From IMG/VR virus record IMGVR_UViG_3300024999_000045, positions 1-64,000 of that record: 64,000 nt of DNA; one strand, written 5' to 3'. The translations under genes were made by a program, and so were the position numbers. The notes under the pieces were generated by a model. The model ran no database searches. It saw only the letters and a program-made list of their open reading frames with translations, and was not told the DNA's origin. Numbering within the stretch: the stretch's first letter is position 1; each line of letters starts with the position of its first letter. This stretch comes from a virus. This document shows positions 1 to 64,000 of this stretch, one piece after another.

Positions 1-140
1 TAAGAGCATTAAAAACACTTACAAAGACTTATAAATATCTAATAATTAATTATAATTCGTTTGAATAAAAATTGGATAAATTAATAATTAGGTTATATTA
101 TCAATAATCAATAAAAGTAATAAATACAAGTTAATATAAT

Positions 141-259
141 AGTTATAACAGAAGTTGATTCCAGCTTGACGAAAATTTCTATAACAGAAACTCCTGCAAG
201 GTTGACGAGTTTTTGAAAAATAAGTTATAACAGAAGCAGCTCCAGGTTTGAAAGATTTT
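141..259 (+). repeat. Three imperfect ~40-bp tandem repeats starting TATAACAGAA
   Basis: agttataacagaagttgattccagcttgacgaaaa (141), ctataacagaaactcctgcaaggttgacgag (179), agttataacagaagcagctccaggtttgaaag (223). Confidence 0.7.
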
Positions 260-348
260 AAAAAAAAATATTATAAATTGCTGCAAGATCAGGAATAAAA
301 ACAAAATAAAAACATATAATATAAATATAAAAACATTATAAAAAGTTG

Positions 349-377
349 TTGACACACAAAAAATTATATGGTAAAAT
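349..377 (+). promoter_or_regulatory. Sigma-A promoter (TTGACA-17-TAAAAT, extended -10 TG)
   Basis: TTGACA 349-354, TG 369-370, TAAAAT 372-377. Confidence 0.8.
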
Positions 378-491
378 TAGTTATAAGTTAAAGAAACACA
401 TAAACACTATAACAGAAAAGGTTTTAAGGTCGACAGATTTTAAATTAATGGTTTATTTTATCAAATAAAAACATAACAACGGAGGTTTAAA

Positions 492-695
492 ATGAGCAAC
501 TTTAAAGGATCAGAATTAGAAAAAAGTATTATAACAAATAATGATATTAAAGGTTTGAAAAATGTTAAGTCATACACAGAAGGTGCGATTGAATTTCATA
601 CGTTGCATAATAAAGAAAATGAAATTATATTTTTTAAATCGGCTTTAAAATTAATAAATAGTAAAATTAAGAAATTAGATAAAATAAAAATATAA
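492..695 (+). CDS. Hypothetical phage protein
   Basis: ORF with GGAGG RBS. Confidence 0.7.
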   Translation: MSNFKGSELEKSIITNNDIKGLKNVKSYTEGAIEFHTLHNKENEIIFFKSALKLINSKIKKLDKIKI

Positions 696-932
696 TTATA
701 AAGGAGTTTTTAAAATGTTAGATAAAGAAAAATTAATTAATTCTATGAATGAAAAAATCGAATTTTTAGAAGTAGAAAATATAAAAGATAGTTTATGTAA
801 AGCAAAAGAATTAAAAGAATTATTATATGTAATAAATAAAGGTTGTTTTGATATTAATTAAATAAAAAAAGACTTGTTTTAACTGATAACAAAAAGTAAA
901 ATTAAAATAAAAAATTAGAGGAGATTAAAATT

Positions 933-1250
933 ATGAATAAAAATTATACAAGTGAATTAAATATTAATTATAAAATGCAACAACAAGCAATAAAAGAAAT
1001 TTGCGAGGAATTAAATTTAATAGTCTTTTACCCAGATTATCATGCAGACAAAACAGACAAAAACACAGTTTTAATATATAAACAAAATGCAACGGAAAAC
1101 GATCCTTATATATGTCATTTTGAAAATACAGATATAAATAATAACTTTTCATATGATTGGTTAAATCATGGTAAAATTGATGTCAGAGGTTTAAATTTTA
1201 AAGAAAAAATAAAAGAATTTATAATATCTAAATTAGAGGAGAGTGTTTAA
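933..1250 (+). CDS. Hypothetical phage protein
   Basis: ORF with GAGGAG RBS. Confidence 0.75.
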   Translation: MNKNYTSELNINYKMQQQAIKEICEELNLIVFYPDYHADKTDKNTVLIYKQNATENDPYICHFENTDINNNFSYDWLNHGKIDVRGLNFKEKIKEFIISKLEESV

Positions 1251-1252
1251 AA

Positions 1253-1459
1253 ATGTTTGAAGATAAATTTTGTATTAAAGATAGTATTTTAGATAGTATT
1301 GATTTTGAGGAATTAATTGAAATGGTACAATGTAACGAAAAAATAATTAATGAATTTACTATAACAAAATGTTATAATGAATTATTAGAAATGAAGTTAG
1401 AAAATGCAAAAGAAATGTTTAAAAGTAATATGGAAAATATTTTAAAGGAGTGTATTTAA
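1253..1459 (+). CDS. Hypothetical phage protein
   Basis: ORF with GAGGAG RBS, coupled to upstream gene. Confidence 0.7.
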   Translation: MFEDKFCIKDSILDSIDFEELIEMVQCNEKIINEFTITKCYNELLEMKLENAKEMFKSNMENILKECI

Positions 1460-1630
1460 TATGAATAATAAAGAGAGAATCGTAATGATGGAAAATAATC
1501 TCCGGGAGTCATATAACAAGCTACAAAGAAATGAAATAACAAGAGAGCAATATTCAGTTTTAAAAAATGATGTTGATAATAGAATTAAAGAAATTAAAGC
1601 AGAAATTAAGAAGGGTAAAGGTGAAAAATA

Positions 1631-1843
1631 ATGAATAATAAACTATTTACATTAAAAGAATTAGAGAAAATGGAAACAATTTCACAAGGACACATGGACA
1701 ATCTAAAATATCAAGATACAAACATTAAAATATGGTTATCAAGAATGACAATTGAAGATGGGGCAGAATATAACAATCAAGTTACAGTAGAAAATTATAT
1801 TAATAATGAATGGGTAACTGTATTAGAATATCAAGCATTATAA
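1631..1843 (+). CDS. Hypothetical phage protein
   Basis: ORF with AAGGTG RBS. Confidence 0.7.
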   Translation: MNNKLFTLKELEKMETISQGHMDNLKYQDTNIKIWLSRMTIEDGAEYNNQVTVENYINNEWVTVLEYQAL

Positions 1844-2324
1844 AGGCAAATGACTCTAATTTGCTAAAAATATAATAAAATTATAACAATACCAACATAA
1901 ACTATAACATAAAAGGGGAATATATTATGGTAAAAGTAATTTCTTTAATTAATGGTGCTGGATTGACTAAAAATAATACTTATAATGCAATAGATTTTGT
2001 GAAGGGGATAGGTTTAACAGTTATAATTGAGGATAATGATGGTATCGAGCAAAGTTTAAGTCAGGGTAATTATTCAATAATAGAATAGTTATAACAAAAA
2101 TATAATAATAATTAAATAAAGTAATAGTTTTGTTTAAAAATATGAGCGCCTGGAGGGGTTAAAATGCAAGATAAATGGTTAATAGTATTTACAAACGGAA
2201 AAACAGAAATAATGACTCATAAGATGGTTAAGTATTTTACAGATAAGTTTCCATCAATAGTAAAGAGTTGTGGGTTTATAGGTTAAACAAAATGATAATT
2301 ATATTGAGAATGGAGATTGATACT

Positions 2325-2495
2325 ATGAAACGCAGAACATTAAAAAATATGGATAAAGCTACTAAAATGATAGTAGAAAAAGGATATGATTGGAATACAG
2401 CAAATGAGATTGCAATACAATGTTTTGACCGATTAGAGCAAATAAAAAATGGTATGAACGTAGAATGGTTTATTAATAAAATTGCAATAAAATAA
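2325..2495 (+). CDS. Hypothetical phage protein
   Basis: Start moved to ATG 2325 behind GGAG RBS. Confidence 0.6.
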   Translation: MKRRTLKNMDKATKMIVEKGYDWNTANEIAIQCFDRLEQIKNGMNVEWFINKIAIK

Positions 2496-2524
2496 ACATT
2501 TTAAATGAAAAGGAGAGATTAATT

Positions 2525-2830
2525 ATGAATAAAGTAGATATTAGTAAATTAACAAAAATACCTTTTAACAGTAGTCAATCAGATTTAGTTAAATATAATG
2601 GTGAAGATTTTGAAATTATTAGAGAGTTAGACATGGAAACAGAATATGATTTTGAGGGAATATATATGTTTGAGATTAAATTCTCAAATGGAGATATTAT
2701 TCAAGTATTTGATGATGAAATAGTTAAAAACTTCTTTATCTATAATGTTTGTGGAGAACAATTCAATGATGATTTTCTAGCAATAGATGGTGGAGAACAT
2801 ATTTGCCAAAAGTGTTTTGATAATAATTAA
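2525..2830 (+). CDS. Hypothetical protein with C-terminal Cys-pair (zinc-ribbon-like) motifs
   Basis: YNVCGE...ICQKC; AAGGAG RBS. Confidence 0.7.
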   Translation: MNKVDISKLTKIPFNSSQSDLVKYNGEDFEIIRELDMETEYDFEGIYMFEIKFSNGDIIQVFDDEIVKNFFIYNVCGEQFNDDFLAIDGGEHICQKCFDNN

Positions 2831-2869
2831 ATAAAAAATTGATTTTATCAAATAAAAGGAGAGATAAAA

Positions 2870-3286
2870 ATGGAATTTGAAGAAAAAATAATTAAACTAA
2901 CATCAATGAAGCCTAATGGTTTTAAGGAATTTGAAAAATGTGTATATAGTTTATTTGCCGAAGATGAAATATCAATGTCACAAATGAGAGATTGTTATAC
3001 AATAGGTTTTATAGGAAATAATGATAGTCTATATTATGATTGGTATAACAAAACATGGTCAGCAAGTGAAAATATAACAATATACACATCAAAAACTATA
3101 ACAGTAAAATTTATAGGAGCAGACAGTTGGGGCAGAAAAGTATATCAAAACATTGAAAGCAAAAGATTATACAAAGATCCTAAAAGTTTAAATTATTCAG
3201 GTTTACATACAACAGACAGTTTTGAAGGTGAGCCAGATTGTCCATTAAGAGAAGATTTAATTATAAATTATATTGAAGAAGATTAA
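2870..3286 (+). CDS. Hypothetical phage protein
   Basis: AAGGAG RBS; C-terminal SWGRKVY...GEPDCP segment. Confidence 0.75.
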   Translation: MEFEEKIIKLTSMKPNGFKEFEKCVYSLFAEDEISMSQMRDCYTIGFIGNNDSLYYDWYNKTWSASENITIYTSKTITVKFIGADSWGRKVYQNIESKRLYKDPKSLNYSGLHTTDSFEGEPDCPLREDLIINYIEED

Positions 3287-3328
3287 ATGAAAAGACAATT
3301 TTAATTAAAAATTAAAAGGAGATAAAAA

Positions 3329-3523
3329 ATGGATATTATAACAACAGTAAAATGGGTTAATGGGAATGATAGTGCAAATGATTGTATTATAAGATATTGC
3401 AAAGAAAATAATATAGATTTTAGATATAACCATTACTTTAACTTAGAAATATTTATGAGAGGAGAATGGAAAGGCACAGATTATAAATGTAACGGTGAAG
3501 ATATGCAAATATTAATAAAATAA
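3329..3523 (+). CDS. Hypothetical phage protein
   Basis: AAGGAG RBS. Confidence 0.7.
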   Translation: MDIITTVKWVNGNDSANDCIIRYCKENNIDFRYNHYFNLEIFMRGEWKGTDYKCNGEDMQILIK

Positions 3524-3761
3524 TATAATAAAAGGAGAATTATAATGATTAAAATATTAAGGATGAATAATAAAACTTATAAACATTTTTTAACACTAAT
3601 AAATGATGGTATAAATATTATTGGAAATGGCACAAATATTATAGTTGATGAAACATTAAATGATGATGATATAAGAACAGAATACAAAAATATTAATAAT
3701 TTAATACAATAATTAAATAAAAGGACGAATTTATCAAAAAATATAACAATGGAGGTATATT

Positions 3762-4013
3762 ATGAGTAAAATTAAAGTATTTGAGTTTGAAGTGTGCAAT
3801 AGTGCAACATGGGACACAAAGGGATTGAGCCAGGAATGGTTAAAAAGATGTCAAGAAAGATTATTTAATATGAGCGACATAGAAAATACAATTAATGATT
3901 TTTTAAAAGATAAAAAATTAATAGATATTAAGATAAATAATGTAGATGTTAATTATCATAATAATGGTAGAACGAATACTATAAATTTAATATATACAAT
4001 ATTATTTGAATAG
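3762..4013 (+). CDS. Hypothetical phage protein
   Basis: GGAGG RBS. Confidence 0.7.
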   Translation: MSKIKVFEFEVCNSATWDTKGLSQEWLKRCQERLFNMSDIENTINDFLKDKKLIDIKINNVDVNYHNNGRTNTINLIYTILFE

Positions 4014-4056
4014 AATAGATGTTTTACTAAAAGTTATAACAAGAAAGGGTTTAAGT

Positions 4057-4281
4057 ATGACAGTAAGTGAAATTATTAATAAAAAGTATAACAAATACGA
4101 TAAAAAAGATGAAGAAAATAAAAATTATAAAAGAAAATTTAACAATGATCAGATAAGAGAGATAAGAAATATATATGAAAATGAAACTGATAGCATTAGA
4201 GATATTGCAAAAATATATAATGTAAGCCCTGAAACAATTAGCAGAATAATAAATAATAAAAGTTATAAATATGTAGTTTAA
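4057..4281 (+). CDS. Small helix-turn-helix DNA-binding protein
   Basis: SIRDIAKIYNVSPETISRII HTH; start moved to ATG 4057 behind AGAAAGGG. Confidence 0.7.
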   Translation: MTVSEIINKKYNKYDKKDEENKNYKRKFNNDQIREIRNIYENETDSIRDIAKIYNVSPETISRIINNKSYKYVV

Positions 4282-4295
4282 TTTGGAAATATTTG

Positions 4296-4324
4296 TTGAC
4301 ACAGTATAATTATAATAGTATAAT
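4296..4324 (+). promoter_or_regulatory. Consensus sigma-A promoter
   Basis: TTGACA 4296-4301, 17 bp, TATAAT 4319-4324. Confidence 0.85.
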
Positions 4325-4698
4325 AAATCTATCTTATAACAGTAAAGGAGTTGAGCTTAATGAAAAACTTAGAACAAATGAAAATATATTACTTAGATAG
4401 ATTGGAAAACCTAAGAATGAAAACAGAAGTGAAGTTAAAATTTGCAGAAATTAATCTATAAATATAATAATATGAGGTGGATTAGATGGGTTACTTTAAA
4501 TTAAAATGTAGTCAATGTGGCAGCACAGATATAGATTTTGGATTAAATAGTAATATAATAGTTTGCAATAGTTGTGGTAAAGGTGATGAAAATGTTGATG
4601 TTGCACTAATTGATACTAGCTGGACAGAGTGGATAGAAGAAGATTAAACAAAATAAGGGTTTGATTGAAATAAAAATATAACGATAGGAGGAATAAAA

Positions 4699-4914
4699 AT
4701 GTTAGAGGATTTTAAAAATGAAATTGATATTGCAATAGGAAAATATGGAAACGATCATATTGATGTAGTAATTGAAGATAATAAAATTTATGGTATGTAT
4801 CATAGCGAAAATGATAGTTTTGGAGTAACAAAAGATTATATTATTAATGTAGCAGCGTATGAAGAGTTAGAAAAGTATTGTAATTTAAGAGATATTGGAC
4901 TTTGTGAAGATTGA
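4699..4914 (+). CDS. Hypothetical phage protein
   Basis: AGGAGG RBS. Confidence 0.7.
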   Translation: MLEDFKNEIDIAIGKYGNDHIDVVIEDNKIYGMYHSENDSFGVTKDYIINVAAYEELEKYCNLRDIGLCED

Positions 4915-5179
4915 ATAAAACAGAAGTTTCGTCTAAAATAAAGTTTGAGTTTAGATTAACCTAAAAATTATAACAGAGGAGGTATAACAGATGGCAAGAT
5001 TTGTATTGGTTTGTGAATGTGATAGTGATGATTTTGAGCATATTAATGATGTAGATAGTTTTGTATGTATGAATTGTGGAAAAGTATATAATGAATCTGA
5101 AGCTGGAACGAATTTATTATATGAAGAAGAGGAATAAAGATTAAATAAATTGAAGATTTTAAATAAAGGAGAATGAAAA

Positions 5180-5524
5180 ATGAAATTTGAAAATGTAAAT
5201 GAGTTAGCAAATGTATTAAGAACAAGAAGTCAGATACCTGGTCAGTATTTTGAAATTGATGATATTGTATTATTTAATGAATCAAACAATGAGGATTTAA
5301 TACATTATCATCAAGAGTATTCAGTTTACTGTTGGCATGGGGATAAAATATTAAAGAAAATCGAATCTATAACAGTAACAATGTACGAGTCAGACGAAGA
5401 ACTTGCAGAACAACTAGATCAGTTTATAAATGAAGAAATGGGATTTATATATGATAAAGAAATGACAATTGAACAGTTTGAGAAGTATAAACAAGATTTT
5501 GAGGAATTTGCTAGAAATTATTAA
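5180..5524 (+). CDS. Hypothetical acidic phage protein
   Basis: AAGGAG RBS. Confidence 0.7.
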   Translation: MKFENVNELANVLRTRSQIPGQYFEIDDIVLFNESNNEDLIHYHQEYSVYCWHGDKILKKIESITVTMYESDEELAEQLDQFINEEMGFIYDKEMTIEQFEKYKQDFEEFARNY

Positions 5525-5576
5525 ACAAAATGAATCTTTCGTTCAAATATTATAACAGATGGGGGGGGGTGAAATA

Positions 5577-6773
5577 ATGAAAAATTATAAAACAATATTA
5601 ATACCTGTAAAATGTTCAAAAGAAGAATTGCATATATTATTTCAATATAATAGATTATCGGCTCAAGTATGGAATTTGTGCTTAGAATTAGATAAAAAAT
5701 ATAAAGAAGAAAACAAAAAACATATATCTAACAATGATTTACAAAAACAAACTAAAAAATGTATAGAACTTCCTGCAAAGTGTATTCATCATGTTGTTCA
5801 TAAGTATTTATTTGCAAGAGATTCAATGTTTAAGAGTATTAAAGCAAAACACAAAAATAGCAACAAAGTTAAATTGCCTTATAGAACAAAAAAATATTTT
5901 ACTACTGGTTGGGATTATCAAAGTATTAAAACAGATTATAACAAAGGACTTATCCAACTTGTAAGACCAAAAATTAAAACTGAAAATGGGATTAAAAGGC
6001 AAGAAAGTATTAAATGTTATTCAAAGAATCTACCACAAAACATTAAAGAAGTTGAACTTATTTGGAGAAATAAATTATATCTAGCAATAAAATATCTCGA
6101 CAATACAGAATATCAACAAATACAATCAAACAATACTTCTGCAATAGATTTAGGTGAAATCCATGCTATAACATCTATTGATAATAATGGTAATGCAATT
6201 ATAATTACTGGAAGAAAACTAAGAAGTATAAAGTATTTAAGAAATAAAAATCAAGCTAGAATATATGAGAAGATGAGCAAATGTACTAAAGGTAGTAAAC
6301 AGTATAAAAAATATATTAGATCATTAGAAAAATTGAGAATTAAAACAGAAAATCATATTAAAGATGGTGTTCATAAAGTTAGTAAACATTATTTAGATTA
6401 TTGCTTAAATAATAATATTAATACAGTTTATTATGGAGATTTAGATAGTTGTACTAGAAATACAAGAAAGAAACACGTTACAAATACAAATGTAAGACAA
6501 AAACTATCTCAATGGAACTATGGCTTGTTAATGCAAATATTAGAAAACAAACTAAAACAATACGGAATTAAATTAATAAAAGTTAAAGAATATTACACGT
6601 CAAAGACCTGTCCTGAATGTGGTTGTTTGAATAAACCAAAGAAAAGAAATTATAAGTGCGATTGTGGGTACACTCAACACAGAGATATTGTTGGAAGTAT
6701 AAACATTCTTAATACGAATAGTAGTTATAGAATTAAAAAGTATAACAATAAAAAGTATCTACAAATTGCTTAG
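5577..6773 (+). CDS. tnpB: TnpB RNA-guided endonuclease (IS200/IS605/IS607 superfamily), rearranged RuvC type
   Basis: RuvC-I SAIDLG, RuvC-II position YYGDL with alternative Glu in VKEYYTSKTC, zinc ribbon CPECG...CDCG, RuvC-III HRDIVGSINI; no tnpA nearby. Confidence 0.9.
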   Translation: MKNYKTILIPVKCSKEELHILFQYNRLSAQVWNLCLELDKKYKEENKKHISNNDLQKQTKKCIELPAKCIHHVVHKYLFARDSMFKSIKAKHKNSNKVKLPYRTKKYFTTGWDYQSIKTDYNKGLIQLVRPKIKTENGIKRQESIKCYSKNLPQNIKEVELIWRNKLYLAIKYLDNTEYQQIQSNNTSAIDLGEIHAITSIDNNGNAIIITGRKLRSIKYLRNKNQARIYEKMSKCTKGSKQYKKYIRSLEKLRIKTENHIKDGVHKVSKHYLDYCLNNNINTVYYGDLDSCTRNTRKKHVTNTNVRQKLSQWNYGLLMQILENKLKQYGIKLIKVKEYYTSKTCPECGCLNKPKKRNYKCDCGYTQHRDIVGSINILNTNSSYRIKKYNNKKYLQIA

Positions 6774-6860
6774 GTATGAGTAGTAAATGCAGATGTTGAC
6801 TGCCACTAGAAATAGTGTAGCCTATGTAAATAGGAAAGGTTAGAATAATCATTAACACAA
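6774..6860 (+). ncRNA. Candidate omega (re)RNA / right end of tnpB element
   Basis: Relatively GC-richer non-coding stretch directly 3' of tnpB, where TnpB guide scaffolds are encoded; boundaries not determined. Confidence 0.45.
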
Positions 6861-7141
6861 TGAATCTTTTATAATTTAAACTTTCAACAAAATAGGGATT
6901 TTACATAACATAAGGAGGATTTAAGATGAACATTATAACAGAACATAAAACATTTAGCCCATATTGGGGCAAGATAGTACAGAAATCTAAGCCTGGTGAA
7001 ATGATTGACTATGTTGTATATAGTGGTAACATTGCATATTCAGGATTAGTAGACAAAGAAGTTGATAAGGAGTTGAGAAAAAGAATTAATATATTGGTTT
7101 AAAATATAAAAATAATAATATGGAAATATATTAAATTTACA

Positions 7142-7170
7142 TTGACTTATATAAATGGTTAATGTAAAAT
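7142..7170 (+). promoter_or_regulatory. Sigma-A promoter
   Basis: TTGACT 7142-7147, 17 bp, TAAAAT 7165-7170. Confidence 0.7.
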
Positions 7171-7193
7171 ATATACATGGTGGTGAGTTTTAT

Positions 7194-7682
7194 ATGCTAA
7201 GTAAAGAGTTTTATGATTATACAATATTTGAAAATGGTGAAATATATAAAGGCGAAAAAAGAGTATCAATAAGAATTAATGACGGAAGATATGAAACTAG
7301 ATTGACAATTGAAGGAAAAAGAAAGAATTTCATACTAGCAAGACTTATGTTCTTAGTATTTAAAGAATTTAATATTGATGATAAAAATTTGTGTATCTGC
7401 AACAAGGATGGCGATAAACTGAATATTAATCTTGATAATTTGTATTTAGAAGATAGAAAAAATTTAATTCAAGGTGATAAACATAAAAATCAAGCCAAAA
7501 TATCCGATTTAGAGGCAGAAGAAATAAGAAAAGAGTATAATGGTAAAGTTGGAAGCAATCAACATGATAAAATAGGATTATCCTTAAATGATTTAGCAAA
7601 GAAATACAATGTAACTAAAGGATTAATTGCTCAAATTGTTAGTGGTAGGTGCAGAAATAAAAGCAAATATATATTAAAATAA
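7194..7682 (+). CDS. Degenerate HNH-like protein with C-terminal HTH
   Basis: CNKDGDKLNINLDNL resembles HNH motif (NHKDGNKxNNxxxNL) lacking His; C-terminal LNDLAKKYNVTKGLIAQIV HTH. Confidence 0.65.
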   Translation: MLSKEFYDYTIFENGEIYKGEKRVSIRINDGRYETRLTIEGKRKNFILARLMFLVFKEFNIDDKNLCICNKDGDKLNINLDNLYLEDRKNLIQGDKHKNQAKISDLEAEEIRKEYNGKVGSNQHDKIGLSLNDLAKKYNVTKGLIAQIVSGRCRNKSKYILK

Positions 7683-7696
7683 TACGAGGTGATTAA

Positions 7697-7957
7697 ATGT
7701 TAGAATTAGGTCAAGTGGTAGCAACTCCAGGTGTCATTGAATCAATTAGTCAAGAAGATATAAATGAAGCATTAGATAAGCATAGATTAGGTAATTGGGG
7801 TAATGTTTGCGATGAGGATTGGGAAACAAATAATGAGGCGCTAAATGATGACGGAAGGGTATTATCATCATATACATCTAAGGAAGGAAATGAATTTTGG
7901 ATTTTATCTGAAGGTGACCGTTCTTCAACAACCGTTTTGCTGCCATCAGAATATTAA
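7697..7957 (+). CDS. Conserved mobile-element hypothetical protein
   Basis: GNWGNVCDED...RVLSSY...TTVLLPSEY pattern typical of a widespread plasmid/phage family of unknown function. Confidence 0.75.
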   Translation: MLELGQVVATPGVIESISQEDINEALDKHRLGNWGNVCDEDWETNNEALNDDGRVLSSYTSKEGNEFWILSEGDRSSTTVLLPSEY

Positions 7958-8000
7958 TATTTATTTAAAAGGTGAAATTTATTTAAATTTAGAATAAGGA

Positions 8001-8546
8001 GTGATAGTTATAGCACCACCAATTAAAGGATTTAATGACTATGAAGTAAGAGATAAAACAACTGCAATATTTTTATATAAAACAAATGGTGAAAAATTTG
8101 AAACCTTGATAGACACAGAAGATTTAGAAAGAATAAAAGAATTGGGTTTACATTGGCATTTGAGATATGCTCCTAAAACAAAATCATATTATGCTAAGGC
8201 AACGGGCAATAAATATAATCATAGTAATAAGTCTAATATATATTTACATATGATTATTATGTGTTCTGATTTTAATAAAAAACAATATGTAAATCATAAA
8301 AACCACAACACTTTAGATAATAGAAAAAATAACCTTGAAATTGATACTAATCGTGGCAATTCACAAAAAAGAATAAAACCAAATTCTAATAATAAATCAG
8401 GGTATAGAAATGTGTGTTGGATACTTGGGCAATGGTGGGTACAAATGCAGATTAATGGCAAAAATAAGGTATTAGGTAAGTTTGATGACGTTCACGAAGC
8501 CGGTATTTTTGCTAAAGAAATGAGAAATAAATATTATAAAAAATAA
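8001..8546 (+). CDS. HNH endonuclease with AP2 DNA-binding domain
   Basis: VNHKNHNTLDNRKNNL HNH; NNKSGYRNVCW...LGKFDDVHEA AP2. Confidence 0.85.
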   Translation: MIVIAPPIKGFNDYEVRDKTTAIFLYKTNGEKFETLIDTEDLERIKELGLHWHLRYAPKTKSYYAKATGNKYNHSNKSNIYLHMIIMCSDFNKKQYVNHKNHNTLDNRKNNLEIDTNRGNSQKRIKPNSNNKSGYRNVCWILGQWWVQMQINGKNKVLGKFDDVHEAGIFAKEMRNKYYKK

Positions 8547-8561
8547 CTTAAATCTAAATAA

Positions 8562-8798
8562 ATGAGAAATTTTAATTGGAGTGATAGTATGACTAAAGAT
8601 AAACAAAGACACAATCCTGATAAGCCACAAAATAATTATGGAAGTTGGTGTTCTTATTACGAAGAGTATTCTAACGGTTCAGTAGGTTGCGAAAGAGGTT
8701 TAGATGTATCTGTTTGTAAAGGGAATCCTCATAATTGTATTAAAATTAAATATAAAGAATTAGCATCAAGAAGTGACAGACAAAAAATAGAAGATTGA
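8562..8798 (+). CDS. Hypothetical Cys-containing protein
   Basis: ORF; CKGNPHNCIK motif. Confidence 0.6.
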   Translation: MRNFNWSDSMTKDKQRHNPDKPQNNYGSWCSYYEEYSNGSVGCERGLDVSVCKGNPHNCIKIKYKELASRSDRQKIED

Positions 8799-8834
8799 AT
8801 AAAAAAGATATTTCATTTAGAAAGGAATGATTAA

Positions 8835-9113
8835 ATGAGTTTAAAACATAAAGAGACAATGATATTTTATGATAAAAATAAGGAATATATTGTGTCTATT
8901 AATGATTATTTAAAAGTAAAAGTTAAAGAACATGACAAAATTAAAGTCTTAGATGGATATGTTAGTACAATTGATACATTTGAAAGAGGAATAATAGAAT
9001 TAGAAGAATTTATTGACGGTAAACACAATTTTAAACCTTTCGATTATGGTTGTGTAGAAGAAATTATTGAACACATAAAAGATGGACAAAAGTTAGCAAA
9101 AATATTTAAATGA
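8835..9113 (+). CDS. Hypothetical phage protein
   Basis: AAAGGA RBS. Confidence 0.7.
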   Translation: MSLKHKETMIFYDKNKEYIVSINDYLKVKVKEHDKIKVLDGYVSTIDTFERGIIELEEFIDGKHNFKPFDYGCVEEIIEHIKDGQKLAKIFK

Positions 9114-9143
9114 AACTAAAATTTCACTTAAAGAGAGGACAAT

Positions 9144-9329
9144 ATGAATGATATTGAAGAAATAATTAGACAAATTACAGTAAGAATGCCTAATTCTTAT
9201 GAAGAATGTAAAACTGTTTATTTAAAATTTGGAGATGTAGAAAAGACAGAAAAGGTACTGAATTTATATAATAGATTGCCATGTTTTCAAGGTAAACCAG
9301 AATTATATGATTTTTTAAAGATATGCTAG
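9144..9329 (+). CDS. Hypothetical phage protein
   Basis: GAGAGG RBS. Confidence 0.65.
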   Translation: MNDIEEIIRQITVRMPNSYEECKTVYLKFGDVEKTEKVLNLYNRLPCFQGKPELYDFLKIC

Positions 9330-9613
9330 TTTTGATAAAAAGAATATTTTGTTTTAAGAGCATTTATGATATACTAAATAAAAAAAGAAAAGGGGAAATT
9401 AATATGAAAAAGAAATATGTTTTAGAAATTCAAACGGGGGAATCAATTATGTAATGGAGATATAGACTCCGTAGTATTTTATTTTCTTGAAGAAGAAAAA
9501 AATAAAATGGATATTATTTTGGAAATAGCTATTGAGAATAGTTATAAGACAATGGTGTATCTTGATGATGATATTGAATAAAACGAACATTTTATCTTAA
9601 AAGGAGTGAACAT

Positions 9614-9694
9614 ATGTTAGATGTTATATGTATATTAATTTTTATGGGAGTCGGAGGATTTGTTGTGGCTTTATTTCTGGCAGCAATTACATAA
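9614..9694 (+). CDS. 26-aa hydrophobic membrane peptide
   Basis: MLDVICILIFMGVGGFVVALFLAAIT behind AAGGAG RBS (below ORF-track cutoff). Confidence 0.5.
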   Translation: MLDVICILIFMGVGGFVVALFLAAIT

Positions 9695-9733
9695 AATAAA
9701 TTTAATAATAACCGAAAATAAATAAAAAAACTC

Positions 9734-9761
9734 TTGACAATGATTTCCATTGTGTTAAAAT
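9734..9761 (+). promoter_or_regulatory. Sigma-A promoter of recombinase-like gene
   Basis: TTGACA 9734-9739, TG + TAAAAT 9756-9761 (16-bp spacer). Confidence 0.65.
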
Positions 9762-9796
9762 ATAAATATAATATATAAAGAAATGAGGTGAAACAG

Positions 9797-10876
9797 ATGT
9801 TGGCAGATCAAAATAATGTAATAGGTTTTAATAGTAAAAGTTTTTATACTGCTCTAAATAGTATTTTAAATGATATAAAAGAAGAATCTGAGAATACTCA
9901 TAAAAATTATCTTGGGACATACAGAAACTTTTTTCAGTTTATTTTAGGCAAAAGTTTAGATAATATAAGCTGGGATGATATAAAAAAAATAGACTTTCCA
10001 ACAATACAAAATTATGTTGATCATTTAAAGAAAAAGAGTAAGCTGCCAACAGTAAAAGCGAAAATTGCTGCATTAAATACTTTATATGACAGACTTCATA
10101 GTTGGGACAATAGCATAAATAAAGAATTATTTGGGCAGCTAAAGAAGATTAAAATAACTAGTCAAATTAAAAAAGAGGGGAGGTATGGGGCATTAACTAT
10201 TAGTGAAGTAAATAAATTATTAAAATTTGCATCAGAGCAAAAGTGTAAAGGAAGAGAAAATTTTGGATTAGAACAAAAGTTATTTTTTGAATTTGCATTA
10301 ACATTAGCAATAAGAAAAGAGTCTATATTATCTCTAAAATGGGAAAATATAATGAAGGTTTTAGATAAAAACAGTGGAGAAGAAGTTTGGGTTGTTTATG
10401 GATATGAAAAGAGAAAAGATATAGAAAAAGCTATAAATGAAGACTTTTTTAATAGATTAAGTGAATTGAAAAATAAAGAAACAAAACAAACAGATTATGT
10501 ATTTAATATATGTGAGCAAACATTAAGAAAAACTTTAAAAGACTTTTGTGCCGAAAATGGAATTGGAGAAAATAGAAAAATAAAGATTCATAGTTTAAAA
10601 AAGACTTCAGGTGATAGAACGTTTGATATGACTGGTGGAAACATTAAACTAACAGCAGATCAACTTCAACACTCAGACATTAATACAACATACAATGATT
10701 ACTTAGGTCAAAATATGAGCTATACAGAGCAACCAAGCTTCTTTCTAAACTTTGATGAAGTAAATGCCATAGACACAATTAAACTAGATGAATACACCAA
10801 AGAACAGTTAATAGAAGCTATAAGCAAATGTAATAAAAATATCATAAACCAAATATGTAAGAATATTGAAAAATAA
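9797..10876 (+). CDS. Tyrosine recombinase family protein (SPbeta YopP/SroD-like position)
   Basis: SAM-like N domain; LAIRKESIL (Arg), IHSLKK (HxxK instead of HxxR), LQHSDINTTYNDY (His, Tyr). Confidence 0.85.
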   Translation: MLADQNNVIGFNSKSFYTALNSILNDIKEESENTHKNYLGTYRNFFQFILGKSLDNISWDDIKKIDFPTIQNYVDHLKKKSKLPTVKAKIAALNTLYDRLHSWDNSINKELFGQLKKIKITSQIKKEGRYGALTISEVNKLLKFASEQKCKGRENFGLEQKLFFEFALTLAIRKESILSLKWENIMKVLDKNSGEEVWVVYGYEKRKDIEKAINEDFFNRLSELKNKETKQTDYVFNICEQTLRKTLKDFCAENGIGENRKIKIHSLKKTSGDRTFDMTGGNIKLTADQLQHSDINTTYNDYLGQNMSYTEQPSFFLNFDEVNAIDTIKLDEYTKEQLIEAISKCNKNIINQICKNIEK

Positions 10877-10899
10877 TTGAAGAATATAAAAATAATATC

Positions 10900-10929
10900 T
10901 TGACAATGGGTATAAAAATATGTTATTAT
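10900..10929 (+). promoter_or_regulatory. Probable sigma-A promoter
   Basis: TTGACA 10900-10905, TATTAT 10924-10929 (18-bp spacer). Confidence 0.55.
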
Positions 10930-10977
10930 GTTTATAATAAGTAATGAGAAACATAATAACATATAGGAAGTGACCGC

Positions 10978-12273
10978 ATGAGAGCAGAAAGAGAAAAGTT
11001 AGAAGAAAAATTGAATATTGTTTTAGAAGAAATATATAGAGATAAAAATATTATTACAAAAGTAACAGATGAATTATTATCAAAAGGTATATTTAGTGTA
11101 AAAAAAATATTAGATAAAAGAGTTCCTTTAAAAGTTTTAGATGAAAAATTACTAGGTTTATTAACATTAGAAATATATAAACACACGCAAAAAGAATTAA
11201 TTAAACCTTCATTATTCTTTACTGAAACAGAAATAAAAGAATCTTCTGTTTATGAATTAAAAAGTAACAACAAAAGCAGCAACGGATATCCAATAGTTCT
11301 GAAGAATGTTAATAAATTATATGACGATCATTATACTACAACCTTAACGATAAAAGAACTTGTTGAATTATATAGAAATACAATGATAATTTATAATTAT
11401 GAAACACAAAGAAATACTAGAATTAAAAGCAACGGAATGGAGGAAATTAATGTTAATCCTATTTCTGTTGAAGAAATAAAAAATGCTATTCTAACTGGTA
11501 AATTTATATCAAATACAGTAACTTTAAATCTATTTCAAGATGGCGAAGATGTTTTTGAATATTCAGACGAAACCAATAAGATTAAAATAATAGCAGGCGA
11601 GCTAAATATTGTAGATGGATTTCATCGATCATTAGGAATGATAGCTGCTTATAGAGAGAACCCAAATTTAGATTTTATAACTGAAATTAGATTTACTAAT
11701 TTTAATATAGATAAAGCTAGAAGACTTATTGTTCAAGAGGATAAACAAAATAAAATTGATAAAAAGTATATCAAATCTCTTAATACAGAAAATTTAGAAA
11801 ATATAGTTGTTAAGAGAATTAATGAGAGTGACGAATCTGAATTACAAGGCAAAATAACAACGAATGCAAAACTTATAACACTGAATAAAGCACTAGTTCT
11901 GCAAGATATAATGTCTAATGCAATAAAATATAACTTTGAATTTAAAGCGAAACGAGATGTTGATGTAGTGTCAAAATATTTAATTGAATTTTTTAATGAA
12001 TTAATTGGAATTTATCATAAAGAATTTGTCGATGAGTTAGAAAGTTATAAAAAAATTAGTGTTATAAATAATCCGAATATTTTCGCTGGTTATATAGCAT
12101 TAGCAAAAAAAATACAGAATAATAAAAATTGGAAAGAAGAGTTAGAAACGACAATGAAAAAAATTGACTTCAGTGTTCATAATCAAGAGTGGAACACAAC
12201 AGGAATATTTAATAAAAAATTAAACAAAGGCAATATCAACACAATTTCAGAATATTTTACAAGAAAATTATAA
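10978..12273 (+). CDS. DGQHR/DndB-like (ParB-fold) protein, SPbeta YopQ/SroE-like
   Basis: NIVDGFHR motif; NYETQR...; lies between two recombinase-fold genes as yopQ does. Confidence 0.75.
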   Translation: MRAEREKLEEKLNIVLEEIYRDKNIITKVTDELLSKGIFSVKKILDKRVPLKVLDEKLLGLLTLEIYKHTQKELIKPSLFFTETEIKESSVYELKSNNKSSNGYPIVLKNVNKLYDDHYTTTLTIKELVELYRNTMIIYNYETQRNTRIKSNGMEEINVNPISVEEIKNAILTGKFISNTVTLNLFQDGEDVFEYSDETNKIKIIAGELNIVDGFHRSLGMIAAYRENPNLDFITEIRFTNFNIDKARRLIVQEDKQNKIDKKYIKSLNTENLENIVVKRINESDESELQGKITTNAKLITLNKALVLQDIMSNAIKYNFEFKAKRDVDVVSKYLIEFFNELIGIYHKEFVDELESYKKISVINNPNIFAGYIALAKKIQNNKNWKEELETTMKKIDFSVHNQEWNTTGIFNKKLNKGNINTISEYFTRKL

Positions 12274-12294
12274 TCACATAGGGGGTGAGAGGAT

Positions 12295-13233
12295 ATGGAA
12301 AGAAACTTATATAATGAAGAATTTAAGAAAAAGTTTGTGAATGCACAATATACTGGTAGAACAAATGATTATTACATTTATGTATTATCATTAGCAAGTA
12401 AAATAGAAGAAAATTTTGGGAAAGATTTGTATGAATTTAATGATGAAGAATATGATATTTTGCTTAGCAATATTAAAACAAATAGTTTAAATTCATTAAT
12501 TAGCATTAATATAATATATTCAAAATACGTTGAGTTTGCTATGTCAGAAGGCCTTGTTAAACACAGAATTAATTATCCGTCGCTAGTAAATCCACAAGAT
12601 TTAAAAACATATGTAGGTAAAATAGTAAAAGAAAAAAGATATATTAATACAAGAGAAGATTTTGAAATAGTAATAGGTCTTTTATATAATCCACAAGATA
12701 GAGCATTGTTTGGATTGTTATACGAAGGAGTAAAAGGTGCAAATGGTATTGAAGAATTACAGAACTTAAAGAAAACTGATTGTAATATAACAAACAATAC
12801 ATTAACCTTAACGAGAGATAATGGGACACAAAGACAAGTAGTGGTATCAGAGTATACAATGGAACTTATTCAAGAAGCAATTGAAGATAATGAATATTAT
12901 AAAAACAATGGGGACGGCGATCATTTAAGAAACCCATTTACTCCTCTTGCTCAAACTGAATATGTGTTAAGACCTTCTGGGATTAAAAAAATAAATAAGG
13001 TAACTCAACAAGGCATAATTAGAAGAATTAATAACTTGAAAGAATGGTTTGATTATCCATTTATATCTATAACTAATATTTGGGTTAGTGGACAGATAGC
13101 TGCATCAAAAAATAAAAAAGAAGAATTAGGAAGAGAATTGTCAAGACAAGAGTATATTGAGATAGCGGAGAAATTTGGCTTTGGGGAAGCATATTGGTTT
13201 AATATTAAGCGAAGCGTGATAGATTATATATAG
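12295..13233 (+). CDS. Catalytically degenerate tyrosine-recombinase-fold repressor, SPbeta MrpR/YopR/SroF-like
   Basis: YNEEFKKKF...KDLYEF N-terminus, NPQDRALFGLLYEGV without catalytic Arg, ITNIWVSG without HxxR; matches my recollection of YopR layout. Confidence 0.75.
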   Translation: MERNLYNEEFKKKFVNAQYTGRTNDYYIYVLSLASKIEENFGKDLYEFNDEEYDILLSNIKTNSLNSLISINIIYSKYVEFAMSEGLVKHRINYPSLVNPQDLKTYVGKIVKEKRYINTREDFEIVIGLLYNPQDRALFGLLYEGVKGANGIEELQNLKKTDCNITNNTLTLTRDNGTQRQVVVSEYTMELIQEAIEDNEYYKNNGDGDHLRNPFTPLAQTEYVLRPSGIKKINKVTQQGIIRRINNLKEWFDYPFISITNIWVSGQIAASKNKKEELGRELSRQEYIEIAEKFGFGEAYWFNIKRSVIDYI

Positions 13234-13304
13234 GGAAACCTATATATAATCTATCACTAGTATAAACATTATAATAAATTATAATAAATTATACCATAGT
13301 GAGA

Positions 13305-13334
13305 TTTACAAAAAGATACAAGTTGTGGTATAAT
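13305..13334 (+). promoter_or_regulatory. Promoter of LytTR regulator
   Basis: TTTACA 13305-13310, TGG-TATAAT 13329-13334; ataataaatt tandem repeats just upstream. Confidence 0.65.
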
Positions 13335-13357
13335 GAGAGGTGGAGGCGATAATACAG

Positions 13358-14071
13358 ATGATATTAAACACTATAATATGTGATGATATGCTAGGTCAAA
13401 TTGATTTAATACAAATTTACATTGAAAATATGAATATACCCAATGTCAAAGTAGTCAAAACAATTACTGATGGGTCAAAATTAATAGAAACTTGTAAAGA
13501 ATTGAAACCAGGTTTAATTATTTTAGATATAGAACTTCATGAATATGGAGAATATAACGGAATGGATTTAGCTAAAAAAATATACGAATTTGATAAAGAT
13601 GTTTCGTTTATTTTTATAACAGCACATAAAGATTTTTCAATTGAATCTTATAAGGTTAGAGCTGTAGATTTTATAGTAAAACCGTTTCAATCAGATAGGT
13701 TGAAGGAATCTATTGAATTTATAATCAATAAAAGGGGATATAACAATAAATGGTTTAATAATAGAATAGATGTTGTTTCTAGCGGTACGATATATAAAAT
13801 AGATTTTAATAATATAATATTTATAGAAGCGTTAAATCGTAAAATAGTAATACATACTATAGAAGAGGAAATTGAAGTTAATGATACTTTAGATAATATA
13901 TTATCAATGTTAAATCCTATAAAGTTTAAAAGGTCTCAAAAATCATTTATTGTTAATATAGATAAAATAAAGAAAATAAAAGGAGGCAATAGTAAACATT
14001 CTTCAAAAATAATTTACTTTTGTAATTATCAAAAAACTGCATATCTTGGTGAAAAATATGATATTTTGTAG
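13358..14071 (+). CDS. LytTR-family (AgrA-like) response regulator
   Basis: Receiver: ICDD, IILDIEL (phospho-Asp), FITAH, FIVKPF; LytTR: IIFIEA...FKRSQKSFIVNI. Confidence 0.9.
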   Translation: MILNTIICDDMLGQIDLIQIYIENMNIPNVKVVKTITDGSKLIETCKELKPGLIILDIELHEYGEYNGMDLAKKIYEFDKDVSFIFITAHKDFSIESYKVRAVDFIVKPFQSDRLKESIEFIINKRGYNNKWFNNRIDVVSSGTIYKIDFNNIIFIEALNRKIVIHTIEEEIEVNDTLDNILSMLNPIKFKRSQKSFIVNIDKIKKIKGGNSKHSSKIIYFCNYQKTAYLGEKYDIL

Positions 14072-14207
14072 AATGAAAATTAAAAAGGATATTTCACGCA
14101 CAGAAAGGGATAACTTAGACATTTTCAATTGATTTTGTAAAAATATAATATATAATTCATTTGTAAACAAACTTAAATATAAAATAAAAATTGGGGGTAA
14201 CAAATTA

Positions 14208-14660
14208 ATGAATTTGACAAAAGATTTGACAACAGGTTTAATAGAAAGACTTGAAATACCCGACAACTTTAGTAAACGCTTATTTAATAAATTGAATTTT
14301 TTAATAAGTAATAAAAAAAATAAAGAAGAATTTATAAATAAGTTTTATGATAAAAATGATTGCTTTGTACTTTGTATTGGTAGATATGAAAAATATTTAC
14401 GCAAAGAAAAAAGCAGAGGCTTACGACCATCTGCTTCACAAATAAATAAATTAATCCAACACAAAAATTATAACAGTTTAAAAGGAATTTTGCAAGAAAT
14501 ATTTTTAGAATTTATATCTGATGAAGACTTGAATAAATTTGTATCTTATTTTTTGGGGCAAAACATTGATTTTGACAGAGTAGTATATTGGTTTGAAAAT
14601 AAAAATATAAATAAAAGTTTTGATAGATTATTGGTTGAATTAAAAAATAATAGAATATAA
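14208..14660 (+). CDS. Hypothetical protein
   Basis: ORF with GGGGG RBS. Confidence 0.7.
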   Translation: MNLTKDLTTGLIERLEIPDNFSKRLFNKLNFLISNKKNKEEFINKFYDKNDCFVLCIGRYEKYLRKEKSRGLRPSASQINKLIQHKNYNSLKGILQEIFLEFISDEDLNKFVSYFLGQNIDFDRVVYWFENKNINKSFDRLLVELKNNRI

Positions 14661-14667
14661 AAATATC

Positions 14668-14703
14668 TCTTCTGGCTTAGATTTAAGTGTCTAAGCTGGA
14701 AGA
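14668..14703 (+). terminator. 14-bp stem-loop, probable terminator/processing hairpin
   Basis: tcttctggcttaga-tttaagtg-tctaagctggaaga (two G-U pairs). Confidence 0.55.
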
Positions 14704-14739
14704 TTAATTAAAACTAAAAATTAAAGGAAGGTAAATTTT

Positions 14740-15258
14740 ATGAAAAATTTAGAAAAAATTATACATCAGATTTTAAGTTTAGAAAATTATTTAGAAAAAG
14801 AAAGTAATAAGCTTAACGAAGAGCAAAGCACAATTGATACATATAGAGAATTAATTCTGCATAATTATTTTGAGTCATCTAGAGTTAATGCAAGTTTAGG
14901 ATACAAATATTATGCTGAAACCAGAGATGTTCAATTAAAAAGAAGAATGATAAAAAATGATGCAAGTGTTTTAAAAAGTTTTTTAAGTAGATATAAGAAT
15001 CTTATTAAAGATATTAATATTCAAATCTCAGAAAACGAAACAGAAAATGAAAATATACTAAAATCATTATCAAATCAGAAAATAATTAAAGAAAATGTTG
15101 AATGTATTGATAAACTTTTAAAACAAAACCCAAAAACAAACCAACATAGATATAATATCCAAAGATTGAATAATGTTAATAAAACTAATATCAAATTTAA
15201 GGAGGATAAATATCTAACTCGTATAGAAGAATTATTCGAACAAATAAAACAATGTTAA
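14740..15258 (+). CDS. Hypothetical coiled-coil phage protein
   Basis: AAGGAAGG RBS; LHNYFE...GYKYY...RRMIKND pattern. Confidence 0.7.
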   Translation: MKNLEKIIHQILSLENYLEKESNKLNEEQSTIDTYRELILHNYFESSRVNASLGYKYYAETRDVQLKRRMIKNDASVLKSFLSRYKNLIKDINIQISENETENENILKSLSNQKIIKENVECIDKLLKQNPKTNQHRYNIQRLNNVNKTNIKFKEDKYLTRIEELFEQIKQC

Positions 15259-15338
15259 ATAATATGCACATTTAACACAATATTTTAAATCTGTGATATA
15301 ATATAAACATAATAATTATAAAACAAAAGGGGATATGT

Positions 15339-16084
15339 ATGAAAAAAGATTATTTATTTATAAATTTAGAAAAAAGCAAAAAATTAACAATGAAGTCATT
15401 ATTTAAAAATACACTAAAGAATGCAATTGATTTTATAAAATCATTTAGAAAATTATTTATATCGTTAATATTAATACCTATTATTGCTGTGATTATTTTA
15501 ATTAATATAATTTATTCTAAATATAAACATAATAATGAAATCAAAGTATCTGATGAAAAAAATAAATTTGAGACTATTCAGAAGGTTGAAACCGTAATAA
15601 AAGAAGAAATAATTCCAGAAAAAGAAGAAGTTATAACAGAAGTTATAAAACCTATAACGAAAACTGAAGTCAGAGAGGTTATTTCTAGGGGTTCTGAGCA
15701 TAAGTTCAGGTAAATACTGAATATCTAGGTGAGCTTAGAATATTTGAATTTACTGCATATGATTTATCTTATCAGTCTTGCCAAAAGAATCCTGGAGATA
15801 AGGGATATGGCATAACAGCGAGTGGCTTTAACTTATCTGGGTTAACAAGAGAACAAGCAATGACAGTAGCAGCAGGCTCTAGAATATTTCCAATGGGTAC
15901 TAAGTTATACATAGAATTTGATGGTAATAGAAGTAAATATAATGGAATTTATACTGTTAGAGATACTGGTGGAGATATTAAAAGAAATAGGATTGATTTA
16001 TTCATTAATAGTTATAACGAATGCTTAGAATTTGGAAGAGCTAATGGCAGAGTAAAAATTATAAAAGAAGAGGATGGATTATAA
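15339..16084 (+). pseudogene. Membrane-anchored 3D-domain (peptidoglycan hydrolase-like) gene split by a -1 frameshift at ~15704-15710
   Basis: 15339-15713 gives TM segment and SRG motif; -1 frame from 15704 reads FTAYDL...GITASG...TVAA...PMGT...VRDTGG...RIDLF through 16084. Confidence 0.75.
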
Positions 16085-16622
16085 AATGATATTATTAACT
16101 GGATTTAGTGGAAGTGGTAAAAGTCATATAGAAGAATTATTAAGAAAATTAGGATTAAATAAGTTAACGTCATACACTTCGAGGCCTATTCGCGAGGGTG
16201 AGACTAATCATACTAATTATCATTACATAACTGAAGATGAATTTGAAGATAAGGTTCAAGAAGGATTTTTTGCAGAAAATGTATTTTATCAAGGAAATTA
16301 TTATGGTTGTGCCAAAGAAGATTGTTTAGACAATTCTATTGTTGTAGTAGAGCCAAAAGGATTACAACAATTAAATACAGTTCCGGGATTAAATATAACC
16401 TCAATTTGTATTAAAACTAATATGTTTATAAGGGTGTATAGAATGATAAGAAGAAAAGATAAAATTAAAAATATTCTTAAAAGATTAATTTCAGACCCAA
16501 AAGTATTTAAAGATATAGAAAATAAAGTTGATTATATTATTACTAATAACAAAAATGATCAAGGTAGCCATGCCTTAGCAAAAATTAAAAAAATATTAAA
16601 GAATATAAACATAACAATATAA
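16074..16622 (+). CDS. gmk: Guanylate kinase
   Basis: P-loop GFSGSGKS; SYTSRPIREGE; GNYYG. Confidence 0.9.
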   Translation: MDYKMILLTGFSGSGKSHIEELLRKLGLNKLTSYTSRPIREGETNHTNYHYITEDEFEDKVQEGFFAENVFYQGNYYGCAKEDCLDNSIVVVEPKGLQQLNTVPGLNITSICIKTNMFIRVYRMIRRKDKIKNILKRLISDPKVFKDIENKVDYIITNNKNDQGSHALAKIKKILKNINITI

Positions 16623-17059
16623 TGATAAGTTTATCTAAAAAAAATCAAATTAATAATGAAAGACAAAAATTATATGATTTAGGTTACAATGCTACTAAAA
16701 TGGCTGAAATATTAGGTTGTGATCGAACGACAATTTCAAAGTGGCTAAAGGGAAAAGATTTAATTAGTAATGAAAAAAAAGATGAAGAAACAAAATGTTT
16801 TAGCTGCTCGATGTGTAGTGCTTCAAAATGTTATTTTCATGCAGTTGTACACGTTGAACATAAATATGATAAAACAGTTGTGAGATTATTAGAATCAAAA
16901 GATGCAAAAGACCTAGAGAAAGCTAAAACATTACAAGATAGAATAAATAAGGATAAAATTAATGATTTTAGAAAAAGAGGAATATCTGTATCGATTAATA
17001 ATATTGGAGATTGTTTTGTAAGTGATTGCAGAAGTTATAAACCAGATACGAGAAAATAG
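16622..17059 (+). CDS. HTH protein with Cys-rich segment
   Basis: ATKMAEILGCDRTTISKWL HTH; CFSCSMCSASKC. Confidence 0.65.
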   Translation: MISLSKKNQINNERQKLYDLGYNATKMAEILGCDRTTISKWLKGKDLISNEKKDEETKCFSCSMCSASKCYFHAVVHVEHKYDKTVVRLLESKDAKDLEKAKTLQDRINKDKINDFRKRGISVSINNIGDCFVSDCRSYKPDTRK

Positions 17060-17077
17060 AGAGGTGGTTAAATTAAA

Positions 17078-18304
17078 ATGGGTATTTTATCAAAAATAGA
17101 TCAAATTTGTTCTTTTTGTGGCAAGTCAAGTAAAGATGTAGAGAAGATGGTAAATGGCGGAAGTGTAACAATTTGTAATGAATGTGTTGAAACTTGTGTA
17201 GATATATTAAAAGATAAAAATGTTATTACAAAATCTACTGGATATTCAAACTATTTAAAACCATTAGATATAAAAAATATATTAGATGAAACGGTTATTG
17301 GCCAAGATTATGCTAAAAAAGTGTTATCTGTAGCCGTTTATAATCATTATAAGAGGATTAATAATAAAAATAAATCAGGTGTTGATATACAAAAGTCAAA
17401 TATTATGATGTTAGGGACAACAGGTTGTGGAAAAACTCTAATTGCTCAAAGCATAGCGAAAATATTAGATGTACCCTTTACAATTGCAGATGCAAATAGC
17501 CTCACAGCTAGCGGTTATGTGGGTGAGGACGTAGAATCGATACTTACAAGACTATTACAAAATTGTGATTTCGATGTTGAAAAGGCAGAACGTGGAATTA
17601 TATTTTTAGACGAAGTGGATAAGATAGCTAAAAAAGGTGAAAATGTTTCAATTACAAGAGACGTTAGTGGTGAATGTGTTCAACAAGCATTGCTTAAAAT
17701 CATAGAAGGTTCTGTGGTGAATGTTTCACCTCAAGGTGGCAGAAAGCATCCACAACAAGAATTTATACAAGTAGACACTTCAAATATATTATTTATTGTA
17801 GGTGGAGCATTTGTAGGTATTGAAAAGATAATACAAGATAGATTAGATAAAGATAATCCAAAGAAAAATAAGAAAATAGGATTTAATACTGAAGTTATTA
17901 CAACAGAAGAGATAAAAGAAATTGATAAAGAAGAATTATTAACACATATAGCACCACAAGACTTAATAAAATTTGGGATGATACCAGAGTTTGTTGGTAG
18001 ACTTCCAGTTATAGCAACATTAAAAGCTTTAAATAAAGATGCTTTAGTAAAAATATTAACAGAACCTAAAAATTCTATAACAAATCAATATAAAGAGTTG
18101 TTTGAAATGGATAATTTAGATTTAACTTTTGAAAAAGATGCTTTGGAATCAATAGCCGATAAGGCTATTAAAAGAAATACTGGCGCTAGAGGTCTAAGGG
18201 CAATAATTGAAGAGGTAATGTTGGATTTAATGTTTGATGCACCATCAAAAAAGAAGAAGAAATATGTTATTACTAAAGAAATGGTTGAAAAAGTGGTGGC
18301 ATAG
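17078..18304 (+). CDS. clpX: ClpX AAA+ unfoldase
   Basis: C4 zinc finger CSFCGK...ICNECV, Walker A GTTGCGKT, Walker B FLDEVDK, RKH loop, IGF loop, TGARGLR. Confidence 0.95.
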
Positions 18305-18316
18305 AAAGAGGCAAAT

Positions 18317-18853
18317 ATGAGTTATTTTATTAATATAGAAGATAATAATGCATCAAAAAATTTTAATAAGTCACTAAAAAATATATTAAAAGATAAATTT
18401 AGTTTAAAATCAATAGTTATTTTAAATATTGGGACAGACAGATCAACTGGCGATTGTTTAGGGGCGTTGGTGGGATATAAATTAAAGAATTTAAAACACA
18501 ATAATATACATATTTATGGTAATTTAGATAATCCAGTACATGCTAAAAACTTAGAACAAAATATGAATATAATAAAAGAAAAACACAAAGACTCATTTGT
18601 TATTGCAATTGACGCTTCATTAAGTAGTTCAGATAACATTGGAAGAATAAATATATCGGATATTCCAATAAAACCTGGAAGTGGTGTAGGAAAAAACTTA
18701 CCAGAAGTTGGTGATATTGCTATAACGGGTGTTGTAAATACTTATGGATATAATGAATTTTTAACATTACAAAATACACGCTTAAATATTGTAATGAAAA
18801 TGGCAGATTTAATATCTTCGGGATTAATGAAAGTATTACCAAAAGTGGTTTAA
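18317..18853 (+). CDS. yyaC: Spore protease YyaC family protein
   Basis: IGTDRSTGDCLG, PVHAKNL, AIDASL, PGSGVGKNLP.VGD, LQNTRL. Confidence 0.88.
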   Translation: MSYFINIEDNNASKNFNKSLKNILKDKFSLKSIVILNIGTDRSTGDCLGALVGYKLKNLKHNNIHIYGNLDNPVHAKNLEQNMNIIKEKHKDSFVIAIDASLSSSDNIGRINISDIPIKPGSGVGKNLPEVGDIAITGVVNTYGYNEFLTLQNTRLNIVMKMADLISSGLMKVLPKVV

Positions 18854-18888
18854 ATAAAAATAAGATTTCGTTGAAAAGGGGAATAAAT

Positions 18889-19296
18889 ATGACAGGAAGA
18901 GAAGAATTGCTACAAAAAATCAAAGATAAAGAGTGTGAAGTTAATGAACTTAGCAATGAAAGATATGAATTAATGCAAGAGTTTTTAGATAAATATGAAG
19001 TTCTAGAAACCAAAGAACAATATCTTAATAAATACTTTAAATATAAAAACAATCATTATAGCTGCCCAGAGGACGAGAAAGATTATTGGAACGAATATTA
19101 TTACGTTTATAAAATTACAAGTAAAGCAAATATAAAAGCAATTAATTTTAGAAAAGATAATGAAGGTGCAATAGAAATTAAAAAAGAAACAATGTATATA
19201 AATGATAATGTCGTTGAAATAACTAGAGAAGAATTTTTAGAAAATTGGAATATTATAAAAAATGACGTAACAGACCTAGAAAAAATGTTTCAATAA
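18889..19296 (+). CDS. Hypothetical phage protein
   Basis: ORF; start moved to ATG 18889. Confidence 0.7.
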   Translation: MTGREELLQKIKDKECEVNELSNERYELMQEFLDKYEVLETKEQYLNKYFKYKNNHYSCPEDEKDYWNEYYYVYKITSKANIKAINFRKDNEGAIEIKKETMYINDNVVEITREEFLENWNIIKNDVTDLEKMFQ

Positions 19297-19328
19297 AATA
19301 ACGATTTGACTTGAAAATGGAGGATAAA

Positions 19329-19616
19329 ATGGTATTAAGTGATATTAAAAATATAGTAAATAAATATGTACCTGATATTATGGGATATCCAGAAGACGAA
19401 TATGGTGAGTTGTATACCGAAGTTTATACTCATGAAATAAATGGACTTTGTAATAGTATAAAACTTATGTTAGAACAAGAAATTTATGGAAAATATGATT
19501 TAGCAGTAATAATTTTAAATGAATGTGTTGGTATATGGGGTAAAGACGGCAACAAATTAACGAGAAGTATTTATAATAATCTATCAAGAGATTTATTAAC
19601 AGAGTATTATCAATAA
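19329..19616 (+). CDS. Hypothetical phage protein
   Basis: GGAGG RBS before ATG 19329. Confidence 0.7.
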   Translation: MVLSDIKNIVNKYVPDIMGYPEDEYGELYTEVYTHEINGLCNSIKLMLEQEIYGKYDLAVIILNECVGIWGKDGNKLTRSIYNNLSRDLLTEYYQ

Positions 19617-19652
19617 AGCAGCAATTTTATTAAAAAGGAAGAGGAATAGAAG

Positions 19653-19991
19653 ATGGCTAAATCAAGAGAACATATTGTAATGAATGGAAAGCCAGCTTTT
19701 TACGCTTGTATTTATGAAGATTTAAGAAAAGCTGCTATAAATTGTGGATGGGCATTAGGTTTACATGGAAGTCTGGCAAGTGATATGGATATTATGGCAA
19801 TGCCTTGGACGGAAGATGCAAAACCAGTTGATGAAATGATAAAAGTTTTATCAGATTGCTTTACTGATAGTCCATTTAAAGAACATCATACAATACCAAA
19901 TTATAATAAACCTAACAATAGAGTTGTTTATACAATGAGTATATGGGGTAATTTTTACTTAGATATTAATGTTATTAAATCTACATTGTAA
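19653..19991 (+). CDS. Minimal nucleotidyltransferase-like protein
   Basis: LHGSLASDMDIMA resembles Pol-beta-superfamily GS...DxD motif. Confidence 0.5.
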   Translation: MAKSREHIVMNGKPAFYACIYEDLRKAAINCGWALGLHGSLASDMDIMAMPWTEDAKPVDEMIKVLSDCFTDSPFKEHHTIPNYNKPNNRVVYTMSIWGNFYLDINVIKSTL

Positions 19992-20043
19992 AAGGATATA
20001 AAAAATTAAACAAAATAGAAATTTTATTTAGAAAGGAATATAT

Positions 20044-20358
20044 ATGTTGTATATAGCAGTAGTAGCATATAATTTCGAGTTATCATGTAGAGCTATAAGA
20101 ATTTTAGCCGAAAATGATGCAAATACTGAAATTAAAACTATAAGAAAAGATGTAATTGAGATGAGTGACAATACTAAATATAAAGCATTTTCTAATTATA
20201 ACCATGTTCGTGGACATTATATAGACCAATTAGTTATTGTTGATGATTTTAGGTGGAATGTTCATATGCAACAAGAAGAGCTAATAAGTTGGATAAAATA
20301 TCGCATGATGCATTCTTGTGTTCCAAAAGAATTTCAAATACAAGAATATGAATATTAA
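20044..20358 (+). CDS. Hypothetical phage protein
   Basis: AAAGGA RBS. Confidence 0.7.
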   Translation: MLYIAVVAYNFELSCRAIRILAENDANTEIKTIRKDVIEMSDNTKYKAFSNYNHVRGHYIDQLVIVDDFRWNVHMQQEELISWIKYRMMHSCVPKEFQIQEYEY

Positions 20359-20583
20359 GTTTAAATAAAAGGGAGATTTTGTATGAAAAAGATTAAAATT
20401 AGTGAGAAAAATTATTATTGTAAAGACGAAAAATATTGTGGGTGGTATAAATGTCCTAATTGTGAAGATACGAATATAACGTATTACGATAATTATTGCT
20501 CTAATTGTGGTAGTAAACTAGAGTGGGAAGATAAGTCTAAGTAAAATTACAGTTTGATTTAAAGAAAGAAGGGAGTAAATTAA

Positions 20584-20844
20584 ATGATTAATATATATAT
20601 AAATATTTGTTTTCATTTTGATTTAGTTTTATCAAAATACGAATGGCACGAAATGCAAAACCCAATTTTGAAATTAATAGAGCAATTTGCAGTTCATACA
20701 TTACCAAAATCCTATAGTAATATAGGTCAGATTAAAATTAATGATGATTTTATGGATGTTTATTGTAAATTTAAAGAAGGGTCACTTTGGTTTATTGTAA
20801 TAGATAATAAAAAAGCTGAATATGAAGATATAAATATTGATTAA
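20584..20844 (+). CDS. Hypothetical phage protein
   Basis: AAGGGAG RBS. Confidence 0.65.
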   Translation: MINIYINICFHFDLVLSKYEWHEMQNPILKLIEQFAVHTLPKSYSNIGQIKINDDFMDVYCKFKEGSLWFIVIDNKKAEYEDINID

Positions 20845-20874
20845 AACTTTCATTTTATTAAAAGGAGAAGATAT

Positions 20875-21069
20875 ATGAATAATAGCAAAAGAATAGAAAC
20901 AATATTTGAGAATTTAGACACAAGATTAACTTGGTTGGCTAAATCAGATAGTGCTATTGAATATGCACCACATATAAGATCTGATTTTAATGGTGTAGTT
21001 GGTTTAATAAATGAATTAAAATACGAGTTAGGATTTGAAACAAAAGAATGTAACGAATACTTTAAATAA
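20875..21069 (+). CDS. Hypothetical phage protein
   Basis: AAGGAG RBS. Confidence 0.65.
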   Translation: MNNSKRIETIFENLDTRLTWLAKSDSAIEYAPHIRSDFNGVVGLINELKYELGFETKECNEYFK

Positions 21070-21083
21070 AAGGAGAAAACAAA

Positions 21084-21290
21084 ATGCTAAATGTACAAAA
21101 CTTAGAAGTAAAAAATGTTATTTATATGTCCAAAGAGGAAATTAAAATTGAAATTCAAGCAATTAAATCAGCTTTGCAAGTAATAAAAGTATCTAATGTT
21201 AAAATTGATGTTATGAATGATAAAAAAGCAAAGCGTTTAAGAGTATTAGAAACTGAATTAACGGATAGAAATTTTAATAATATTAAATAA
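21084..21290 (+). CDS. Hypothetical phage protein
   Basis: AAGGAG RBS. Confidence 0.65.
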   Translation: MLNVQNLEVKNVIYMSKEEIKIEIQAIKSALQVIKVSNVKIDVMNDKKAKRLRVLETELTDRNFNNIK

Positions 21291-21339
21291 ATCAAAAGAT
21301 TGATTTAAAAATATAAATATAATAATTTTAAAATGGCTA

Positions 21340-21367
21340 TTGACATATTATTTACAAATGGTATAAT
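21340..21367 (+). promoter_or_regulatory. Sigma-A promoter of rnhA/NSSSTHS/radical SAM operon
   Basis: TTGACA 21340-21345, TGG-TATAAT 21362-21367. Confidence 0.75.
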
Positions 21368-21400
21368 ATAAATATAATAATATAACAACGAGGTAAAAAT

Positions 21401-21871
21401 ATGGATAAAATAATTATATACTGCGACGGATCCTGTCTTAATAATCAAAGCGAGGTAAACTTTGGAGGGTGGGGTGCAGTAATTCAATTCAAAGACCAAA
21501 TAAAAGAGATTTATGGTGGAGAAAAGAATACCACAAATCAAAGAATGGAATTGTTAAGTTGCATTAAAGCCTTAGAGTTGCTTAAATCAAATAAATACAT
21601 AGTTGAAGTATATAGTGATAGTGCTTATTTAATCAATTGTATGCAGCAAGGATGGTATAAAAAGTGGCAATCTAATGGGTGGAGAAATTCACAAAAGAAA
21701 CCAGTGGAAAATAAAGATTTGTGGGAGCAATTAATTGTGTTAATTGAGGGGTTTAATATAAATTTTAATAAAATTAAAGGCCATTCGGGGAACAATTTAA
21801 ACGAAAAAGTAGATCAATTAGCACAAAAAGGTGCATATGAGATAAAGGAGAAAGAAAATGAAAAAAATTAG
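21401..21871 (+). CDS. rnhA: Ribonuclease HI
   Basis: YCDGSC, TTNQRMEL, YSDSAY, KPVENKDLW, KGHSG...NEKVDQLA. Confidence 0.95.
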   Translation: MDKIIIYCDGSCLNNQSEVNFGGWGAVIQFKDQIKEIYGGEKNTTNQRMELLSCIKALELLKSNKYIVEVYSDSAYLINCMQQGWYKKWQSNGWRNSQKKPVENKDLWEQLIVLIEGFNINFNKIKGHSGNNLNEKVDQLAQKGAYEIKEKENEKN

Positions 21872-22352
21872 AAATAGTGTTTTTGAAACAAATTCAAGCA
21901 GTACGCATTCAATTTGCATTACTAAAAATAATGTATTGAATGATAAAAGAAGTGAAATTAGTTTTACAATAGGCGAATTTGGTTGGGAATGTGATACATT
22001 GTCAACTCCTTATGAAAAAGCACAATATCTTTACACTGGTGTCTTGGCAAATAACAGAGAAGAATTGATAGACCAAATCAAATCAATATTAGATAAAAAT
22101 AATATTAGTTATGATTTTCAAGAACCAGAATTTGAGACATATGGAGACGAGAATCATAAATATTTAAAAGATGGATATATTGACCACTCATGTGAATTAG
22201 GTGGATTTTTAGATATTTGCACAGATGAAAATAAATTAATGAGATATTTGTTTTCTTCAGAAAGTTTTATTATAACAGGCAATGATAATGATGATTACGA
22301 CGTGGATATTAATGTAAATTATGACCACGAAGAATACTACAAAGGAAACTAG
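21858..22352 (+). CDS. FETNSSSTHS-motif protein A (unknown function)
   Basis: N-terminus MKKIRNSVFETNSSSTHSICI. Confidence 0.8.
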   Translation: MKKIRNSVFETNSSSTHSICITKNNVLNDKRSEISFTIGEFGWECDTLSTPYEKAQYLYTGVLANNREELIDQIKSILDKNNISYDFQEPEFETYGDENHKYLKDGYIDHSCELGGFLDICTDENKLMRYLFSSESFIITGNDNDDYDVDINVNYDHEEYYKGN

Positions 22353-22364
22353 GAGGATTTAAAA

Positions 22365-22655
22365 ATGAGAACAATAAGAAGAGGCGTTTTTGAAACAAAC
22401 AGTAGTTCAACACACAGTATTAGCATCGTATCAAAAGAAGAATTTGATAAATGGAAGAATGGCGAATTGTTATATGACAGGTATGAAAAATTATTTTTAA
22501 CAAAAGATGAATCACAGGAACTCGAAGACCAAGATGATTTAAATACATATGACGAATATTTTGATGATGGGTGTTTAGAAGGTTTTACAAAAAAACACAC
22601 TACAAAGAGTGGTGATGAAATAATTGCTTTTGGTAAATATGGATATGATGGTTAG
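22365..22655 (+). CDS. FETNSSSTHS-motif protein B (unknown function)
   Basis: N-terminus MRTIRRGVFETNSSSTHSISI. Confidence 0.8.
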   Translation: MRTIRRGVFETNSSSTHSISIVSKEEFDKWKNGELLYDRYEKLFLTKDESQELEDQDDLNTYDEYFDDGCLEGFTKKHTTKSGDEIIAFGKYGYDG

Positions 22656-22700
22656 TGATAATTAATAATTATATTCTACATAATATAAGGAGAGATTAAA

Positions 22701-23234
22701 ATGATAAAAATAAGAAGATGTGTATTTGAGACAAATAGCAGCTCAACCCACAGTATAAGTATTTATAAATGGACGCCAGTGAAAGAAAGTAAAATCCCTA
22801 AAAATAAATCAATTGAGGTTAAAGGTGGAGTACCACCACAAACTGAAATAAAAGATGAATTAGGTAAATTAAAATATATTATATGTATATTAGCATCATT
22901 AGAAGAAAATATTCAGAATAGACAAGGTGAAGATTATATTTATGGAGTAGATTGTTGTTCGTACAAAGATGGATATAAATATTTTGAAATAATGATTAAT
23001 AGTAATCGTTTTAAATGGCTTAAAGAAATAATAAAAGAAAAATGTAATACAGATATAAAATATATTACTACCGATGATTGTTTTCCTTACTATGAAACTG
23101 TGTATAATGATGGTAGTTCATTAGAAAGTATATTAGCATGTGATATAAACGACGAGCAGTCATTCAAAGAAAGAATTTCTGAAATTATATTTGAAGATAA
23201 TTATGTTATAGAGGATAAGGAGAATGAATATTAA
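22701..23234 (+). CDS. FETNSSSTHS-motif protein C (unknown function)
   Basis: N-terminus MIKIRRCVFETNSSSTHSISI. Confidence 0.8.
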   Translation: MIKIRRCVFETNSSSTHSISIYKWTPVKESKIPKNKSIEVKGGVPPQTEIKDELGKLKYIICILASLEENIQNRQGEDYIYGVDCCSYKDGYKYFEIMINSNRFKWLKEIIKEKCNTDIKYITTDDCFPYYETVYNDGSSLESILACDINDEQSFKERISEIIFEDNYVIEDKENEY

Positions 23235-24118
23235 TGGATATTAAATTATTAGGGTCATATAACAACGGAAATTATACCGTGGAAATATATAATGATGGGA
23301 CAAAAATTAGGGAAACAGACGATGATAGTTTTATATCGTCTTTCCCAGAATGCATTGATTTAAAAATAACTAATTATTGTGATATGGGGTGTCCTTATTG
23401 CCATGAAAATTCAACTAAAGACGGTAAACATGGAGATATACTCAATACCGAATTTATTAATACATTACAACCATATACCGAATTAGCAATTGGAGGTGGG
23501 AATCCATTAGACCACCCTGATTTAATTGAATTTTTACATAAATTAAAAGAAAAAAATATAATTGCAAACATAACAGTAAATCAAAATCATTTTATGAAAT
23601 ATGAATCTATTATTTTAGATATGGTAAATAAAGAATTAATTAAAGGTTTGGGAATTTCTTTAACAAATGCAAATGATATTCATTTTATTGCAAGACTAAA
23701 AGAGTATCCAAATGCAGTTTTACATGTTATTAATGGGATTATTGGCCTTAAAGACTTAGAAAAATTATATGGTTATGGCTTTAAAATATTAATATTAGGT
23801 TATAAACAAATTAGAAGGGGTATAGAATATTATTCAGACCAAGTAGAAACAAATAAAAAGGTTATTTTTGATAATATTAGTGACATTATTAATGGATTTA
23901 AGGTTGTAAGCTTCGACAATTTGGCAATTAGACAATTAGAATTAAGAAGAATTTTCACAGATAAAGATTGGAATGAATTTTTTATGGGTGATGATGGTCA
24001 ATTTACAATGTATATTGATTTAGTTGAGGAAAAATTTGCATTAAGCTCTACAACATTAGAAAGACATGATGTAAAAGATAATATTATTGATATGTTTAAT
24101 ATTGTAAAGTCTAAATAA
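23234..24118 (+). CDS. Radical SAM enzyme
   Basis: CxxxCxxC (YCDMGCPYCH), GGGNP motif; no C-terminal SPASM Cys cluster. Confidence 0.9.
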   Translation: MDIKLLGSYNNGNYTVEIYNDGTKIRETDDDSFISSFPECIDLKITNYCDMGCPYCHENSTKDGKHGDILNTEFINTLQPYTELAIGGGNPLDHPDLIEFLHKLKEKNIIANITVNQNHFMKYESIILDMVNKELIKGLGISLTNANDIHFIARLKEYPNAVLHVINGIIGLKDLEKLYGYGFKILILGYKQIRRGIEYYSDQVETNKKVIFDNISDIINGFKVVSFDNLAIRQLELRRIFTDKDWNEFFMGDDGQFTMYIDLVEEKFALSSTTLERHDVKDNIIDMFNIVKSK

Positions 24119-24166
24119 AAGAAGAGTTTTATTTAAATATAAATATAATATTAAAAGGAGACAAAT

Positions 24167-25255
24167 ATGAGAAAATTAGCGTCAATACAAAAAATAATTG
24201 CATTAAACCCAATAGAAAAAGCTGATGCAATAGAAGTTTGTACAGTATTAGGTTGGGAATGCGTTGTAGCAAAAAAAGATAATTTTAAAGTTGGAGATTT
24301 AGTTTGTTATATTGAAGTAGATAGTATAGTGCCTGATAGATTAGAATTTGAATTTTTAAGAGATAGAAAATTTAGGGTTAAAACTATAAAATTAAGAGGT
24401 CAAGTAAGCCAAGGGTTAGTATTACCATTATCTATATTACCAAAAGGAAATTATAAAGAAAATGAAGATATAACAGAAATTCTTGGTGTTAAGAAACATG
24501 ACCCACAAGCTGATGCAGAGAGAAAATCAATAGAAGAAAAATTAGCCACAAGTAACAATCGTGTTCATAAATTTTTTGCAAAATACTCATGGTATAGAAA
24601 TATATTTTTTAAACCAAAGAAAAGCAATTTTCCTAAATTTATAAAGAAAACAGACGAGGATAGAATTCAATTATTCCCACATATTTGTGAAAATGAAAAA
24701 GATACAGTATTTAGTGTAACTGAAAAATTAGATGGTCAAAGTGGAACATACTTTTTAATTAAGAACCCTAGAAGGTTTTTGTTTGGTAAAAAATATATAT
24801 TTGGTGTTTGTAGTAGAAATATTCATTTAACTAAAGAAGATAATAGTTCTTATTGGACTATAGCTAGACAATATAATATTGAAAAAGTTTTAAATAATTT
24901 AATTGAAAATAACCAATTTATAGTTTTACAAGGAGAAATTTTAGGAACTGGAATTCAAGGTAATAAATATAAGGTTGATGGATATGATTTCTATGCTTTT
25001 AACTTAATATATCCTAATAAACAAATTAGCAGCATAGCTGCAAAGTTGTTATTAGAGGGATTTGAAATTAAATTTGTACCTATATTAGAAACTGGATTTA
25101 AATTAAAAGAAACAATAAAAGATATGGTTGAATACGCTAAAGGTAATTCTACTTTATTGCCAGTATTAAGAGAAGGTGTTGTAATAAGAAATTATAATAA
25201 AAATACTAGTTTTAAAGTAATAAATCCTGACTTTTTACTAAAAAATGAAGAATAA
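24167..25255 (+). CDS. RNA ligase (Rnl2-like, DRB0094-type)
   Basis: MRKLASIQKI N domain, TEKLDGQS adenylation motif, QGEI, FYAFN, REGVV, FKVIN. Confidence 0.88.
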   Translation: MRKLASIQKIIALNPIEKADAIEVCTVLGWECVVAKKDNFKVGDLVCYIEVDSIVPDRLEFEFLRDRKFRVKTIKLRGQVSQGLVLPLSILPKGNYKENEDITEILGVKKHDPQADAERKSIEEKLATSNNRVHKFFAKYSWYRNIFFKPKKSNFPKFIKKTDEDRIQLFPHICENEKDTVFSVTEKLDGQSGTYFLIKNPRRFLFGKKYIFGVCSRNIHLTKEDNSSYWTIARQYNIEKVLNNLIENNQFIVLQGEILGTGIQGNKYKVDGYDFYAFNLIYPNKQISSIAAKLLLEGFEIKFVPILETGFKLKETIKDMVEYAKGNSTLLPVLREGVVIRNYNKNTSFKVINPDFLLKNEE

Positions 25256-25498
25256 GTTTAAATAAAAAGATTGTTTTACTGAAAAGGAGAGGCTATGTGG
25301 ATAATAGGATTTAATACGGGGTATTACCCTTATATATTAACATTTAAAGATGAACAAAAAGCAAAAGAAGAATATGAATATTTAAAATCCAGTAAAAATG
25401 AAGAAGAGACAGTGTATTTGGCTGAAGTAAAAGAATTTGACGGTGATATTGAATTTGAAGATTAAATAAAAGATTGTTTTTATCAAAAGGAGAAAATT

Positions 25499-25864
25499 AT
25501 GAAAAGAAAAGATTGGACTGTAGGACAATATGGAATAAGACCAGTAGGGAAGCCAGATAGATGTTTATATTGTGACTCTAAAATTGGTGATCAACACAAA
25601 GAAGATTGTGTTATTAGAAGTAAAACTGTTGTAATAAACTTTAATATTGAAATGGTAGTGGATATACCAGAATATTGGACAAAAGAAAATATCGAATTTA
25701 GATATAATGAAGGTTCGTGGTGTGCAGATAATTTAATTAATATGTTAGACCGAGGAAAAAATAATTGTTTATGCCCATATGTTAAAGCAGAATTTATAAG
25801 AGAAGCTACTGAAGAGGATGAGGAAAATTGGGGTTTATGCAAAGTAAATGAGTTAGAAAATTAA
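25499..25864 (+). CDS. Hypothetical protein
   Basis: AAGGAG RBS; CLYC...H...C zinc-like motif. Confidence 0.7.
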   Translation: MKRKDWTVGQYGIRPVGKPDRCLYCDSKIGDQHKEDCVIRSKTVVINFNIEMVVDIPEYWTKENIEFRYNEGSWCADNLINMLDRGKNNCLCPYVKAEFIREATEEDEENWGLCKVNELEN

Positions 25865-25903
25865 ATAAAATGATGGTTTGATTATAAAAATGGAGGTAAT
25901 AAA

Positions 25904-26230
25904 ATGTCTCAGAAAATATTAATAGGTGAAAACTGCACACTAAATTATATTGATACAGATTATACAGTTATTAGAGAATATTTAAATATGGATATAAAAG
26001 AACTTAATGATCTTCATATGAATGATAATTTTGATAAATTTAGAACAGATGAAAAATTACATAAAATTGTAATAGATAATAATTTTATTATTGGTAAAAG
26101 TAATTGGTCGGATGAAGAAGATTATAAAGTTAAAATAATTGAAATTCCAGATAATATTGAATGGGATATTAGGCAGCCAGAGTGTGAAATTAGTGAATAT
26201 ATTTGTGAAAAACATAGAATCTGGAGTTAA
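25904..26230 (+). CDS. Hypothetical phage protein
   Basis: GGAGG RBS; KIIEIPDNIEWDI...EYICEKHRIW. Confidence 0.7.
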   Translation: MSQKILIGENCTLNYIDTDYTVIREYLNMDIKELNDLHMNDNFDKFRTDEKLHKIVIDNNFIIGKSNWSDEEDYKVKIIEIPDNIEWDIRQPECEISEYICEKHRIWS

Positions 26231-26295
26231 AAGTCATTAAAATAATACTTTTATTTAAATATATAAAATATTTTAATAAAATGTAAAAATAACTC

Positions 26296-26324
26296 TTGAC
26301 TTATAGTAATAATATAAATATAAT
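26296..26324 (+). promoter_or_regulatory. Sigma-A promoter of ytxC-like gene
   Basis: TTGACT 26296-26301, 17 bp, TATAAT 26319-26324. Confidence 0.75.
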
Positions 26325-26367
26325 AGTAAATATAATAAATCAGTAAATAATTTAAAGAGGTGTAAAT

Positions 26368-27183
26368 ATGAAATCAATAACAATTTCAACAAGTAAAAAT
26401 CTTGAATCTTTAAAATTACAACTTAACAATATTCCAAAAGTAGAGGTAGAAGAAGTTAACAGTAGATTAGTTTTGAATATAAATAATGACAAAGTTTCTA
26501 TTATTAACGATGTTATTTCTAAACTATCAGATATCTTAACTGATTACATTATAGCAAACTATGAACAAGACGTAGTAAAAAAACTTATAATTACTGGGTT
26601 TGAAGATTTAAACGATGAAGAAGTATTGGAAGTTTTAGAGATATTTAATTCAAATATTAATAATGCTGCTGAGTTGGAAATATCAAATAGATTATATGCA
26701 ATTAAAAGAAAAAATACGTTAAATACATTATTGATTAACTATTTTGAAACCAACAATGAAATTAATGTCTGTGGGTTCGTAAATTTTAGAGCAAAGGAAT
26801 ATAAAACAGATTTAGAATATATAGTTGATAAAGCAATAGATGATTATTTAGAAATTAGAGATGATAAAGAATTAATTCAGGTGTTAAAATCATATGTTGA
26901 TACTTCAGATAAGAAATGTGAAAAGATTACAGTTGCAGCTATTAACGATGGATCATATGAGATATTTGATGAAAAAGGATATAATATTACAAACAGATGT
27001 AGGAGAATTTTTAATGAAAATGACTTTAATAACAGTGATGTGTCATATGATGATTTTCTAATTAGTGCATTAATTACGTTAAATCCTAAGAAAATAGTTA
27101 TTAAAAATAGTAAAATTATTATTAATACTGAAGTTACTAAGTTTATAAGTGATATTTTTGAAGGTAAAGTTGAATTAATTTAG
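26368..27183 (+). CDS. ytxC: Putative sporulation protein YtxC family
   Basis: GFVNFRAKEY...AIDDY...LKSYV, DDFLISALITLNPKKIVI. Confidence 0.8.
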   Translation: MKSITISTSKNLESLKLQLNNIPKVEVEEVNSRLVLNINNDKVSIINDVISKLSDILTDYIIANYEQDVVKKLIITGFEDLNDEEVLEVLEIFNSNINNAAELEISNRLYAIKRKNTLNTLLINYFETNNEINVCGFVNFRAKEYKTDLEYIVDKAIDDYLEIRDDKELIQVLKSYVDTSDKKCEKITVAAINDGSYEIFDEKGYNITNRCRRIFNENDFNNSDVSYDDFLISALITLNPKKIVIKNSKIIINTEVTKFISDIFEGKVELI

Positions 27184-27435
27184 ATAAAGTATAAACATAA
27201 TAACACATTAGAGAGGATTTGACGGAATGAACACAAAATTAATAAAAGAAAAACCAAATTTCAATCCACCACCCCAAAAGAAACGAATGAACACAATAGA
27301 TAAGACTGAGGAAGAAATATTGCTTGGAATAGATGAAAGTAATGGAGTAGATTACACGTGTAAAACATACGGTTATATAAAAAAATGATGTAATTTACAT
27401 TACTAGACAACAAATAATCAAGGGAGTGAGAATAA

Positions 27436-27948
27436 GTGAAATTAAAAAACACAAGAGGATTCAAAACAGTTGAAATGAATACAATTTATTTTTTGGAAGT
27501 ATCAAAAAAAGACCACACCGAATTTAGCATAAGATATAAAGAAGGCGAAGTCGAATATGAGATGGCAAACGTTCATAATGATGCAGATGCAGAATACATA
27601 GTAAAATCAGTCAATGAGTATGAAAGATTAAAAGAAGAAAATGAGAATTTAAAAGTAAAATTAGACAACTGGAAATATGAAGTTGAATGTAATATGGATG
27701 AATTGAAAATAACAAAAGAAGAAAACGAGAAGTTTGCAAATCTATTAAATAGAAATTCTGATAATTATGCAAAATTAATCGACAATTATGATATATCTCA
27801 ACAACAACTAGATAAATCAGTAGATGTAATAACAGATTTAATAAAATCAAATGAGGAATTTAGACGTAGAACGATTTCATTTGATGAATATTTAGATCAT
27901 AAGAAAGATGCAGAACAATTCATTAAACATGTTAAGGAGAATAAATAA
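27436..27948 (+). CDS. Hypothetical coiled-coil protein
   Basis: GGGAG RBS, GTG start. Confidence 0.65.
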   Translation: MKLKNTRGFKTVEMNTIYFLEVSKKDHTEFSIRYKEGEVEYEMANVHNDADAEYIVKSVNEYERLKEENENLKVKLDNWKYEVECNMDELKITKEENEKFANLLNRNSDNYAKLIDNYDISQQQLDKSVDVITDLIKSNEEFRRRTISFDEYLDHKKDAEQFIKHVKENK

Positions 27949-28141
27949 TGGCAGATATAACAATGTGTGCTAAGCCGTTTTGTGAAAAAGAAAAATCGTG
28001 TTATCGAAAAACTGCAAAACTAAATAAATATAGACAATCAATGTGTGAATTCACAGAGTGTAATGAACCTGATTTTGAATATTATTATAAATGTGATTAA
28101 AAGAGGAAATTAAATAAAATGAGTGTTTTACAGGAGGTAAT

Positions 28142-28342
28142 ATGATTAATTTATATCACAAAAGTTGGTCAAAGTGGAGAATAAGCGATAATTTTTATAG
28201 ATTTGAAGCTTATCTTAATATTCAAAAGAAACTTATGTTAGGATTTGAGATTAAATTAGATGATTGCTGCATTAATTATAGTTTTTGTTTTTTATTATTT
28301 AGTTTACATGGGCATATAGTATTTGATATAAAGAAATTTTAA
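28142..28342 (+). CDS. Hypothetical phage protein
   Basis: GGAGG RBS. Confidence 0.6.
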   Translation: MINLYHKSWSKWRISDNFYRFEAYLNIQKKLMLGFEIKLDDCCINYSFCFLLFSLHGHIVFDIKKF

Positions 28343-28373
28343 GTAAAAATATAATAATGGAGGATAAATAAAT

Positions 28374-28814
28374 ATGATTGATTTTATTTTAACAATACCA
28401 TTAGTGTTATTGGTATTATCTGTACCAGCATTGCTAATTTGGATTAGATATGAGGACTATAGAGAAAAGAAAGAACTACAAAAAAAGTATAATGTAGATA
28501 AATTTCCAGTTACATCAAAATCAAATACAGAATACTTTGTGGAAATTAAGTACGAACCTAATTGTTCTGGAAATTTTGTATGTAATATTTATAAAAGAGT
28601 AGTAAAAAAGAATGGTAAAACTAAAGATATTCACTTGGATGGGGATTATTTTTCTTTAAAAGAAAGTGAATATGATTACATTGCAATAGCAACTAAAGTT
28701 ATTAATTGTTTTGAAATAAAACTTGAACATTTTAAAGCAGAAGATTTGAAAAAAGAACAATTATTACAAGAAAATAAAGAAAAATGGCAAAAATGGGACG
28801 GAATTATTAATTAA
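28374..28814 (+). CDS. Hypothetical membrane-anchored protein
   Basis: N-terminal hydrophobic helix; GGAGG RBS. Confidence 0.7.
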   Translation: MIDFILTIPLVLLVLSVPALLIWIRYEDYREKKELQKKYNVDKFPVTSKSNTEYFVEIKYEPNCSGNFVCNIYKRVVKKNGKTKDIHLDGDYFSLKESEYDYIAIATKVINCFEIKLEHFKAEDLKKEQLLQENKEKWQKWDGIIN

Positions 28815-28849
28815 AATTAGACTTTTATTTAAAAACGGAGGGTAAAAAT

Positions 28850-29497
28850 ATGTATAATGATTTTGATGATTATGATTATGAAAGATATGAACCACCAAGT
28901 GAATTTATGACTAAAATAGACGAATTAGTAAAAGAAGAAGTTGTAAATAATATAAAATCAAAAATAGAAGATTTAAATTCTTATATAACACAAGAAAAAG
29001 AACTCAGAGAAACACTTAGAATAACCAAAAATCAGTTGCGAGATTTAGAAAATAAACACAAAATAGAATTACAACAAGCATTAAAAGATAAAGAAATAGA
29101 AGTCCAAAGGAAGTTAGGGGTAGGTTTTGCAGTTAATGACACAGTTTATTATATTGAAACTGAAAGAAGTTATACTAAATGTGATAAATGTAATGGAAAA
29201 TATGAAATGAAAGTAGAAGTATTAGGGAAAGAAACTAATGTAAGGTGTCCTCATTGTAGTTGTGGTCAAGTTATGCATTGTAAATATTATCCAAAACAAG
29301 ACATTATAAGTTCTATAAAATTTTATATTAGTAGAAAAGAGTGGCGAAACAACAAATCTTTGGGTGAACTTACAGAAGATAAGAATATTGAAATGTACCT
29401 TGAAAAATCAGAGGGTTATAAAAATAGAGGAAGTTTATATCATACCGAAGAAGAATGTCAGGCTGTTATTGATAAAATGTATGGCAAACAAGTTTAA
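28850..29497 (+). CDS. Hypothetical protein with coiled coil and CxxC zinc finger
   Basis: CDKCNG...CPHCSCG. Confidence 0.7.
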   Translation: MYNDFDDYDYERYEPPSEFMTKIDELVKEEVVNNIKSKIEDLNSYITQEKELRETLRITKNQLRDLENKHKIELQQALKDKEIEVQRKLGVGFAVNDTVYYIETERSYTKCDKCNGKYEMKVEVLGKETNVRCPHCSCGQVMHCKYYPKQDIISSIKFYISRKEWRNNKSLGELTEDKNIEMYLEKSEGYKNRGSLYHTEEECQAVIDKMYGKQV

Positions 29498-29534
29498 ATA
29501 AAATAATGTTTTTATGGAAAAATGGAGGATTACA

Positions 29535-29717
29535 ATGGTTGATAAAAGTAAAGTATATCAATGTGTAGTTGAATTTATGGAAGAAAATGAAATTAAATGC
29601 GATGAAACAATATGGCAGTGTGATAGAATTTTAGAAAATTCATTACCATTTATAACTAAACTATTTGAAATAGTAAAAGAGGATTTAGATTTGGAGGATG
29701 TAGATGATGAAATTTAA
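29535..29717 (+). CDS. Hypothetical phage protein
   Basis: GGAGG RBS before ATG 29535. Confidence 0.65.
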   Translation: MVDKSKVYQCVVEFMEENEIKCDETIWQCDRILENSLPFITKLFEIVKEDLDLEDVDDEI

Positions 29718-30066
29718 AGTTTATAAATTAACACATACTTACAATAAAGAGGATTCTAAAATTTATTTTAAGTCAACAATGAAACAAGATGATTTGTTAA
29801 AATTAATTAAAGTATGGCAGTATAAATTAGATGATATTGTAGAGGCAACTGATTTAGATGATGACGTTTTAATGAATATATTAGAAAGTTTTGGCTGTAT
29901 TAGACTTAGTGAAACTGATGATTTTAAAAGTTATACTGAGTTAAATGCATATATAATTTGGGAAGCTAGAAACATTAAAGTAAGTGAAGATGATATGAAT
30001 AATCTTAATTATAATAATTCAAAAGCACGTGAAATACTTAATAATTTTGTGGAATCAATGAAATAA
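29704..30066 (+). CDS. Hypothetical phage protein
   Basis: GGAGG RBS, overlaps upstream gene. Confidence 0.65.
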   Translation: MMKFKVYKLTHTYNKEDSKIYFKSTMKQDDLLKLIKVWQYKLDDIVEATDLDDDVLMNILESFGCIRLSETDDFKSYTELNAYIIWEARNIKVSEDDMNNLNYNNSKAREILNNFVESMK

Positions 30067-30109
30067 ATTTAAATAAAACAAGGTATTTATTTAGAAATAG
30101 GAGGATATT

Positions 30110-30604
30110 ATGGAGATATATGTAGTGACCGCAGGAAGTTATTCAGATTATCATATTCAATATGTTTTTACAGACAAAGAAAAGGCACAAAAATATGTTG
30201 ATTTACACTCTAATGACAGTTGGGATACACCAGAAATAGAGATATATGAAAGCATTGAAGAAGATTTAAATGAAATAAAATGTGTTGCTATACGTTATAA
30301 AATTCAAAATAATGAAGTTGACTATAATTTTAAAATAAAAACTCGTGTTTCCTTTGAAGATAACAAATTTGAAGATTATCATACATGTTTTCAGGATTAT
30401 AATTATTGTAATGAACAAGCAATTAATATAGGAAGAAGAATATATTTAAAAGATTTTAATGAAGAGCAATTAAAAAACAAATACGAAAAAGTATGTCAAG
30501 ATTTATTAAAACAAATTAATTATCTAAAAAGTATAGGTATGAGTGAAAAACAAATAAGAGATGTTTTAGAAAATAAAGCTGATGAATTGATTGGCGAAAA
30601 TTAA
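30110..30604 (+). CDS. Hypothetical phage protein
   Basis: IYVVTAGSYSDYHI N-terminus; AGGAGG RBS. Confidence 0.7.
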   Translation: MEIYVVTAGSYSDYHIQYVFTDKEKAQKYVDLHSNDSWDTPEIEIYESIEEDLNEIKCVAIRYKIQNNEVDYNFKIKTRVSFEDNKFEDYHTCFQDYNYCNEQAINIGRRIYLKDFNEEQLKNKYEKVCQDLLKQINYLKSIGMSEKQIRDVLENKADELIGEN

Positions 30605-30890
30605 ATGAAAGAACGCTTTTATTTAAAGTTAGGTAAAGTATAAATATAATAACAAATATTACAATAAAATCAGAAATTTATTCAAAAGGAGATAAAAATG
30701 ATTAATTTATTTCATAAACATCAGTGGGTATTTCAAGCTAAACATAATCATTGTCAAGAAAATCTTTGGTTTTGTCTAATATGTAGGAAATATTATGTTC
30801 AACATTATGGTTTAGGTATTGGATATGTAACAAAGTTTCAAAAATATTTTTTAGAAAGTTTTAATTAAATTTATTTAAAAGGAGAAAATT

Positions 30891-31130
30891 ATGGAAAATC
30901 AAACAGAAAACTATATTATATTAAAACCTATTGCAGAAAGATTTAATAAGGTTGCAAGTTCAATAACAGATGAAGATATTAAAAGTTTAATTTTTAGTGA
31001 AATGAGAAATAAATTACAAGCTATTGATTTTAGGTCTGAGATTGAAGAAATTATTGGTGATTATTTAGACAATAATTCAGATGAGGTTTTAGGTTTATTT
31101 AAAACTCAATTAATAAATAAATTTAAATAA
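30891..31130 (+). CDS. Hypothetical phage protein
   Basis: AAGGAG RBS. Confidence 0.65.
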   Translation: MENQTENYIILKPIAERFNKVASSITDEDIKSLIFSEMRNKLQAIDFRSEIEEIIGDYLDNNSDEVLGLFKTQLINKFK

Positions 31131-31140
31131 AGGAGAAAAT

Positions 31141-31473
31141 ATGCCAACAAAAATCACAGATGGAACCATGTATTTAACAGATCAAAATGGCAATAAAATT
31201 GAATTTGGCAATGTGGTAGAGTTAGATTTTGGCACGGTTTATGAATATGACCAAAATTGTTTTCAAAACTTTAAAAATCAAGAGTTTTCTATATCATGTA
31301 AAGCAAAAATATATCCACAATTATATAAATATATATTAGAAGATGAGCTTGATAGCGACAAAAAGAGAGAATTTAATAGAGTGTGTAATATTTATAAAAG
31401 AGTTAAGAAGTCCAGAATAAAAGAAAAGTTAAGAAAAAGAATAGAAAAGTTATTTTTAAAGTGTTTTAAATAA
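31141..31473 (+). CDS. Hypothetical phage protein
   Basis: AAGGAG RBS. Confidence 0.65.
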   Translation: MPTKITDGTMYLTDQNGNKIEFGNVVELDFGTVYEYDQNCFQNFKNQEFSISCKAKIYPQLYKYILEDELDSDKKREFNRVCNIYKRVKKSRIKEKLRKRIEKLFLKCFK

Positions 31474-31514
31474 ATTTTGTATTTTATCAAAATATAAATA
31501 TAATAGGTGATTAA

Positions 31515-32258
31515 ATGTTAGAAATTAATAAAATATATAATCAAGATTGTTTAGAGGGTATGAAACTAATAAATGATAAGTCAATAGATATGATATTGTG
31601 CGATTTGCCATATGGACAAACGGCAAGAAATAAGTGGGATACACAATTACCTTTTGACCAATTATGGAAACAATACGAACGAATAATAAAAGATAATGGA
31701 ATTATTATATTATTTGCAAATGGAATGTTTACCGCAGATCTAATGACAAGTAATAAAAAACTTTGGAAATACAATTTAGTTTGGAATAAAGTTCTTCCTA
31801 GTGGGTTCTTAAATGCTAAGAAAATGCCTATGAGAAGTCATGAAGATATATGTATATTTTATAAAAAACCACCTAAATACAACCCTCAAATGGTTGAAGG
31901 TAATGAATGCCATAGCAGGGGTAATGTAATAGGTAAAAAACAAGAGGACTTTTCTAGAAACACAAATTACGGTGAGTTAAAAGCTGTACAAACTGAGGGT
32001 AATTTAAAATACCCAAAAAGTATTTTAACTTTTCAAAAACCTCATCCTTCTACTACTATACACCCAACACAGAAACCAGTCGAATGTTTAGAATGGCTAA
32101 TAAAAACTTATACAAATGAAAATGAATTAATTTTAGATAATTGTGTAGGTTCTGGAAGCACAATTGTGGCTGCTATCAATACTAATAGAAATTATATAGG
32201 ATTTGAATTAGAGGAAAATTACTATAAAGCAGCTTTAGAGAGAATTAATAAAATTTAA
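31515..32258 (+). CDS. Orphan N6-adenine/N4-cytosine DNA methyltransferase (beta class)
   Basis: DLPY catalytic motif, HPTQKP, LDNCVGSGST SAM-binding motif. Confidence 0.9.
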   Translation: MLEINKIYNQDCLEGMKLINDKSIDMILCDLPYGQTARNKWDTQLPFDQLWKQYERIIKDNGIIILFANGMFTADLMTSNKKLWKYNLVWNKVLPSGFLNAKKMPMRSHEDICIFYKKPPKYNPQMVEGNECHSRGNVIGKKQEDFSRNTNYGELKAVQTEGNLKYPKSILTFQKPHPSTTIHPTQKPVECLEWLIKTYTNENELILDNCVGSGSTIVAAINTNRNYIGFELEENYYKAALERINKI

Positions 32259-32503
32259 TAAAAATACTATTTTCTAAAAGGAGATTAAGTTATGGATAAT
32301 TTATGTGCGTGGATTTCATTAATTAGTGGTTGTTATTTTATATTTTTTGCACTAATAGCAAACACAGAAAACTTTGCATCAGCTTTAATGTTTAAGGTAT
32401 TCCCATTTTTCTTTGGGATTGGAAATGTATATGTGGCTTTAAAGTTATTTGATGTAATTATATTTAAATAAAAGGCAGAGTTTATTTAAAGAAAGGATAA
32501 ATT

Positions 32504-32770
32504 ATGAATAGCATTTCACAATTTTGTAGTATTTGTCATAAAGAAATAAAAGTAGAAGTTAGTATTTCTAATTGCTTATTTTATGAATATTGGTTTGATA
32601 TAAAAAGGCATTATCATTATAAATTTAGGCATAAAAAGCAATTTTTCACAAGTAAAGGAATAATAAAAAGATGGTTTGGATTTATAATTTTATTGTTAAT
32701 AACAGGTTTATTTGCACCTTTATATTTAATAACATATCCATTTAAAGCATTACACGAATACTTATTTTAG
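32504..32770 (+). CDS. Hypothetical membrane protein
   Basis: C-terminal hydrophobic segment. Confidence 0.6.
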   Translation: MNSISQFCSICHKEIKVEVSISNCLFYEYWFDIKRHYHYKFRHKKQFFTSKGIIKRWFGFIILLLITGLFAPLYLITYPFKALHEYLF

Positions 32771-32782
32771 AAAGGACAAATT

Positions 32783-33037
32783 ATGAATATTGACGAAGCG
32801 AAAGACATTTTACAAGTATTTGTAGATATATATGAGTATGGTAAAGGTTTTGGTGAGAAAAATAGTAAGTTTGAAGCAATACACGATGAATATGTTGCAA
32901 CAAAAACACTATTAGATCATTGTAAAACACTTGAAAAAGAAGTTACACAATTAGCAATTGAGAGTATTGAACGAGAAAAATTATTGGCAAGGCTTGAAGC
33001 TGAGATAATGGCGGTTATAAATCATAAAGAAATGTGA
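32783..33037 (+). CDS. Hypothetical phage protein
   Basis: AAAGGA RBS. Confidence 0.65.
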   Translation: MNIDEAKDILQVFVDIYEYGKGFGEKNSKFEAIHDEYVATKTLLDHCKTLEKEVTQLAIESIEREKLLARLEAEIMAVINHKEM

Positions 33038-33071
33038 TAAAAGTAAAGTTTTATATAAAAAGGAGAAAATT

Positions 33072-33452
33072 ATGAGTGTAGAACATTATCATTGTGAAAG
33101 TTGTGAGGAAAGTATATATGAAGAATATGTAGGACATTGTGCTGAATGTCAAAAGAGAATATGTACTTTTTGTACAATAAATAATGAAATTGATTCAAAT
33201 TATGAATATGATTATAGGCTTAAATATGATGGCAGTAAAGAACAAAGAGAAGAATATGGATTTGATGAAGATTCATATGAAATAGGTGAACCCATTGAGG
33301 ATGTAGGGATTGACCCAAAATATTGTCCATTTTGTATTGGAAATCAATATACAAGTGATGATTTGTTAAATTATCTTTTGGCTAAATATAATTTGACTGA
33401 AGAGTCTGTGAAAGAAGAATATTTTAAAAATAGACAGTCTACAGTCCTTTAA
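33072..33452 (+). CDS. Cys-rich zinc-finger hypothetical protein
   Basis: CESC, CAEC, CTFC, CPFC. Confidence 0.7.
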   Translation: MSVEHYHCESCEESIYEEYVGHCAECQKRICTFCTINNEIDSNYEYDYRLKYDGSKEQREEYGFDEDSYEIGEPIEDVGIDPKYCPFCIGNQYTSDDLLNYLLAKYNLTEESVKEEYFKNRQSTVL

Positions 33453-33539
33453 AATCAAGGGTTGTAAAATGAGATATTTAGATAAAATGATTTTTTTATT
33501 TAGATATTAAAGCATAAATATAATAATAAGGTGGATAAT

Positions 33540-35021
33540 ATGAAGAAAATAGAGGTTATTGAATTTTTTGCAGGTATAGGTAGTCAGAAAAAATCTTTAG
33601 ATAGACAAAAAATTGGAAATGAAGTAATAGCAATTTCTGAATGGGATGTAAATGCATTAATATCATATGACGCAATACATACTGACGATGGAATAGATTA
33701 TTCAAAAGGTTTAACTAAAAAGGAAATTTTAGAAAAGTTGAAAAATTTTACATTCTCAACCGATGGGAAGAAACCTTGTAATAAAGAGAGAATAAAAGAA
33801 AAAACTTTAAGGCAATTATATAATTGCCTTAAAGTTTTTAAAAATATGGGTGATATTACAAAAATTAATAAAACACCAAATGCAAATTTATGGACATATT
33901 CTTTCCCATGCCAGGATATCAGTCTGGCTGGAAAACAAGCTGGTATAAAAGAAGGAACTAGATCAGGATTATTATTCGAAGTTGAAAGATTATTAGAAAT
34001 TTGTAAAGCAAACGAAGAATTACCAGAGTATTTACTACTTGAAAATGTAAAGAATTTAGTAGGTAAAGAATTTAAATCAGATTTTAATATATGGTTAGAT
34101 AAGCTTGAACAACTAGGATACAATAATTATTGGAAAATAGTAAATGCAAAAGATTGTTTAATCCCACAAAATAGAGAACGAGTTTTTTGTATAAGTATAA
34201 GAAAAGATATTAATAAAGAGTTTGATTTTCCAGAAAAACAAGAATTAGTATTAAGATTAAAAGATATTTTAGAAGATGAGGTTGATGAAAAGTACTATAT
34301 AAATAAAAATTGGCACTTTTCAACTGATTTAGACGAAAAACATGACACAAATGAAATAGCACAAATAGATAATGTTAACTTTAAATCACTTAGAACTATA
34401 ACAGACTTAAATAAAATATGCCGGTGTTTAGATACGATGGGTGGTGGTCAGAGAGAACCTAAAATTATTTGTGAACAAAGAACAGATGAGGGTTTAAGAT
34501 TTTTTAAAGATAATATATATGGCACTATTAGAACCATTGATTCTGGTGGTGATAAAAGAGTAATAGAAATTGAAGAATCTACTATCATAGCCCAAAGAGG
34601 TCGTTATAATGATGATGGTGAAATTGAACAACAATTTGAGAAAAGAAAAGATGGTCTGACTAATACTATTGCCACAGTTCAAAAAGATAATTTAATTCTA
34701 GAAAAACAAGAGCCTAAAATAATAACTGTAGGTCAAGTCTCAAACGAAGGTAGTCAATCAGGCAAAGTTTATTCAGATGGAGGAATATTCCCTACAGTAT
34801 GTGCTTGTACTCATGGATATGCTATCGGAAATATTGAAACTAATTATCGCATAAGAAAACTTACCCCAAAAGAATGCTGGCGTTTAATGGGGTTTGATGA
34901 TGAAGATATTGAAAAATGTATTGCTAAAGGAATTTCTGATTCACAGTTATACAAGCAGGCAGGAAATAGCATTGTAGTTCAATGTCTAGATGGAATATTT
35001 GAAAACTTATTTTTAAAATAA
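33540..35021 (+). CDS. Orphan C5-cytosine DNA methyltransferase with long variable region
   Basis: FFAGIG, FPCQD, ENVK, QNRERVF, RKLTPKECWRLMGF, YKQAGNS. Confidence 0.93.
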   Translation: MKKIEVIEFFAGIGSQKKSLDRQKIGNEVIAISEWDVNALISYDAIHTDDGIDYSKGLTKKEILEKLKNFTFSTDGKKPCNKERIKEKTLRQLYNCLKVFKNMGDITKINKTPNANLWTYSFPCQDISLAGKQAGIKEGTRSGLLFEVERLLEICKANEELPEYLLLENVKNLVGKEFKSDFNIWLDKLEQLGYNNYWKIVNAKDCLIPQNRERVFCISIRKDINKEFDFPEKQELVLRLKDILEDEVDEKYYINKNWHFSTDLDEKHDTNEIAQIDNVNFKSLRTITDLNKICRCLDTMGGGQREPKIICEQRTDEGLRFFKDNIYGTIRTIDSGGDKRVIEIEESTIIAQRGRYNDDGEIEQQFEKRKDGLTNTIATVQKDNLILEKQEPKIITVGQVSNEGSQSGKVYSDGGIFPTVCACTHGYAIGNIETNYRIRKLTPKECWRLMGFDDEDIEKCIAKGISDSQLYKQAGNSIVVQCLDGIFENLFLK

Positions 35022-35118
35022 AATAAACTTTAAAAAACGTAGTATAAGCGAGTATGAGTGAGACTGAGAGAGTTTGATAATCCAATGTTTAAATAAAACA
35101 CAACTTTCATTTAATAAT

Positions 35119-35185
35119 AAAATAAAGTAATTCACGTCATTGACAAGCATTAAAAATTAGTATATAATATAAACATAACAACAAT
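35119..35185 (+). promoter_or_regulatory. Duplicated promoter/operator element, copy 1
   Basis: aaaataaagtaattcacgtcaTTGACAag-17-TATAAT-ataaacataac; near-identical copy at 61772. Confidence 0.85.
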
Positions 35186-35205
35186 CGTGAGCAAGGAGGT
35201 TAAAC

Positions 35206-35451
35206 ATGAAAGTTAGAGTATTAAAAGTTACGGATACAAATGAAAAAAGTAAATATGAAAGAATTTGGAATAGCACAAGAATGCTACCATTTTTAGAAAT
35301 AGGAGCACCAATGTATTTAGAATATGCCGACGATCCTAATTTAGTAAGAACAACTAGTCAAGTAATTGGATTTCAAGAAAATTTAGATGAAAAAATTAAG
35401 ACAATACATACATTAAATAGTATTTATACGTTAGAAGTATTGGAGGAATAA
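35206..35451 (+). CDS. Hypothetical phage protein
   Basis: AAGGAGG RBS. Confidence 0.7.
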   Translation: MKVRVLKVTDTNEKSKYERIWNSTRMLPFLEIGAPMYLEYADDPNLVRTTSQVIGFQENLDEKIKTIHTLNSIYTLEVLEE

Positions 35452-35452
35452 G

Positions 35453-36055
35453 ATGAGAAATCCAGATAGAATTAAACCATTTTTAGAAGAAATAGAAAAA
35501 GTAGAAGAAGTTTGGAGCGATATTAAAGGATATGAAAATTTATATCAAGTTAATGTATTTGGAGAAATAAAATCAATTTATAATAATATAATTTTAAAAC
35601 CATGGATAAATTCTTGTGGTTATATGAATATAAAATTAAGTGTAAAAGGTAAAAGAAAAAACAAACAAATACATAGATTAGTTGCAGAAGCATTTATCAG
35701 TAATGATGAAAATAAAAAAGAGGTAAATCATATAGACGGAAATAAATCAAATAACAATATAAATAATTTAGAATGGGTTACTAGAAATGAAAATATTTTT
35801 CATGCTTATAAAATTGGATTATATGATAAAAATTTTAGAAAAATCATACAAATAAAAGACGATAAAATTATCAATATTTTTAATAGCATAAAAGAGGCGA
35901 GCGAAAAAACAGGAATTAATAATGGTTGCATTTGTTCATGTTGTGGAGAAAAATATAGATATAAAACCGCTGGTGGTTACACATGGAAATACTATGAAGA
36001 GACTGAGTTATTAATAGAATTAAAGAAATTTAAAGAAGATGTTTTAGGAAAATAA
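35453..36055 (+). CDS. NUMOD4-HNH homing endonuclease with NUMOD1-like C domain
   Basis: VWSDIKGYE.LYQV; IHRLVAEAF; VNHIDGNKSNNNINNLEW; FNSIKEASE...AGGYTW. Confidence 0.88.
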   Translation: MRNPDRIKPFLEEIEKVEEVWSDIKGYENLYQVNVFGEIKSIYNNIILKPWINSCGYMNIKLSVKGKRKNKQIHRLVAEAFISNDENKKEVNHIDGNKSNNNINNLEWVTRNENIFHAYKIGLYDKNFRKIIQIKDDKIINIFNSIKEASEKTGINNGCICSCCGEKYRYKTAGGYTWKYYEETELLIELKKFKEDVLGK

Positions 36056-36127
36056 TTAAGTAAAAGCAATATTTCATTTAAAAATATAAAAAATATGGGT
36101 TATGACCAACATAAAAGGAGAATTAAA

Positions 36128-36304
36128 ATGACAAATTTAATTAACAAAGAAATTACAAAAGAAAATCTTAATAAAGAAATAGATAATTCAAATATTATAT
36201 TTATAGAAGAAATTGATCCTAATGAAATTAAAAGGTTGTTTAATGAACTTCAAGAAAATTTAAGCAGTCTTTATAAAATATTTTTAAAAGGAAATTTAAT
36301 TTAA
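36128..36304 (+). CDS. Hypothetical phage protein
   Basis: AAAGGAG RBS before ATG 36128. Confidence 0.55.
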   Translation: MTNLINKEITKENLNKEIDNSNIIFIEEIDPNEIKRLFNELQENLSSLYKIFLKGNLI

Positions 36305-36337
36305 AATATAAAAATGTCAATCAAAAAGGAGAAAATT

Positions 36338-36583
36338 ATGAGAATTTTATTTAAAGATATTAATAAAAAAGAATCAAATAGAAACGATATTGCTTTTATA
36401 AAATTAGAAATAAATGATAATTATTCAGAATTTATAAAAACCTTAAAAGAATTAAAAGAATTTGTTGATTATAATGACGGCAGTGTTTATAGAATAGATG
36501 GAATTAATTTAATTATACCTGGTTTTGAAATAGGCGTTCCAACTATTGAAGTTGTAGGACACGTTATTTTGGATCTTAAATAA
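36338..36583 (+). CDS. Hypothetical phage protein
   Basis: AAGGAG RBS before ATG 36338; loosely similar to 38655..38900. Confidence 0.6.
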   Translation: MRILFKDINKKESNRNDIAFIKLEINDNYSEFIKTLKELKEFVDYNDGSVYRIDGINLIIPGFEIGVPTIEVVGHVILDLK

Positions 36584-36647
36584 ACTAAAAATATGGAGAA
36601 CTTGCAAGTAATAAAGTGTAGCTACACCTCCTAACGTGGGAGGAAAT

Positions 36648-37730
36648 ATGTCTAAAGAAGTTAAAATAATTTATTGTTATGATGAATTAGGTAATGCTAT
36701 ACATTATTTAAAAGTGATAAAAGGTAAAAAATATTTTTGTATAGATTGTGGTTCGGAATTAATATGTAAACATGGAACAAAAAAAATAAAACATTTATCG
36801 CATAAAAATACCGAAGAGTGTGGAGGAACAGGTGAATCAATATTTCATAAACATTGGAAAGAAAATTTATTTAAAGCAGGGATGTTTATAGATATTGCTA
36901 TTAGAATGAATAAGCCAGAAAATATAGAAATATTAGAGGTTTTAAATGAGGTTTCATTAAATAAAAGATATAATAAAGAGTGGGATATAGAAATAATTGT
37001 AGATGTATTACTTATTACAAATAAAGGTGATATTGTTGTTGAAATCAATTATAAAAATCCTAAAGATTGGATTAAACTAAAGCCATATTATAATGAATTA
37101 AATTTGTTGAGAATATATGAAGTTAAAGTAGATAAAAATATAAATACAAAGTTGGAATGGTTTAGTTTTGAAACAGAAGAAATAAAAAAAATAGAAGATC
37201 AAAAAGAAATAATAGAATATGAAAAACAAAAAGAAAAAGATAGAATAAAAGAAATAAAAATAGCGGAATATGCAGAGAAACGTGCAGAGATTAGAAAAAA
37301 AACAAAGATAGAAAAAAATCTAGAAAAAGAAAGAATTAAAAATGAATTATTATTAGAAAAAGAAAAAATCATTAAAGAGGAACGTGAAAAGATAAGAGAA
37401 ATGTTAAAAAATGGAACAGCAAAAAAATATAAAATATTTTTTAATTATAAAATTGATTTGCGAAAAATTGATGATAATTATTGTATGTTGCATTGTTTAT
37501 CAGAAATAAAGCCATCACAATATAAAAAAATAAAATTAAAGTTTAGCATTGATAAATTTAGTTATAAAATATTATATGAAAATTTTAATACATCTTATGG
37601 AATTAAATGCTGTGATGTTATTGTAAAAAACACACTTACAGAAGATAATTTTCATGAAGTTCTTGCCTTTGGTGTTAAATGTGATGCAATATATAATAAA
37701 CCTTTATATATACAATTGTGTAATATTTAA
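36648..37730 (+). CDS. CoiA-like zinc-finger PD-(D/E)XK nuclease-family protein
   Basis: YFCIDCGSEL...KHLSH...GESIFHK; IIVDVL...VVEI; coiled-coil middle. Confidence 0.65.
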   Translation: MSKEVKIIYCYDELGNAIHYLKVIKGKKYFCIDCGSELICKHGTKKIKHLSHKNTEECGGTGESIFHKHWKENLFKAGMFIDIAIRMNKPENIEILEVLNEVSLNKRYNKEWDIEIIVDVLLITNKGDIVVEINYKNPKDWIKLKPYYNELNLLRIYEVKVDKNINTKLEWFSFETEEIKKIEDQKEIIEYEKQKEKDRIKEIKIAEYAEKRAEIRKKTKIEKNLEKERIKNELLLEKEKIIKEEREKIREMLKNGTAKKYKIFFNYKIDLRKIDDNYCMLHCLSEIKPSQYKKIKLKFSIDKFSYKILYENFNTSYGIKCCDVIVKNTLTEDNFHEVLAFGVKCDAIYNKPLYIQLCNI

Positions 37731-37775
37731 TTATAAAATATAAACATTATAATAATAAATTAAAAGGAGGGTATA

Positions 37776-38132
37776 ATGAGTGTAAAATATAAGAGAAAAG
37801 CAAATAAGATGGTTAAAGAAATTAAATATATTTTTGGAGCTAGTAGAATAGAAGCCAAGCATCATTTGTTTGATGATTTATATAATACACTTGCAGATAT
37901 ATTTAATGATATTTTATGTGGAGATTTAATAAGTGATGACGCATATGAATTTTTTAATACATCAGAGGATGAGATAGATGTAATTCAGAAGTTATCAAAG
38001 ACCGAAACAGACGCAGACGAAAAATTTGAGATAAAAATAAATAAAGCTTGGGAAGAAAATTCAGACGAAGATATATTAGAATTTGTTGAACAATATAAGA
38101 TTTTTAGAATTTCAGAGTTTAGAGGGTTTTAG
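37776..38132 (+). CDS. Hypothetical phage protein
   Basis: AAGGAGG RBS. Confidence 0.7.
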   Translation: MSVKYKRKANKMVKEIKYIFGASRIEAKHHLFDDLYNTLADIFNDILCGDLISDDAYEFFNTSEDEIDVIQKLSKTETDADEKFEIKINKAWEENSDEDILEFVEQYKIFRISEFRGF

Positions 38133-38279
38133 ATAATAACATAAATAAAATAACAAAAGGAGAAAATATGAAAGCTTTAAAAAGTGATTTTGAAAATTTA
38201 TCTAAAGTTTGGGTTGATTTTAGTGAAGAAATGAAAGATTGTATTATAAATGGAATTTTAAATAAAATATAAAAGGAGA

Positions 38280-38621
38280 ATGAAAATGAAAGTTAATATA
38301 TTTAACATGAAAAAAGACAATGATGTATTAATACAATTAGGAGATTTATTTTTAGATGAAATTAATAAAGTTTATATGGTAGTTCAAAATAATAGTGATA
38401 ATCGAAAATGGCAGCTAATGAATTTAACTGATAATACCTTTTTAAATGGGTTATCTAGGGTAAAAGACGATGTTGGTATTTTACATAACGTATCTCTTAA
38501 TTTAGAAGGAATGACAGTTTTAGAAGCATATAAAAATATCTATGAAGTTTTTAAAAGAACAGATTTTACCATACATTATTCTGTTGATGAATATAAAATT
38601 AATTTATATATAAATGAATAA
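38280..38621 (+). CDS. Hypothetical phage protein
   Basis: AAGGAG RBS. Confidence 0.65.
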   Translation: MKMKVNIFNMKKDNDVLIQLGDLFLDEINKVYMVVQNNSDNRKWQLMNLTDNTFLNGLSRVKDDVGILHNVSLNLEGMTVLEAYKNIYEVFKRTDFTIHYSVDEYKINLYINE

Positions 38622-38654
38622 TAGATATATAAAAGAGACTAAAAGGAGAAAATT

Positions 38655-38900
38655 ATGTTAATTAAAGTTATAGATAACGCAACAGTTGACACAGGAGTGA
38701 TTGCGTATATAGACCACAAGAATCCTATTGAATTTATAAAAATAATTAAAGAGGTTAATAGAATAAATATTAAAGGAAAGACGTGGATATATACTGACTG
38801 TGATTTTAATCCAACTTTTGATTATATAAGTATAGACGTTGTTCGCATTTTTGTTGATGAAGAGGATGAAGACGAAAACGAATTTAATGATTATGAGTAG
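38655..38900 (+). CDS. Hypothetical phage protein
   Basis: AAGGAG RBS. Confidence 0.65.
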   Translation: MLIKVIDNATVDTGVIAYIDHKNPIEFIKIIKEVNRINIKGKTWIYTDCDFNPTFDYISIDVVRIFVDEEDEDENEFNDYE

Positions 38901-38939
38901 TTTAAATAAAAAATACATTTTATCGAAAGGAAAACAAAT

Positions 38940-39827
38940 ATGGGAACAAATATTCAAGATTTATATCTTAAAGGTGAGAGAGTAGGAAATAAAATAGAAT
39001 ATATAACTACTAGTTCACCAATAAATAATATAAGTCGTGGTTGGAGAGCATTTAATGGTATTGAACCTAAAACATTTAGTTCTAGTTGCTCAGGGGATTG
39101 GTTAACAGCAGATTTTTCAAAAATAAAAACAGAGTTATCTAGAATATCAGATTATAATATAGGAGGAAACAACGTGAAAACAGAAGAACAAAAACAAGAT
39201 GAGTTACTAAAATTTATTGAGGAAAATGAAGTTGAACATGACGAAGAAAATGTTTATATGTACTTAGTTGTTGATTTAGAAGGTAAATCTCATAGATACT
39301 CAGAATTTAATTATAAAAAATGTGGATTTTATAGTTTATCAGACGCAGTTTATACACTTATTAGAAAAGACGCCGTTGAGAAAATAAAAGATTATTCAAA
39401 GAATGTATATGTGCATAAAAATGAAGTTATTAATACCAATTTTCTTTATGAAATAAATTATAAAATTATTAAGGTTAAAATTAATAAAAAAGATTTATTA
39501 GAAGTGTGTGGTATGGCATTAAAGTGTAATAAATTCGAAGTTATTTCAGAGGAAACTATTGAAAATTCATTTGAATTTGAAGTATTAGATATCGAATCTG
39601 ATAAAGAAACGTCTATACAATTAGCATTAGAGGGTATTTCAACTGATATATGCGTATACGAAACAAAACTAAAAAATACTGCAACTGGGAATGGTTTGAT
39701 ATTAAATATTTATGGGGAATTAAATATATCCCAAGAAGATATTAAGAAACTTATTGTCGATGAATTAGAAAGATTAAATAAAATATTTAACCAAAAACAA
39801 AATTTAAAAGGTAAAATAAAATTATAA
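38940..39827 (+). CDS. Hypothetical phage protein
   Basis: 295-aa ORF with AAAGGA RBS. Confidence 0.7.
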   Translation: MGTNIQDLYLKGERVGNKIEYITTSSPINNISRGWRAFNGIEPKTFSSSCSGDWLTADFSKIKTELSRISDYNIGGNNVKTEEQKQDELLKFIEENEVEHDEENVYMYLVVDLEGKSHRYSEFNYKKCGFYSLSDAVYTLIRKDAVEKIKDYSKNVYVHKNEVINTNFLYEINYKIIKVKINKKDLLEVCGMALKCNKFEVISEETIENSFEFEVLDIESDKETSIQLALEGISTDICVYETKLKNTATGNGLILNIYGELNISQEDIKKLIVDELERLNKIFNQKQNLKGKIKL

Positions 39828-39845
39828 TAATAAAGGAGAATTTAT

Positions 39846-40160
39846 ATGATGGCATTGGGAATTATAGGAGTAATATGTATGGTGGTTATTTTATTACCAT
39901 TAGAAATATTATTAAATGGATTTGTTTTAACAAAATTATGGTTTTGGTTTATTAATCCAATATTTGGATTAGCATTATTGACATTACCACAAGCAATGGG
40001 CTTATCATTAATAATTAGTTTTTTAACTCATCAAATTGTCGATACAGAGCCTAAAAAAGAAAGTGCTACGACTAAAATAGCAACATCGTTGGTAAGACTT
40101 TTTATAACTCCATTATTATTTTTATTAATAGGATTTATTATAAAACAATTTATGGGATAG
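39846..40160 (+). CDS. Hypothetical multi-pass membrane protein
   Basis: Three hydrophobic segments. Confidence 0.7.
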   Translation: MMALGIIGVICMVVILLPLEILLNGFVLTKLWFWFINPIFGLALLTLPQAMGLSLIISFLTHQIVDTEPKKESATTKIATSLVRLFITPLLFLLIGFIIKQFMG

Positions 40161-40169
40161 GTGATTAAT

Positions 40170-40379
40170 ATGGAACTTAAAGTAACGGGAATGGTTAGAA
40201 GAATAGATGATCTTGGGCGAGTTGTAATTCCAAAGGAAATAAGACGAACACTTAGATTACTCGAAGGCGATGCAATGGAAGTATTTATTACTGAAGATGG
40301 TGGAGTTTATCTTAAAAAGTGTGAATTTGAGCAAGAATTAGGAAGAATTGATGATACTTTGAATTTATTTAAGAATTAA
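40170..40379 (+). CDS. AbrB/SpoVT-family transcription regulator (single domain)
   Basis: TGMVRRIDDLGRVVIPKEIRRTL, the SpoVT/AbrB N-terminal signature; no C-terminal GAF domain. Confidence 0.9.
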   Translation: MELKVTGMVRRIDDLGRVVIPKEIRRTLRLLEGDAMEVFITEDGGVYLKKCEFEQELGRIDDTLNLFKN

Positions 40380-40617
40380 AAATAAAAATTATAAGGAGAT
40401 TGACATGAAATTATTTAAATTAATAGTATGTATTTTGTTAGTTATAGCAGGGACGATAAATTTGTTTTTAGCTTTTAAAAATCCTACAGTAGTTGAATAT
40501 TGGGGAAAATCAATATTAATGTTTTTACTTTATATTCATAATGATTTAGGAATGAAATTAGATGAAATAAAAGATTAAATAGAATATGTCATTTATTTAA
40601 AAGCGAAAGGAGAAAAT

Positions 40618-40980
40618 ATGATAGGTAAAACGTATAAAACAACAAGAATTAATGGAATATTTGGTGAAGTAAATATAGATTCTATTCAAATTGATAATGA
40701 ATATTCCAAAACAAGACACTATGAAGAAGAAATGGATATAGAAACAGGAAAAGAAATTAATTTTAAAGATGAAACACTTGGACTTCCAGACGGAATTAGT
40801 ATTGATACATATTTTAAAATGGCATTAATTCAGCAATTAGAGTCTATAAATAGAAGTTTGGGTGCTATAAATAAATATCCGCAAGTTACAGTAAAACTTG
40901 ATGAAGAAACTATTATTAAATTAAAAGATGGCAATGTAAACGATTTTATGAATACCTTAACAAGAAAAACAAAGAAATAA
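40618..40980 (+). CDS. Hypothetical phage protein
   Basis: AAGGAG RBS. Confidence 0.65.
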   Translation: MIGKTYKTTRINGIFGEVNIDSIQIDNEYSKTRHYEEEMDIETGKEINFKDETLGLPDGISIDTYFKMALIQQLESINRSLGAINKYPQVTVKLDEETIIKLKDGNVNDFMNTLTRKTKK

Positions 40981-40992
40981 AAAGGAGAAAAT

Positions 40993-41376
40993 ATGAACTA
41001 TCCAATATATCCAGATGATTTTGATGATAATAAAGATGGTGTTGCTATTAGCAATGAAAAAATTAATGAGTGGTTAATAGATGGTGTGATTTTTCTAGAA
41101 AGAAATAAAAATGAATTTAATTGGTTTTGTCAATCTGGTGATACAAGAGTTGAAGTTAGAAGAGTTTATTATGATAATAAAGGACTTGAACAAACTTACG
41201 AAGTAAATGTATTTAAGAAATTTGAATATGGTGGGTCAAATGTGTTTATGGTTGATAATCAAAACAAAGTATTGGACTGGTCGCTTTATAATAAAGAAGA
41301 GAATAAACGCCTAGAAATGTTAGAAGAAATAGACGAATTAGAGCAAAGAATCAAAGAATTGCGAGAAAGATTATAA
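40993..41376 (+). CDS. Hypothetical phage protein
   Basis: AAGGAG RBS. Confidence 0.65.
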   Translation: MNYPIYPDDFDDNKDGVAISNEKINEWLIDGVIFLERNKNEFNWFCQSGDTRVEVRRVYYDNKGLEQTYEVNVFKKFEYGGSNVFMVDNQNKVLDWSLYNKEENKRLEMLEEIDELEQRIKELRERL

Positions 41377-41394
41377 TTAAAAAGGAGAATAATT

Positions 41395-41613
41395 ATGACT
41401 AGATGTAAGTTTAATTGTGAATCAGTAACTAAGTTTGCAAATGGTTCTAAAGTTAATTTTAGAGCAGTAACTCATGGAAGTCCTGAAAACGAACAATTTT
41501 TTAAATGGACACCAAATGCAAATATGGAACTGCAATTAGTAAATGATGAAGTTGCAAAACAATTTGAACCAGGTAAAGAATATTATATTGATATTACAGA
41601 AGTAAATTTATAA
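41395..41613 (+). CDS. Conserved small phage protein
   Basis: EN..FFKWTP...L.N...A.QF.PGKEYY.D pattern familiar from many phages. Confidence 0.7.
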   Translation: MTRCKFNCESVTKFANGSKVNFRAVTHGSPENEQFFKWTPNANMELQLVNDEVAKQFEPGKEYYIDITEVNL

Positions 41614-41666
41614 TCAAACATAGATTTTATAAAAAATATAAACATAATAACAAGAAAGGAATATTA

Positions 41667-42236
41667 ATGGAAAAATACGAAGTTTTTAATAAGGAATTAA
41701 ATTATATTAAAAATGCAAAAATCAAAGAATTCACAACTGAAGTGTTAAAAATTGTACCAGATTATTTTTGGGAAGTTCCAGCTTCGAGTACGTTTAAGTA
41801 CCACCCCTCTCCATCTAGAGAGGTAGGGGGTTTAATTTATCATACTAAATCCGCTGTGAGATTCGCTGTCGAGATGTTTGGGTTTCATAGTATGCAAAGT
41901 TATGATAATACAATGCAAAGCATAATAATTTCTGCATTAATACTTCATGATATGGCAAAGTCAGGGATACCAAAAACACAATATACAGTAACAGAACATC
42001 CGTTAATTGCTGCTAATTATATAAGAGAGCACAAAGATATTTGTGAGATTTTAGATAAAGAAATTTTAGATAAAATTCTATCTGGAATAGAGACACATAT
42101 GACCGAATGGAATAAAGATTATAAGACAGGCAAAGAAGTTCTTCCATTACCGACTCAGGGATATCAAAAATACATTGGTATTTGTGATTATTTAAGTAGT
42201 AGAAAATGTATGACTTTGGATTTAGATGAGGATTAA
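41667..42236 (+). CDS. HD-domain phosphohydrolase
   Basis: KYHP...YHT, LILHDMAK, EHP, ETHM, CDYLSSR. Confidence 0.82.
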   Translation: MEKYEVFNKELNYIKNAKIKEFTTEVLKIVPDYFWEVPASSTFKYHPSPSREVGGLIYHTKSAVRFAVEMFGFHSMQSYDNTMQSIIISALILHDMAKSGIPKTQYTVTEHPLIAANYIREHKDICEILDKEILDKILSGIETHMTEWNKDYKTGKEVLPLPTQGYQKYIGICDYLSSRKCMTLDLDED

Positions 42237-42919
42237 TGGGTTTATTAAATAATATGGTTGGAAGAATTTTTGGAAAGTTAACGGTTATAGCAAGAGATGT
42301 TGATAAATTACAAAATACATATTGGATTTGTAAATGTAGTTGTGAAAGTGGCAAAACTAAATCAGTAAGAGGTTCACATTTAAAAGCAGGCAGAATTCAA
42401 AGTTGTGGGTGTTTATATAATAAAATAAGAGGTCAAAAACTGCCGAATAATCAGTTTATATTTAGAGATAATTATAAAATTGGAATAACTTATGACGGGA
42501 AAGAATTTTATTATGATGTTGAAGATGCTTATTTTATTGAAGAACATACTTGGTATTTTGATAAAGACGGTTATGTTATAACTAGAATTAATAACAAAGG
42601 TGTAAAAATGCATAAATTAATTATTCCAAGTAGCAGAAATGAAATTATAGACCATAAAAATCAAAATAAATTTGATAATAGAAAAGATAATTTAAGAAAA
42701 TGTGATTCTAGTCAAAGTGCTATGAATATTAGACGAAGAAACCACAATACAAGTGGTGTTACTGGAGTTGGGTGGCATAAAACAAGCAATAAATGGAGAG
42801 TTAGAATTAATTATAATAAAAAATCTGTTTTTCTTGGAGAATTTGAAAATTTCGAAGACGCAGTGAAAGTACGCAAAGAAGCAGAACAAAAATATTTCGG
42901 AGAATTTGCACCAAAATAA
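42236..42919 (+). CDS. HNH-AP2 homing endonuclease
   Basis: FGKLTVI...WICKCSC N domain, IDHKNQNKFDNRKDNL, NTSGVTGV AP2. Confidence 0.88.
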   Translation: MGLLNNMVGRIFGKLTVIARDVDKLQNTYWICKCSCESGKTKSVRGSHLKAGRIQSCGCLYNKIRGQKLPNNQFIFRDNYKIGITYDGKEFYYDVEDAYFIEEHTWYFDKDGYVITRINNKGVKMHKLIIPSSRNEIIDHKNQNKFDNRKDNLRKCDSSQSAMNIRRRNHNTSGVTGVGWHKTSNKWRVRINYNKKSVFLGEFENFEDAVKVRKEAEQKYFGEFAPK

Positions 42920-43005
42920 TAAAATATAAACATAATAATTAAATATAATTAGAGTTTATACTCTTTTATATAGATAAAAAACATAGATTAAACGGAGGAT
43001 ATAAA

Positions 43006-44181
43006 ATGGCTAAAAAAGAAGAAAAAAAGGCATTAAAAAAAGGTCAAGCAAATTTTCAATTAATTGGCAAAGTAAAGATTGGTGATTTTACTTATAAAAT
43101 CGACCAACAATCAAAAACTTCAGATTGGCTTTATAATCAAATGAACCTTGGTGTTGATTGTGGAGATGGTAATATTGTATATGCAGATATGATGGGTGGC
43201 TATGGCACAGAAAGAGACAACGTATTATATGTACATGGCAAGAAAAAATCAGATAATAGTGACAAACTTATTGATGACTATGAAAACAGATATACAATTT
43301 CTTGGGAAGATAGATTTGATGAAACATTAACTGAAGGTATTGGTGAAAATTGTTTTATAACAGTTGGAATAGAAAAAGATAGTAAAGGTAAAACATTTGC
43401 TAAAAAATTCTTATCACAATACGATGCAATAGAATATACAAAAGAACATTTAGAAGATGGAACTATTGTTAATGTTAAAGGTTCTTTAAAATATAGTGAA
43501 TATAATGAAAGTTTACAAATTAAAAAAGAAATAAACTCTATATTTTTATCAAAAGTTGAAAAAGAATCCGATTTTAAAGCAAAATTTACTCAAACAATAC
43601 TTGTTCATAGAGATAGTGTTAGTTTTGATAAAGATAGAGAAGTTTATAATATTGAAGCTTATATTGTAGACTTTCTTGGAAAACTTGATAATAGAAAGAT
43701 AAATGAAAATATAGTATATACAAAGGTTTTTGAAATGGCAGTTGACCAAACTAATCCAGAAAAAACTAATAAATTAATTTCTAAGATATTCAAAACTTCT
43801 AAAGGTCTTAAAGAAATTACAGTTGAAGGCGAATTAGTAGAAGGACAATCAATGACAAAAGTATCTGCCGATGATATTCCTAATGATATAAAAGAATTGA
43901 TTGAATATGGTGCAATTACACTTGAAGATTATCAAGGAAGAGCTGCTATTGGTGGAAATAAAGAAAAGAAAATGGTAATTAAAACTCCTTCAATTAAGTT
44001 TGTTGAAAAAGATGGAGCAAAATCTCCAGTTATTCTTATGGAAGAAAGTAAATATCAAGAAAGTGATCTAGTATTTTTACATCAATTTTTAGAAGAAGAA
44101 ATAGAAGAATTAGAAGAAGATAGTGACGAAGATGATAGTGAAGACTTAGATGATGATTTAATGAGTTTATTAAATGACTAA
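43006..44181 (+). CDS. Putative ssDNA-binding/OB-fold replication protein (SPbeta YorF-like position)
   Basis: First gene of replication operon; highly acidic C-terminal tail typical of SSBs. Confidence 0.55.
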   Translation: MAKKEEKKALKKGQANFQLIGKVKIGDFTYKIDQQSKTSDWLYNQMNLGVDCGDGNIVYADMMGGYGTERDNVLYVHGKKKSDNSDKLIDDYENRYTISWEDRFDETLTEGIGENCFITVGIEKDSKGKTFAKKFLSQYDAIEYTKEHLEDGTIVNVKGSLKYSEYNESLQIKKEINSIFLSKVEKESDFKAKFTQTILVHRDSVSFDKDREVYNIEAYIVDFLGKLDNRKINENIVYTKVFEMAVDQTNPEKTNKLISKIFKTSKGLKEITVEGELVEGQSMTKVSADDIPNDIKELIEYGAITLEDYQGRAAIGGNKEKKMVIKTPSIKFVEKDGAKSPVILMEESKYQESDLVFLHQFLEEEIEELEEDSDEDDSEDLDDDLMSLLND

Positions 44182-44209
44182 AATATAAATATAATAATAG
44201 GAGGTAAAT

Positions 44210-45187
44210 ATGGGATTCAGAGATTCTAATTCAAAACAAATAGGTGGTAAATTTTTAGTATATGGTGATACAAGTTCGGGTAAAAGTTTTTTTACCCTTA
44301 CTTTTCCAAAATTAGCTTCTGTTGATAGCGAAGCAGGACTTGCACATTACGAGGGTAGAGACGTTGTTATTAATAATAAAAAATACAACAATTTAGTTAT
44401 TGTTGATAATACTGCTGATTTAGAAGACTTAGAGGATAGCTTAGATGATTTACTTGATGGAAAATATGATGGTAAAATTGAAAGTTTTGCAGTTGATAGT
44501 GAAACAAAATTTTATAATACAATGCAAGTTGGTGCTATGGAAGTAGAAGAAAGAAGAGCAAGAAAAAAAGGTGAAGATGTTGACGATCAAACTGTATCAC
44601 AAAGGCAATGGGGTAGAATTAAATTAATCAATATGAAACTTCAACAAGCTAAAATAGATTTATCTACTAAAGGTGTTCACGTTGTTTCTGTTGCTCAAGG
44701 AATGGATTTAAGAGATAAAGCAGGTAAAAATGTAATAGGTGAAAAACCAGATATGCATAAATCAGTTCCATTTGATTATGATACTGTTTTAAGATTCTAC
44801 AAAGAAAAAGATAAAACTACTGGAAAAATAAAGTTCTTTGCAGAAGTTGAGAAAGATAGAACCGAAGTTACAAATATAGGAGATATTTTTGAAAATTGTA
44901 CTTTTGATGTTTGGAAAGATTATTACAATAAAAAATCTAAACTAGATAAAATGGTTACAAATTATACTAAAGACTTAAAAACTTCTACTGAAGGAATTAT
45001 GACTGATGCTGACAAAGCTGATGAATTAGTAAAAGAATTTAAGGAAAATTTGAAAAAAGTAGCACCTGAAAGTCAATCTTTGGTTAATTCAAAGATAAAA
45101 GAATTAGAACTTTCAGTTAAAAATTTAAATATTTCAGACACAAATAAACTTCAACAATTAGTTAATTATACAAAGTCATTAGTCTAA
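44210..45187 (+). CDS. RecA/AAA-fold ATPase (YorG/Sak4-like)
   Basis: Walker A YGDTSSGKS; FAVDSET Walker B; RQWGRIK. Confidence 0.7.
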   Translation: MGFRDSNSKQIGGKFLVYGDTSSGKSFFTLTFPKLASVDSEAGLAHYEGRDVVINNKKYNNLVIVDNTADLEDLEDSLDDLLDGKYDGKIESFAVDSETKFYNTMQVGAMEVEERRARKKGEDVDDQTVSQRQWGRIKLINMKLQQAKIDLSTKGVHVVSVAQGMDLRDKAGKNVIGEKPDMHKSVPFDYDTVLRFYKEKDKTTGKIKFFAEVEKDRTEVTNIGDIFENCTFDVWKDYYNKKSKLDKMVTNYTKDLKTSTEGIMTDADKADELVKEFKENLKKVAPESQSLVNSKIKELELSVKNLNISDTNKLQQLVNYTKSLV

Positions 45188-45197
45188 ACACAATATG

Positions 45198-45222
45198 GTG
45201 GGGATATAAATTATATCCCCAC
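45198..45222 (+). other. Perfect 11-bp stem-loop inside replication operon
   Basis: gtggggatata-aat-tatatccccac, no U-tract. Confidence 0.6.
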
Positions 45223-45236
45223 ACAATTATATTAGG

Positions 45237-45707
45237 GTGATTAAATTGAAAACAATAGATAAAGGAAAACAAAAAGACTGGCTTGAATTATGTGATTATG
45301 TACACAAAGAGATATTAGAGTATGAAGAAGATATGAAATTCCCTAAAAAATTAGCATTAAGATTAAAAGGGTTGTCTTCAGGACAATTTCTAGCAAATAA
45401 TACTTTGAAACCACAAGCAAATTATGAATATAAAACTATCCTTTATACTTTTAAAATATACAAAACTGAAATACTTCAGGCAGTGCAAAGAAAATGCTCT
45501 GACTTCAAAAGTGAAGAGCATAAATGGAATTATGTAATGGCTATAGTTGAGAATAAAATAAATGATGTAGTTATTATGTTAAAAAAGAATAAAAAATCTA
45601 TGCAAAAAACAGAAAATATAGATACTTCTAATCATTTTAATAATAGTGCAGAATATAAAAAGAAAACTATAGAAAAGAAAAATTCAACATTAAATAAACT
45701 GTGGTAG
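45237..45707 (+). CDS. Hypothetical replication-operon protein (YorH-like position)
   Basis: Between ATPase and helicase as in SPbeta-like phages. Confidence 0.6.
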   Translation: MIKLKTIDKGKQKDWLELCDYVHKEILEYEEDMKFPKKLALRLKGLSSGQFLANNTLKPQANYEYKTILYTFKIYKTEILQAVQRKCSDFKSEEHKWNYVMAIVENKINDVVIMLKKNKKSMQKTENIDTSNHFNNSAEYKKKTIEKKNSTLNKLW

Positions 45708-45715
45708 GTGATACT

Positions 45716-47209
45716 TTGGCAAAGAAAAATGATAAACTATCCGCTTTTGAAGAGGAGTTATTAAAGGGTATAAAAAAAGTTAAAGAATTTAAACTATCTT
45801 GCGAGGCTAATATAGTTTCTATTTTATACAAAAATCCCGACTTATATTATGATTATGAAAGTATCACAATAAAAAACTTTTCTTATAATGAGTGGAAGGT
45901 ATATTTTCAAATAGGTTATGACATTATTGTAAAAGAAAATAAAAAATCACTAGATGAGATTACGGTGGGTTTATATTTAGAAAAGCACTCTAAATTAAAA
46001 GAAAAATATACTGAATATGGTGGATTTGACACTATAGAAAAAGCCAAAGAATATGTAAAAGAAAAAAACATAATTGGATATGTTAATGAACTTCATAAGT
46101 GGAATACTGTTTTAGAATTGTTAAATAAAAAATTCCCAGTTGTAGATAGAATAAAAGAATTTGTTGATATGTCTTTAGAAGAAATGTATAACGAATATGA
46201 AGCTATTTTAAATCATGTTTTCATAAATGCAGAGAGTGATGACGCTTGTTATGATATAGCAGATAATATATATGAATTAATTGATGAATTAAATGAAGGC
46301 TCTGCAATCGGTATGCCATTACATAATGCCCCACTTCTGTCTAAAGAAATTGGTGGAGATTTAGTAGGAAATATTACTTTAGTTGGTGGACTAAGTGGTT
46401 CTGGAAAAAGCAGCATGGTTAGAACAACAAAAATACCTAGTGTTATTGAATTTGGTGAAAAATTAGTCATTATGATCAATGAAGAAGGTTTAAAAAAATG
46501 GCAACGTGAACTAATTGTTTGGGTTTCAAACAATATTTTTAAAGAAGACCTTCAGAAATATATTGTAAGGGACGGAAAATACAGTAAAGAAACTAAGGAT
46601 TTATTACTAAAATGTGCAGAATGGATTAAAAGTAATAGTGGATTAATAAAAGTAATTCCATTTAAAAAATATTCAACTAACAAAGCCATAAAAGTGATTA
46701 AAAAATATTCAAGTATTGGTGTTAAATATTTTGTATTAGATACATTCAAAGCTGATTCAAAAAGTAGTAATAACGATGCATTTTGGATTAATATGCAACA
46801 AAGTATGGTTGATATATACGACACTATAAAACCAGACCAAAAAAATGTACATATCACAATTACATTTCAACTTAGTAAAAGTAGTTCTAAACAAAGATAT
46901 TATACACAAGAAAATGTTGGTATGGCTAAAAATATGATTGATGTAGCTTCAACTTGTATAATGATTAGACAATTGTTTGATGATGAGTTTGAAGGTGAGA
47001 AAAAAGAATTAAAAGTATATAGGTTAGAAGGTAAAAATAATAAAACTAAAATACCAGTAAAATTAACTAAAAACAAGCATTATCAAGTAATTTTTATTGT
47101 AAAAAATAGAGAAGGTGCTAGTAATGATTATCAAATAGTAGTTGAACATGATTTAAGTAGAAATACTTATAAAGAAATAGGAATTACGACTGTACCAGTA
47201 GATTTTTAA
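45716..47209 (+). CDS. dnaB: Replicative DnaB-like helicase
   Basis: Walker A GGLSGSGKSS, FVLDTFK, ITFQL, FIVKNREG; TTG start behind AGGTG. Confidence 0.85.
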   Translation: MAKKNDKLSAFEEELLKGIKKVKEFKLSCEANIVSILYKNPDLYYDYESITIKNFSYNEWKVYFQIGYDIIVKENKKSLDEITVGLYLEKHSKLKEKYTEYGGFDTIEKAKEYVKEKNIIGYVNELHKWNTVLELLNKKFPVVDRIKEFVDMSLEEMYNEYEAILNHVFINAESDDACYDIADNIYELIDELNEGSAIGMPLHNAPLLSKEIGGDLVGNITLVGGLSGSGKSSMVRTTKIPSVIEFGEKLVIMINEEGLKKWQRELIVWVSNNIFKEDLQKYIVRDGKYSKETKDLLLKCAEWIKSNSGLIKVIPFKKYSTNKAIKVIKKYSSIGVKYFVLDTFKADSKSSNNDAFWINMQQSMVDIYDTIKPDQKNVHITITFQLSKSSSKQRYYTQENVGMAKNMIDVASTCIMIRQLFDDEFEGEKKELKVYRLEGKNNKTKIPVKLTKNKHYQVIFIVKNREGASNDYQIVVEHDLSRNTYKEIGITTVPVDF

Positions 47210-47226
47210 ATAGATTGGAGATATGT

Positions 47227-48300
47227 ATGGACGCATTTGAATTAAAAAACTATATTATTCAAAATGAAAAAATTAAATACATATTAGAAAATCTAGAATG
47301 TCATAATATAAAACAATATTCAACAGAATTTAGATGTGGACTTCCAGGTCATTCAAACAAAACTTCAATTTCAGTAAAGATAGAAAGTTTATCTATTGGT
47401 ATATATCAATCTGAAGATGAGACGGTTAGAGGAGATATATTTACCTTATGTATGCATTTGAAGTCTATTTCTTTTCCAAAGTCAGTTAAATATATACATG
47501 AGATACTTGGTTTAGAATATAGTTATACTAAAAAAGAAGAGAAAAAAGAAAAAAGAGATCCCTTAGAAGTCTTTAAAAAAATCAAAAGAAAAAATCATTT
47601 CACAAGTAATTTTGAAATTTATGATGAAAATAGTTTAATAGATTATCTACCATACCCTCATATAGAATGGTTGCGAGATGGAATTTCTGCTAAAACATGT
47701 GAGAGGTTTAAAATAGGATATAGTAATAAACATAAAAGAATAGTTATTCCTGTTAGATATTGGTGCGGTAGTGAAAATGACTTCATAGGTGTTATAGGAA
47801 GAACTACAGTGAAGACATATGAGGAATTCGATATACCTAAATATTTTCCTTTAATAAAATATTCTAAGAGTCTGAATCTATATGGGTTGCAAGAAAATTA
47901 TAATGGCATTCAAACAAAAAACCAAGTTGTAGTTTATGAATCGGAAAAATCTGTATTAAAAAGATTTACTAGGTTAGATGAAACTGGGGTAGCTGTAGGT
48001 TCACATTCATTAAGTGAAGAACAAATAAGAATACTAATTGGTTTGAATGTTGATATAACTATTGCTTATGATAAAGATATACCACTACAACATATTAGGT
48101 CTGAATGTGAAAAGTTTTATGGAATTAGAAATATAAATTATATTTTTGATAAGAGAGGACTTTTAAAAGAAAAAGAAAGTCCAGCAGATGCACATAATAG
48201 AATATTTGAATACTTATTAAAAAACAAAATCAAATATGATGAAAAAGAACATGAATTATATATTAAAAGTCTAAAAAAGGAGTTAAAACTGTGGACTTGA
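47227..48300 (+). CDS. dnaG: DNA primase (DnaG-like, Zn-binding + TOPRIM)
   Basis: RCGLPGH zinc domain, RIVIP...GRT, LYGL, VYESEKS, IAYDKD. Confidence 0.8.
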   Translation: MDAFELKNYIIQNEKIKYILENLECHNIKQYSTEFRCGLPGHSNKTSISVKIESLSIGIYQSEDETVRGDIFTLCMHLKSISFPKSVKYIHEILGLEYSYTKKEEKKEKRDPLEVFKKIKRKNHFTSNFEIYDENSLIDYLPYPHIEWLRDGISAKTCERFKIGYSNKHKRIVIPVRYWCGSENDFIGVIGRTTVKTYEEFDIPKYFPLIKYSKSLNLYGLQENYNGIQTKNQVVVYESEKSVLKRFTRLDETGVAVGSHSLSEEQIRILIGLNVDITIAYDKDIPLQHIRSECEKFYGIRNINYIFDKRGLLKEKESPADAHNRIFEYLLKNKIKYDEKEHELYIKSLKKELKLWT

Positions 48301-49031
48301 TAGGACAAAAATTTAACAGACTAACAATTACAAAAAAAACTCAAAAACCTTTAAATAGAAAATATAGTGGAACTTTTTGGTTATGTATATGTGATTGTGG
48401 TAATGAAAAAATTTTATCAACTGGTGAGATCAAAAGTGGAAACACAAAAAGTTGTGGTTGTTTAAATATAGAAAGAATAATTAATTATAATAAAGAGAAT
48501 AAAAAAAAGTATAATGTTTATGACCTAACAGGTGAATATGGCATTGGATATACCTCTAAGAACGAGGAATTTTATTTTGACTTAGAAGATTATGATAAAA
48601 TTAAGGATTATTCTTGGCATTTGGATAACAAAGGCTATGTTATTAATTCTAAAAATGAAAAACAAAAAATATGTTTTCACAGGTTAGTTATGAATTGCGA
48701 AGATAATTTAATAGTTGACCATAAAAATGGACACAAATCAAGAAATAATAATAGAAAAAACAATTTAAGAATATGTAGTCATAAAGAAAATGCTTGGAAT
48801 AGAAAGATTGTATCAAATAATAAAAGTGGACAAAATGGAGTTTGTTTTAGTAAAAAAGAGGCAAAGTGGAAGTCCTCAATCACAGTAAATAAAAAAAAGA
48901 TAAGTTTAGGTAGTTTTAATAATCTCGAAGACGCAATAAAAATAAGGCAAAAAGCAGAAATTGAATATTATGGAGAATATAAATATAATAACGAGGTATT
49001 AAAATATGAGAAAAACACAAAAACAACTTGA
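48291..49031 (+). CDS. HNH-AP2 homing endonuclease
   Basis: FNRLT...WLCICDCG, VDHKNGH...NNRKNNL, NKSGQNGV AP2; paralog of 42236..42919. Confidence 0.88.
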   Translation: MDLIGQKFNRLTITKKTQKPLNRKYSGTFWLCICDCGNEKILSTGEIKSGNTKSCGCLNIERIINYNKENKKKYNVYDLTGEYGIGYTSKNEEFYFDLEDYDKIKDYSWHLDNKGYVINSKNEKQKICFHRLVMNCEDNLIVDHKNGHKSRNNNRKNNLRICSHKENAWNRKIVSNNKSGQNGVCFSKKEAKWKSSITVNKKKISLGSFNNLEDAIKIRQKAEIEYYGEYKYNNEVLKYEKNTKTT

Positions 49032-50157
49032 ACAGATAAAAAAGAAATATAATATTAGTGAATTATGGAGTTGGAGCAAATATAATACATACAAAACAGA
49101 TAAATTTGAATATTTCTTGAAATACATCAAACAAACAAAACAAGATAGAAATGATTCTATATACGGTGCCAGTGGAAATGCTGCACATGATATTATAGAA
49201 AAGTTTTATAATAAAGAAATTAAATATGAAGAAATGATAGACGAATATGAAGACGCATTATTTAAATTTAATATAGCAAAATTAAAATATGATAGATGTG
49301 ATGAAGATAAAAATGAAAAAATAGCAAATAAATATGAAGAATGTATGAGACATTTTTTCTTAAATCATCAAATATTGCCTTATAAATTAATTTTAGAAGA
49401 GTTTTTATTAATAAAAGTTGGTGAATTTCTATTTCAATCATACTTAGACTGTGTTCATAAAGAAATTAGAGACGGAAAAGCAAAGTACCTAGTTACAGAT
49501 TTTAAAACATCGAGTATTTATACTGGTAAAAAAATAAACAAAGAACGTGGTCAATTAGTATTATATGCAGAAGGACTAAGGCAAAAATTAAATATACCAT
49601 TAGAAGATATAATAATAAGATGGGCATTTCTAAAATATGTTGAAGTTGAACAAATGCAAGCCAATGGCAAGGTCTCATATAGAAATATAGAGAGAAATAA
49701 AATTGGTGAAAGTTTAACTGCTGGTGCAAAAATGTGGTTAAAAAAAGAAAAATATAGTGAAGAAGAAATAGAAGACTTTATTTTTTTAATGGAAGAGACA
49801 AACAATATATTATGTTTACCAGAAAGTGTTAGAGAAAAATTTGTTATCAAAGATTGCTATGTTGAAATTCCACTAGATCAAAAAGTTATTGATGATTTAA
49901 AATCTGAAATCATAAGCACAATAATTGAAATTAAAAAACTTGAAAATGAATATATAAAAACTAAAAATGAAAAGTTATTTTGGCAAGATGTAGACAAAGA
50001 GCATTCATATTATATGGCTAATTTAAGTTCATATAGCAGAAATATACATAAACCATACGATGAATATTTAACAAATATTGAAATCATGAGTGGTGGAAGT
50101 AATAGTAAAAGAGATGATGACGATGATTTAAAAGATTTATTGAATTTACTTGACTAA
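49006..50157 (+). CDS. PD-(D/E)XK (RecB/Cas4-like) exonuclease
   Basis: SWSK, GNAAHDIIE, YLDC...VTDFKTS, QLVLYA. Confidence 0.8.
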   Translation: MRKTQKQLEQIKKKYNISELWSWSKYNTYKTDKFEYFLKYIKQTKQDRNDSIYGASGNAAHDIIEKFYNKEIKYEEMIDEYEDALFKFNIAKLKYDRCDEDKNEKIANKYEECMRHFFLNHQILPYKLILEEFLLIKVGEFLFQSYLDCVHKEIRDGKAKYLVTDFKTSSIYTGKKINKERGQLVLYAEGLRQKLNIPLEDIIIRWAFLKYVEVEQMQANGKVSYRNIERNKIGESLTAGAKMWLKKEKYSEEEIEDFIFLMEETNNILCLPESVREKFVIKDCYVEIPLDQKVIDDLKSEIISTIIEIKKLENEYIKTKNEKLFWQDVDKEHSYYMANLSSYSRNIHKPYDEYLTNIEIMSGGSNSKRDDDDDLKDLLNLLD

Positions 50158-50196
50158 ATATAAACATAATTATATAATAAATGAGGTGAAGGTTAT

Positions 50197-53100
50197 ATGA
50201 TATATAATAATTACCATAAACATGACCATTATTCAAATACTAGAACACCAGATGTTATAGTAAAACCAGAAGATTATATTAGTAGGCTATTAGAATTAGG
50301 TCATACACATTATTTTACAACTAATCACGGTTGTAGTGGAAATGTTTTTGAAGCTTATGATTTATGTAAGAAAAATGATTTGAAAATGGTTTATGGTATG
50401 GAAATGTATTATGTTGATGATAGATTTGAAAAAAACAGAAAAAACTTTCATATAATTGTAATCGGACTAACTAAAAATGCTTATTATCATATAAATAGAA
50501 TATCCTCAGAAGCTAATAAAACAGGTTTTTATTATCACCCAAGAGTAGACAGAGAATTATTATTAAGTTTACCTAAAGATGAAGTAATAATTACAACAGC
50601 ATGTATAAATAATAGAATATTTGGTGGTGAAAACGGCATTGAAGAGTTTTTAATTCCACTAAAAGAACATTTTAACAATAATTTTTTATTAGAAGTTCAA
50701 AATCACAATCACCAAATCCAAATTGAATGGAATAAAAAAATATTAGAATTATCAAAAAAATATTCAATTTCAATTATACATGGAAATGATTCACATTATA
50801 TTTATCCTGAACAATCTAAAGATAGAGTAGAATTTTTAAAAGGAAAAGGTATGAATTATGGAGATGAAGATTCTTTTATTTTAGATTTTCCAAATTATGA
50901 AACAATATTAAATAGATATAAAAATCAAGGAGTTTTAAATGATGAACAAATTTACCAATCTTTAGAAAATACTTTAATTTTTGATAAAGCTGAGGATTTA
51001 AATTTTACAAAAGAAATAAAAATGCCAACTATATATCCAAATTTAACACCACATGAAAGACTTTTAAAACTTAAAGACATAATAGTTGATAAATGGAATA
51101 AAGAATCTAAAAACATTCCAATAAATGAACACAAAAAGTATAAAGAAGCAATAAAATTTGAAATGAAGATATTAAAAGAAACAAATGAAGTTAAAACATC
51201 AGATTATTTTCTGATTAATGAAAAAATAATAGATATTGGTGTAAATAAATACGACGGAATTCTAACAAGGACGGGTCGTGGATGTTTTACAGAAGATGCA
51301 CTTGTTCACACAAAAAATACATTGAAATCAATCAAAGATATTAAAATTGGTGATGAAGTTATTACAAAAGATGGTAAATTTAATAAAGTAATAAATACTA
51401 TGGCGTATGACGTAAATGAAAAGTTAATTCAAATTAAACATTTATATGGTACTGATAAATATTATCCTACAATATGTACTTCAGACCACAAAATTTTAAT
51501 AAATAGAAATGGGAAAGTAGAATGGATTGCTGCCAAAAACATTATAAAATCAGATTTTGTATGTGTTCCAAAAATAAAAAGTCAATCAATATTGCCAGGG
51601 TATATTGATTTAAATAATTATAATATTTTTGGTTATGAATTTGATGAAAAATATATATATGAATATTCACCATATATTAATAATGAATATACATATTCTC
51701 CTACGGAAGTTTCTAGAACAATAGGAGTAGGAAAAAGTGTTTTTGAAAAATTTGCTAATGGAGATAAAAATGTTTTGACTAATAAAAAATATTGGGCAAG
51801 AGAAAAATTTTTTGAATTATTTCCTTTTAATACACAAGAAGATTATGTTAAATATATAAAACAGAAAAGAACGAAAAAAATTAATCGTTATATCAAATTA
51901 GATAAAACATTTAATCAATTTATAGGTTTAATGTACGGAGATGGATTTGCACCAAAAAATAGACCTTATACAATTGGATTAGCTATAAATAATACAACTA
52001 AAAAAGATGAAATTAACAGAAAAATATTTTTTGAGATTGCATATAAATTTAATATTGATGTTTATGAAAATAAAAGTAAAATAAAAAAATTATCTCAATT
52101 AACAATAAATTCAAATATTATTTCGAGATTTATTAGAGCTGATTTGTTTATATCTCAACAAAATAAAGAGAAACAATTTAATAATAAGTGGTTTAATCAA
52201 GATAAAAATAATTTGATTGGAATAATCGAGGGTTTAAGATTTTCCGATGGAAGTTTTCCATGTGAAAATCAAACAGATAGACGAATAAATTTTGATAATA
52301 CTTCTAAATCAATAGTGAATGCTTATAAAATTTTATGTTTAATGACAGATGAAGGTATTAACAGTCTAAATGTAAGACCTTCATGGTTAGATAAAAGTAA
52401 TTATAAATGTAAAGAAAGTTATAAATTAAGAATTAATAAAAATTCAGATGATGCAAAAAAAATAACAGAAAGAACTTTTCAAGATGATAATTATTGGTAT
52501 CTACCAATAAAAGAGGTTGTATTTTTACCAAAGCAAAAGACAAAAGTTTATGATATAACGGTTGAAAATGAACATAATTATCTATTAAATAATATGATAG
52601 TACATAATTCGGCAGTATCTTTTTATATTAATAAACTCTTAGGATTTACTGAAGTAGATAGATTAAAAGCAGATGTTCCATTATATCCAACAAGGTTTAT
52701 GAGTGTTTCAAGAGTTCTTGGTACTAAGTCAATGCCCGATATAGATTTTAACACTGCAAACCCTGAACCATTTATTAAAGCAAGTAAAGATGTTTTAGGT
52801 GAAGACGGCGTTTATTATATGATTGCTTATGGTACTATGAAAGAGTCTGGTGCTTTTAGAAATCTTTGTAGGGCTAGAGGTATGGAAGTTCAAGAATATA
52901 ATGAGGTAGCAAAAGATTTAGAAAAATATATAAATGACTCAAAATGGAAAGATTTAATAGAAGAATCCAAAAAATTTATAGGTGTTATTGATTCGATTTC
53001 ACCCTCTCCTTGTAGCTTTTTATTATTAGATAAACCAATATCTAAAGAAATAGGTTTAATAAGAGTAGGGAATGAAATATGTTGTTGTATAGATGGATAT

Positions 53101-54642
53101 ACATCAGATGTATGGAAGTTTTTGAAAAATGATATTTTAACTGTTAGTGTTTGGGATATAATTTCTAAGACATATAAATTGTTAAATAAACCAATACCAA
53201 ATATAGAAGAATTAAAAATGCAATTAAATGATGATGTTTGGGAATTATATAAGAATAAAATAACTGCAACAATGAACCAAGTTAATACTGAATGGGCGAC
53301 TAATTTAGTAAGTAAATATTCACCAAAGTCTGTTGCAGAGTTAACAGCATATGTTGCTGCCATTCGTCCTTCATTCTCTTCTTTATTAAATGGTTTCTTA
53401 AATAGAGAAGAATATTCTACGGGAACACCAGAGCTAGATGAATTATTAGAATCTTCATTTAATTATCTTTTATATCAAGAAAATTTGATGCAATATTTTA
53501 CTTGGTTAGGAATAGAAGAAGATATAACTTATGATTTGATTAAAAAAATTGCAAAAAAGAAGTTAGATGAAAAAGAATTAGTTAAATTAGAAAAAGTTTT
53601 ACATAAAAATTGGATAGATAAAATAGGCAATGACGATAAATTTAAAGAAACTTGGCAAGTAATACAAAACAGTGCAGAATATGGGTTTAATGCAAGTCAT
53701 GCATTATCAGTAGCATTAGATAGTTTATATGGTGCAAATTTAAAAGCTAAATATCCATTAGAATATTATACTGTAATATTAAATATGTATGAAACCAATA
53801 CAGAAGAAACTGCTAAAATATTGTCTGAATTAAAATATTTTAATATTGAATTAAAAAACATTCAGTTTGGTAAGTCAAGGTCAGAATATTCATTTAATAA
53901 AGAATTAAATACAATTCACAAAAGTATATCTTCTATAAAATTCCTTAACGCAAAAATAGCAGATGAGTTATTTGAATTATCAAAAGAATATAAATATAAT
54001 AACTTTATAGAATTATTAAAAGATATAAAAGAAAAAACTAGTGTGAATTCAAGACAATTAAAAATACTAACTGGATTAAACTTTTTTAGTGAATTTGGTA
54101 AAAATAAAAAGTTACTTGAAATAACTGAATTGTTTGAAAATTTTTATGAAAGAAAACAGATTAAAATAAATGAGATTGAAAAATTACAGATAGATTTAAA
54201 TGTTTTAGAACGTTGTAGTAATAAACAAACTGAAAAATTATATAAAGAATTAGATATGGAAAAATATTTAAAAATTGTGATTAAAGATATTGAAGATAAA
54301 GCACTTTCGATTAAAGATGAAGTAAAATTTCAAATGGAATATCTTGAATATACTGAATATACCAATGAAAAAATTGAAAGTAATATGTATATTGTTATAG
54401 AACATAAGACTTTTCAGGATAAAAGTAAACCATATATAACTTTAAAACAAATTAAAACTGGTCTAGAAATAAAGACTAAGGTAAAAAATTCTAAATTATT
54501 TATTGAAAATCAATTTAAATTATTTGATATTTTAAAAATTGATAAGTTTAAAATTCAAAAGAAGAAAAAAAATATTGGTGGAAATAATTGGGTTGAAACC
54601 GATGAAGATGAACAAATTTTAGATATATGGGAGGTGTTTTAG
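50197..54642 (+). CDS. dnaE: DNA polymerase III alpha subunit (DnaE) containing an intein
   Basis: PHP domain HKHDHYS...TTNHG, GRG|S, MPDIDFN, YLLYQE, YGFNASHA. Confidence 0.93.
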   Translation: MIYNNYHKHDHYSNTRTPDVIVKPEDYISRLLELGHTHYFTTNHGCSGNVFEAYDLCKKNDLKMVYGMEMYYVDDRFEKNRKNFHIIVIGLTKNAYYHINRISSEANKTGFYYHPRVDRELLLSLPKDEVIITTACINNRIFGGENGIEEFLIPLKEHFNNNFLLEVQNHNHQIQIEWNKKILELSKKYSISIIHGNDSHYIYPEQSKDRVEFLKGKGMNYGDEDSFILDFPNYETILNRYKNQGVLNDEQIYQSLENTLIFDKAEDLNFTKEIKMPTIYPNLTPHERLLKLKDIIVDKWNKESKNIPINEHKKYKEAIKFEMKILKETNEVKTSDYFLINEKIIDIGVNKYDGILTRTGRGCFTEDALVHTKNTLKSIKDIKIGDEVITKDGKFNKVINTMAYDVNEKLIQIKHLYGTDKYYPTICTSDHKILINRNGKVEWIAAKNIIKSDFVCVPKIKSQSILPGYIDLNNYNIFGYEFDEKYIYEYSPYINNEYTYSPTEVSRTIGVGKSVFEKFANGDKNVLTNKKYWAREKFFELFPFNTQEDYVKYIKQKRTKKINRYIKLDKTFNQFIGLMYGDGFAPKNRPYTIGLAINNTTKKDEINRKIFFEIAYKFNIDVYENKSKIKKLSQLTINSNIISRFIRADLFISQQNKEKQFNNKWFNQDKNNLIGIIEGLRFSDGSFPCENQTDRRINFDNTSKSIVNAYKILCLMTDEGINSLNVRPSWLDKSNYKCKESYKLRINKNSDDAKKITERTFQDDNYWYLPIKEVVFLPKQKTKVYDITVENEHNYLLNNMIVHNSAVSFYINKLLGFTEVDRLKADVPLYPTRFMSVSRVLGTKSMPDIDFNTANPEPFIKASKDVLGEDGVYYMIAYGTMKESGAFRNLCRARGMEVQEYNEVAKDLEKYINDSKWKDLIEESKKFIGVIDSISPSPCSFLLLDKPISKEIGLIRVGNEICCCIDGYTSDVWKFLKNDILTVSVWDIISKTYKLLNKPIPNIEELKMQLNDDVWELYKNKITATMNQVNTEWATNLVSKYSPKSVAELTAYVAAIRPSFSSLLNGFLNREEYSTGTPELDELLESSFNYLLYQENLMQYFTWLGIEEDITYDLIKKIAKKKLDEKELVKLEKVLHKNWIDKIGNDDKFKETWQVIQNSAEYGFNASHALSVALDSLYGANLKAKYPLEYYTVILNMYETNTEETAKILSELKYFNIELKNIQFGKSRSEYSFNKELNTIHKSISSIKFLNAKIADELFELSKEYKYNNFIELLKDIKEKTSVNSRQLKILTGLNFFSEFGKNKKLLEITELFENFYERKQIKINEIEKLQIDLNVLERCSNKQTEKLYKELDMEKYLKIVIKDIEDKALSIKDEVKFQMEYLEYTEYTNEKIESNMYIVIEHKTFQDKSKPYITLKQIKTGLEIKTKVKNSKLFIENQFKLFDILKIDKFKIQKKKKNIGGNNWVETDEDEQILDIWEVF
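51283..52608 (+). mobile_element. Intein with LAGLIDADG homing endonuclease in DnaE (442 aa)
   Basis: Cys1 CFTEDALV after TGRG; ends IVHN before Ser+1; FIGLMYGDG and IEGLRFSDG motifs. Confidence 0.92.
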
Positions 54643-57600
54643 TGACAGAAAATATTATTGAGTTTGAGTGTGTGCCCGAAATATTAGTACATAACTCTGA
54701 GAATTACAAGATATATGGTGTTTCAGTTAATACAGATATATATAAAAATATTAAGATCAATAAGTATGGAAATGCAACTATTGTAGGTGATATCCATGAT
54801 TTGGGGATAGGTATAAATTATCAAGTAAAAGCAATTGAAGAAAGCAATAAGTTTGGAATAAGTTATAAAGTAATGAATATAAGAAGAGACGTACCAGTAA
54901 ATTCTGATTCAACAAGAACTTTTTTATCTGAAATTCTTACACCAATACAAGTTGATTCTATATTAAATGCTTATCCTGATATAATAGATAGAGTTATTAA
55001 AGGAAAAACAGATGATATTGACCTACAAAAAACACCACATATTAAAGAATATATATTTAATGTTATAAAAAGAAAGATAACCGAAAATTTTGTTTTTGCA
55101 GAATTAGTAGATACATTTAAAGGTTTAATAGACTTTAATACATTAAAGAAACTTTATGAGAAATATCCTTCATCAACACAGATTAAAAAAGCATTAAAAA
55201 CTCAACCTTATGAAAGTCTCTGCAAACTTTCTAGAGTTGGATTTAAAAGAGCAGATAGTATATTACTTGCTTATGATTTAGAATCAAAAGAATCTCTTAA
55301 AAAAGGTGAAGAAATACCATTTATATTCGAATTTGATTTAAAAACTTCTAAACAAAGAGGAAAATCGGCTTTAATGTATTTATTAGAAGAAAATGAGTCT
55401 AGTGGTAATACAAGAATTAGTCTATCAGAGACAAAAAATCAGTATGATAAATTGGTTCCAGCTTGTAAAGAACACTTTATTGATATAATAAAAACTGAAG
55501 AAGATATATATTTAGATAAAAATACTAAATGTTTGGCTTTAAAATCAACTTATGATATTGAAAGATATATTTCTGATAGAATTTTAGAAGGTTTAAAAAT
55601 TAAAAATGTTTGGGAATTTGATTGTGAAAAATATAGAATATTTGAAGAAATTTCATTAATAGATGAACAGACTAGTATTTTGTATAAAATATGTAATAAT
55701 AATGTTAGTATTCTTAATGGGTCAGCCGGATGTGTCGATTGTGATACAGAATATTTTAATGGTTTTCAGTGGAAAAAAATATCTGAATATAATGGTGAGA
55801 ATGTTTTACAATACAATAAAGACGGAACTGCAAATTTAATCAAACCATCTTTATACCATAAATATCCAGAAAAAGATTTTTGTTTTATAAATAATACGTC
55901 GGGTTCAATAAATCAAGTTTTATCGCCGGAACATAATATAGTTTATTTAACCAGTAGACAAAACATAAACATAATAACATTAGAAGAAATGCTTAGAAGG
56001 CATAATGAAAGTCCTTTGGGATTTAGTGGTAAATTTATTACAACTTTTAAATATAATGGAGAAGGAATTGATTTGAGCAACGAAGAAATCAAGCTTATGA
56101 TGGCAGTAATTTGTGATGGTCATTTTGCAAGTAATACTAACTTATGCAGAATAAATTTAAAAAAGCAAAGAAAAAAAGATAAATTAGAAAAAATATTAAA
56201 TGATTTGGGAATTAATTATAAAAAAACAATAAGTTCTACGGAAGGATATCATGTTTATAGTTTTATTTCGCCAAGAAGAGAAAAGTTTTTTTCTGAATAT
56301 TGGTATAAATGCTCAAAAGAACAGTTGTCGATTATAACAAACGAAGTTTTATTTTGGGACGGTGCAGTTGATAAAATGGGAAGAAAAAGTTTTTCAACAT
56401 CCAATAAGCTTACCGCTGACTTTATTCAATTTGCATTTAGTGCTTGTGGATATAGAAGCACAATAAATATCCGTGATAGAAGAGGCGAATCTAAAATTAA
56501 TAATTCTAATGGAAAAGAATATATTAGGAAATCTATTGAATACACAGTGATTATATGTAAAAACCTAAACTCAAGTGTAAGTATATGCGCTAGAGCACCT
56601 AAAGAAAAATGTATAATAGAGAAATATGAATCAATAGACAATTATAAATATTGTTTTACAGTACCTTCTGGAATGTTAGTTTTAAGAAGAAATGATAAAA
56701 TATTTATTACAGGTAATTGTGGAAAGTCACAAACAACAAAAGCAGTTATCAACCTATTAAAAGACAATAATAAATCATTTAAACTACTTTCTCCAACTGG
56801 TAGAGCTGCAAAAGTTCTACAAGGATATACTGGTGAACAAACATCTACTATACATAGAGGTTTAGGTTATCAAGGAGAAGATAATTGGACTTATAATGAA
56901 AACAAAAAATTAGATTATGACATAATTATTGTAGATGAAGTCTCTATGGTTGACATATTTTTAATGGAAAAGTTATTAAAAGCAATAGATTTTTCTAAAA
57001 CAAAACTTTTATTAGTTGGAGATGGGTTCCAAATACCTTCGGTTGGTGCAGGAAATGTTCTTTTCGACTTATCAAACTCTGAAATTATTCCTATTACCAC
57101 TCTTACAAAAGTTTTTAGGTTTGGTGAAGGTGGAAAAATGACTGTTGCAACTATGACAAGACTTGGTGATAAATTCATTAAAGATGAACAGTCAGAATTA
57201 ACCACTTTTGGTGATGATAAAGATTATGTATATATGCCATTAAGACAAACAGAAATGTTGAAAAATGTTAAAGCATTATATAGTAAACTTTTGACAAAAG
57301 GTAAAAAACCAGAAGATATTTTAATTTTATCCTCATATAATAAAGGTGAATATGGTTCTATAGCCATAAACAATGAAGTTCAAAAAATAGCAAACCCTAA
57401 TTATATGAGGTCTAAAAGTATTAAACATGGTGAAACAGTATATTATGAAGATGATTTAGTAATACAATTAGTTAATAATTATAAGGCCAAACCATATATA
57501 GAAAATGATACTCTTAATGATTTTGATACTATTCAAATTGATGAAGAATTTATAGATGAAGATGAAGAAATTTTCATACCTAATGGTGAAATAGGAAAAA

Positions 57601-57923
57601 TAGTTAAAATAAAAGGTAATTATATGGTTATTAAATTTGATAATGAATTAATTAAATATACTATTGGTGAATTAAACCAAATCAAACTAGCATATTGTAT
57701 AACACTTCACAAATCTCAAGGGGGATCCGTGAATACAGTTATATTATTAACACCTAAATCTCATACTTATATGTTGAATGCAAATTTACTATATGTAGGT
57801 CAAACTAGAGCAACAGATAAAGTTTATCACTTTGGAGAACCTAAAACTGTAAATTTGGCAATAAAAAAGAAAGCTAACTTTGATAGAAAGACATTTTTAA
57901 GAGATATGATGGTTAAAGTTTAA
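54642..57923 (+). CDS. recD2: RecD2-like SF1B helicase containing an intein
   Basis: VGFKRAD HhH, Walker A GSAG|CGKS, LSPTGRAA, TIHRGL, IVDEVSMVD, LVGD..QIPSVG, AYCITLHKSQG. Confidence 0.9.
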   Translation: MTENIIEFECVPEILVHNSENYKIYGVSVNTDIYKNIKINKYGNATIVGDIHDLGIGINYQVKAIEESNKFGISYKVMNIRRDVPVNSDSTRTFLSEILTPIQVDSILNAYPDIIDRVIKGKTDDIDLQKTPHIKEYIFNVIKRKITENFVFAELVDTFKGLIDFNTLKKLYEKYPSSTQIKKALKTQPYESLCKLSRVGFKRADSILLAYDLESKESLKKGEEIPFIFEFDLKTSKQRGKSALMYLLEENESSGNTRISLSETKNQYDKLVPACKEHFIDIIKTEEDIYLDKNTKCLALKSTYDIERYISDRILEGLKIKNVWEFDCEKYRIFEEISLIDEQTSILYKICNNNVSILNGSAGCVDCDTEYFNGFQWKKISEYNGENVLQYNKDGTANLIKPSLYHKYPEKDFCFINNTSGSINQVLSPEHNIVYLTSRQNINIITLEEMLRRHNESPLGFSGKFITTFKYNGEGIDLSNEEIKLMMAVICDGHFASNTNLCRINLKKQRKKDKLEKILNDLGINYKKTISSTEGYHVYSFISPRREKFFSEYWYKCSKEQLSIITNEVLFWDGAVDKMGRKSFSTSNKLTADFIQFAFSACGYRSTINIRDRRGESKINNSNGKEYIRKSIEYTVIICKNLNSSVSICARAPKEKCIIEKYESIDNYKYCFTVPSGMLVLRRNDKIFITGNCGKSQTTKAVINLLKDNNKSFKLLSPTGRAAKVLQGYTGEQTSTIHRGLGYQGEDNWTYNENKKLDYDIIIVDEVSMVDIFLMEKLLKAIDFSKTKLLLVGDGFQIPSVGAGNVLFDLSNSEIIPITTLTKVFRFGEGGKMTVATMTRLGDKFIKDEQSELTTFGDDKDYVYMPLRQTEMLKNVKALYSKLLTKGKKPEDILILSSYNKGEYGSIAINNEVQKIANPNYMRSKSIKHGETVYYEDDLVIQLVNNYKAKPYIENDTLNDFDTIQIDEEFIDEDEEIFIPNGEIGKIVKIKGNYMVIKFDNELIKYTIGELNQIKLAYCITLHKSQGGSVNTVILLTPKSHTYMLNANLLYVGQTRATDKVYHFGEPKTVNLAIKKKANFDRKTFLRDMMVKV
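55731..56717 (+). mobile_element. Intein with LAGLIDADG domain in the RecD2 Walker A motif (329 aa)
   Basis: Cys1 CVDCDTEY; ends FITGN (Gly penultimate) before Cys+1; MAVICDG and LFWDG motifs. Confidence 0.9.
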
Positions 57924-57986
57924 TTAATTTAATATTTATTGTATAAAACATAAATATAATAACAAATCATACCCAAGGAGGTCAAA

Positions 57987-58175
57987 ATGAAGCAAAATTC
58001 ACCAATACTAATTGCACAGTTAGAAAACGCAAATGCGAGCATAAATTTAGCACTTTCTGAAATCAAGAATGTAGTGGTACCAAGGGTTACAGGGTTCGAA
58101 TATTTAGATAAAATCACCATTTTATTGAAACACTCAGAAAATGTCATAAATAACGTCATAGAGCAATTAAAATAA
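57987..58175 (+). CDS. Hypothetical protein
   Basis: AAGGAGG RBS. Confidence 0.65.
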   Translation: MKQNSPILIAQLENANASINLALSEIKNVVVPRVTGFEYLDKITILLKHSENVINNVIEQLK

Positions 58176-58195
58176 CTAATTTGGAGGAATTTGAG

Positions 58196-60628
58196 ATGAA
58201 AATTGAAAATCCAGTCTTATACAGTATATGGGAAGATAGATATAAGAAAAATAATGAATCTTTAGATGATAATTTAAAACGTGTTGCAAAATATTGTTCA
58301 TATAATGAAGAAGAAGAAAAAAGTTTTTATGAGATGATGGATAAAGGTTTGTTTTTTCCAGCAGGTAGAACAATGAGTAATGCTGGTATTGGAATGGATT
58401 TAACTTTAAATAATTGTTTCGTTGCTCCACAAATAAAAGATAATTTAGATGATATATTTTCAAAAGTTGCTTTAGGAGCTAAAACACATCAAAGAGGTGG
58501 TGGAATTGGTTATGATTTTAGTCAACTAAGACCTAATGGTAGCCCAACATCTAATGACGCAATAGCTTCTGGATCAGTAAGTTTTATGGATGTTTTTAAC
58601 GCACAAACTTCGACGATATTGCAAGGGAATAGACGTGGAGCGAATATGGGAGTTATGAATATATATTCTATGGATATTGAAGAATTCATAACTTCAAAGT
58701 CAAAAGATGCAAATAAGTTAAATCATTTTAACATCTCAGTAATGGTAGACGATGATTTTATGATTGCCAAAAATAATAATCAAGATATAGAATTGCATTT
58801 CCCAGTATATGATGAAAATGGGAATATATTAAAAGATGAATCTAAATGGAAATACAAAAAAAGTATAAATGCTAAATATTTATGGGATTTAATAATACAA
58901 AATGCTTATAACACAGGGGAGCCAGGAGTATTCTACTACAATAATATGAATAATGATAATAATTTATGGTATATTGAAAAAATAGTTTGTAGCAATCCTT
59001 GTGCTGAATATTTAGCAGGAACAATATATGGTAAAAATCCACAAACTGGTAAAATATTAAATGCAAATGATTTCGGTGGAGCATGTAATTTAGGCAGCTT
59101 AATGTTACATAATTTTGTAGATAATGCTTTTAAAGAAAATGCAGTAATTAATTATGCATTATTAGAAAAAAGTATTGGTCATGCTGTGAGATTTTTAGAT
59201 AATATAATAGATATAAATAAATATCCAGATGAAATATATAAAAACTATCAAACTAATTTTAGAACAATAGGATTAGGTATAACTGGCTTAGCAAATATGT
59301 TAGTTATGCTTAATATAAAATATGGTTCAATTGAATCATTAGAATTTATAGATAAATTAATGAACTTTATAACTAAAAATATATACAAAGCATCAATTAA
59401 TTTAGCAAAAGAAAAGGGAAGTTTTAATTTTCTAGATAAAGATAAATTTATCCAAAGTCAATTTATTACTAAACATATTAAAATTGATCCAGAGTGGAAT
59501 GAAATACTTGAAGATATTAAAATATATGGAATTAGAAATTCAAAAATGATATCAGTAGCTCCTACTGGAACAATGAGTTTAACTTATGGTGGTAATTGCT
59601 CTTCTGGATTAGAACCAATTTTTAGTTTATCATATGAAAGAAAGGTTAAAATTGGAAGTCAATCAGATGAAGATATTCAAATAGTAAAAATGGAAGATTA
59701 TTCATATAAATTATGGCAAGAAGTTAAAGATGGAAATATAGTAGAAAAAAATAAATTTGCAACAGCTATGGATTTAACGGTTAAAGAACATTTGGAAATG
59801 TTAAAAACAATCAATTTTCATGTTGATATGTCTTCAAGTAAAACAATTAATATACCAATTAATTATTCTTTTGAAGACACAAAATTAGTATATGATTATT
59901 GTTGGGAAAATGGAGTAAAAGGATGCACTATTTTTAGACCAAATGAAATTAGACAAGGTATTTTAATGACTGATGTAAAAAAAGAAGATAAAGATGAAGA
60001 AAAAATTGTTGAAAAAACAAGTTATTCTCTCCAACGTGGAGATATACTTTTAACAGATGATGGTTTAATTGGTAGAAAGAGAAAATTAACTACTGGGTGT
60101 GGATCTTTACACATGACGGCATTTTTTGAGGCTTCAACTGGGGAATTTTTGGAATTGTTTTTATCAAAAGGGTCTTCAGGAGGATGTAATAATACACTTA
60201 CTGGGTTATCAAGAATGGTTTCTTTAGCAGCAAGAGGCGGAATAGATATACATTCTATAATCGACCAATTAAAAAGTAGTGGCACTTGCCCATCTTATGC
60301 TGTTAGAAAAGCATTAAAAAATGATACATCTATAGGAAGTAGTTGCCCAATTGCAGTTGGAATGGCTCTATTAGAAATGCATAAAGAGATACAAGAAGAA
60401 ATTGATGATGAAGAGTTTATTGAAGAAGTAAAATTTGTTAGTATTAAGGAGCCTAGTAACGTAAAAGAAGAAATTTTTTCACAAGAACAACTTGAAAAAA
60501 TAAAAAAATATGGGGAAATTAGTTTTGCTAAAGAATATAATATTTGCCCAAGATGTGCAACAAAACTAAATCATGTAGAGGGTTGTATTTCTTGTTTATC
60601 TGGGTGTGGTTGGTCAAAATGTGATTAA
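58196..60628 (+). CDS. nrdJ: Class II (adenosylcobalamin-dependent) ribonucleotide reductase with C-terminal TSCPD-like/zinc-ribbon extension
   Basis: NNCFV, GGGIG, RRGANM, GEPG, SNPCAE, ACNLGS, APTGT, KGCTIFR; C-terminal GCGSLH...GTCPS and CPRC...CxxC; no ATP cone, no NrdB in window. Confidence 0.88.
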   Translation: MKIENPVLYSIWEDRYKKNNESLDDNLKRVAKYCSYNEEEEKSFYEMMDKGLFFPAGRTMSNAGIGMDLTLNNCFVAPQIKDNLDDIFSKVALGAKTHQRGGGIGYDFSQLRPNGSPTSNDAIASGSVSFMDVFNAQTSTILQGNRRGANMGVMNIYSMDIEEFITSKSKDANKLNHFNISVMVDDDFMIAKNNNQDIELHFPVYDENGNILKDESKWKYKKSINAKYLWDLIIQNAYNTGEPGVFYYNNMNNDNNLWYIEKIVCSNPCAEYLAGTIYGKNPQTGKILNANDFGGACNLGSLMLHNFVDNAFKENAVINYALLEKSIGHAVRFLDNIIDINKYPDEIYKNYQTNFRTIGLGITGLANMLVMLNIKYGSIESLEFIDKLMNFITKNIYKASINLAKEKGSFNFLDKDKFIQSQFITKHIKIDPEWNEILEDIKIYGIRNSKMISVAPTGTMSLTYGGNCSSGLEPIFSLSYERKVKIGSQSDEDIQIVKMEDYSYKLWQEVKDGNIVEKNKFATAMDLTVKEHLEMLKTINFHVDMSSSKTINIPINYSFEDTKLVYDYCWENGVKGCTIFRPNEIRQGILMTDVKKEDKDEEKIVEKTSYSLQRGDILLTDDGLIGRKRKLTTGCGSLHMTAFFEASTGEFLELFLSKGSSGGCNNTLTGLSRMVSLAARGGIDIHSIIDQLKSSGTCPSYAVRKALKNDTSIGSSCPIAVGMALLEMHKEIQEEIDDEEFIEEVKFVSIKEPSNVKEEIFSQEQLEKIKKYGEISFAKEYNICPRCATKLNHVEGCISCLSGCGWSKCD

Positions 60629-60640
60629 GGGTGAGCAGAT

Positions 60641-60829
60641 ATGCATGGTGATTGGGATAGTAGAGACCCTACACAAGACCAAAAGCAATGGCAAAATAAA
60701 TGGGTGTTGTGGGAATTATTAATTTTAAGAAGAAATAATGGAAGTAATAAAAAACAAAACGTAAAAAATACACTTCACCCTATTTTAATTTTAAATAAAA
60801 GAGCATTAAATTTAAAAAAGAATAATTAA
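60641..60829 (+). CDS. Possible small hypothetical protein
   Basis: ORF with AGGGTG RBS. Confidence 0.35.
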   Translation: MHGDWDSRDPTQDQKQWQNKWVLWELLILRRNNGSNKKQNVKNTLHPILILNKRALNLKKNN

Positions 60830-60858
60830 ATATAATTATAATAACAAAGGAGAATATA

Positions 60859-61422
60859 ATGAGAAAATTTGAAATAGCAAAAGGTTTTGAAGACCAAAAT
60901 ATCAATATTCCTACTAGAGCAACAAAAAACTCAGCAGGTTATGATTTTGAATGTGCAGAAGATATAATTATACCGTCTTATTTTGAGTTGATTAATGATT
61001 ATAATGATATTTTTAATAGTGGAGATATGTTAGAAATGATAACAGCTTCTTCATTACGAGATTATTTAGAAGGATTAGAAGAAAAACGAAAAAGCTTTAA
61101 TATAAAGCCCACTCTTGTAAAAACAGGCATTAAGGTACTTATGGGTAGTGATGAAGGTTTATATTTATATAATAGATCAGGTAACCCTTTGAAAAAAGGA
61201 TTAGTATTGGCAAACGGGGTTGGTATTATAGATTCCGACTATTATAACAACTCCGATAATGATGGACATATAATGTTTCAATTTTATAATTTTTCTCCTG
61301 AAGAGGTTGTTATTAATAAAGGAGAACGTATTGGACAAGGAGTTTTTCAAAAATTCTTATCAGTAGACAATGATAATGCAGACGGCGAGAGAACTAGTGG
61401 TTTTGGAAGTACAGGAATTTAA
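60859..61422 (+). CDS. dut: Trimeric dUTPase
   Basis: SAGYD, NRSG, GIIDSDY, ERIGQG, RTSGFGSTG. Confidence 0.93.
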   Translation: MRKFEIAKGFEDQNINIPTRATKNSAGYDFECAEDIIIPSYFELINDYNDIFNSGDMLEMITASSLRDYLEGLEEKRKSFNIKPTLVKTGIKVLMGSDEGLYLYNRSGNPLKKGLVLANGVGIIDSDYYNNSDNDGHIMFQFYNFSPEEVVINKGERIGQGVFQKFLSVDNDNADGERTSGFGSTGI

Positions 61423-61544
61423 ATAAAACACAAATTTTAAATAAAGTCGGGTGTATGCATAGGGTGTAGACTATAATACGGGTGGCATACAAAAATAATA
61501 GTGTTGGCAGCTATTCATATTAAAAATAGAAATGAGGAATCTAA

Positions 61545-61778
61545 ATGTTCCAAAAAGGTGATAGATTTAAGTTTCCAACTGGAGTTATTCATGAAGTGAT
61601 TACCGTTTCTACAAAGAAAGGTAAAAACTTATATGGATTTATAGACTTTAAACATCTCATACCAGAAGAAGATTTGATGACATATAAACAGATAATTTAT
61701 AATCAAGCAGACATAAAAGCTATTAATAAAGACAGTCAACCCAAGAAAAAACGTAGACGACGAACAATCAAAAAATAA
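61545..61778 (+). CDS. Hypothetical basic protein
   Basis: GAGG RBS; KKRRRR tail. Confidence 0.6.
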   Translation: MFQKGDRFKFPTGVIHEVITVSTKKGKNLYGFIDFKHLIPEEDLMTYKQIIYNQADIKAINKDSQPKKKRRRRTIKK

Positions 61779-61838
61779 AGTAATTCACGTCATTGACAAG
61801 ACAAAATATTTAGTATATAATATAAACATAATAACAAT
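61772..61838 (+). promoter_or_regulatory. Duplicated promoter/operator element, copy 2
   Basis: 29-bp identity with 35119-35147; TTGACA 61793-61798, TATAAT 61816-61821, ataaacataat. Confidence 0.85.
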
Positions 61839-61940
61839 TACATTAAATTCTAAATCCAAGGTGTGAATATGACAGATAAAATAAATATATTTAAAACCAA
61901 CACATTCTACATACAAGAGCAACTTAAATGGAGGAATAAC

Positions 61941-62192
61941 ATGAAAATAGTAAATCAGATGGAAAATTACACAAAATCAGAAATACTTAATAATATTCAA
62001 GGTAAAATGCATCAAAAAGAATTTAACAATTTAATTCTAAATGGCGAGAATAAAAAAGACAATAGTACAGAATTAAAACAAGAGCATTTGATCCTAAATA
62101 ATGTAAGAATGAACATTAAACAAAATTATACTCCTTGTGCTAACTGGCAAGTAGCTAAACAAACAGGATTAAATCTTAATCTAAAGGTGTAA
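61941..62192 (+). CDS. Hypothetical phage protein
   Basis: GGAGG RBS before ATG 61941. Confidence 0.6.
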   Translation: MKIVNQMENYTKSEILNNIQGKMHQKEFNNLILNGENKKDNSTELKQEHLILNNVRMNIKQNYTPCANWQVAKQTGLNLNLKV

Positions 62193-62194
62193 TT

Positions 62195-62419
62195 ATGGAT
62201 AATATGGCAAATAGAGATAAGTTTATTCAAGGTATTAAAACATTAGAAGTAGATAAACTTTTAACATATCCAAAACAAATAAGAATGAATAGCAGAACAT
62301 TTAGTAAAATTACTGGAATAACTAATCATTATACTGACGCAAATGGATTAATAGGTAATTACTGGACAATTAAAGTATATATTGATGATAGTGTTAAAGG
62401 TTATAATTTTGTATTTTAA
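62195..62419 (+). CDS. Hypothetical phage protein
   Basis: AAGGTG RBS. Confidence 0.6.
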   Translation: MDNMANRDKFIQGIKTLEVDKLLTYPKQIRMNSRTFSKITGITNHYTDANGLIGNYWTIKVYIDDSVKGYNFVF

Positions 62420-62624
62420 TATAAACATAATATGAGGTGTTAATATGTTATTTAGCATTTTTAAATCAGACAAAGAAAAAATATTACGAAAAGCAAGCAA
62501 GAATTGGGATTATTGGGATAGAAAAGTTAGAGAATATAATGAATTAGCTGATAATGCAGTACAAAAAAGACATGAATGTGGTGATATAATGGATAACTAT
62601 TATAAAAGTGGCAGGAGGTAAACA

Positions 62625-62939
62625 ATGATAAAGATAAACTATAAAGAAGTAACAGTAGAAAAAATCTTACAAACAATAAATAAATATTGCTTGCATAATT
62701 ATGTAACAGTGGCAGAACAAATACATAAATTATATACAGGAAATGAAAAAGAAATAGAAAGCATAGAGATAGACATACCACATTACAAACATAGAATATA
62801 TATTTATAAAGAACATGAAAATGAAATAGATTTTGGTATCGAAAAAATGAATGAAGAAAACGAAGCCTATGGAATGAGTTTTACTAAAGAAGAAGCAAAG
62901 GAACTAGCAAACAATATATTAAAAATGTGTGGTGAGTAG
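62625..62939 (+). CDS. Hypothetical phage protein
   Basis: AGGAGG RBS. Confidence 0.65.
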   Translation: MIKINYKEVTVEKILQTINKYCLHNYVTVAEQIHKLYTGNEKEIESIEIDIPHYKHRIYIYKEHENEIDFGIEKMNEENEAYGMSFTKEEAKELANNILKMCGE

Positions 62940-62941
62940 AT

Positions 62942-63139
62942 ATGGAAAAGGAAAAAAGTTTGGCACTATTAGATAAATGTATTAATGAATTACGTAATAT
63001 GACACAGGAAAAATTTGATGAAAAAGATTTTAAAGTACAAGAAATGGCGCAAATAAAAGAACGTGTAGAAAACTTAGAAGAAGAATTATATAAATTAAAA
63101 GTTGGCGTTAAAGAGTTTGCGCGTATGCTTGAAAATTAA
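62942..63139 (+). CDS. Hypothetical coiled-coil protein
   Basis: ORF coupled to upstream gene. Confidence 0.6.
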   Translation: MEKEKSLALLDKCINELRNMTQEKFDEKDFKVQEMAQIKERVENLEEELYKLKVGVKEFARMLEN

Positions 63140-63210
63140 AAAATATAACTAAAATATGAATTTTATTTAAAAACAAAAATATAACAACCGATTAAAAGGA
63201 GGAAACAAAA

Positions 63211-63843
63211 ATGGAATTAAGTATAACTAGAGCATTATCAGAATTAAAATTATTAAATGATAGGATTTTAAGAAAAGCATCTGAAGGTGTATATATTGCT
63301 GGGGCTAAAAAAAGTTCTAAAAAAATCAACAATATATATAGTAGAGAGGAATTTAATGAAAAGGTTAAATCAGATTATCAAAGTATAACAGCTTTAATTG
63401 AGAGAAGAAAAAGAATTAAATCAGCAATAGTTAGTTCAAATTCACAAACAAAAATTACTATAAGCAATAAAGAAATGACAGTTGCAGAAGCAATAGAAAG
63501 AAAAGATTCAATAGAATATGACAAATGTTTATTAAGAGAAATGAGCAATCAATTTAATGCAGTTTTATCAAACATTAGTCGTCAAAATGAAATGGTTAAT
63601 GCTAATTTAGAAAATCTATTAAACACTTCTTTTGGTAAAGAAAGAACTGGCAAGGTTGATGAAAGTGAAATTTTAGCAATAAGTAAACCTTATTTAGAAC
63701 AAAACGAGTGGGAAGTTATTGATGTATTAGCATTAAAAACTAAGATTGAAGATTTAAAAACTAGTATTGAAGATTTTGAATCAGAAATCGACTTCACATT
63801 AAGTGAAAGCAACGCAATTACTAAAATTACTATAGAAGACTAG
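63211..63843 (+). CDS. Conserved helical phage protein (SITRALSELK...SESNA family), function unknown
   Basis: AAGGAGG RBS; long helical bundle with conserved-looking termini. Confidence 0.75.
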   Translation: MELSITRALSELKLLNDRILRKASEGVYIAGAKKSSKKINNIYSREEFNEKVKSDYQSITALIERRKRIKSAIVSSNSQTKITISNKEMTVAEAIERKDSIEYDKCLLREMSNQFNAVLSNISRQNEMVNANLENLLNTSFGKERTGKVDESEILAISKPYLEQNEWEVIDVLALKTKIEDLKTSIEDFESEIDFTLSESNAITKITIED

Positions 63844-63865
63844 TATTAAAAATCAAATATAATAT

Positions 63866-64000
63866 TGTGGCTATTCGAAAACTATAAACTTAAATTCCCT
63901 TACACATTTGTGGGATAACAAATGTATACAAGAACAATTAGGACGTTACCTAATTAAAATCAAATGATGATTTTGATATTATAAAAGGATGCCCTCTGTG
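63866..64000 (+). ncRNA. Candidate structured non-coding RNA (truncated by window end)
   Basis: Three consecutive hairpins: 63904-63925, 63936-63955, 63956-63974. Confidence 0.45.

Follow-up and report, generated by a model that had tools for sequence, protein, structure and literature searches.

The window analysed here is the first 64,000 nt of the 130,449 bp genome of a large, SPbeta-like phage. About 50 small early genes in this phage have between them copies of a 26 bp, AT-rich palindrome in which 10 bp inverted arms flank a 6 bp centre. With up to three mismatches allowed, the pattern TTAAATAAAA-N6-TTTTATTTAA was matched 35 times in the window against an expectation of 1.11, and no more than four times in any of 100 shuffles. 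An iterated position weight matrix (PWM), applied with a cut-off of at least 12 bits, returned 48 sites in the window (Table 1) and 69 in the whole genome, compared to approximately 1.7 in block shuffles. When spacers of 0–14 nt were scanned genome-wide, 53 matches were found at 6 nt and 0–13 at every other length, and all 69 spacer sequences were different. The palindrome is a real motif far above background, and the figures given in a preliminary description of this DNA, some 46 copies with a spacer of invariant 6 nt length and variable sequence, were correct.

Table 1. Candidate reader genes and palindrome copies in the window
Feature	Position	Strand	Evidence (PWM score in bits for palindromes)
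YopP/SroD-like tyrosine-recombinase-fold protein, candidate reader	9788..10876	+	Pfam Phage_integrase 1.5e-10
YopQ/SroE-like protein, DndB (DGQHR) family, candidate reader	10978..12273	+	30% identity to SPbeta YopQ
MrpR/YopR/SroF-like recombinase-fold master repressor	12295..13233	+	Pfam MrpR_N_CB 9e-15, MrpR_C_cat
Palindrome, beyond the range of the preliminary description	440..465		13.5
Palindrome	2112..2137		20.0
Palindrome	2283..2308		16.1
Palindrome, right arm weak	2483..2508		14.7
Palindrome	2827..2852		20.1
Palindrome	3283..3308		18.7
Palindrome	3713..3738		21.2
Palindrome	4006..4031		17.5
Palindrome	4644..4669		23.4
Palindrome	4911..4936		21.2
Palindrome	5141..5166		18.7
Palindrome	5521..5546		19.4
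Palindrome	6883..6908		19.7
Palindrome	7961..7986		14.5
Palindrome	8795..8820		18.4
Palindrome	9106..9131		20.1
Palindrome, away from any called junction	9331..9356		14.9
Palindrome	9574..9599		21.2
Palindrome, moderate, on ClpX start codon; possibly a chance match	17069..17094		16.3
Palindrome	18850..18875		20.8
Palindrome	19289..19314		19.4
Palindrome, weak	19609..19634		12.0
Palindrome	20006..20031		21.4
Palindrome, next ATG within right arm	20361..20386		21.3
Palindrome	20537..20562		17.2
Palindrome	20837..20862		16.2
Palindrome, then ATAAATATAAT	21283..21308		16.9
Palindrome, then ATAAATATAAT	24111..24136		23.4
Palindrome, RBS immediately adjoining	25258..25283		22.0
Palindrome, RBS immediately adjoining	25462..25487		20.6
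Palindrome	25861..25886		19.6
Palindrome	26233..26258		16.6
Palindrome	28110..28135		21.3
Palindrome	28807..28832		22.1
Palindrome	29494..29519		20.2
Palindrome	30069..30094		20.1
Palindrome, top score	30601..30626		24.3
Palindrome, then ATAAATATAAT	31466..31491		18.2
Palindrome	32464..32489		20.8
Palindrome	33033..33058		15.4
Palindrome, then ATAAATATAAT	33478..33503		20.9
Palindrome; promoter-like TTGACA-N17-TATAAT downstream	35089..35114		22.9
Palindrome	36056..36081		20.6
Palindrome	38902..38927		21.6
Palindrome	40575..40600		18.9
Palindrome, strong, between RecD2-like helicase and RNR genes; repeated ~45-nt element precedes	58104..58129		22.9
Palindrome	61419..61444		17.9
Palindrome	63145..63170		16.4

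The earlier placement of the motif between one gene's stop codon and the RBS of the next was borne out, with 57 of the 60 sites in the plus-strand part of the genome located at gene junctions. A site was present at 57 of 144 plus-strand junctions, and at 28 of the 37 with a gap of 30–45 nt. The stop codon of the preceding gene often lay inside the left arm, beginning at motif position 2 (17 cases) or 6 (14 cases), and the RBS of the next gene followed the motif, directly adjoining the right arm at most sites. The distance to the next start codon was mostly 10–31 nt and often only 10–18 nt. Sites were concentrated in the variable accessory regions, continued past the window to approximately 71 kb and were rare in the minus-strand late half. 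Three blocks had been described as free of sites. This is true of the radical-SAM operon, with zero sites at the PWM cut-off, and mostly true of the 9.7–18.8 kb block and the replication operon (41.7–61.4 kb), which contain one site each, a moderate one at 17069 and a strong one at 58104.

At about a dozen sites the motif is followed after 3–14 nt by the TATAAT-like ATAAATATAAT, a placement that would put the dyad centre near −33, as might be expected of a promoter element (for example, an activator box in place of a −35 element) driving middle transcription of each downstream gene. However, the motif is symmetric while the genes all point one way, and with the RBS directly next to the right arm and 10–18 nt to the start codon, a −10 element and transcription start cannot be accommodated. 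This spacing makes a promoter role impossible for most of the genes, and very improbable as a general account.

The position of the sites between stop codon and RBS, always within transcribed plus-strand regions, would also suit a hairpin within polycistronic early transcripts that acts in processing, stability or translational coupling, and RNA processing hairpins were among the alternatives first offered. Across the 69 sites, however, there were 130 non-pairing arm positions and only four compensated ones, and changes in both arms were no more frequent than independent change would predict. Stem-compatible arm changes were no commoner than stem-breaking ones (14 and 18, respectively), G.U-compatible changes were not favoured over the A.C type, and predicted folding was weak, with a median of −1.1 kcal/mol and a value of 0.0 for 10 of the 69. 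The left arm had the same substitution spectrum as the complemented right arm: T>C at arm position 6 was seen in seven and nine cases and A>G at position 7 in five and 11, respectively, and position 9 was invariant in both arms. The lack of co-variation, the shared substitutions and the instability of the hairpins together indicate that the palindrome is a double-stranded DNA site that is read symmetrically, and the hairpin interpretation is already close to refuted.

The palindrome is conserved across the phage family. Its core, ATAAAA-N6-TTTTAT, was enriched only at a spacer of 6, with 13 exact copies in SPbeta against 0.3 expected, 12–14 in phi3T, SPR and Goe14, 17 in Geobacillus E3, 18 in Sophrita, nine in Perkons, 10 in a Staphylococcus SPbeta-like phage and 13 in Clostridium phage c-st. 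For the full palindrome, SPbeta has about 26–38 copies, and the palindrome is identical in phi3T and SPbeta. In phiCD211 and LIBA2945 a variant, TTAAAA-N6-TTTTAA, was present in 12 and 11 copies, respectively, against 0.9 expected. The phages bearing the motif thus come from Bacillus, Geobacillus, Psychrobacillus, Staphylococcus and Clostridium, those of C. difficile having their own variant and the Lactococcus phage having none. Lc949 and Sundance lack the motif. Among 11 phages, no gene family was found whose presence matched that of the motif exactly.

Homology breakpoints were compared within the SPbeta family, for which close relatives are available, and they coincide with the palindrome. 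Between 68 and 74% of junctions with a palindrome were breakpoints, compared to 30–38% of those without (odds ratio 4–6, p 1e-3 to 1e-5), and approximately 15% of all breakpoints lay within 30 nt of a site, compared to 1.7% of random positions. Breaks were located exactly at the palindrome's outer margin rather than in the spacer, where the preliminary description had proposed to look for them. Of 57 palindromes at breakpoints, 52 had been inherited complete with their spacer alongside one flank, which places the break outside the site. The flank with which the palindrome remained was the downstream one in 40 cases and the upstream one in 17, which fits an element serving the following gene.

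The initial proposal was that the palindromes are crossover sites at which a phage tyrosine recombinase, the product of the gene at 9788–10876, cuts out, rearranges or acquires gene cassettes, much as in integrons or pdif modules. The 10-6-10 geometry does resemble a tyrosine-recombinase site, as was claimed, a recombinase-fold gene lies nearby, and the breakpoints coincide with the sites. Strand exchange of the Cre, Xer or lambda type requires identical central regions, however, and here every spacer differs, breaks leave the spacer intact, and only 0–2 of approximately 30 non-homologous segments per phage pair had a palindrome at both ends. The arms likewise show none of the co-variation found in folded attC sites. 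The protein itself has 26% identity to SPbeta YopP, falls phylogenetically in the YopP clade and is encoded in the sro repression operon. Of the catalytic residues attributed to it (as 9797–10876), the Arg, HxxK, His and Tyr are present (R...HxxK...H...Y), but Lys occupies the position of the second catalytic Arg, as it does in SPbeta YopP, and judging from these residues the protein is probably not an active recombinase. The YopP clade does not follow the motif, being missing from the motif-bearing c-st and phiCD211 group and present in the motif-free Lc949 and Sundance, and no recombinase clade matching the motif was found among the phages compared. A working recombinase cassette site is thus poorly supported and highly unlikely.

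The same breakpoints could alternatively mean that the palindrome is kept mainly as a linker that promotes module exchange between co-infecting or resident SPbeta-like phages through short shared homology, for example via a phage Sak4-type annealing protein, with any protein binding being secondary; the PeSL cassettes of T4-type phages are the proposed model for how this would work. The enrichment exactly at palindrome edges and the concentration of sites in variable accessory regions favour this explanation. A plain homology patch, however, has no need of dyad symmetry, a fixed 6 nt gap or equally degenerate arms, the break lies outside the palindrome rather than within it, 70–85% of breakpoints involve no site, and segments with sites at both ends are rare. 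Selection for 'evolvability' alone would also be a weak force to keep a motif from Bacillus to Clostridium phages, and we consider this explanation unlikely, though less so than cassette recombination.

The reader of the palindrome is most likely a homodimeric (two-part) DNA-binding protein. The master repressor at 12295–13233, so assigned from its Pfam domains, PDB entries 8a0a, 8bj6 and 9rd5 and the literature, was an early suggestion. Its MrpR family is present in nine of nine motif-bearing phages and not in Lc949, and the SroF box described in the literature shares the 26 bp length and is A-tract rich. However, an MrpR-like gene is present in the motif-free Sundance, SroF specificity differs between phi3T and SPbeta while these two have the palindrome in common, and SPBRE is a different, asymmetric, promoter-embedded element, which SPbeta has alongside its palindromes. 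All 10 MrpR ChAP-seq peaks in SPbeta were at SPBRE (PMC10516654), and SroF has been described as binding an asymmetric box as a monomer. A separate strand-specific motif in the present phage, ATAAAYATAAY, is a better fit to an SPBRE analogue. Since published binding is monomeric and directed to other, asymmetric boxes, it is very unlikely that the palindromes are operators of this repressor.

The ParB/DndB-fold protein at 10978–12273 is, from its family membership, a possible reader. It corresponds to phrog_5732, and 24 of 46 homologues matched Pfam PF14072 DndB; DndB binds an 18 bp bipartite palindrome, TACG-N10-CGTA (PMC4507180), and SroE has been described as a second repressor (bioRxiv 10.1101/2025.11.27.690993). 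Sophrita and phiCD211, however, have the motif and lack a YopQ-like gene. Furthermore, identity between the SPbeta and phi3T proteins is only 33% for YopP, 38% for YopQ and 30% for YopR, and yet the palindromes are the same, which argues against any reader encoded by the sro module.

These two phages also share a host, which would be consistent with a conserved Bacillota protein that binds the palindrome and is exploited by the phages, for instance a nucleoid-associated protein or one acting in transcription that recognizes A-tract/T-tract pairs separated by one helical turn. The occurrence of the palindrome in phages of five host genera with no perfectly co-occurring phage gene family, the variant of the C. 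difficile phages and the lack of the motif in the Lactococcus phage point in the same direction. Against this, we know of no Bacillota regulator with the palindrome's consensus: ComK boxes are AAAA-N5-TTTT, and CodY and ARG boxes differ from it. A host factor is an improbable explanation overall, on a par with a linker. As reader, we infer a preference for another phage or host protein, followed by the SroE/YopQ-like and then the SroD/YopP-like protein.

A regulatory role is only one among several possible for a symmetric DNA site. Our preferred interpretation, held tentatively at somewhat less than even probability, is that the palindrome is a dispersed operator-like site that doubles as a module boundary. 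In SPbeta-like phages it would mark the 5′ end of small units, each consisting of palindrome, RBS and ORF, that make up the early or accessory genes, and act as a dispersed operator or roadblock-type site, comparable to the 'stoperators' of mycobacteriophages and the KorB operators of plasmid RK2. The genes that need to be expressed in the lysogen (the sro/repressor block) have none of these sites; the replication operon is also almost free of them, which sparing of lysogen-expressed genes does not explain. It also counts against this interpretation that in SPbeta no significant proximity was seen between palindromes and MrpR-bound SPBRE promoters, with five of 12 falling within 300 bp compared to 21% by chance. 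Binding of a protein at some 50–70 junctions would silence the early accessory genes or insulate them. The same 18–26 bp sequence, being present at many junctions, also serves related phages as a common boundary for module exchange, which would proceed by ordinary or relaxed homologous recombination rather than site-specific strand exchange.

The whole record is a single contig of 130,449 bp with a G+C content of 26 %, of which the window forms the first 64 kb; genes were on the plus strand up to approximately 80 kb and on the minus strand beyond. Judged by its gene content, the phage is SPbeta-like. Three consecutive genes near the start of the window were syntenic with yopP-yopQ-yopR of SPbeta, and the phage also encoded a LytTR response regulator, ClpX, an intein-containing DnaE polymerase, a RecD2-like helicase, a ribonucleotide reductase and a Dcm methylase. 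The LytTR regulator (window 13340–14071) was complete, with receiver and LytTR domains, and directly followed the MrpR-like gene. The DnaE-type polymerase (window 50197–54642) carried Intein_splicing and Hint domains at residues ~360–804. A TnpB-type gene (window 5559–6773; Pfam OrfB_IS605 and a Cas12f1-like TNB domain) lay amid accessory genes and had homologues in Geobacillus E3, Clostridium phage c-st and the phiCD211 group. These were also the nearest phages on record, with a DnaE identity of 54 % to c-st.

Recombinase-fold proteins and neighbouring candidate readers of the palindrome
Feature	Position	Strand	Evidence and remarks
Phage_integrase-fold protein (YopP-like)	window 9788–10876	+	Pfam Phage_integrase
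YopQ-like protein	window 10978–12273	+	synteny with SPbeta yopQ
MrpR-like protein	window 12295–13233	+	Pfam MrpR_N_CB and MrpR_C_cat; PDB 8a0a, 8bj6
SprA-like serine integrase	genome 77869–79497 (beyond window)
Second tyrosine recombinase, Xer-like, more canonical	genome 95881–96933	-	Pfam Phage_integrase 1e-21; XerC/XerD models; late region

A search for the palindrome as TTAAATAAAA-N6-TTTTATTTAA, with at most three mismatches, gave 35 matches in the window compared to 1.1 expected. A weight matrix trained on those matches and applied at a threshold of at least 12 bits gave 69 copies genome-wide, of which 48 lay in the window, compared to approximately 1.7 in shuffled sequences. When the gap between the arms was varied from 0 to 14 nt, there were 53 matches at 6 nt and 0–13 at any other gap. 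The recurrent palindrome, for which the preliminary description had counted about 46 copies with a fixed 6-nt spacer, was therefore confirmed. The 69 sites had 69 different spacers, half of which began with T and ended with A, lengthening the dyad by one pair.

The order of stop codon, palindrome and ribosome-binding site that had been described for these sites was also found. Within the plus-strand part of the genome, 57 of 60 sites coincided with a gene junction; where the gap measured 30–45 nt, a palindrome was present in 28 of 37 junctions. The left arm contained the stop codon of the upstream gene in 31 of the 57 junction sites; this TAA started at motif position 2 in 17 of them and at position 6 in 14. 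The right arm of most copies directly abutted the ribosome-binding site, and the next start codon was usually 10–31 nt past the motif. The blocks that had been described as free of the palindrome proved nearly empty, the exceptions being a moderate copy (17069) at the start of ClpX and a strong one (58104).

Whether the palindrome acts as DNA or as RNA was assessed from the pattern of substitutions and from predicted folding. The ten arm pairs of the 69 sites failed to pair in 130 combinations, against only 4 double changes that were compensated, and changes on both arms were no commoner than independence predicts. Changes of the G.U type, which an RNA stem tolerates, numbered 14 and were no commoner than those of the A.C type (18). 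The median predicted RNA folding energy was -1.1 kcal/mol, with 10 of the 69 sites at 0.0, and the 3′ flank of the palindrome was A-rich. An RNA-processing hairpin, one of the alternatives in the preliminary description, and an intrinsic terminator were both rejected on the basis of this weak folding, the lack of covariation and the A-rich 3′ flank. Comparison of the left arm with the complement of the right arm indicated that the same substitutions were tolerated in each (T>C at position 6, A>G at positions 7 and 4), while position 9 was invariant. Judged by these substitutions, the palindrome is a DNA site with symmetric recognition and not a hairpin. The equal pattern in both arms suggests that a homodimer would occupy two identical half-sites.

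The core of the palindrome, ATAAAA-N6-TTTTAT, was present as 13 exact copies in SPbeta, with 0–1 at other spacers, and the matrix built from the window's phage, at the same 12-bit threshold, found 17 sites in SPbeta, compared to 0.5 expected. There were 12–14 exact core copies each in phi3T, SPR and Goe14, again with enrichment confined to the 6-nt spacer, and orthologous palindromes of SPbeta and phi3T included copies with identical spacers. Elsewhere the core was likewise enriched at no spacer but 6 nt, the share of exact core matches with that spacer being 17/17 in Geobacillus E3, 18/20 in Bacillus phage Sophrita, 9/9 in Psychrobacillus phage Perkons, 10/12 in a Staphylococcus SPbeta-like phage and 13/17 in Clostridium phage c-st. 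In the Clostridium difficile phages phiCD211 (LN681537.2) and LIBA2945 (MF547663.1) the core was replaced by TTAAAA-N6-TTTTAA, with 12 and 11 exact copies, respectively, compared to 0.9 expected. Neither form was carried by Lactococcus phage 949 or Brevibacillus phage Sundance. To judge from these matches, the motif is kept well beyond the window's phage. No earlier description of it was found in the searchable literature, in agreement with the preliminary description; a paper outside that search, Brady et al. 2023 (Cell Host Microbe), may bear on the motif.

The sites had been proposed as tyrosine-recombinase crossover points, in the manner of integrons or pdif modules, with breakpoints between related phages expected at the spacers. 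No close relatives of the window's phage were found by exact 29-mer search of genome, viral and metagenome contigs, by related-locus searches with the MrpR-like protein and the helicase, or by megablast against phage records, and the best IMG/VR relatives had helicase identities of no more than 65 %. Breakpoints were therefore analysed in four phages of the SPbeta family: SPbeta itself, phi3T, SPR and Goe14. Homology breakpoints were present at 68–74 % of palindrome junctions compared to 30–38 % of other junctions (odds ratio 4–6, p 1e-3 to 1e-5), and the excess persisted among junctions with a gap of at least 25 nt. Approximately 15 % of all breakpoints were within 30 nt of a site, compared to 1.7 % of random positions.

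The association between breakpoints and palindromes is thus real, and it is also precise. Relative to the dyad centre, homology entering from the left stopped between +6 and +17 and homology on the right started between -7 and -15, both limits corresponding to the far edge of the palindrome. In 52 of the 57 palindrome breakpoints the whole palindrome, spacer included, was common to both phages, so that the break lay outside the site. In 40 of these breakpoints it was the downstream gene that kept the palindrome, and in 17 the upstream gene. Among the non-homologous segments, approximately 30 per phage pair, a palindrome was present at both ends in 0–2 and at neither end in 19–29. The expected breaks were therefore found at the palindromes, but at their outer edge rather than in the spacer.

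The geometry that had suggested a recombinase was upheld, with 10-bp arms and a strict 6-nt gap in keeping with the 6–8 bp centre of crossover sites. As in dif/pdif and attC sites, inverted arms surround a 6-nt centre and the sites lie beside accessory genes. Recombinases of the Cre, FLP, Xer and lambda types require identical overlap regions; dif/pdif sites need matching central regions, attC sites need a conserved fold, and both need an active recombinase. The palindromes differed on each point. No central sequence was shared between partner sites, the arms kept their sequence rather than their pairing, and in the SPbeta family the joints were mostly outside the site and segments bounded by two sites were rare. 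The active site of the candidate enzyme, the YopP-like protein, read ...AIRKE...IHSLKK...QHS...TTYNDY; as in SPbeta YopP, this falls short of the full R-K-H-R-H/W-Y set, with HxxK for HxxR placing Lys at the second catalytic Arg (Arg II). Site-specific exchange was judged unlikely on the basis of the breaks outside the site, the retention with the downstream gene, the rarity of two-ended segments and the unlike spacers. The cassette model is thus partly supported: its geometry holds, and so does the match between sites and the borders of modules, but its mechanism does not.

One pair of orthologous spacers (SPbeta 99497–99514, phi3T 89339–89356) read TGATAA and TTATCA, respectively. Approximately 15 nt of flank was also inverted. 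This flip was not taken as evidence of site-specific inversion; it is a small inversion within a hairpin-like repeat of greater length, for which template switching is the probable cause. The Xer-like recombinase of the late region belongs to the clade of SPbeta YomM, which was found in all 11 large phages compared, the motif-free ones included.

To identify a reader, that is, a protein presumed to bind the palindrome, all ORFs of 11 phages were compared by phyletic profiling, and no gene family among them matched the distribution of the motif. The MrpR family was present in 9 of 9 motif-carrying phages but also in Sundance. The YopQ-like family was absent from Sophrita and phiCD211, both of which bear the motif, and the YopP clade was absent from c-st and the phiCD211 group and present in both motif-free phages. 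Identities between SPbeta and phi3T were 33 % for YopP, 38 % for YopQ and 30 % for YopR. Given their HxxK, the YopP-type proteins may, like MrpR, bind DNA without acting as enzymes.

The preliminary description had also considered the sites as operators of the recombinase-fold repressor, here the MrpR-like protein. In SPbeta, MrpR ChAP-seq gave ten peaks, all at its box SPBRE (PMC10516654). The SPBRE consensus derived here from the SPbeta sequence was asymmetric (tAGACAAAtAC-AAAwAATATGTATAt), lay inside sigmaA-type promoters and was unrelated in sequence to the palindrome, and the SPbeta palindromes showed no significant closeness to SPBRE promoters. In phi3T, SroF binds an asymmetric 26-bp box, phi3TRE, as a monomer (bioRxiv 10.1101/2025.11.27.690993); the SroF boxes of SPbeta and phi3T differ, while their palindromes are the same. 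Boxes and palindrome share the phage family, the form of an AT-rich intergenic repeat of ~26 bp and a nearby recombinase-fold protein (PMC10516654; bioRxiv 10.1101/2025.11.27.690993). They differ in that the boxes are asymmetric (~24–26 bp), located in early promoters, phage-specific and present in ~10–13 copies, whereas the palindrome is symmetric, family-wide and present in 26–69 copies. MrpR/SroF is therefore an unlikely reader, the palindrome being symmetric and mostly outside promoters and the published peaks being only at SPBRE although SPbeta carries the palindrome.

The YopQ-like protein itself was below match level for every Pfam or NCBIfam model. Among its homologues at 29–48 % identity, 24 of 46 carried Pfam PF14072 (DndB), and its relatives in other phages were annotated as DGQHR or DNA-sulfur-modification proteins. 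DndB binds the 18-bp bipartite palindrome TACG-N10-CGTA (PMC4507180), which has the same outline as ATAAAA-N6-TTTTAT. SroE, at the YopQ position of the sro operon, has been termed a second repressor with a role still unresolved (bioRxiv 10.1101/2025.11.27.690993), and no defined DNA targets of SroE or SroD were found there. The YopQ-like protein was kept as a candidate because of its DndB-carrying homologues, given the bipartite palindrome bound by DndB, and the standing of SroE as a second repressor. The operators of DndB and of KorB (ParB family; plasmid RK2) are likewise palindromes spread over a replicon and read by a ParB-/DndB-fold global regulator. They differ in sequence and in number (12 KorB and 2 DndB sites compared to ~70 palindromes), and, unlike in those systems, the putative binder is missing from two motif-bearing phages. 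A host protein is also a serious possibility as the reader. Likenesses to other consensus sequences (ComK, ARG, CodY, dif, UP element) were set aside, as to our knowledge these differ in spacing or orientation.

A second, asymmetric motif, ATAAAYATAAY (extended tAaAAtATAAAyATAATAa), was present across the whole genome and strongly strand-specific, the coding strand having 43 copies and the opposite strand 6, compared to 5.4 per strand in shuffled sequences. Examples in the window were at 9762, 21368, 24139, 31494, 35140–35160, 44185, 50160 and 61822. Copies in both the early and late halves were directly 3′ of promoter-like TTGACA-N17-TATAAT sites or just 5′ of a ribosome-binding site, and in about eight places they were 3–14 or 56–68 nt past a palindrome. 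With the placement and asymmetry that such roles would predict, this motif may correspond to SPBRE, the box read by MrpR/SroF, or to a 5′ leader element. An element of ~45 nt containing GTAGTCGTACCAAGGGTTACGGGGTTCG was found in three copies directly 5′ of palindromes (window 58050–58103; genome 81700–81745 and 108105–108150). Its GGGTTCG part is reminiscent of a tRNA T-arm; no tRNA was found by ARAGORN in the window.

Further parallels come from other phage groups. The stoperators bound by gp71, the immunity repressor of mycobacteriophage L5, were reportedly described by Brown and colleagues in 1997 for the cluster A mycobacteriophages as 13-bp asymmetric sites in one orientation relative to transcription. 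The palindromes resemble them in occurring as tens of short dispersed sites in very short intergenic gaps, often over stop codons, with genes expressed in the lysogen free of sites. They differ in that the palindrome is a 26-bp dyad common to heteroimmune phages and several host genera, with candidate readers in place of an established one. The promoter-early stem-loop (PeSL) cassettes of T4-type phages, which Arbiol and colleagues are said to have described in 2010, consist of a sigma-70 early promoter joined to a genuine stem-loop. Here the likeness lies in a repeated regulatory sequence that precedes small accessory genes within hyperplastic regions and coincides with points of module swapping; the difference is that the palindrome is neither a hairpin nor, for most genes, a promoter.

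The description that fits the palindrome best is that of an operator-like element, conserved and symmetric, at the gene junctions of SPbeta-like phages. By analogy with the L5 stoperators and the KorB operators of RK2, we infer that it would serve as a dispersed operator or roadblock site at which a bound protein silences or insulates accessory early genes. The unit would consist of palindrome, ribosome-binding site and gene, in that order; because the right arm runs into the ribosome-binding site in most copies, the palindrome cannot there act as promoter of the following gene. Recurring at so many junctions, it would form a natural seam for module exchange, which would proceed by homologous or relaxed homologous recombination. 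A fuller reading, which we hold to be rather unlikely, is that of a second family-wide operator system beside MrpR/SPBRE, common to SPbeta-like phages of hosts ranging from Bacillus to Clostridium, with a conserved dyad at dozens of junctions, a dimeric reader silencing or insulating accessory genes, and sites delimiting the units of exchange. For such a system, SroE/YopQ, as a DndB/ParB-fold second repressor, is the most testable candidate reader.

SPbeta and phi3T serve as models of arbitrium signalling, and active work continues on the repression system that they encode, made up of SroD, SroE and SroF. The motif, being conserved, abundant, distinct from SPBRE and placed so as to punctuate early genes, offers a concrete test sequence for this work. 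A site with the shape of a recombinase target need not be one. The palindrome also marks where modules meet in large temperate Bacillota phages, a widespread group with some members that bear toxin or other accessory genes.

Follow-up and report, generated by a model that had tools for sequence, protein, structure and literature searches.

Gene organization of the locus

The window analysed here is a 64,000-nucleotide stretch (positions 1 to 64,000) of the viral genome record IMGVR_UViG_3300024999_000045, which is 130 kb in total. Three of its genes, A, B and C, encode proteins that share an N-terminal sequence (hereafter the tag) and are followed by a gene for a radical SAM enzyme (Table 1). 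A first-pass annotation of this DNA had described ORFs of 164, 96 and 177 aa and a radical SAM gene, and the open reading frames predicted here match its coordinates exactly. The TAA of C overlaps the ATG of the enzyme gene (TAATG), as that annotation had reported, and the 3′ end of the RNase H gene overlaps the start of A. The whole record holds these three tags and this one radical SAM gene, and no more of either.

The strong promoter previously placed at 21340 was recovered as a match to 12 of 12 hexamer positions of the sigma-70 consensus with an extended -10 element (pattern match only). It is likely that this site is the start of an rnhA-A-B-C-rSAM transcript, possibly extending into the RNA ligase gene. 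Between 21340 and 25318 the plus strand shows no terminator-like site.

Table 1. Features at the tag and radical SAM locus of IMGVR_UViG_3300024999_000045.
Feature	Position	Strand	Description
Sigma-70-type consensus promoter	21340-21367	+	TTGACA, 16 nt spacer, TG, TATAAT; pattern match only
RNase H (rnhA)	21401-21871	+	PF00075, E 5e-37; upstream, same apparent operon; outside conserved module
Tagged protein A	21858-22352	+	164 aa, pI 4.4; A-type core partner; C-term YYKGN; phrog_28997
N-terminal tag of A	21858-21917	+	MKKIRNSVFETNSSSTHSIC
Tagged protein B	22365-22655	+	96 aa, pI 4.6; B-type short partner; C-term AFGKYGYDG
N-terminal tag of B	22365-22424	+	MRTIRRGVFETNSSSTHSIS
Tagged protein C	22701-23234	+	177 aa, pI 4.9, 7 Cys; rarer body family
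N-terminal tag of C	22701-22760	+	MIKIRRCVFETNSSSTHSIS
Radical SAM enzyme	23234-24118	+	294 aa, compact; CxxxCxxC
RNA ligase	24167-25255	+	PHA02142 OB fold and RNA_ligase domain; downstream; outside conserved module

A near-invariant tag at the extreme N-terminus

As first noticed, the N-termini of A, B and C are in register, and all three read M-x-x-I-R-x-x-V-F-E-T-N-S-S-S-T-H-S-I. Because the serine codons alternate between TCN and AGY among the copies (TCA AGC AGT in A, AGT AGT TCA in B and AGC AGC TCA in C), selection acts on the tag peptide, and the motif is kept as protein rather than as a DNA repeat, as had been proposed. The general consensus is M-K-x-Q-I-R-x-G-V-F-E-T-N-S-S-S-x-H-S, in which the R, F, E, T, N, S, S, S and H are 97-100% conserved among 299 unique proteins. 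The Glu is replaced by Ala or Ser in Salmonella phage Arash, P0143 and Rhodothermus phage RM378. The Gly preceding V-F-E is conserved in 53%, and the tagged proteins have no invariant Gly in common.

A profile of the tag matched 7,427 protein clusters (50% identity). Among the best 150 of these 7,427 cluster representatives the tag lies at residue 1 in nearly all, and none has residues ahead of it. The AF2 model of A has a single low-confidence stretch, residues 1-12 (pLDDT below 50), which is consistent with a free tail that is not packed on the body.

Tag and enzyme form a two-part module

The enzyme is present in 134 of the 159 loci retrieved via the tag, and when five enzyme-less loci were re-examined it was found elsewhere in the same record or assembly in four. 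Conversely, all 79 loci retrieved via the enzyme carry tags, one to three each, on the same strand and at a median distance of 408 nt. Since the tag adjoins the same enzyme in hundreds of unrelated contigs, chance is excluded. The number of tagged proteins per enzyme ranges from one to about ten, with unrelated bodies, and is exactly one in Arash and in Microcystis phage Ma-LMM01. An A-type domain and the enzyme are naturally fused in P0136, P0143 and Arash gp146, and this last fusion carries the sole tag of the Arash genome. A region-restricted search for long fused proteins bearing the tag alone gave five candidates, which added no information.

The module was found in large phages of Bacteroidota, Firmicutes, cyanobacteria, candidate-phyla bacteria, Salmonella and Rhodothermus, including Lak megaphages (human and animal gut), Ma-LMM01 and RM378. 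The genes concerned are gp146 in Arash, gp128/gp130 in Ma-LMM01 and p106/p108 in RM378. In many phages it lies among nucleotide and nucleic-acid genes, with early or replication genes. The two-way linkage, the fusions and the conservation in Lak, Ma-LMM01, Arash and RM378 strongly support the original proposal that the motif proteins are functionally coupled to the SPASM-less enzyme; the co-occurrence survey did not bear out the concern that such proteins might commonly occur without it. RB43 and phiYS40 encode weaker radical SAM relatives; as these have no tag in their vicinity, they were placed outside the system.

No third gene family common to the loci emerged from all-against-all clustering of 3,491 ORFs or from Pfam searches of 150 flanking proteins drawn from dereplicated loci, among which no Pfam family occurs more than three times. 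In particular, neither analysis revealed a common protease, exporter or transporter family. No published description of the enzyme and tag module was found in the literature searched; the system of Kaur et al. 2020 (PMC7159879) is a different one, in which C-terminal peptides accompany a radical SAM/SPASM enzyme.

A compact radical SAM enzyme with a single cluster motif

The enzyme matches PF04055 with 39.1 bits (cut-off 29.5) and, over residues 34-288, phrog_16999 (E 4.1e-55), a family without tested function. C49, C53 and C56 of the CxxxCxxC motif are invariant in 51 orthologues, and no other Cys is. As the protein has four cysteines in total, three of them in this motif and none in a Cys-rich C-terminal part, it has no SPASM or twitch auxiliary-cluster site, in line with its initial description as a radical SAM protein that lacks a SPASM domain.

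The AF2 model (pLDDT 96.9) predicts a partial (beta/alpha)6 TIM-barrel fold, preceded by a three-stranded N-terminal beta wing (residues 5-27) and ending in a Cys-free beta-hairpin and helix (258-293). Many invariant polar residues (H164, K191, D228, N229 and D254) lie inside the barrel region. Compared with about 50 solved radical SAM structures using VIA, the model gives Z scores of 10-19. The best matches, which cover nearly the whole model, are the RiPP maturases SkfB (PDB 6EFN; Z 19.0, 258 residues) and SuiB (PDB 5V1Q/5V1T; Z 18.1, 277 residues). Both alignments begin at model residue 2-5 and span the wing, whereas most others begin at residues 22-40, and the few that cover the N-terminus do so at much lower Z. 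The wing is absent from the enzyme of RM378, in which a tagged partner is retained.

The bodies of the tagged proteins

A, B and C are all acidic, and the tagged partners overall measure about 90-320 aa. Searches of Pfam, NCBIfam, PADLOC and PDB sequences with all three gave no significant match. The A-type protein, found in 134 of 145 tag-bearing loci, is about as conserved in its body as the enzyme. Its invariant residues are R5, E10-S15, H17, G39, G42, W43, K54, Y57 and T60, together with D109, H110, T140, N142-N144, K162 and N164. Protein A matches phrog_28997, another family without tested function, over its full length (residues 3-164, E 1.7e-31).

The AF2 model of A (pLDDT 88) has no counterpart among solved folds, with a best E of 0.9 in Foldseek against the PDB and a best Z of 2.6 in VIA-align against 48,161 chains; these searches likewise revealed no alkaline-phosphatase or sulfatase fold. 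The A-type body is thus predicted to have a new, undescribed fold. A BFVD search with the model returned one uncharacterised homologue and nothing else. The ESM Atlas returned unnamed viral clusters and one match (TM 0.61) to a 261-aa cluster with a Tad2-like domain. Neither this genome nor Lak-B5 contains PF11195, and we treat the apparent resemblance to Tad2 as a lead only.

The B-type protein was found in 90 loci and, the tag aside, conserves only W30, G33, E72, T79/T80, G83 and a C-terminal AFGxYGxD. Homology between A and B beyond the tag was ruled out by hhalign of the bodies (probability below 1%). Their only similarity is a short FGx[FY]G[WY] element, about 29 residues past the tag Phe in A and C-terminal in B. 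The body family of C occurs in five fetched loci only. The larger tagged proteins have no known Pfam domain, save a beta-propeller-like insert within one A-type gene.

Comparison with known radical SAM systems

Radical SAM systems for RiPPs have a short precursor, composed of a leader and a variable core, and usually a linked protease or exporter. As with SkfB and SuiB, the phage enzyme gene adjoins the genes of the proposed peptide-bearing partners. However, identity to these maturases is only 10-13%, and the phage enzyme lacks the cysteines of their SPASM/twitch auxiliary clusters. In contrast to leader-core peptides, the phage partners are folded proteins in which the conserved piece lies at the extreme N-terminus. 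That the partners are folded and measure about 90-320 aa makes the RiPP-like product envisaged in the first-pass annotation unlikely; moreover, the modelled A-type body is well folded and as conserved as the enzyme, and the loci share no protease or exporter.

Like the sulfatase maturases anSME/AtsB (PDB 4K36-4K39; Z 13.9 for anSME), the phage enzyme would be one enzyme with many whole-protein clients, each with a short invariant Ser motif near the N-terminus. Read as sequence, S13-x-S15-x-H17 of the tag loosely resembles the S-x-A/P-x-R motif of anSME clients. However, anSME needs two SPASM auxiliary clusters that the phage enzyme does not have, and its clients are sulfatases with C/S-x-P/A-x-R, whereas the tag reads T-N-S-S-S-T-H-S and the model of A shows no sulfatase fold.

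More than one partner, a small 'spare-part' protein among them, can be activated by a single glycyl-radical activase. The activase PFL-AE (PDB 3CB8), with its partners PFL, TdcE and GrcA, is a small single-cluster radical SAM enzyme that acts on a flexible segment of folded partners, and in these respects it is like the phage system as proposed. The model resembles it more weakly, and over part of its length only (Z 10.9, residues 38-227), and the tag has no invariant Gly, unlike the RVxG[FY]-type motif of activase partners. A glycyl-radical role for the C-terminal YGYDG of B was ruled out, there being no universal Gly; the C-terminal Gly of the tagged proteins is subfamily-specific.

Viperin and pVip are also compact, without an auxiliary cluster, and match the model with Z 15-16 over about 225 residues. 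The viperin profile NF038283 gives 21.6 bits against a cut-off of 180, and PADLOC pVip gives 26.9 bits; viperins have no obligatory tagged partners. The Z of 16 reflects the common superfamily fold only.

Possible function of the module

The best reading, in our opinion, is that the free N-terminal tail is where the enzyme docks and introduces a chemical change, a proposal whose chances we put at about even. In this scenario, the module would pair a single compact radical SAM enzyme, itself with one cluster, with between one and about ten acidic client proteins, and the flexible tail of a client would dock on the enzyme, with the I-R-x-G-V-F strand possibly lying against the N-terminal beta wing in the manner of RiPP leaders on SkfB and SuiB. 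Docking would put T-N-S-S-S-x-H inside the barrel, where the 5′-deoxyadenosyl radical could take a hydrogen from the tail and leave a covalent change. The nearest precedent for such a change would be the oxidation of Ser to a carbonyl, of the formylglycine type. The modified tail may then be put to use in whatever function the client has, and the A-type client, which is universal, has an invariant polar pocket of its own (D109-H110, T-G-N-D-N 140-144, K162 and N164). One enzyme with one to ten clients of unrelated bodies is the pattern of one maturase and many clients.

Several observations count against modification of the tail. Fusions between A-type domain and enzyme are unusual for an enzyme and its substrate, and the sole tag of Arash sits in such a fusion; a permanent two-domain enzyme fits both facts at least equally well. 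For oxidation or cross-linking, anSME, SuiB and SkfB rely on auxiliary clusters that the enzyme does not have, the viperins, which act on nucleotides, are structurally nearly as close (Z 16), and the wingless enzyme of RM378 still has a tagged partner.

An alternative, which we consider possible and rather less than probable, makes the tagged proteins part of a holoenzyme, as its subunits or adaptors. The tail would enter the barrel and complete or gate the active site, and the bodies would bind the true substrate (a nucleotide, nucleic acid or host protein), with the A-type as the standard body and extra paralogues as interchangeable specificity subunits. The natural single-chain fusions speak for this alternative, as do the single tags per enzyme in Arash and Ma-LMM01, the A-type body with its polar pocket and enzyme-like conservation, and the many invariant polar residues in the barrel region of the enzyme. 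The invariance of the tail would be accounted for too, if all paralogues had to fit one conserved enzyme. However, we are aware of no earlier case in which the N-terminal tail of a partner completes a radical SAM enzyme. The B-type, at about 96 aa and with few conserved body residues, offers little for a substrate-binding subunit, and up to ten paralogues per enzyme are commoner for clients than for subunits.

It is improbable that the enzyme instead acts on a small molecule, for instance in a viperin-like nucleotide reaction, and that the tagged paralogues process or sequester the product by means of a shared N-terminal catalytic or ligand-binding motif. The structural likeness to viperin and viperin-like proteins, the weak pVip and viperin profile matches, the polar residues of the tag (typical of phosphate or metal sites) and the setting among nucleotide and nucleic-acid genes would all suit such a pathway. 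However, the viperin profile score falls far below its cut-off, residues 1-12 of A appear unpacked in the model, and such a partner would need no fusion to the enzyme. The tag, moreover, never has an N-terminal extension among the best 150 of 7,427 representatives, whereas catalytic motifs past the first strand normally tolerate one.

A sorting or processing signal, such as capsid targeting with a prohead protease cut after V-F-E and a radical SAM adjacency of no mechanistic meaning, is very hard to credit. V-F-E does resemble the hydrophobic-x-Glu sites at which T4-type prohead proteases cut, and in small size and acidity the tagged proteins are similar to some internal proteins. Yet this would leave the invariant T-N-S-S-S-x-H, the near-absolute two-way linkage and the fusions unexplained, and the Glu is replaced in Arash, P0143 and RM378. 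The module has early or replication genes around it, and the main text of the Arash paper, with its virion-protein table, makes no mention of gp146.

Should tail modification be correct, it would be a new radical post-translational modification, and the new fold might then carry a protein-derived cofactor that is itself new. Completion of the enzyme by the tail would instead be a new way to build a radical SAM holoenzyme. No assignment in Pfam, NCBIfam, PADLOC or the PDB exists for the tagged half of the module. Taking modification further, we speculate, with somewhat less than even confidence, that the module is a general phage 'tag-and-modify' system, in which a minimal enzyme would install a radical-derived covalent change, such as an aldehyde or keto group or a cross-link, in the T-N-S-S-S-x-H of the tails of a large superfamily of acidic phage proteins (more than 7,000 clusters). 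The outcome would be a reactive warhead or a new protein-derived cofactor, with which the phage would take over the host or counter its defences early in infection. With two to four genes and a presence in the cultured phages Arash, RM378 and Ma-LMM01, the last a bloom-controlling phage of Microcystis, the module is directly testable.

RNase H and RNA ligase as neighbours

The link to the flanking RNase H and RNA ligase, from which the first-pass annotation had drawn possible roles, is not conserved across loci. RNA ligase accounts for 2 of the 150 flanking proteins, and only about 11 of the 159 loci encode a homologue within 7 kb. The clustering of the 3,491 ORFs and the Pfam test of the 150 proteins ruled out a dedicated link to RNase H, to RNA ligase or to RNA repair. 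Genes of the RNase H, RNA ligase and RNA-repair types are occasional neighbours of the module, in this window, in Arash and RM378 and in loci L004 and L133.

Linkage of the tag and the enzyme

Three small ORFs of the window, A, B and C, begin with a common motif, M-x-x-I-R-x-x-V-F-E-T-N-S-S-S-T-H-S-I, here called the tag (A starts MKKIRNSVFETNSSSTHSI, B MRTIRRGVFETNSSSTHSI and C MIKIRRCVFETNSSSTHSI), and the stop of C overlaps the ATG of a radical SAM gene (TAATG). The first-pass annotation had placed the block and sized these ORFs in the same way, and its overlap and its promoter, here a perfect pattern match, are also recovered. As it had noted, the serine codons of the tag switch between TCN and AGY when the 5' ends of A, B and C are aligned as DNA (TCA AGC AGT in A, AGT AGT TCA in B and AGC AGC TCA in C), so selection acts on the tag peptide and not on the DNA. 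Across the whole 130-kb virus record the tag occurs just three times, and there is a single radical SAM gene.

Coordinates of the features at the window locus and of the fusion gene in phage Arash
Feature	Position	Strand	Description
Promoter-like match	21340-21367		TTGACA-16-TG-TATAAT, perfect; pattern match
RNase H gene	21401-21871		3' end overlaps start of A
A	21858-22352	+	ORF, 164 aa
B	22365-22655	+	ORF, 96 aa
C	22701-23234	+	ORF, 177 aa
Radical SAM enzyme	23234-24118	+	ORF, 294 aa; PF04055, phrog_16999
RNA ligase gene	24167-25255		Downstream of radical SAM gene
Arash gp146c fusion gene	L168:3491-4921		OQ632216.1; A-type tagged domain MYLTQIRYGFATNSSSSHS + radical SAM enzyme

Among deposited phages, tblastn matched A in 24 records, 15 of them Lak megaphages of Prevotella and 9 from the Microcystis phage Ma-LMM01 group, and the enzyme was found in the same 24 at 44-48% identity. 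The gene order is gp130 (tag), gp129 and gp128 (enzyme) in Ma-LMM01; in Lak-B5 the enzyme is followed by four tagged proteins, among which A and B each have a clear orthologue, with the C-terminal ends YYKSN and FGKYGYDG, respectively. We also fetched 159 loci by the tag from IMG/VR contigs and GTDB genomes, the latter mostly MAG contigs with a few isolates (e.g., Eubacterium plexicaudatum ASF492). Tagged ORFs were detected in 145 of these and the enzyme in 134; many of the enzyme-less loci are short or have a contig end near the tag. When five of them were re-checked over the full record or assembly, four had an enzyme orthologue. In L135 and L136 it lies just past the fetched flank and in L018 about 20 kb off, each time on the contig of the tag; in L100 it is on a different contig of the assembly. 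The fifth locus is a fragment 59% complete. In the reverse test, every one of 79 enzyme-fetched loci holds one to three tags on the strand of the enzyme, with a median of 408 nt from tag to enzyme start. Proteins with the motif are thus not commonly found apart from this radical SAM enzyme. We show that enzyme and tag depend on each other; probably they also touch physically.

Tagged copies number 1 to 10 per locus. On a Fibrobacter (L135) and a Prevotella (L136) MAG contig, 9-10 tagged paralogues are arrayed in one direction with a single radical SAM gene.

The tag and the bodies that carry it

Across 299 unique tagged proteins the tag reads M-K-x-Q-I-R(100%)-x-G-V-F(97)-E(100)-T(99)-N(99)-S(100)-S(100)-S(97)-T(76)-H(99)-S/A-I/L. 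An exhaustive search of 1.84 billion cluster representatives with a tag-only profile (36 positions) matched 7,427 proteins at E ≤ 0.001, of which 1,394 reach E ≤ 1e-10. Among the best 150 of the 7,427, the match begins at residue 1 in nearly every case; no protein has a fusion N-terminal to the tag. In distant branches T-N-S-S-S-S-H-S is retained and the Glu is substituted, giving G-F-A-T-N in Arash and the database protein P0143, and G-L-S-T-N in p106 of Rhodothermus phage RM378. Tagged proteins are acidic (median pI 4.6; 98% below 5.5).

Once the tag is removed, the bodies sort into about 30 groups: A-type (134 loci, ~165-195 aa, C-terminal end YKGN), B-type (90 loci, ~92-174 aa, end AFGxYGxD) and many small groups, one of which contains C (5 loci). 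Outside the tag, hhalign found no similarity between A and B, which have in common only a short FGx[FY]G[WY] element. Invariant polar residues of the A-type body are W43, K54, Y57, T60, D109-H110, T140, N142-D143-N144, K162 and the final residue, N164. The AF2 model of A (pLDDT 88, pTM 0.84) is confident except at residues 1-12, and no solved structure matched it (Foldseek best E 0.9; VIA-align best Z 2.6 over 48,161 chains). We rate the modelled A-type fold as new.

An ESM Atlas structural search with A (window 21858-22349) gave TM 0.61 over 130 residues with a 261-aa viral cluster, 97% of whose members have a PF11195 Tad2-like domain; since A has no match among solved Tad2 structures, the likeness would concern another part of these proteins. 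In two IMG/VR contigs (L061:5879-7237 and L062) and in P0121, an insertion of ~290 aa follows GEFGWE within the A-type gene and lengthens the ORF to 452 aa; its repeats are of beta-propeller type, with Pfam matches to Lactonase and WD40-like families.

The enzyme

The protein encoded after C belongs to the radical SAM enzymes, with matches to PF04055 (39.1 bits; cut-off 29.5) and phrog_16999 (E 4e-55). Three of its four cysteines lie in CxxxCxxC (residues 49-56), which leaves no site for a SPASM or twitch cluster, in agreement with the first-pass annotation. Kept in 51 orthologues are the cluster cysteines, a GGG(N/D)P motif, many polar residues including H164, K191, D228-N229 and D254, and an N-terminal wing, Y-x-N-G-N-Y...D-G-T-K-I-R, modelled by AF2 as three strands (pLDDT 96.9). 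The RM378 enzyme lacks the wing.

The structural neighbours of the model are SkfB (Z 19.0), SuiB (18.1), viperins (about 16), EpeE (15.7), BlsE (15.4), PqqE (14.7), MoaA (14.1), anSME (13.9) and PFL activase (10.9). Alignments with SkfB and SuiB begin at residue 2-5 and so cover the wing; most others begin at residues 22-40, and the few that cover the N-terminus have much lower Z. At the sequence level, profiles match solved enzymes in the common core only (E about 1e-3).

Fusions and cultured phages

In three database proteins (P0126, P0136 and P0143) an A-type domain, tag first, is joined to the enzyme. In Salmonella phage Arash, gp146c (476 aa), although annotated 'methyltransferase', has this fused architecture and bears the only tag of the genome. 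With it the module is available in a cultured phage that is open to genetics. Gp146 goes unmentioned in the main text of the paper on Arash, virion-protein table included (PMC10585845).

A distant form is found in RM378 (p108, p107 and p106; L169:2998-4813), in the order radical SAM enzyme, 70-aa hydrophobic ORF and 256-aa tagged protein (MKAFIRFGLSTNSSSSHS). Just upstream, on the opposite strand, is an HD-plus-kinase 'poly A polymerase' gene.

Possible function

We give an even chance to the possibility that the enzyme modifies the N-terminal tail of the tagged proteins as its clients. Modification is favoured because a single enzyme serves many unrelated bodies, the polar motif shows the invariance expected of modification sites, the tail is strictly free and does not pack, and the nearest enzyme structures are peptide-modifying. 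The lack of auxiliary clusters counts against it, as do the tag-first fusions and the fact that Arash and Ma-LMM01 have one tag per enzyme, both of which would suit a permanent two-part enzyme equally well. That the tagged proteins are such parts of a holoenzyme, or adaptors, instead of substrates, is a distinctly less likely reading. A small-molecule pathway involving both partners seems improbable, and we give very little credence to the tag as a sorting signal.

Nearest in kind to the module are maturase-client systems, such as anSME with sulfatases and GRE activases with their enzymes. For the tagged half, Pfam, NCBIfam, PADLOC and PDB give no assignment, and a literature search found no published account of the module. 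A candidate role in host takeover or counter-defence would be compatible with the module's position among early or replication genes and with partners that are acidic and diversifying.

Genomic setting

Clustering of 3,491 ORFs gave no other family beyond 19 loci, and three was the highest count of any Pfam family in 150 proteins that flank the module at dereplicated loci (AAA_33 kinases 3, RNA ligase 2, RtcB 1). With no third gene family shared, the module consists of the enzyme and the tagged proteins. The coupling proposed in the first-pass annotation stands, extended by two-way linkage and fusions; its link to RNase H and RNA ligase is not conserved, and these are neighbours of the module, not members.

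In the window, the RNA ligase gene lies immediately 3' of the radical SAM gene, apparently in one transcription unit, and encodes an RNA ligase with an OB-fold domain (PHA02142) at its N-terminus (Pfam E 7e-30 and 3e-21). Arash has a small RNA ligase gene, gp143c, three genes downstream of gp146c. In the isolate E. plexicaudatum ASF492 (L133:772-9674, AQFT02000004.1), three tags and the enzyme are preceded by YpsA/SLOG, RlaP, a CCA-adding or poly(A) polymerase-type nucleotidyltransferase with an HD domain and a DHHA1 protein, and followed by a vWA-TerF-like protein and a DNA methylase. This neighbourhood resembles an RNA-repair or conflict island and may be a prophage. Directly 5' of the module in a gut-phage contig (L003:508-4589) is an NAD salvage block of isochorismatase-like nicotinamidase, PRPP-synthetase-like protein, NAMPT, macro domain and NAD synthase, of which NAD synthase alone was Pfam-checked; in Arash, a NAMPT gene lies about ten genes from the module.
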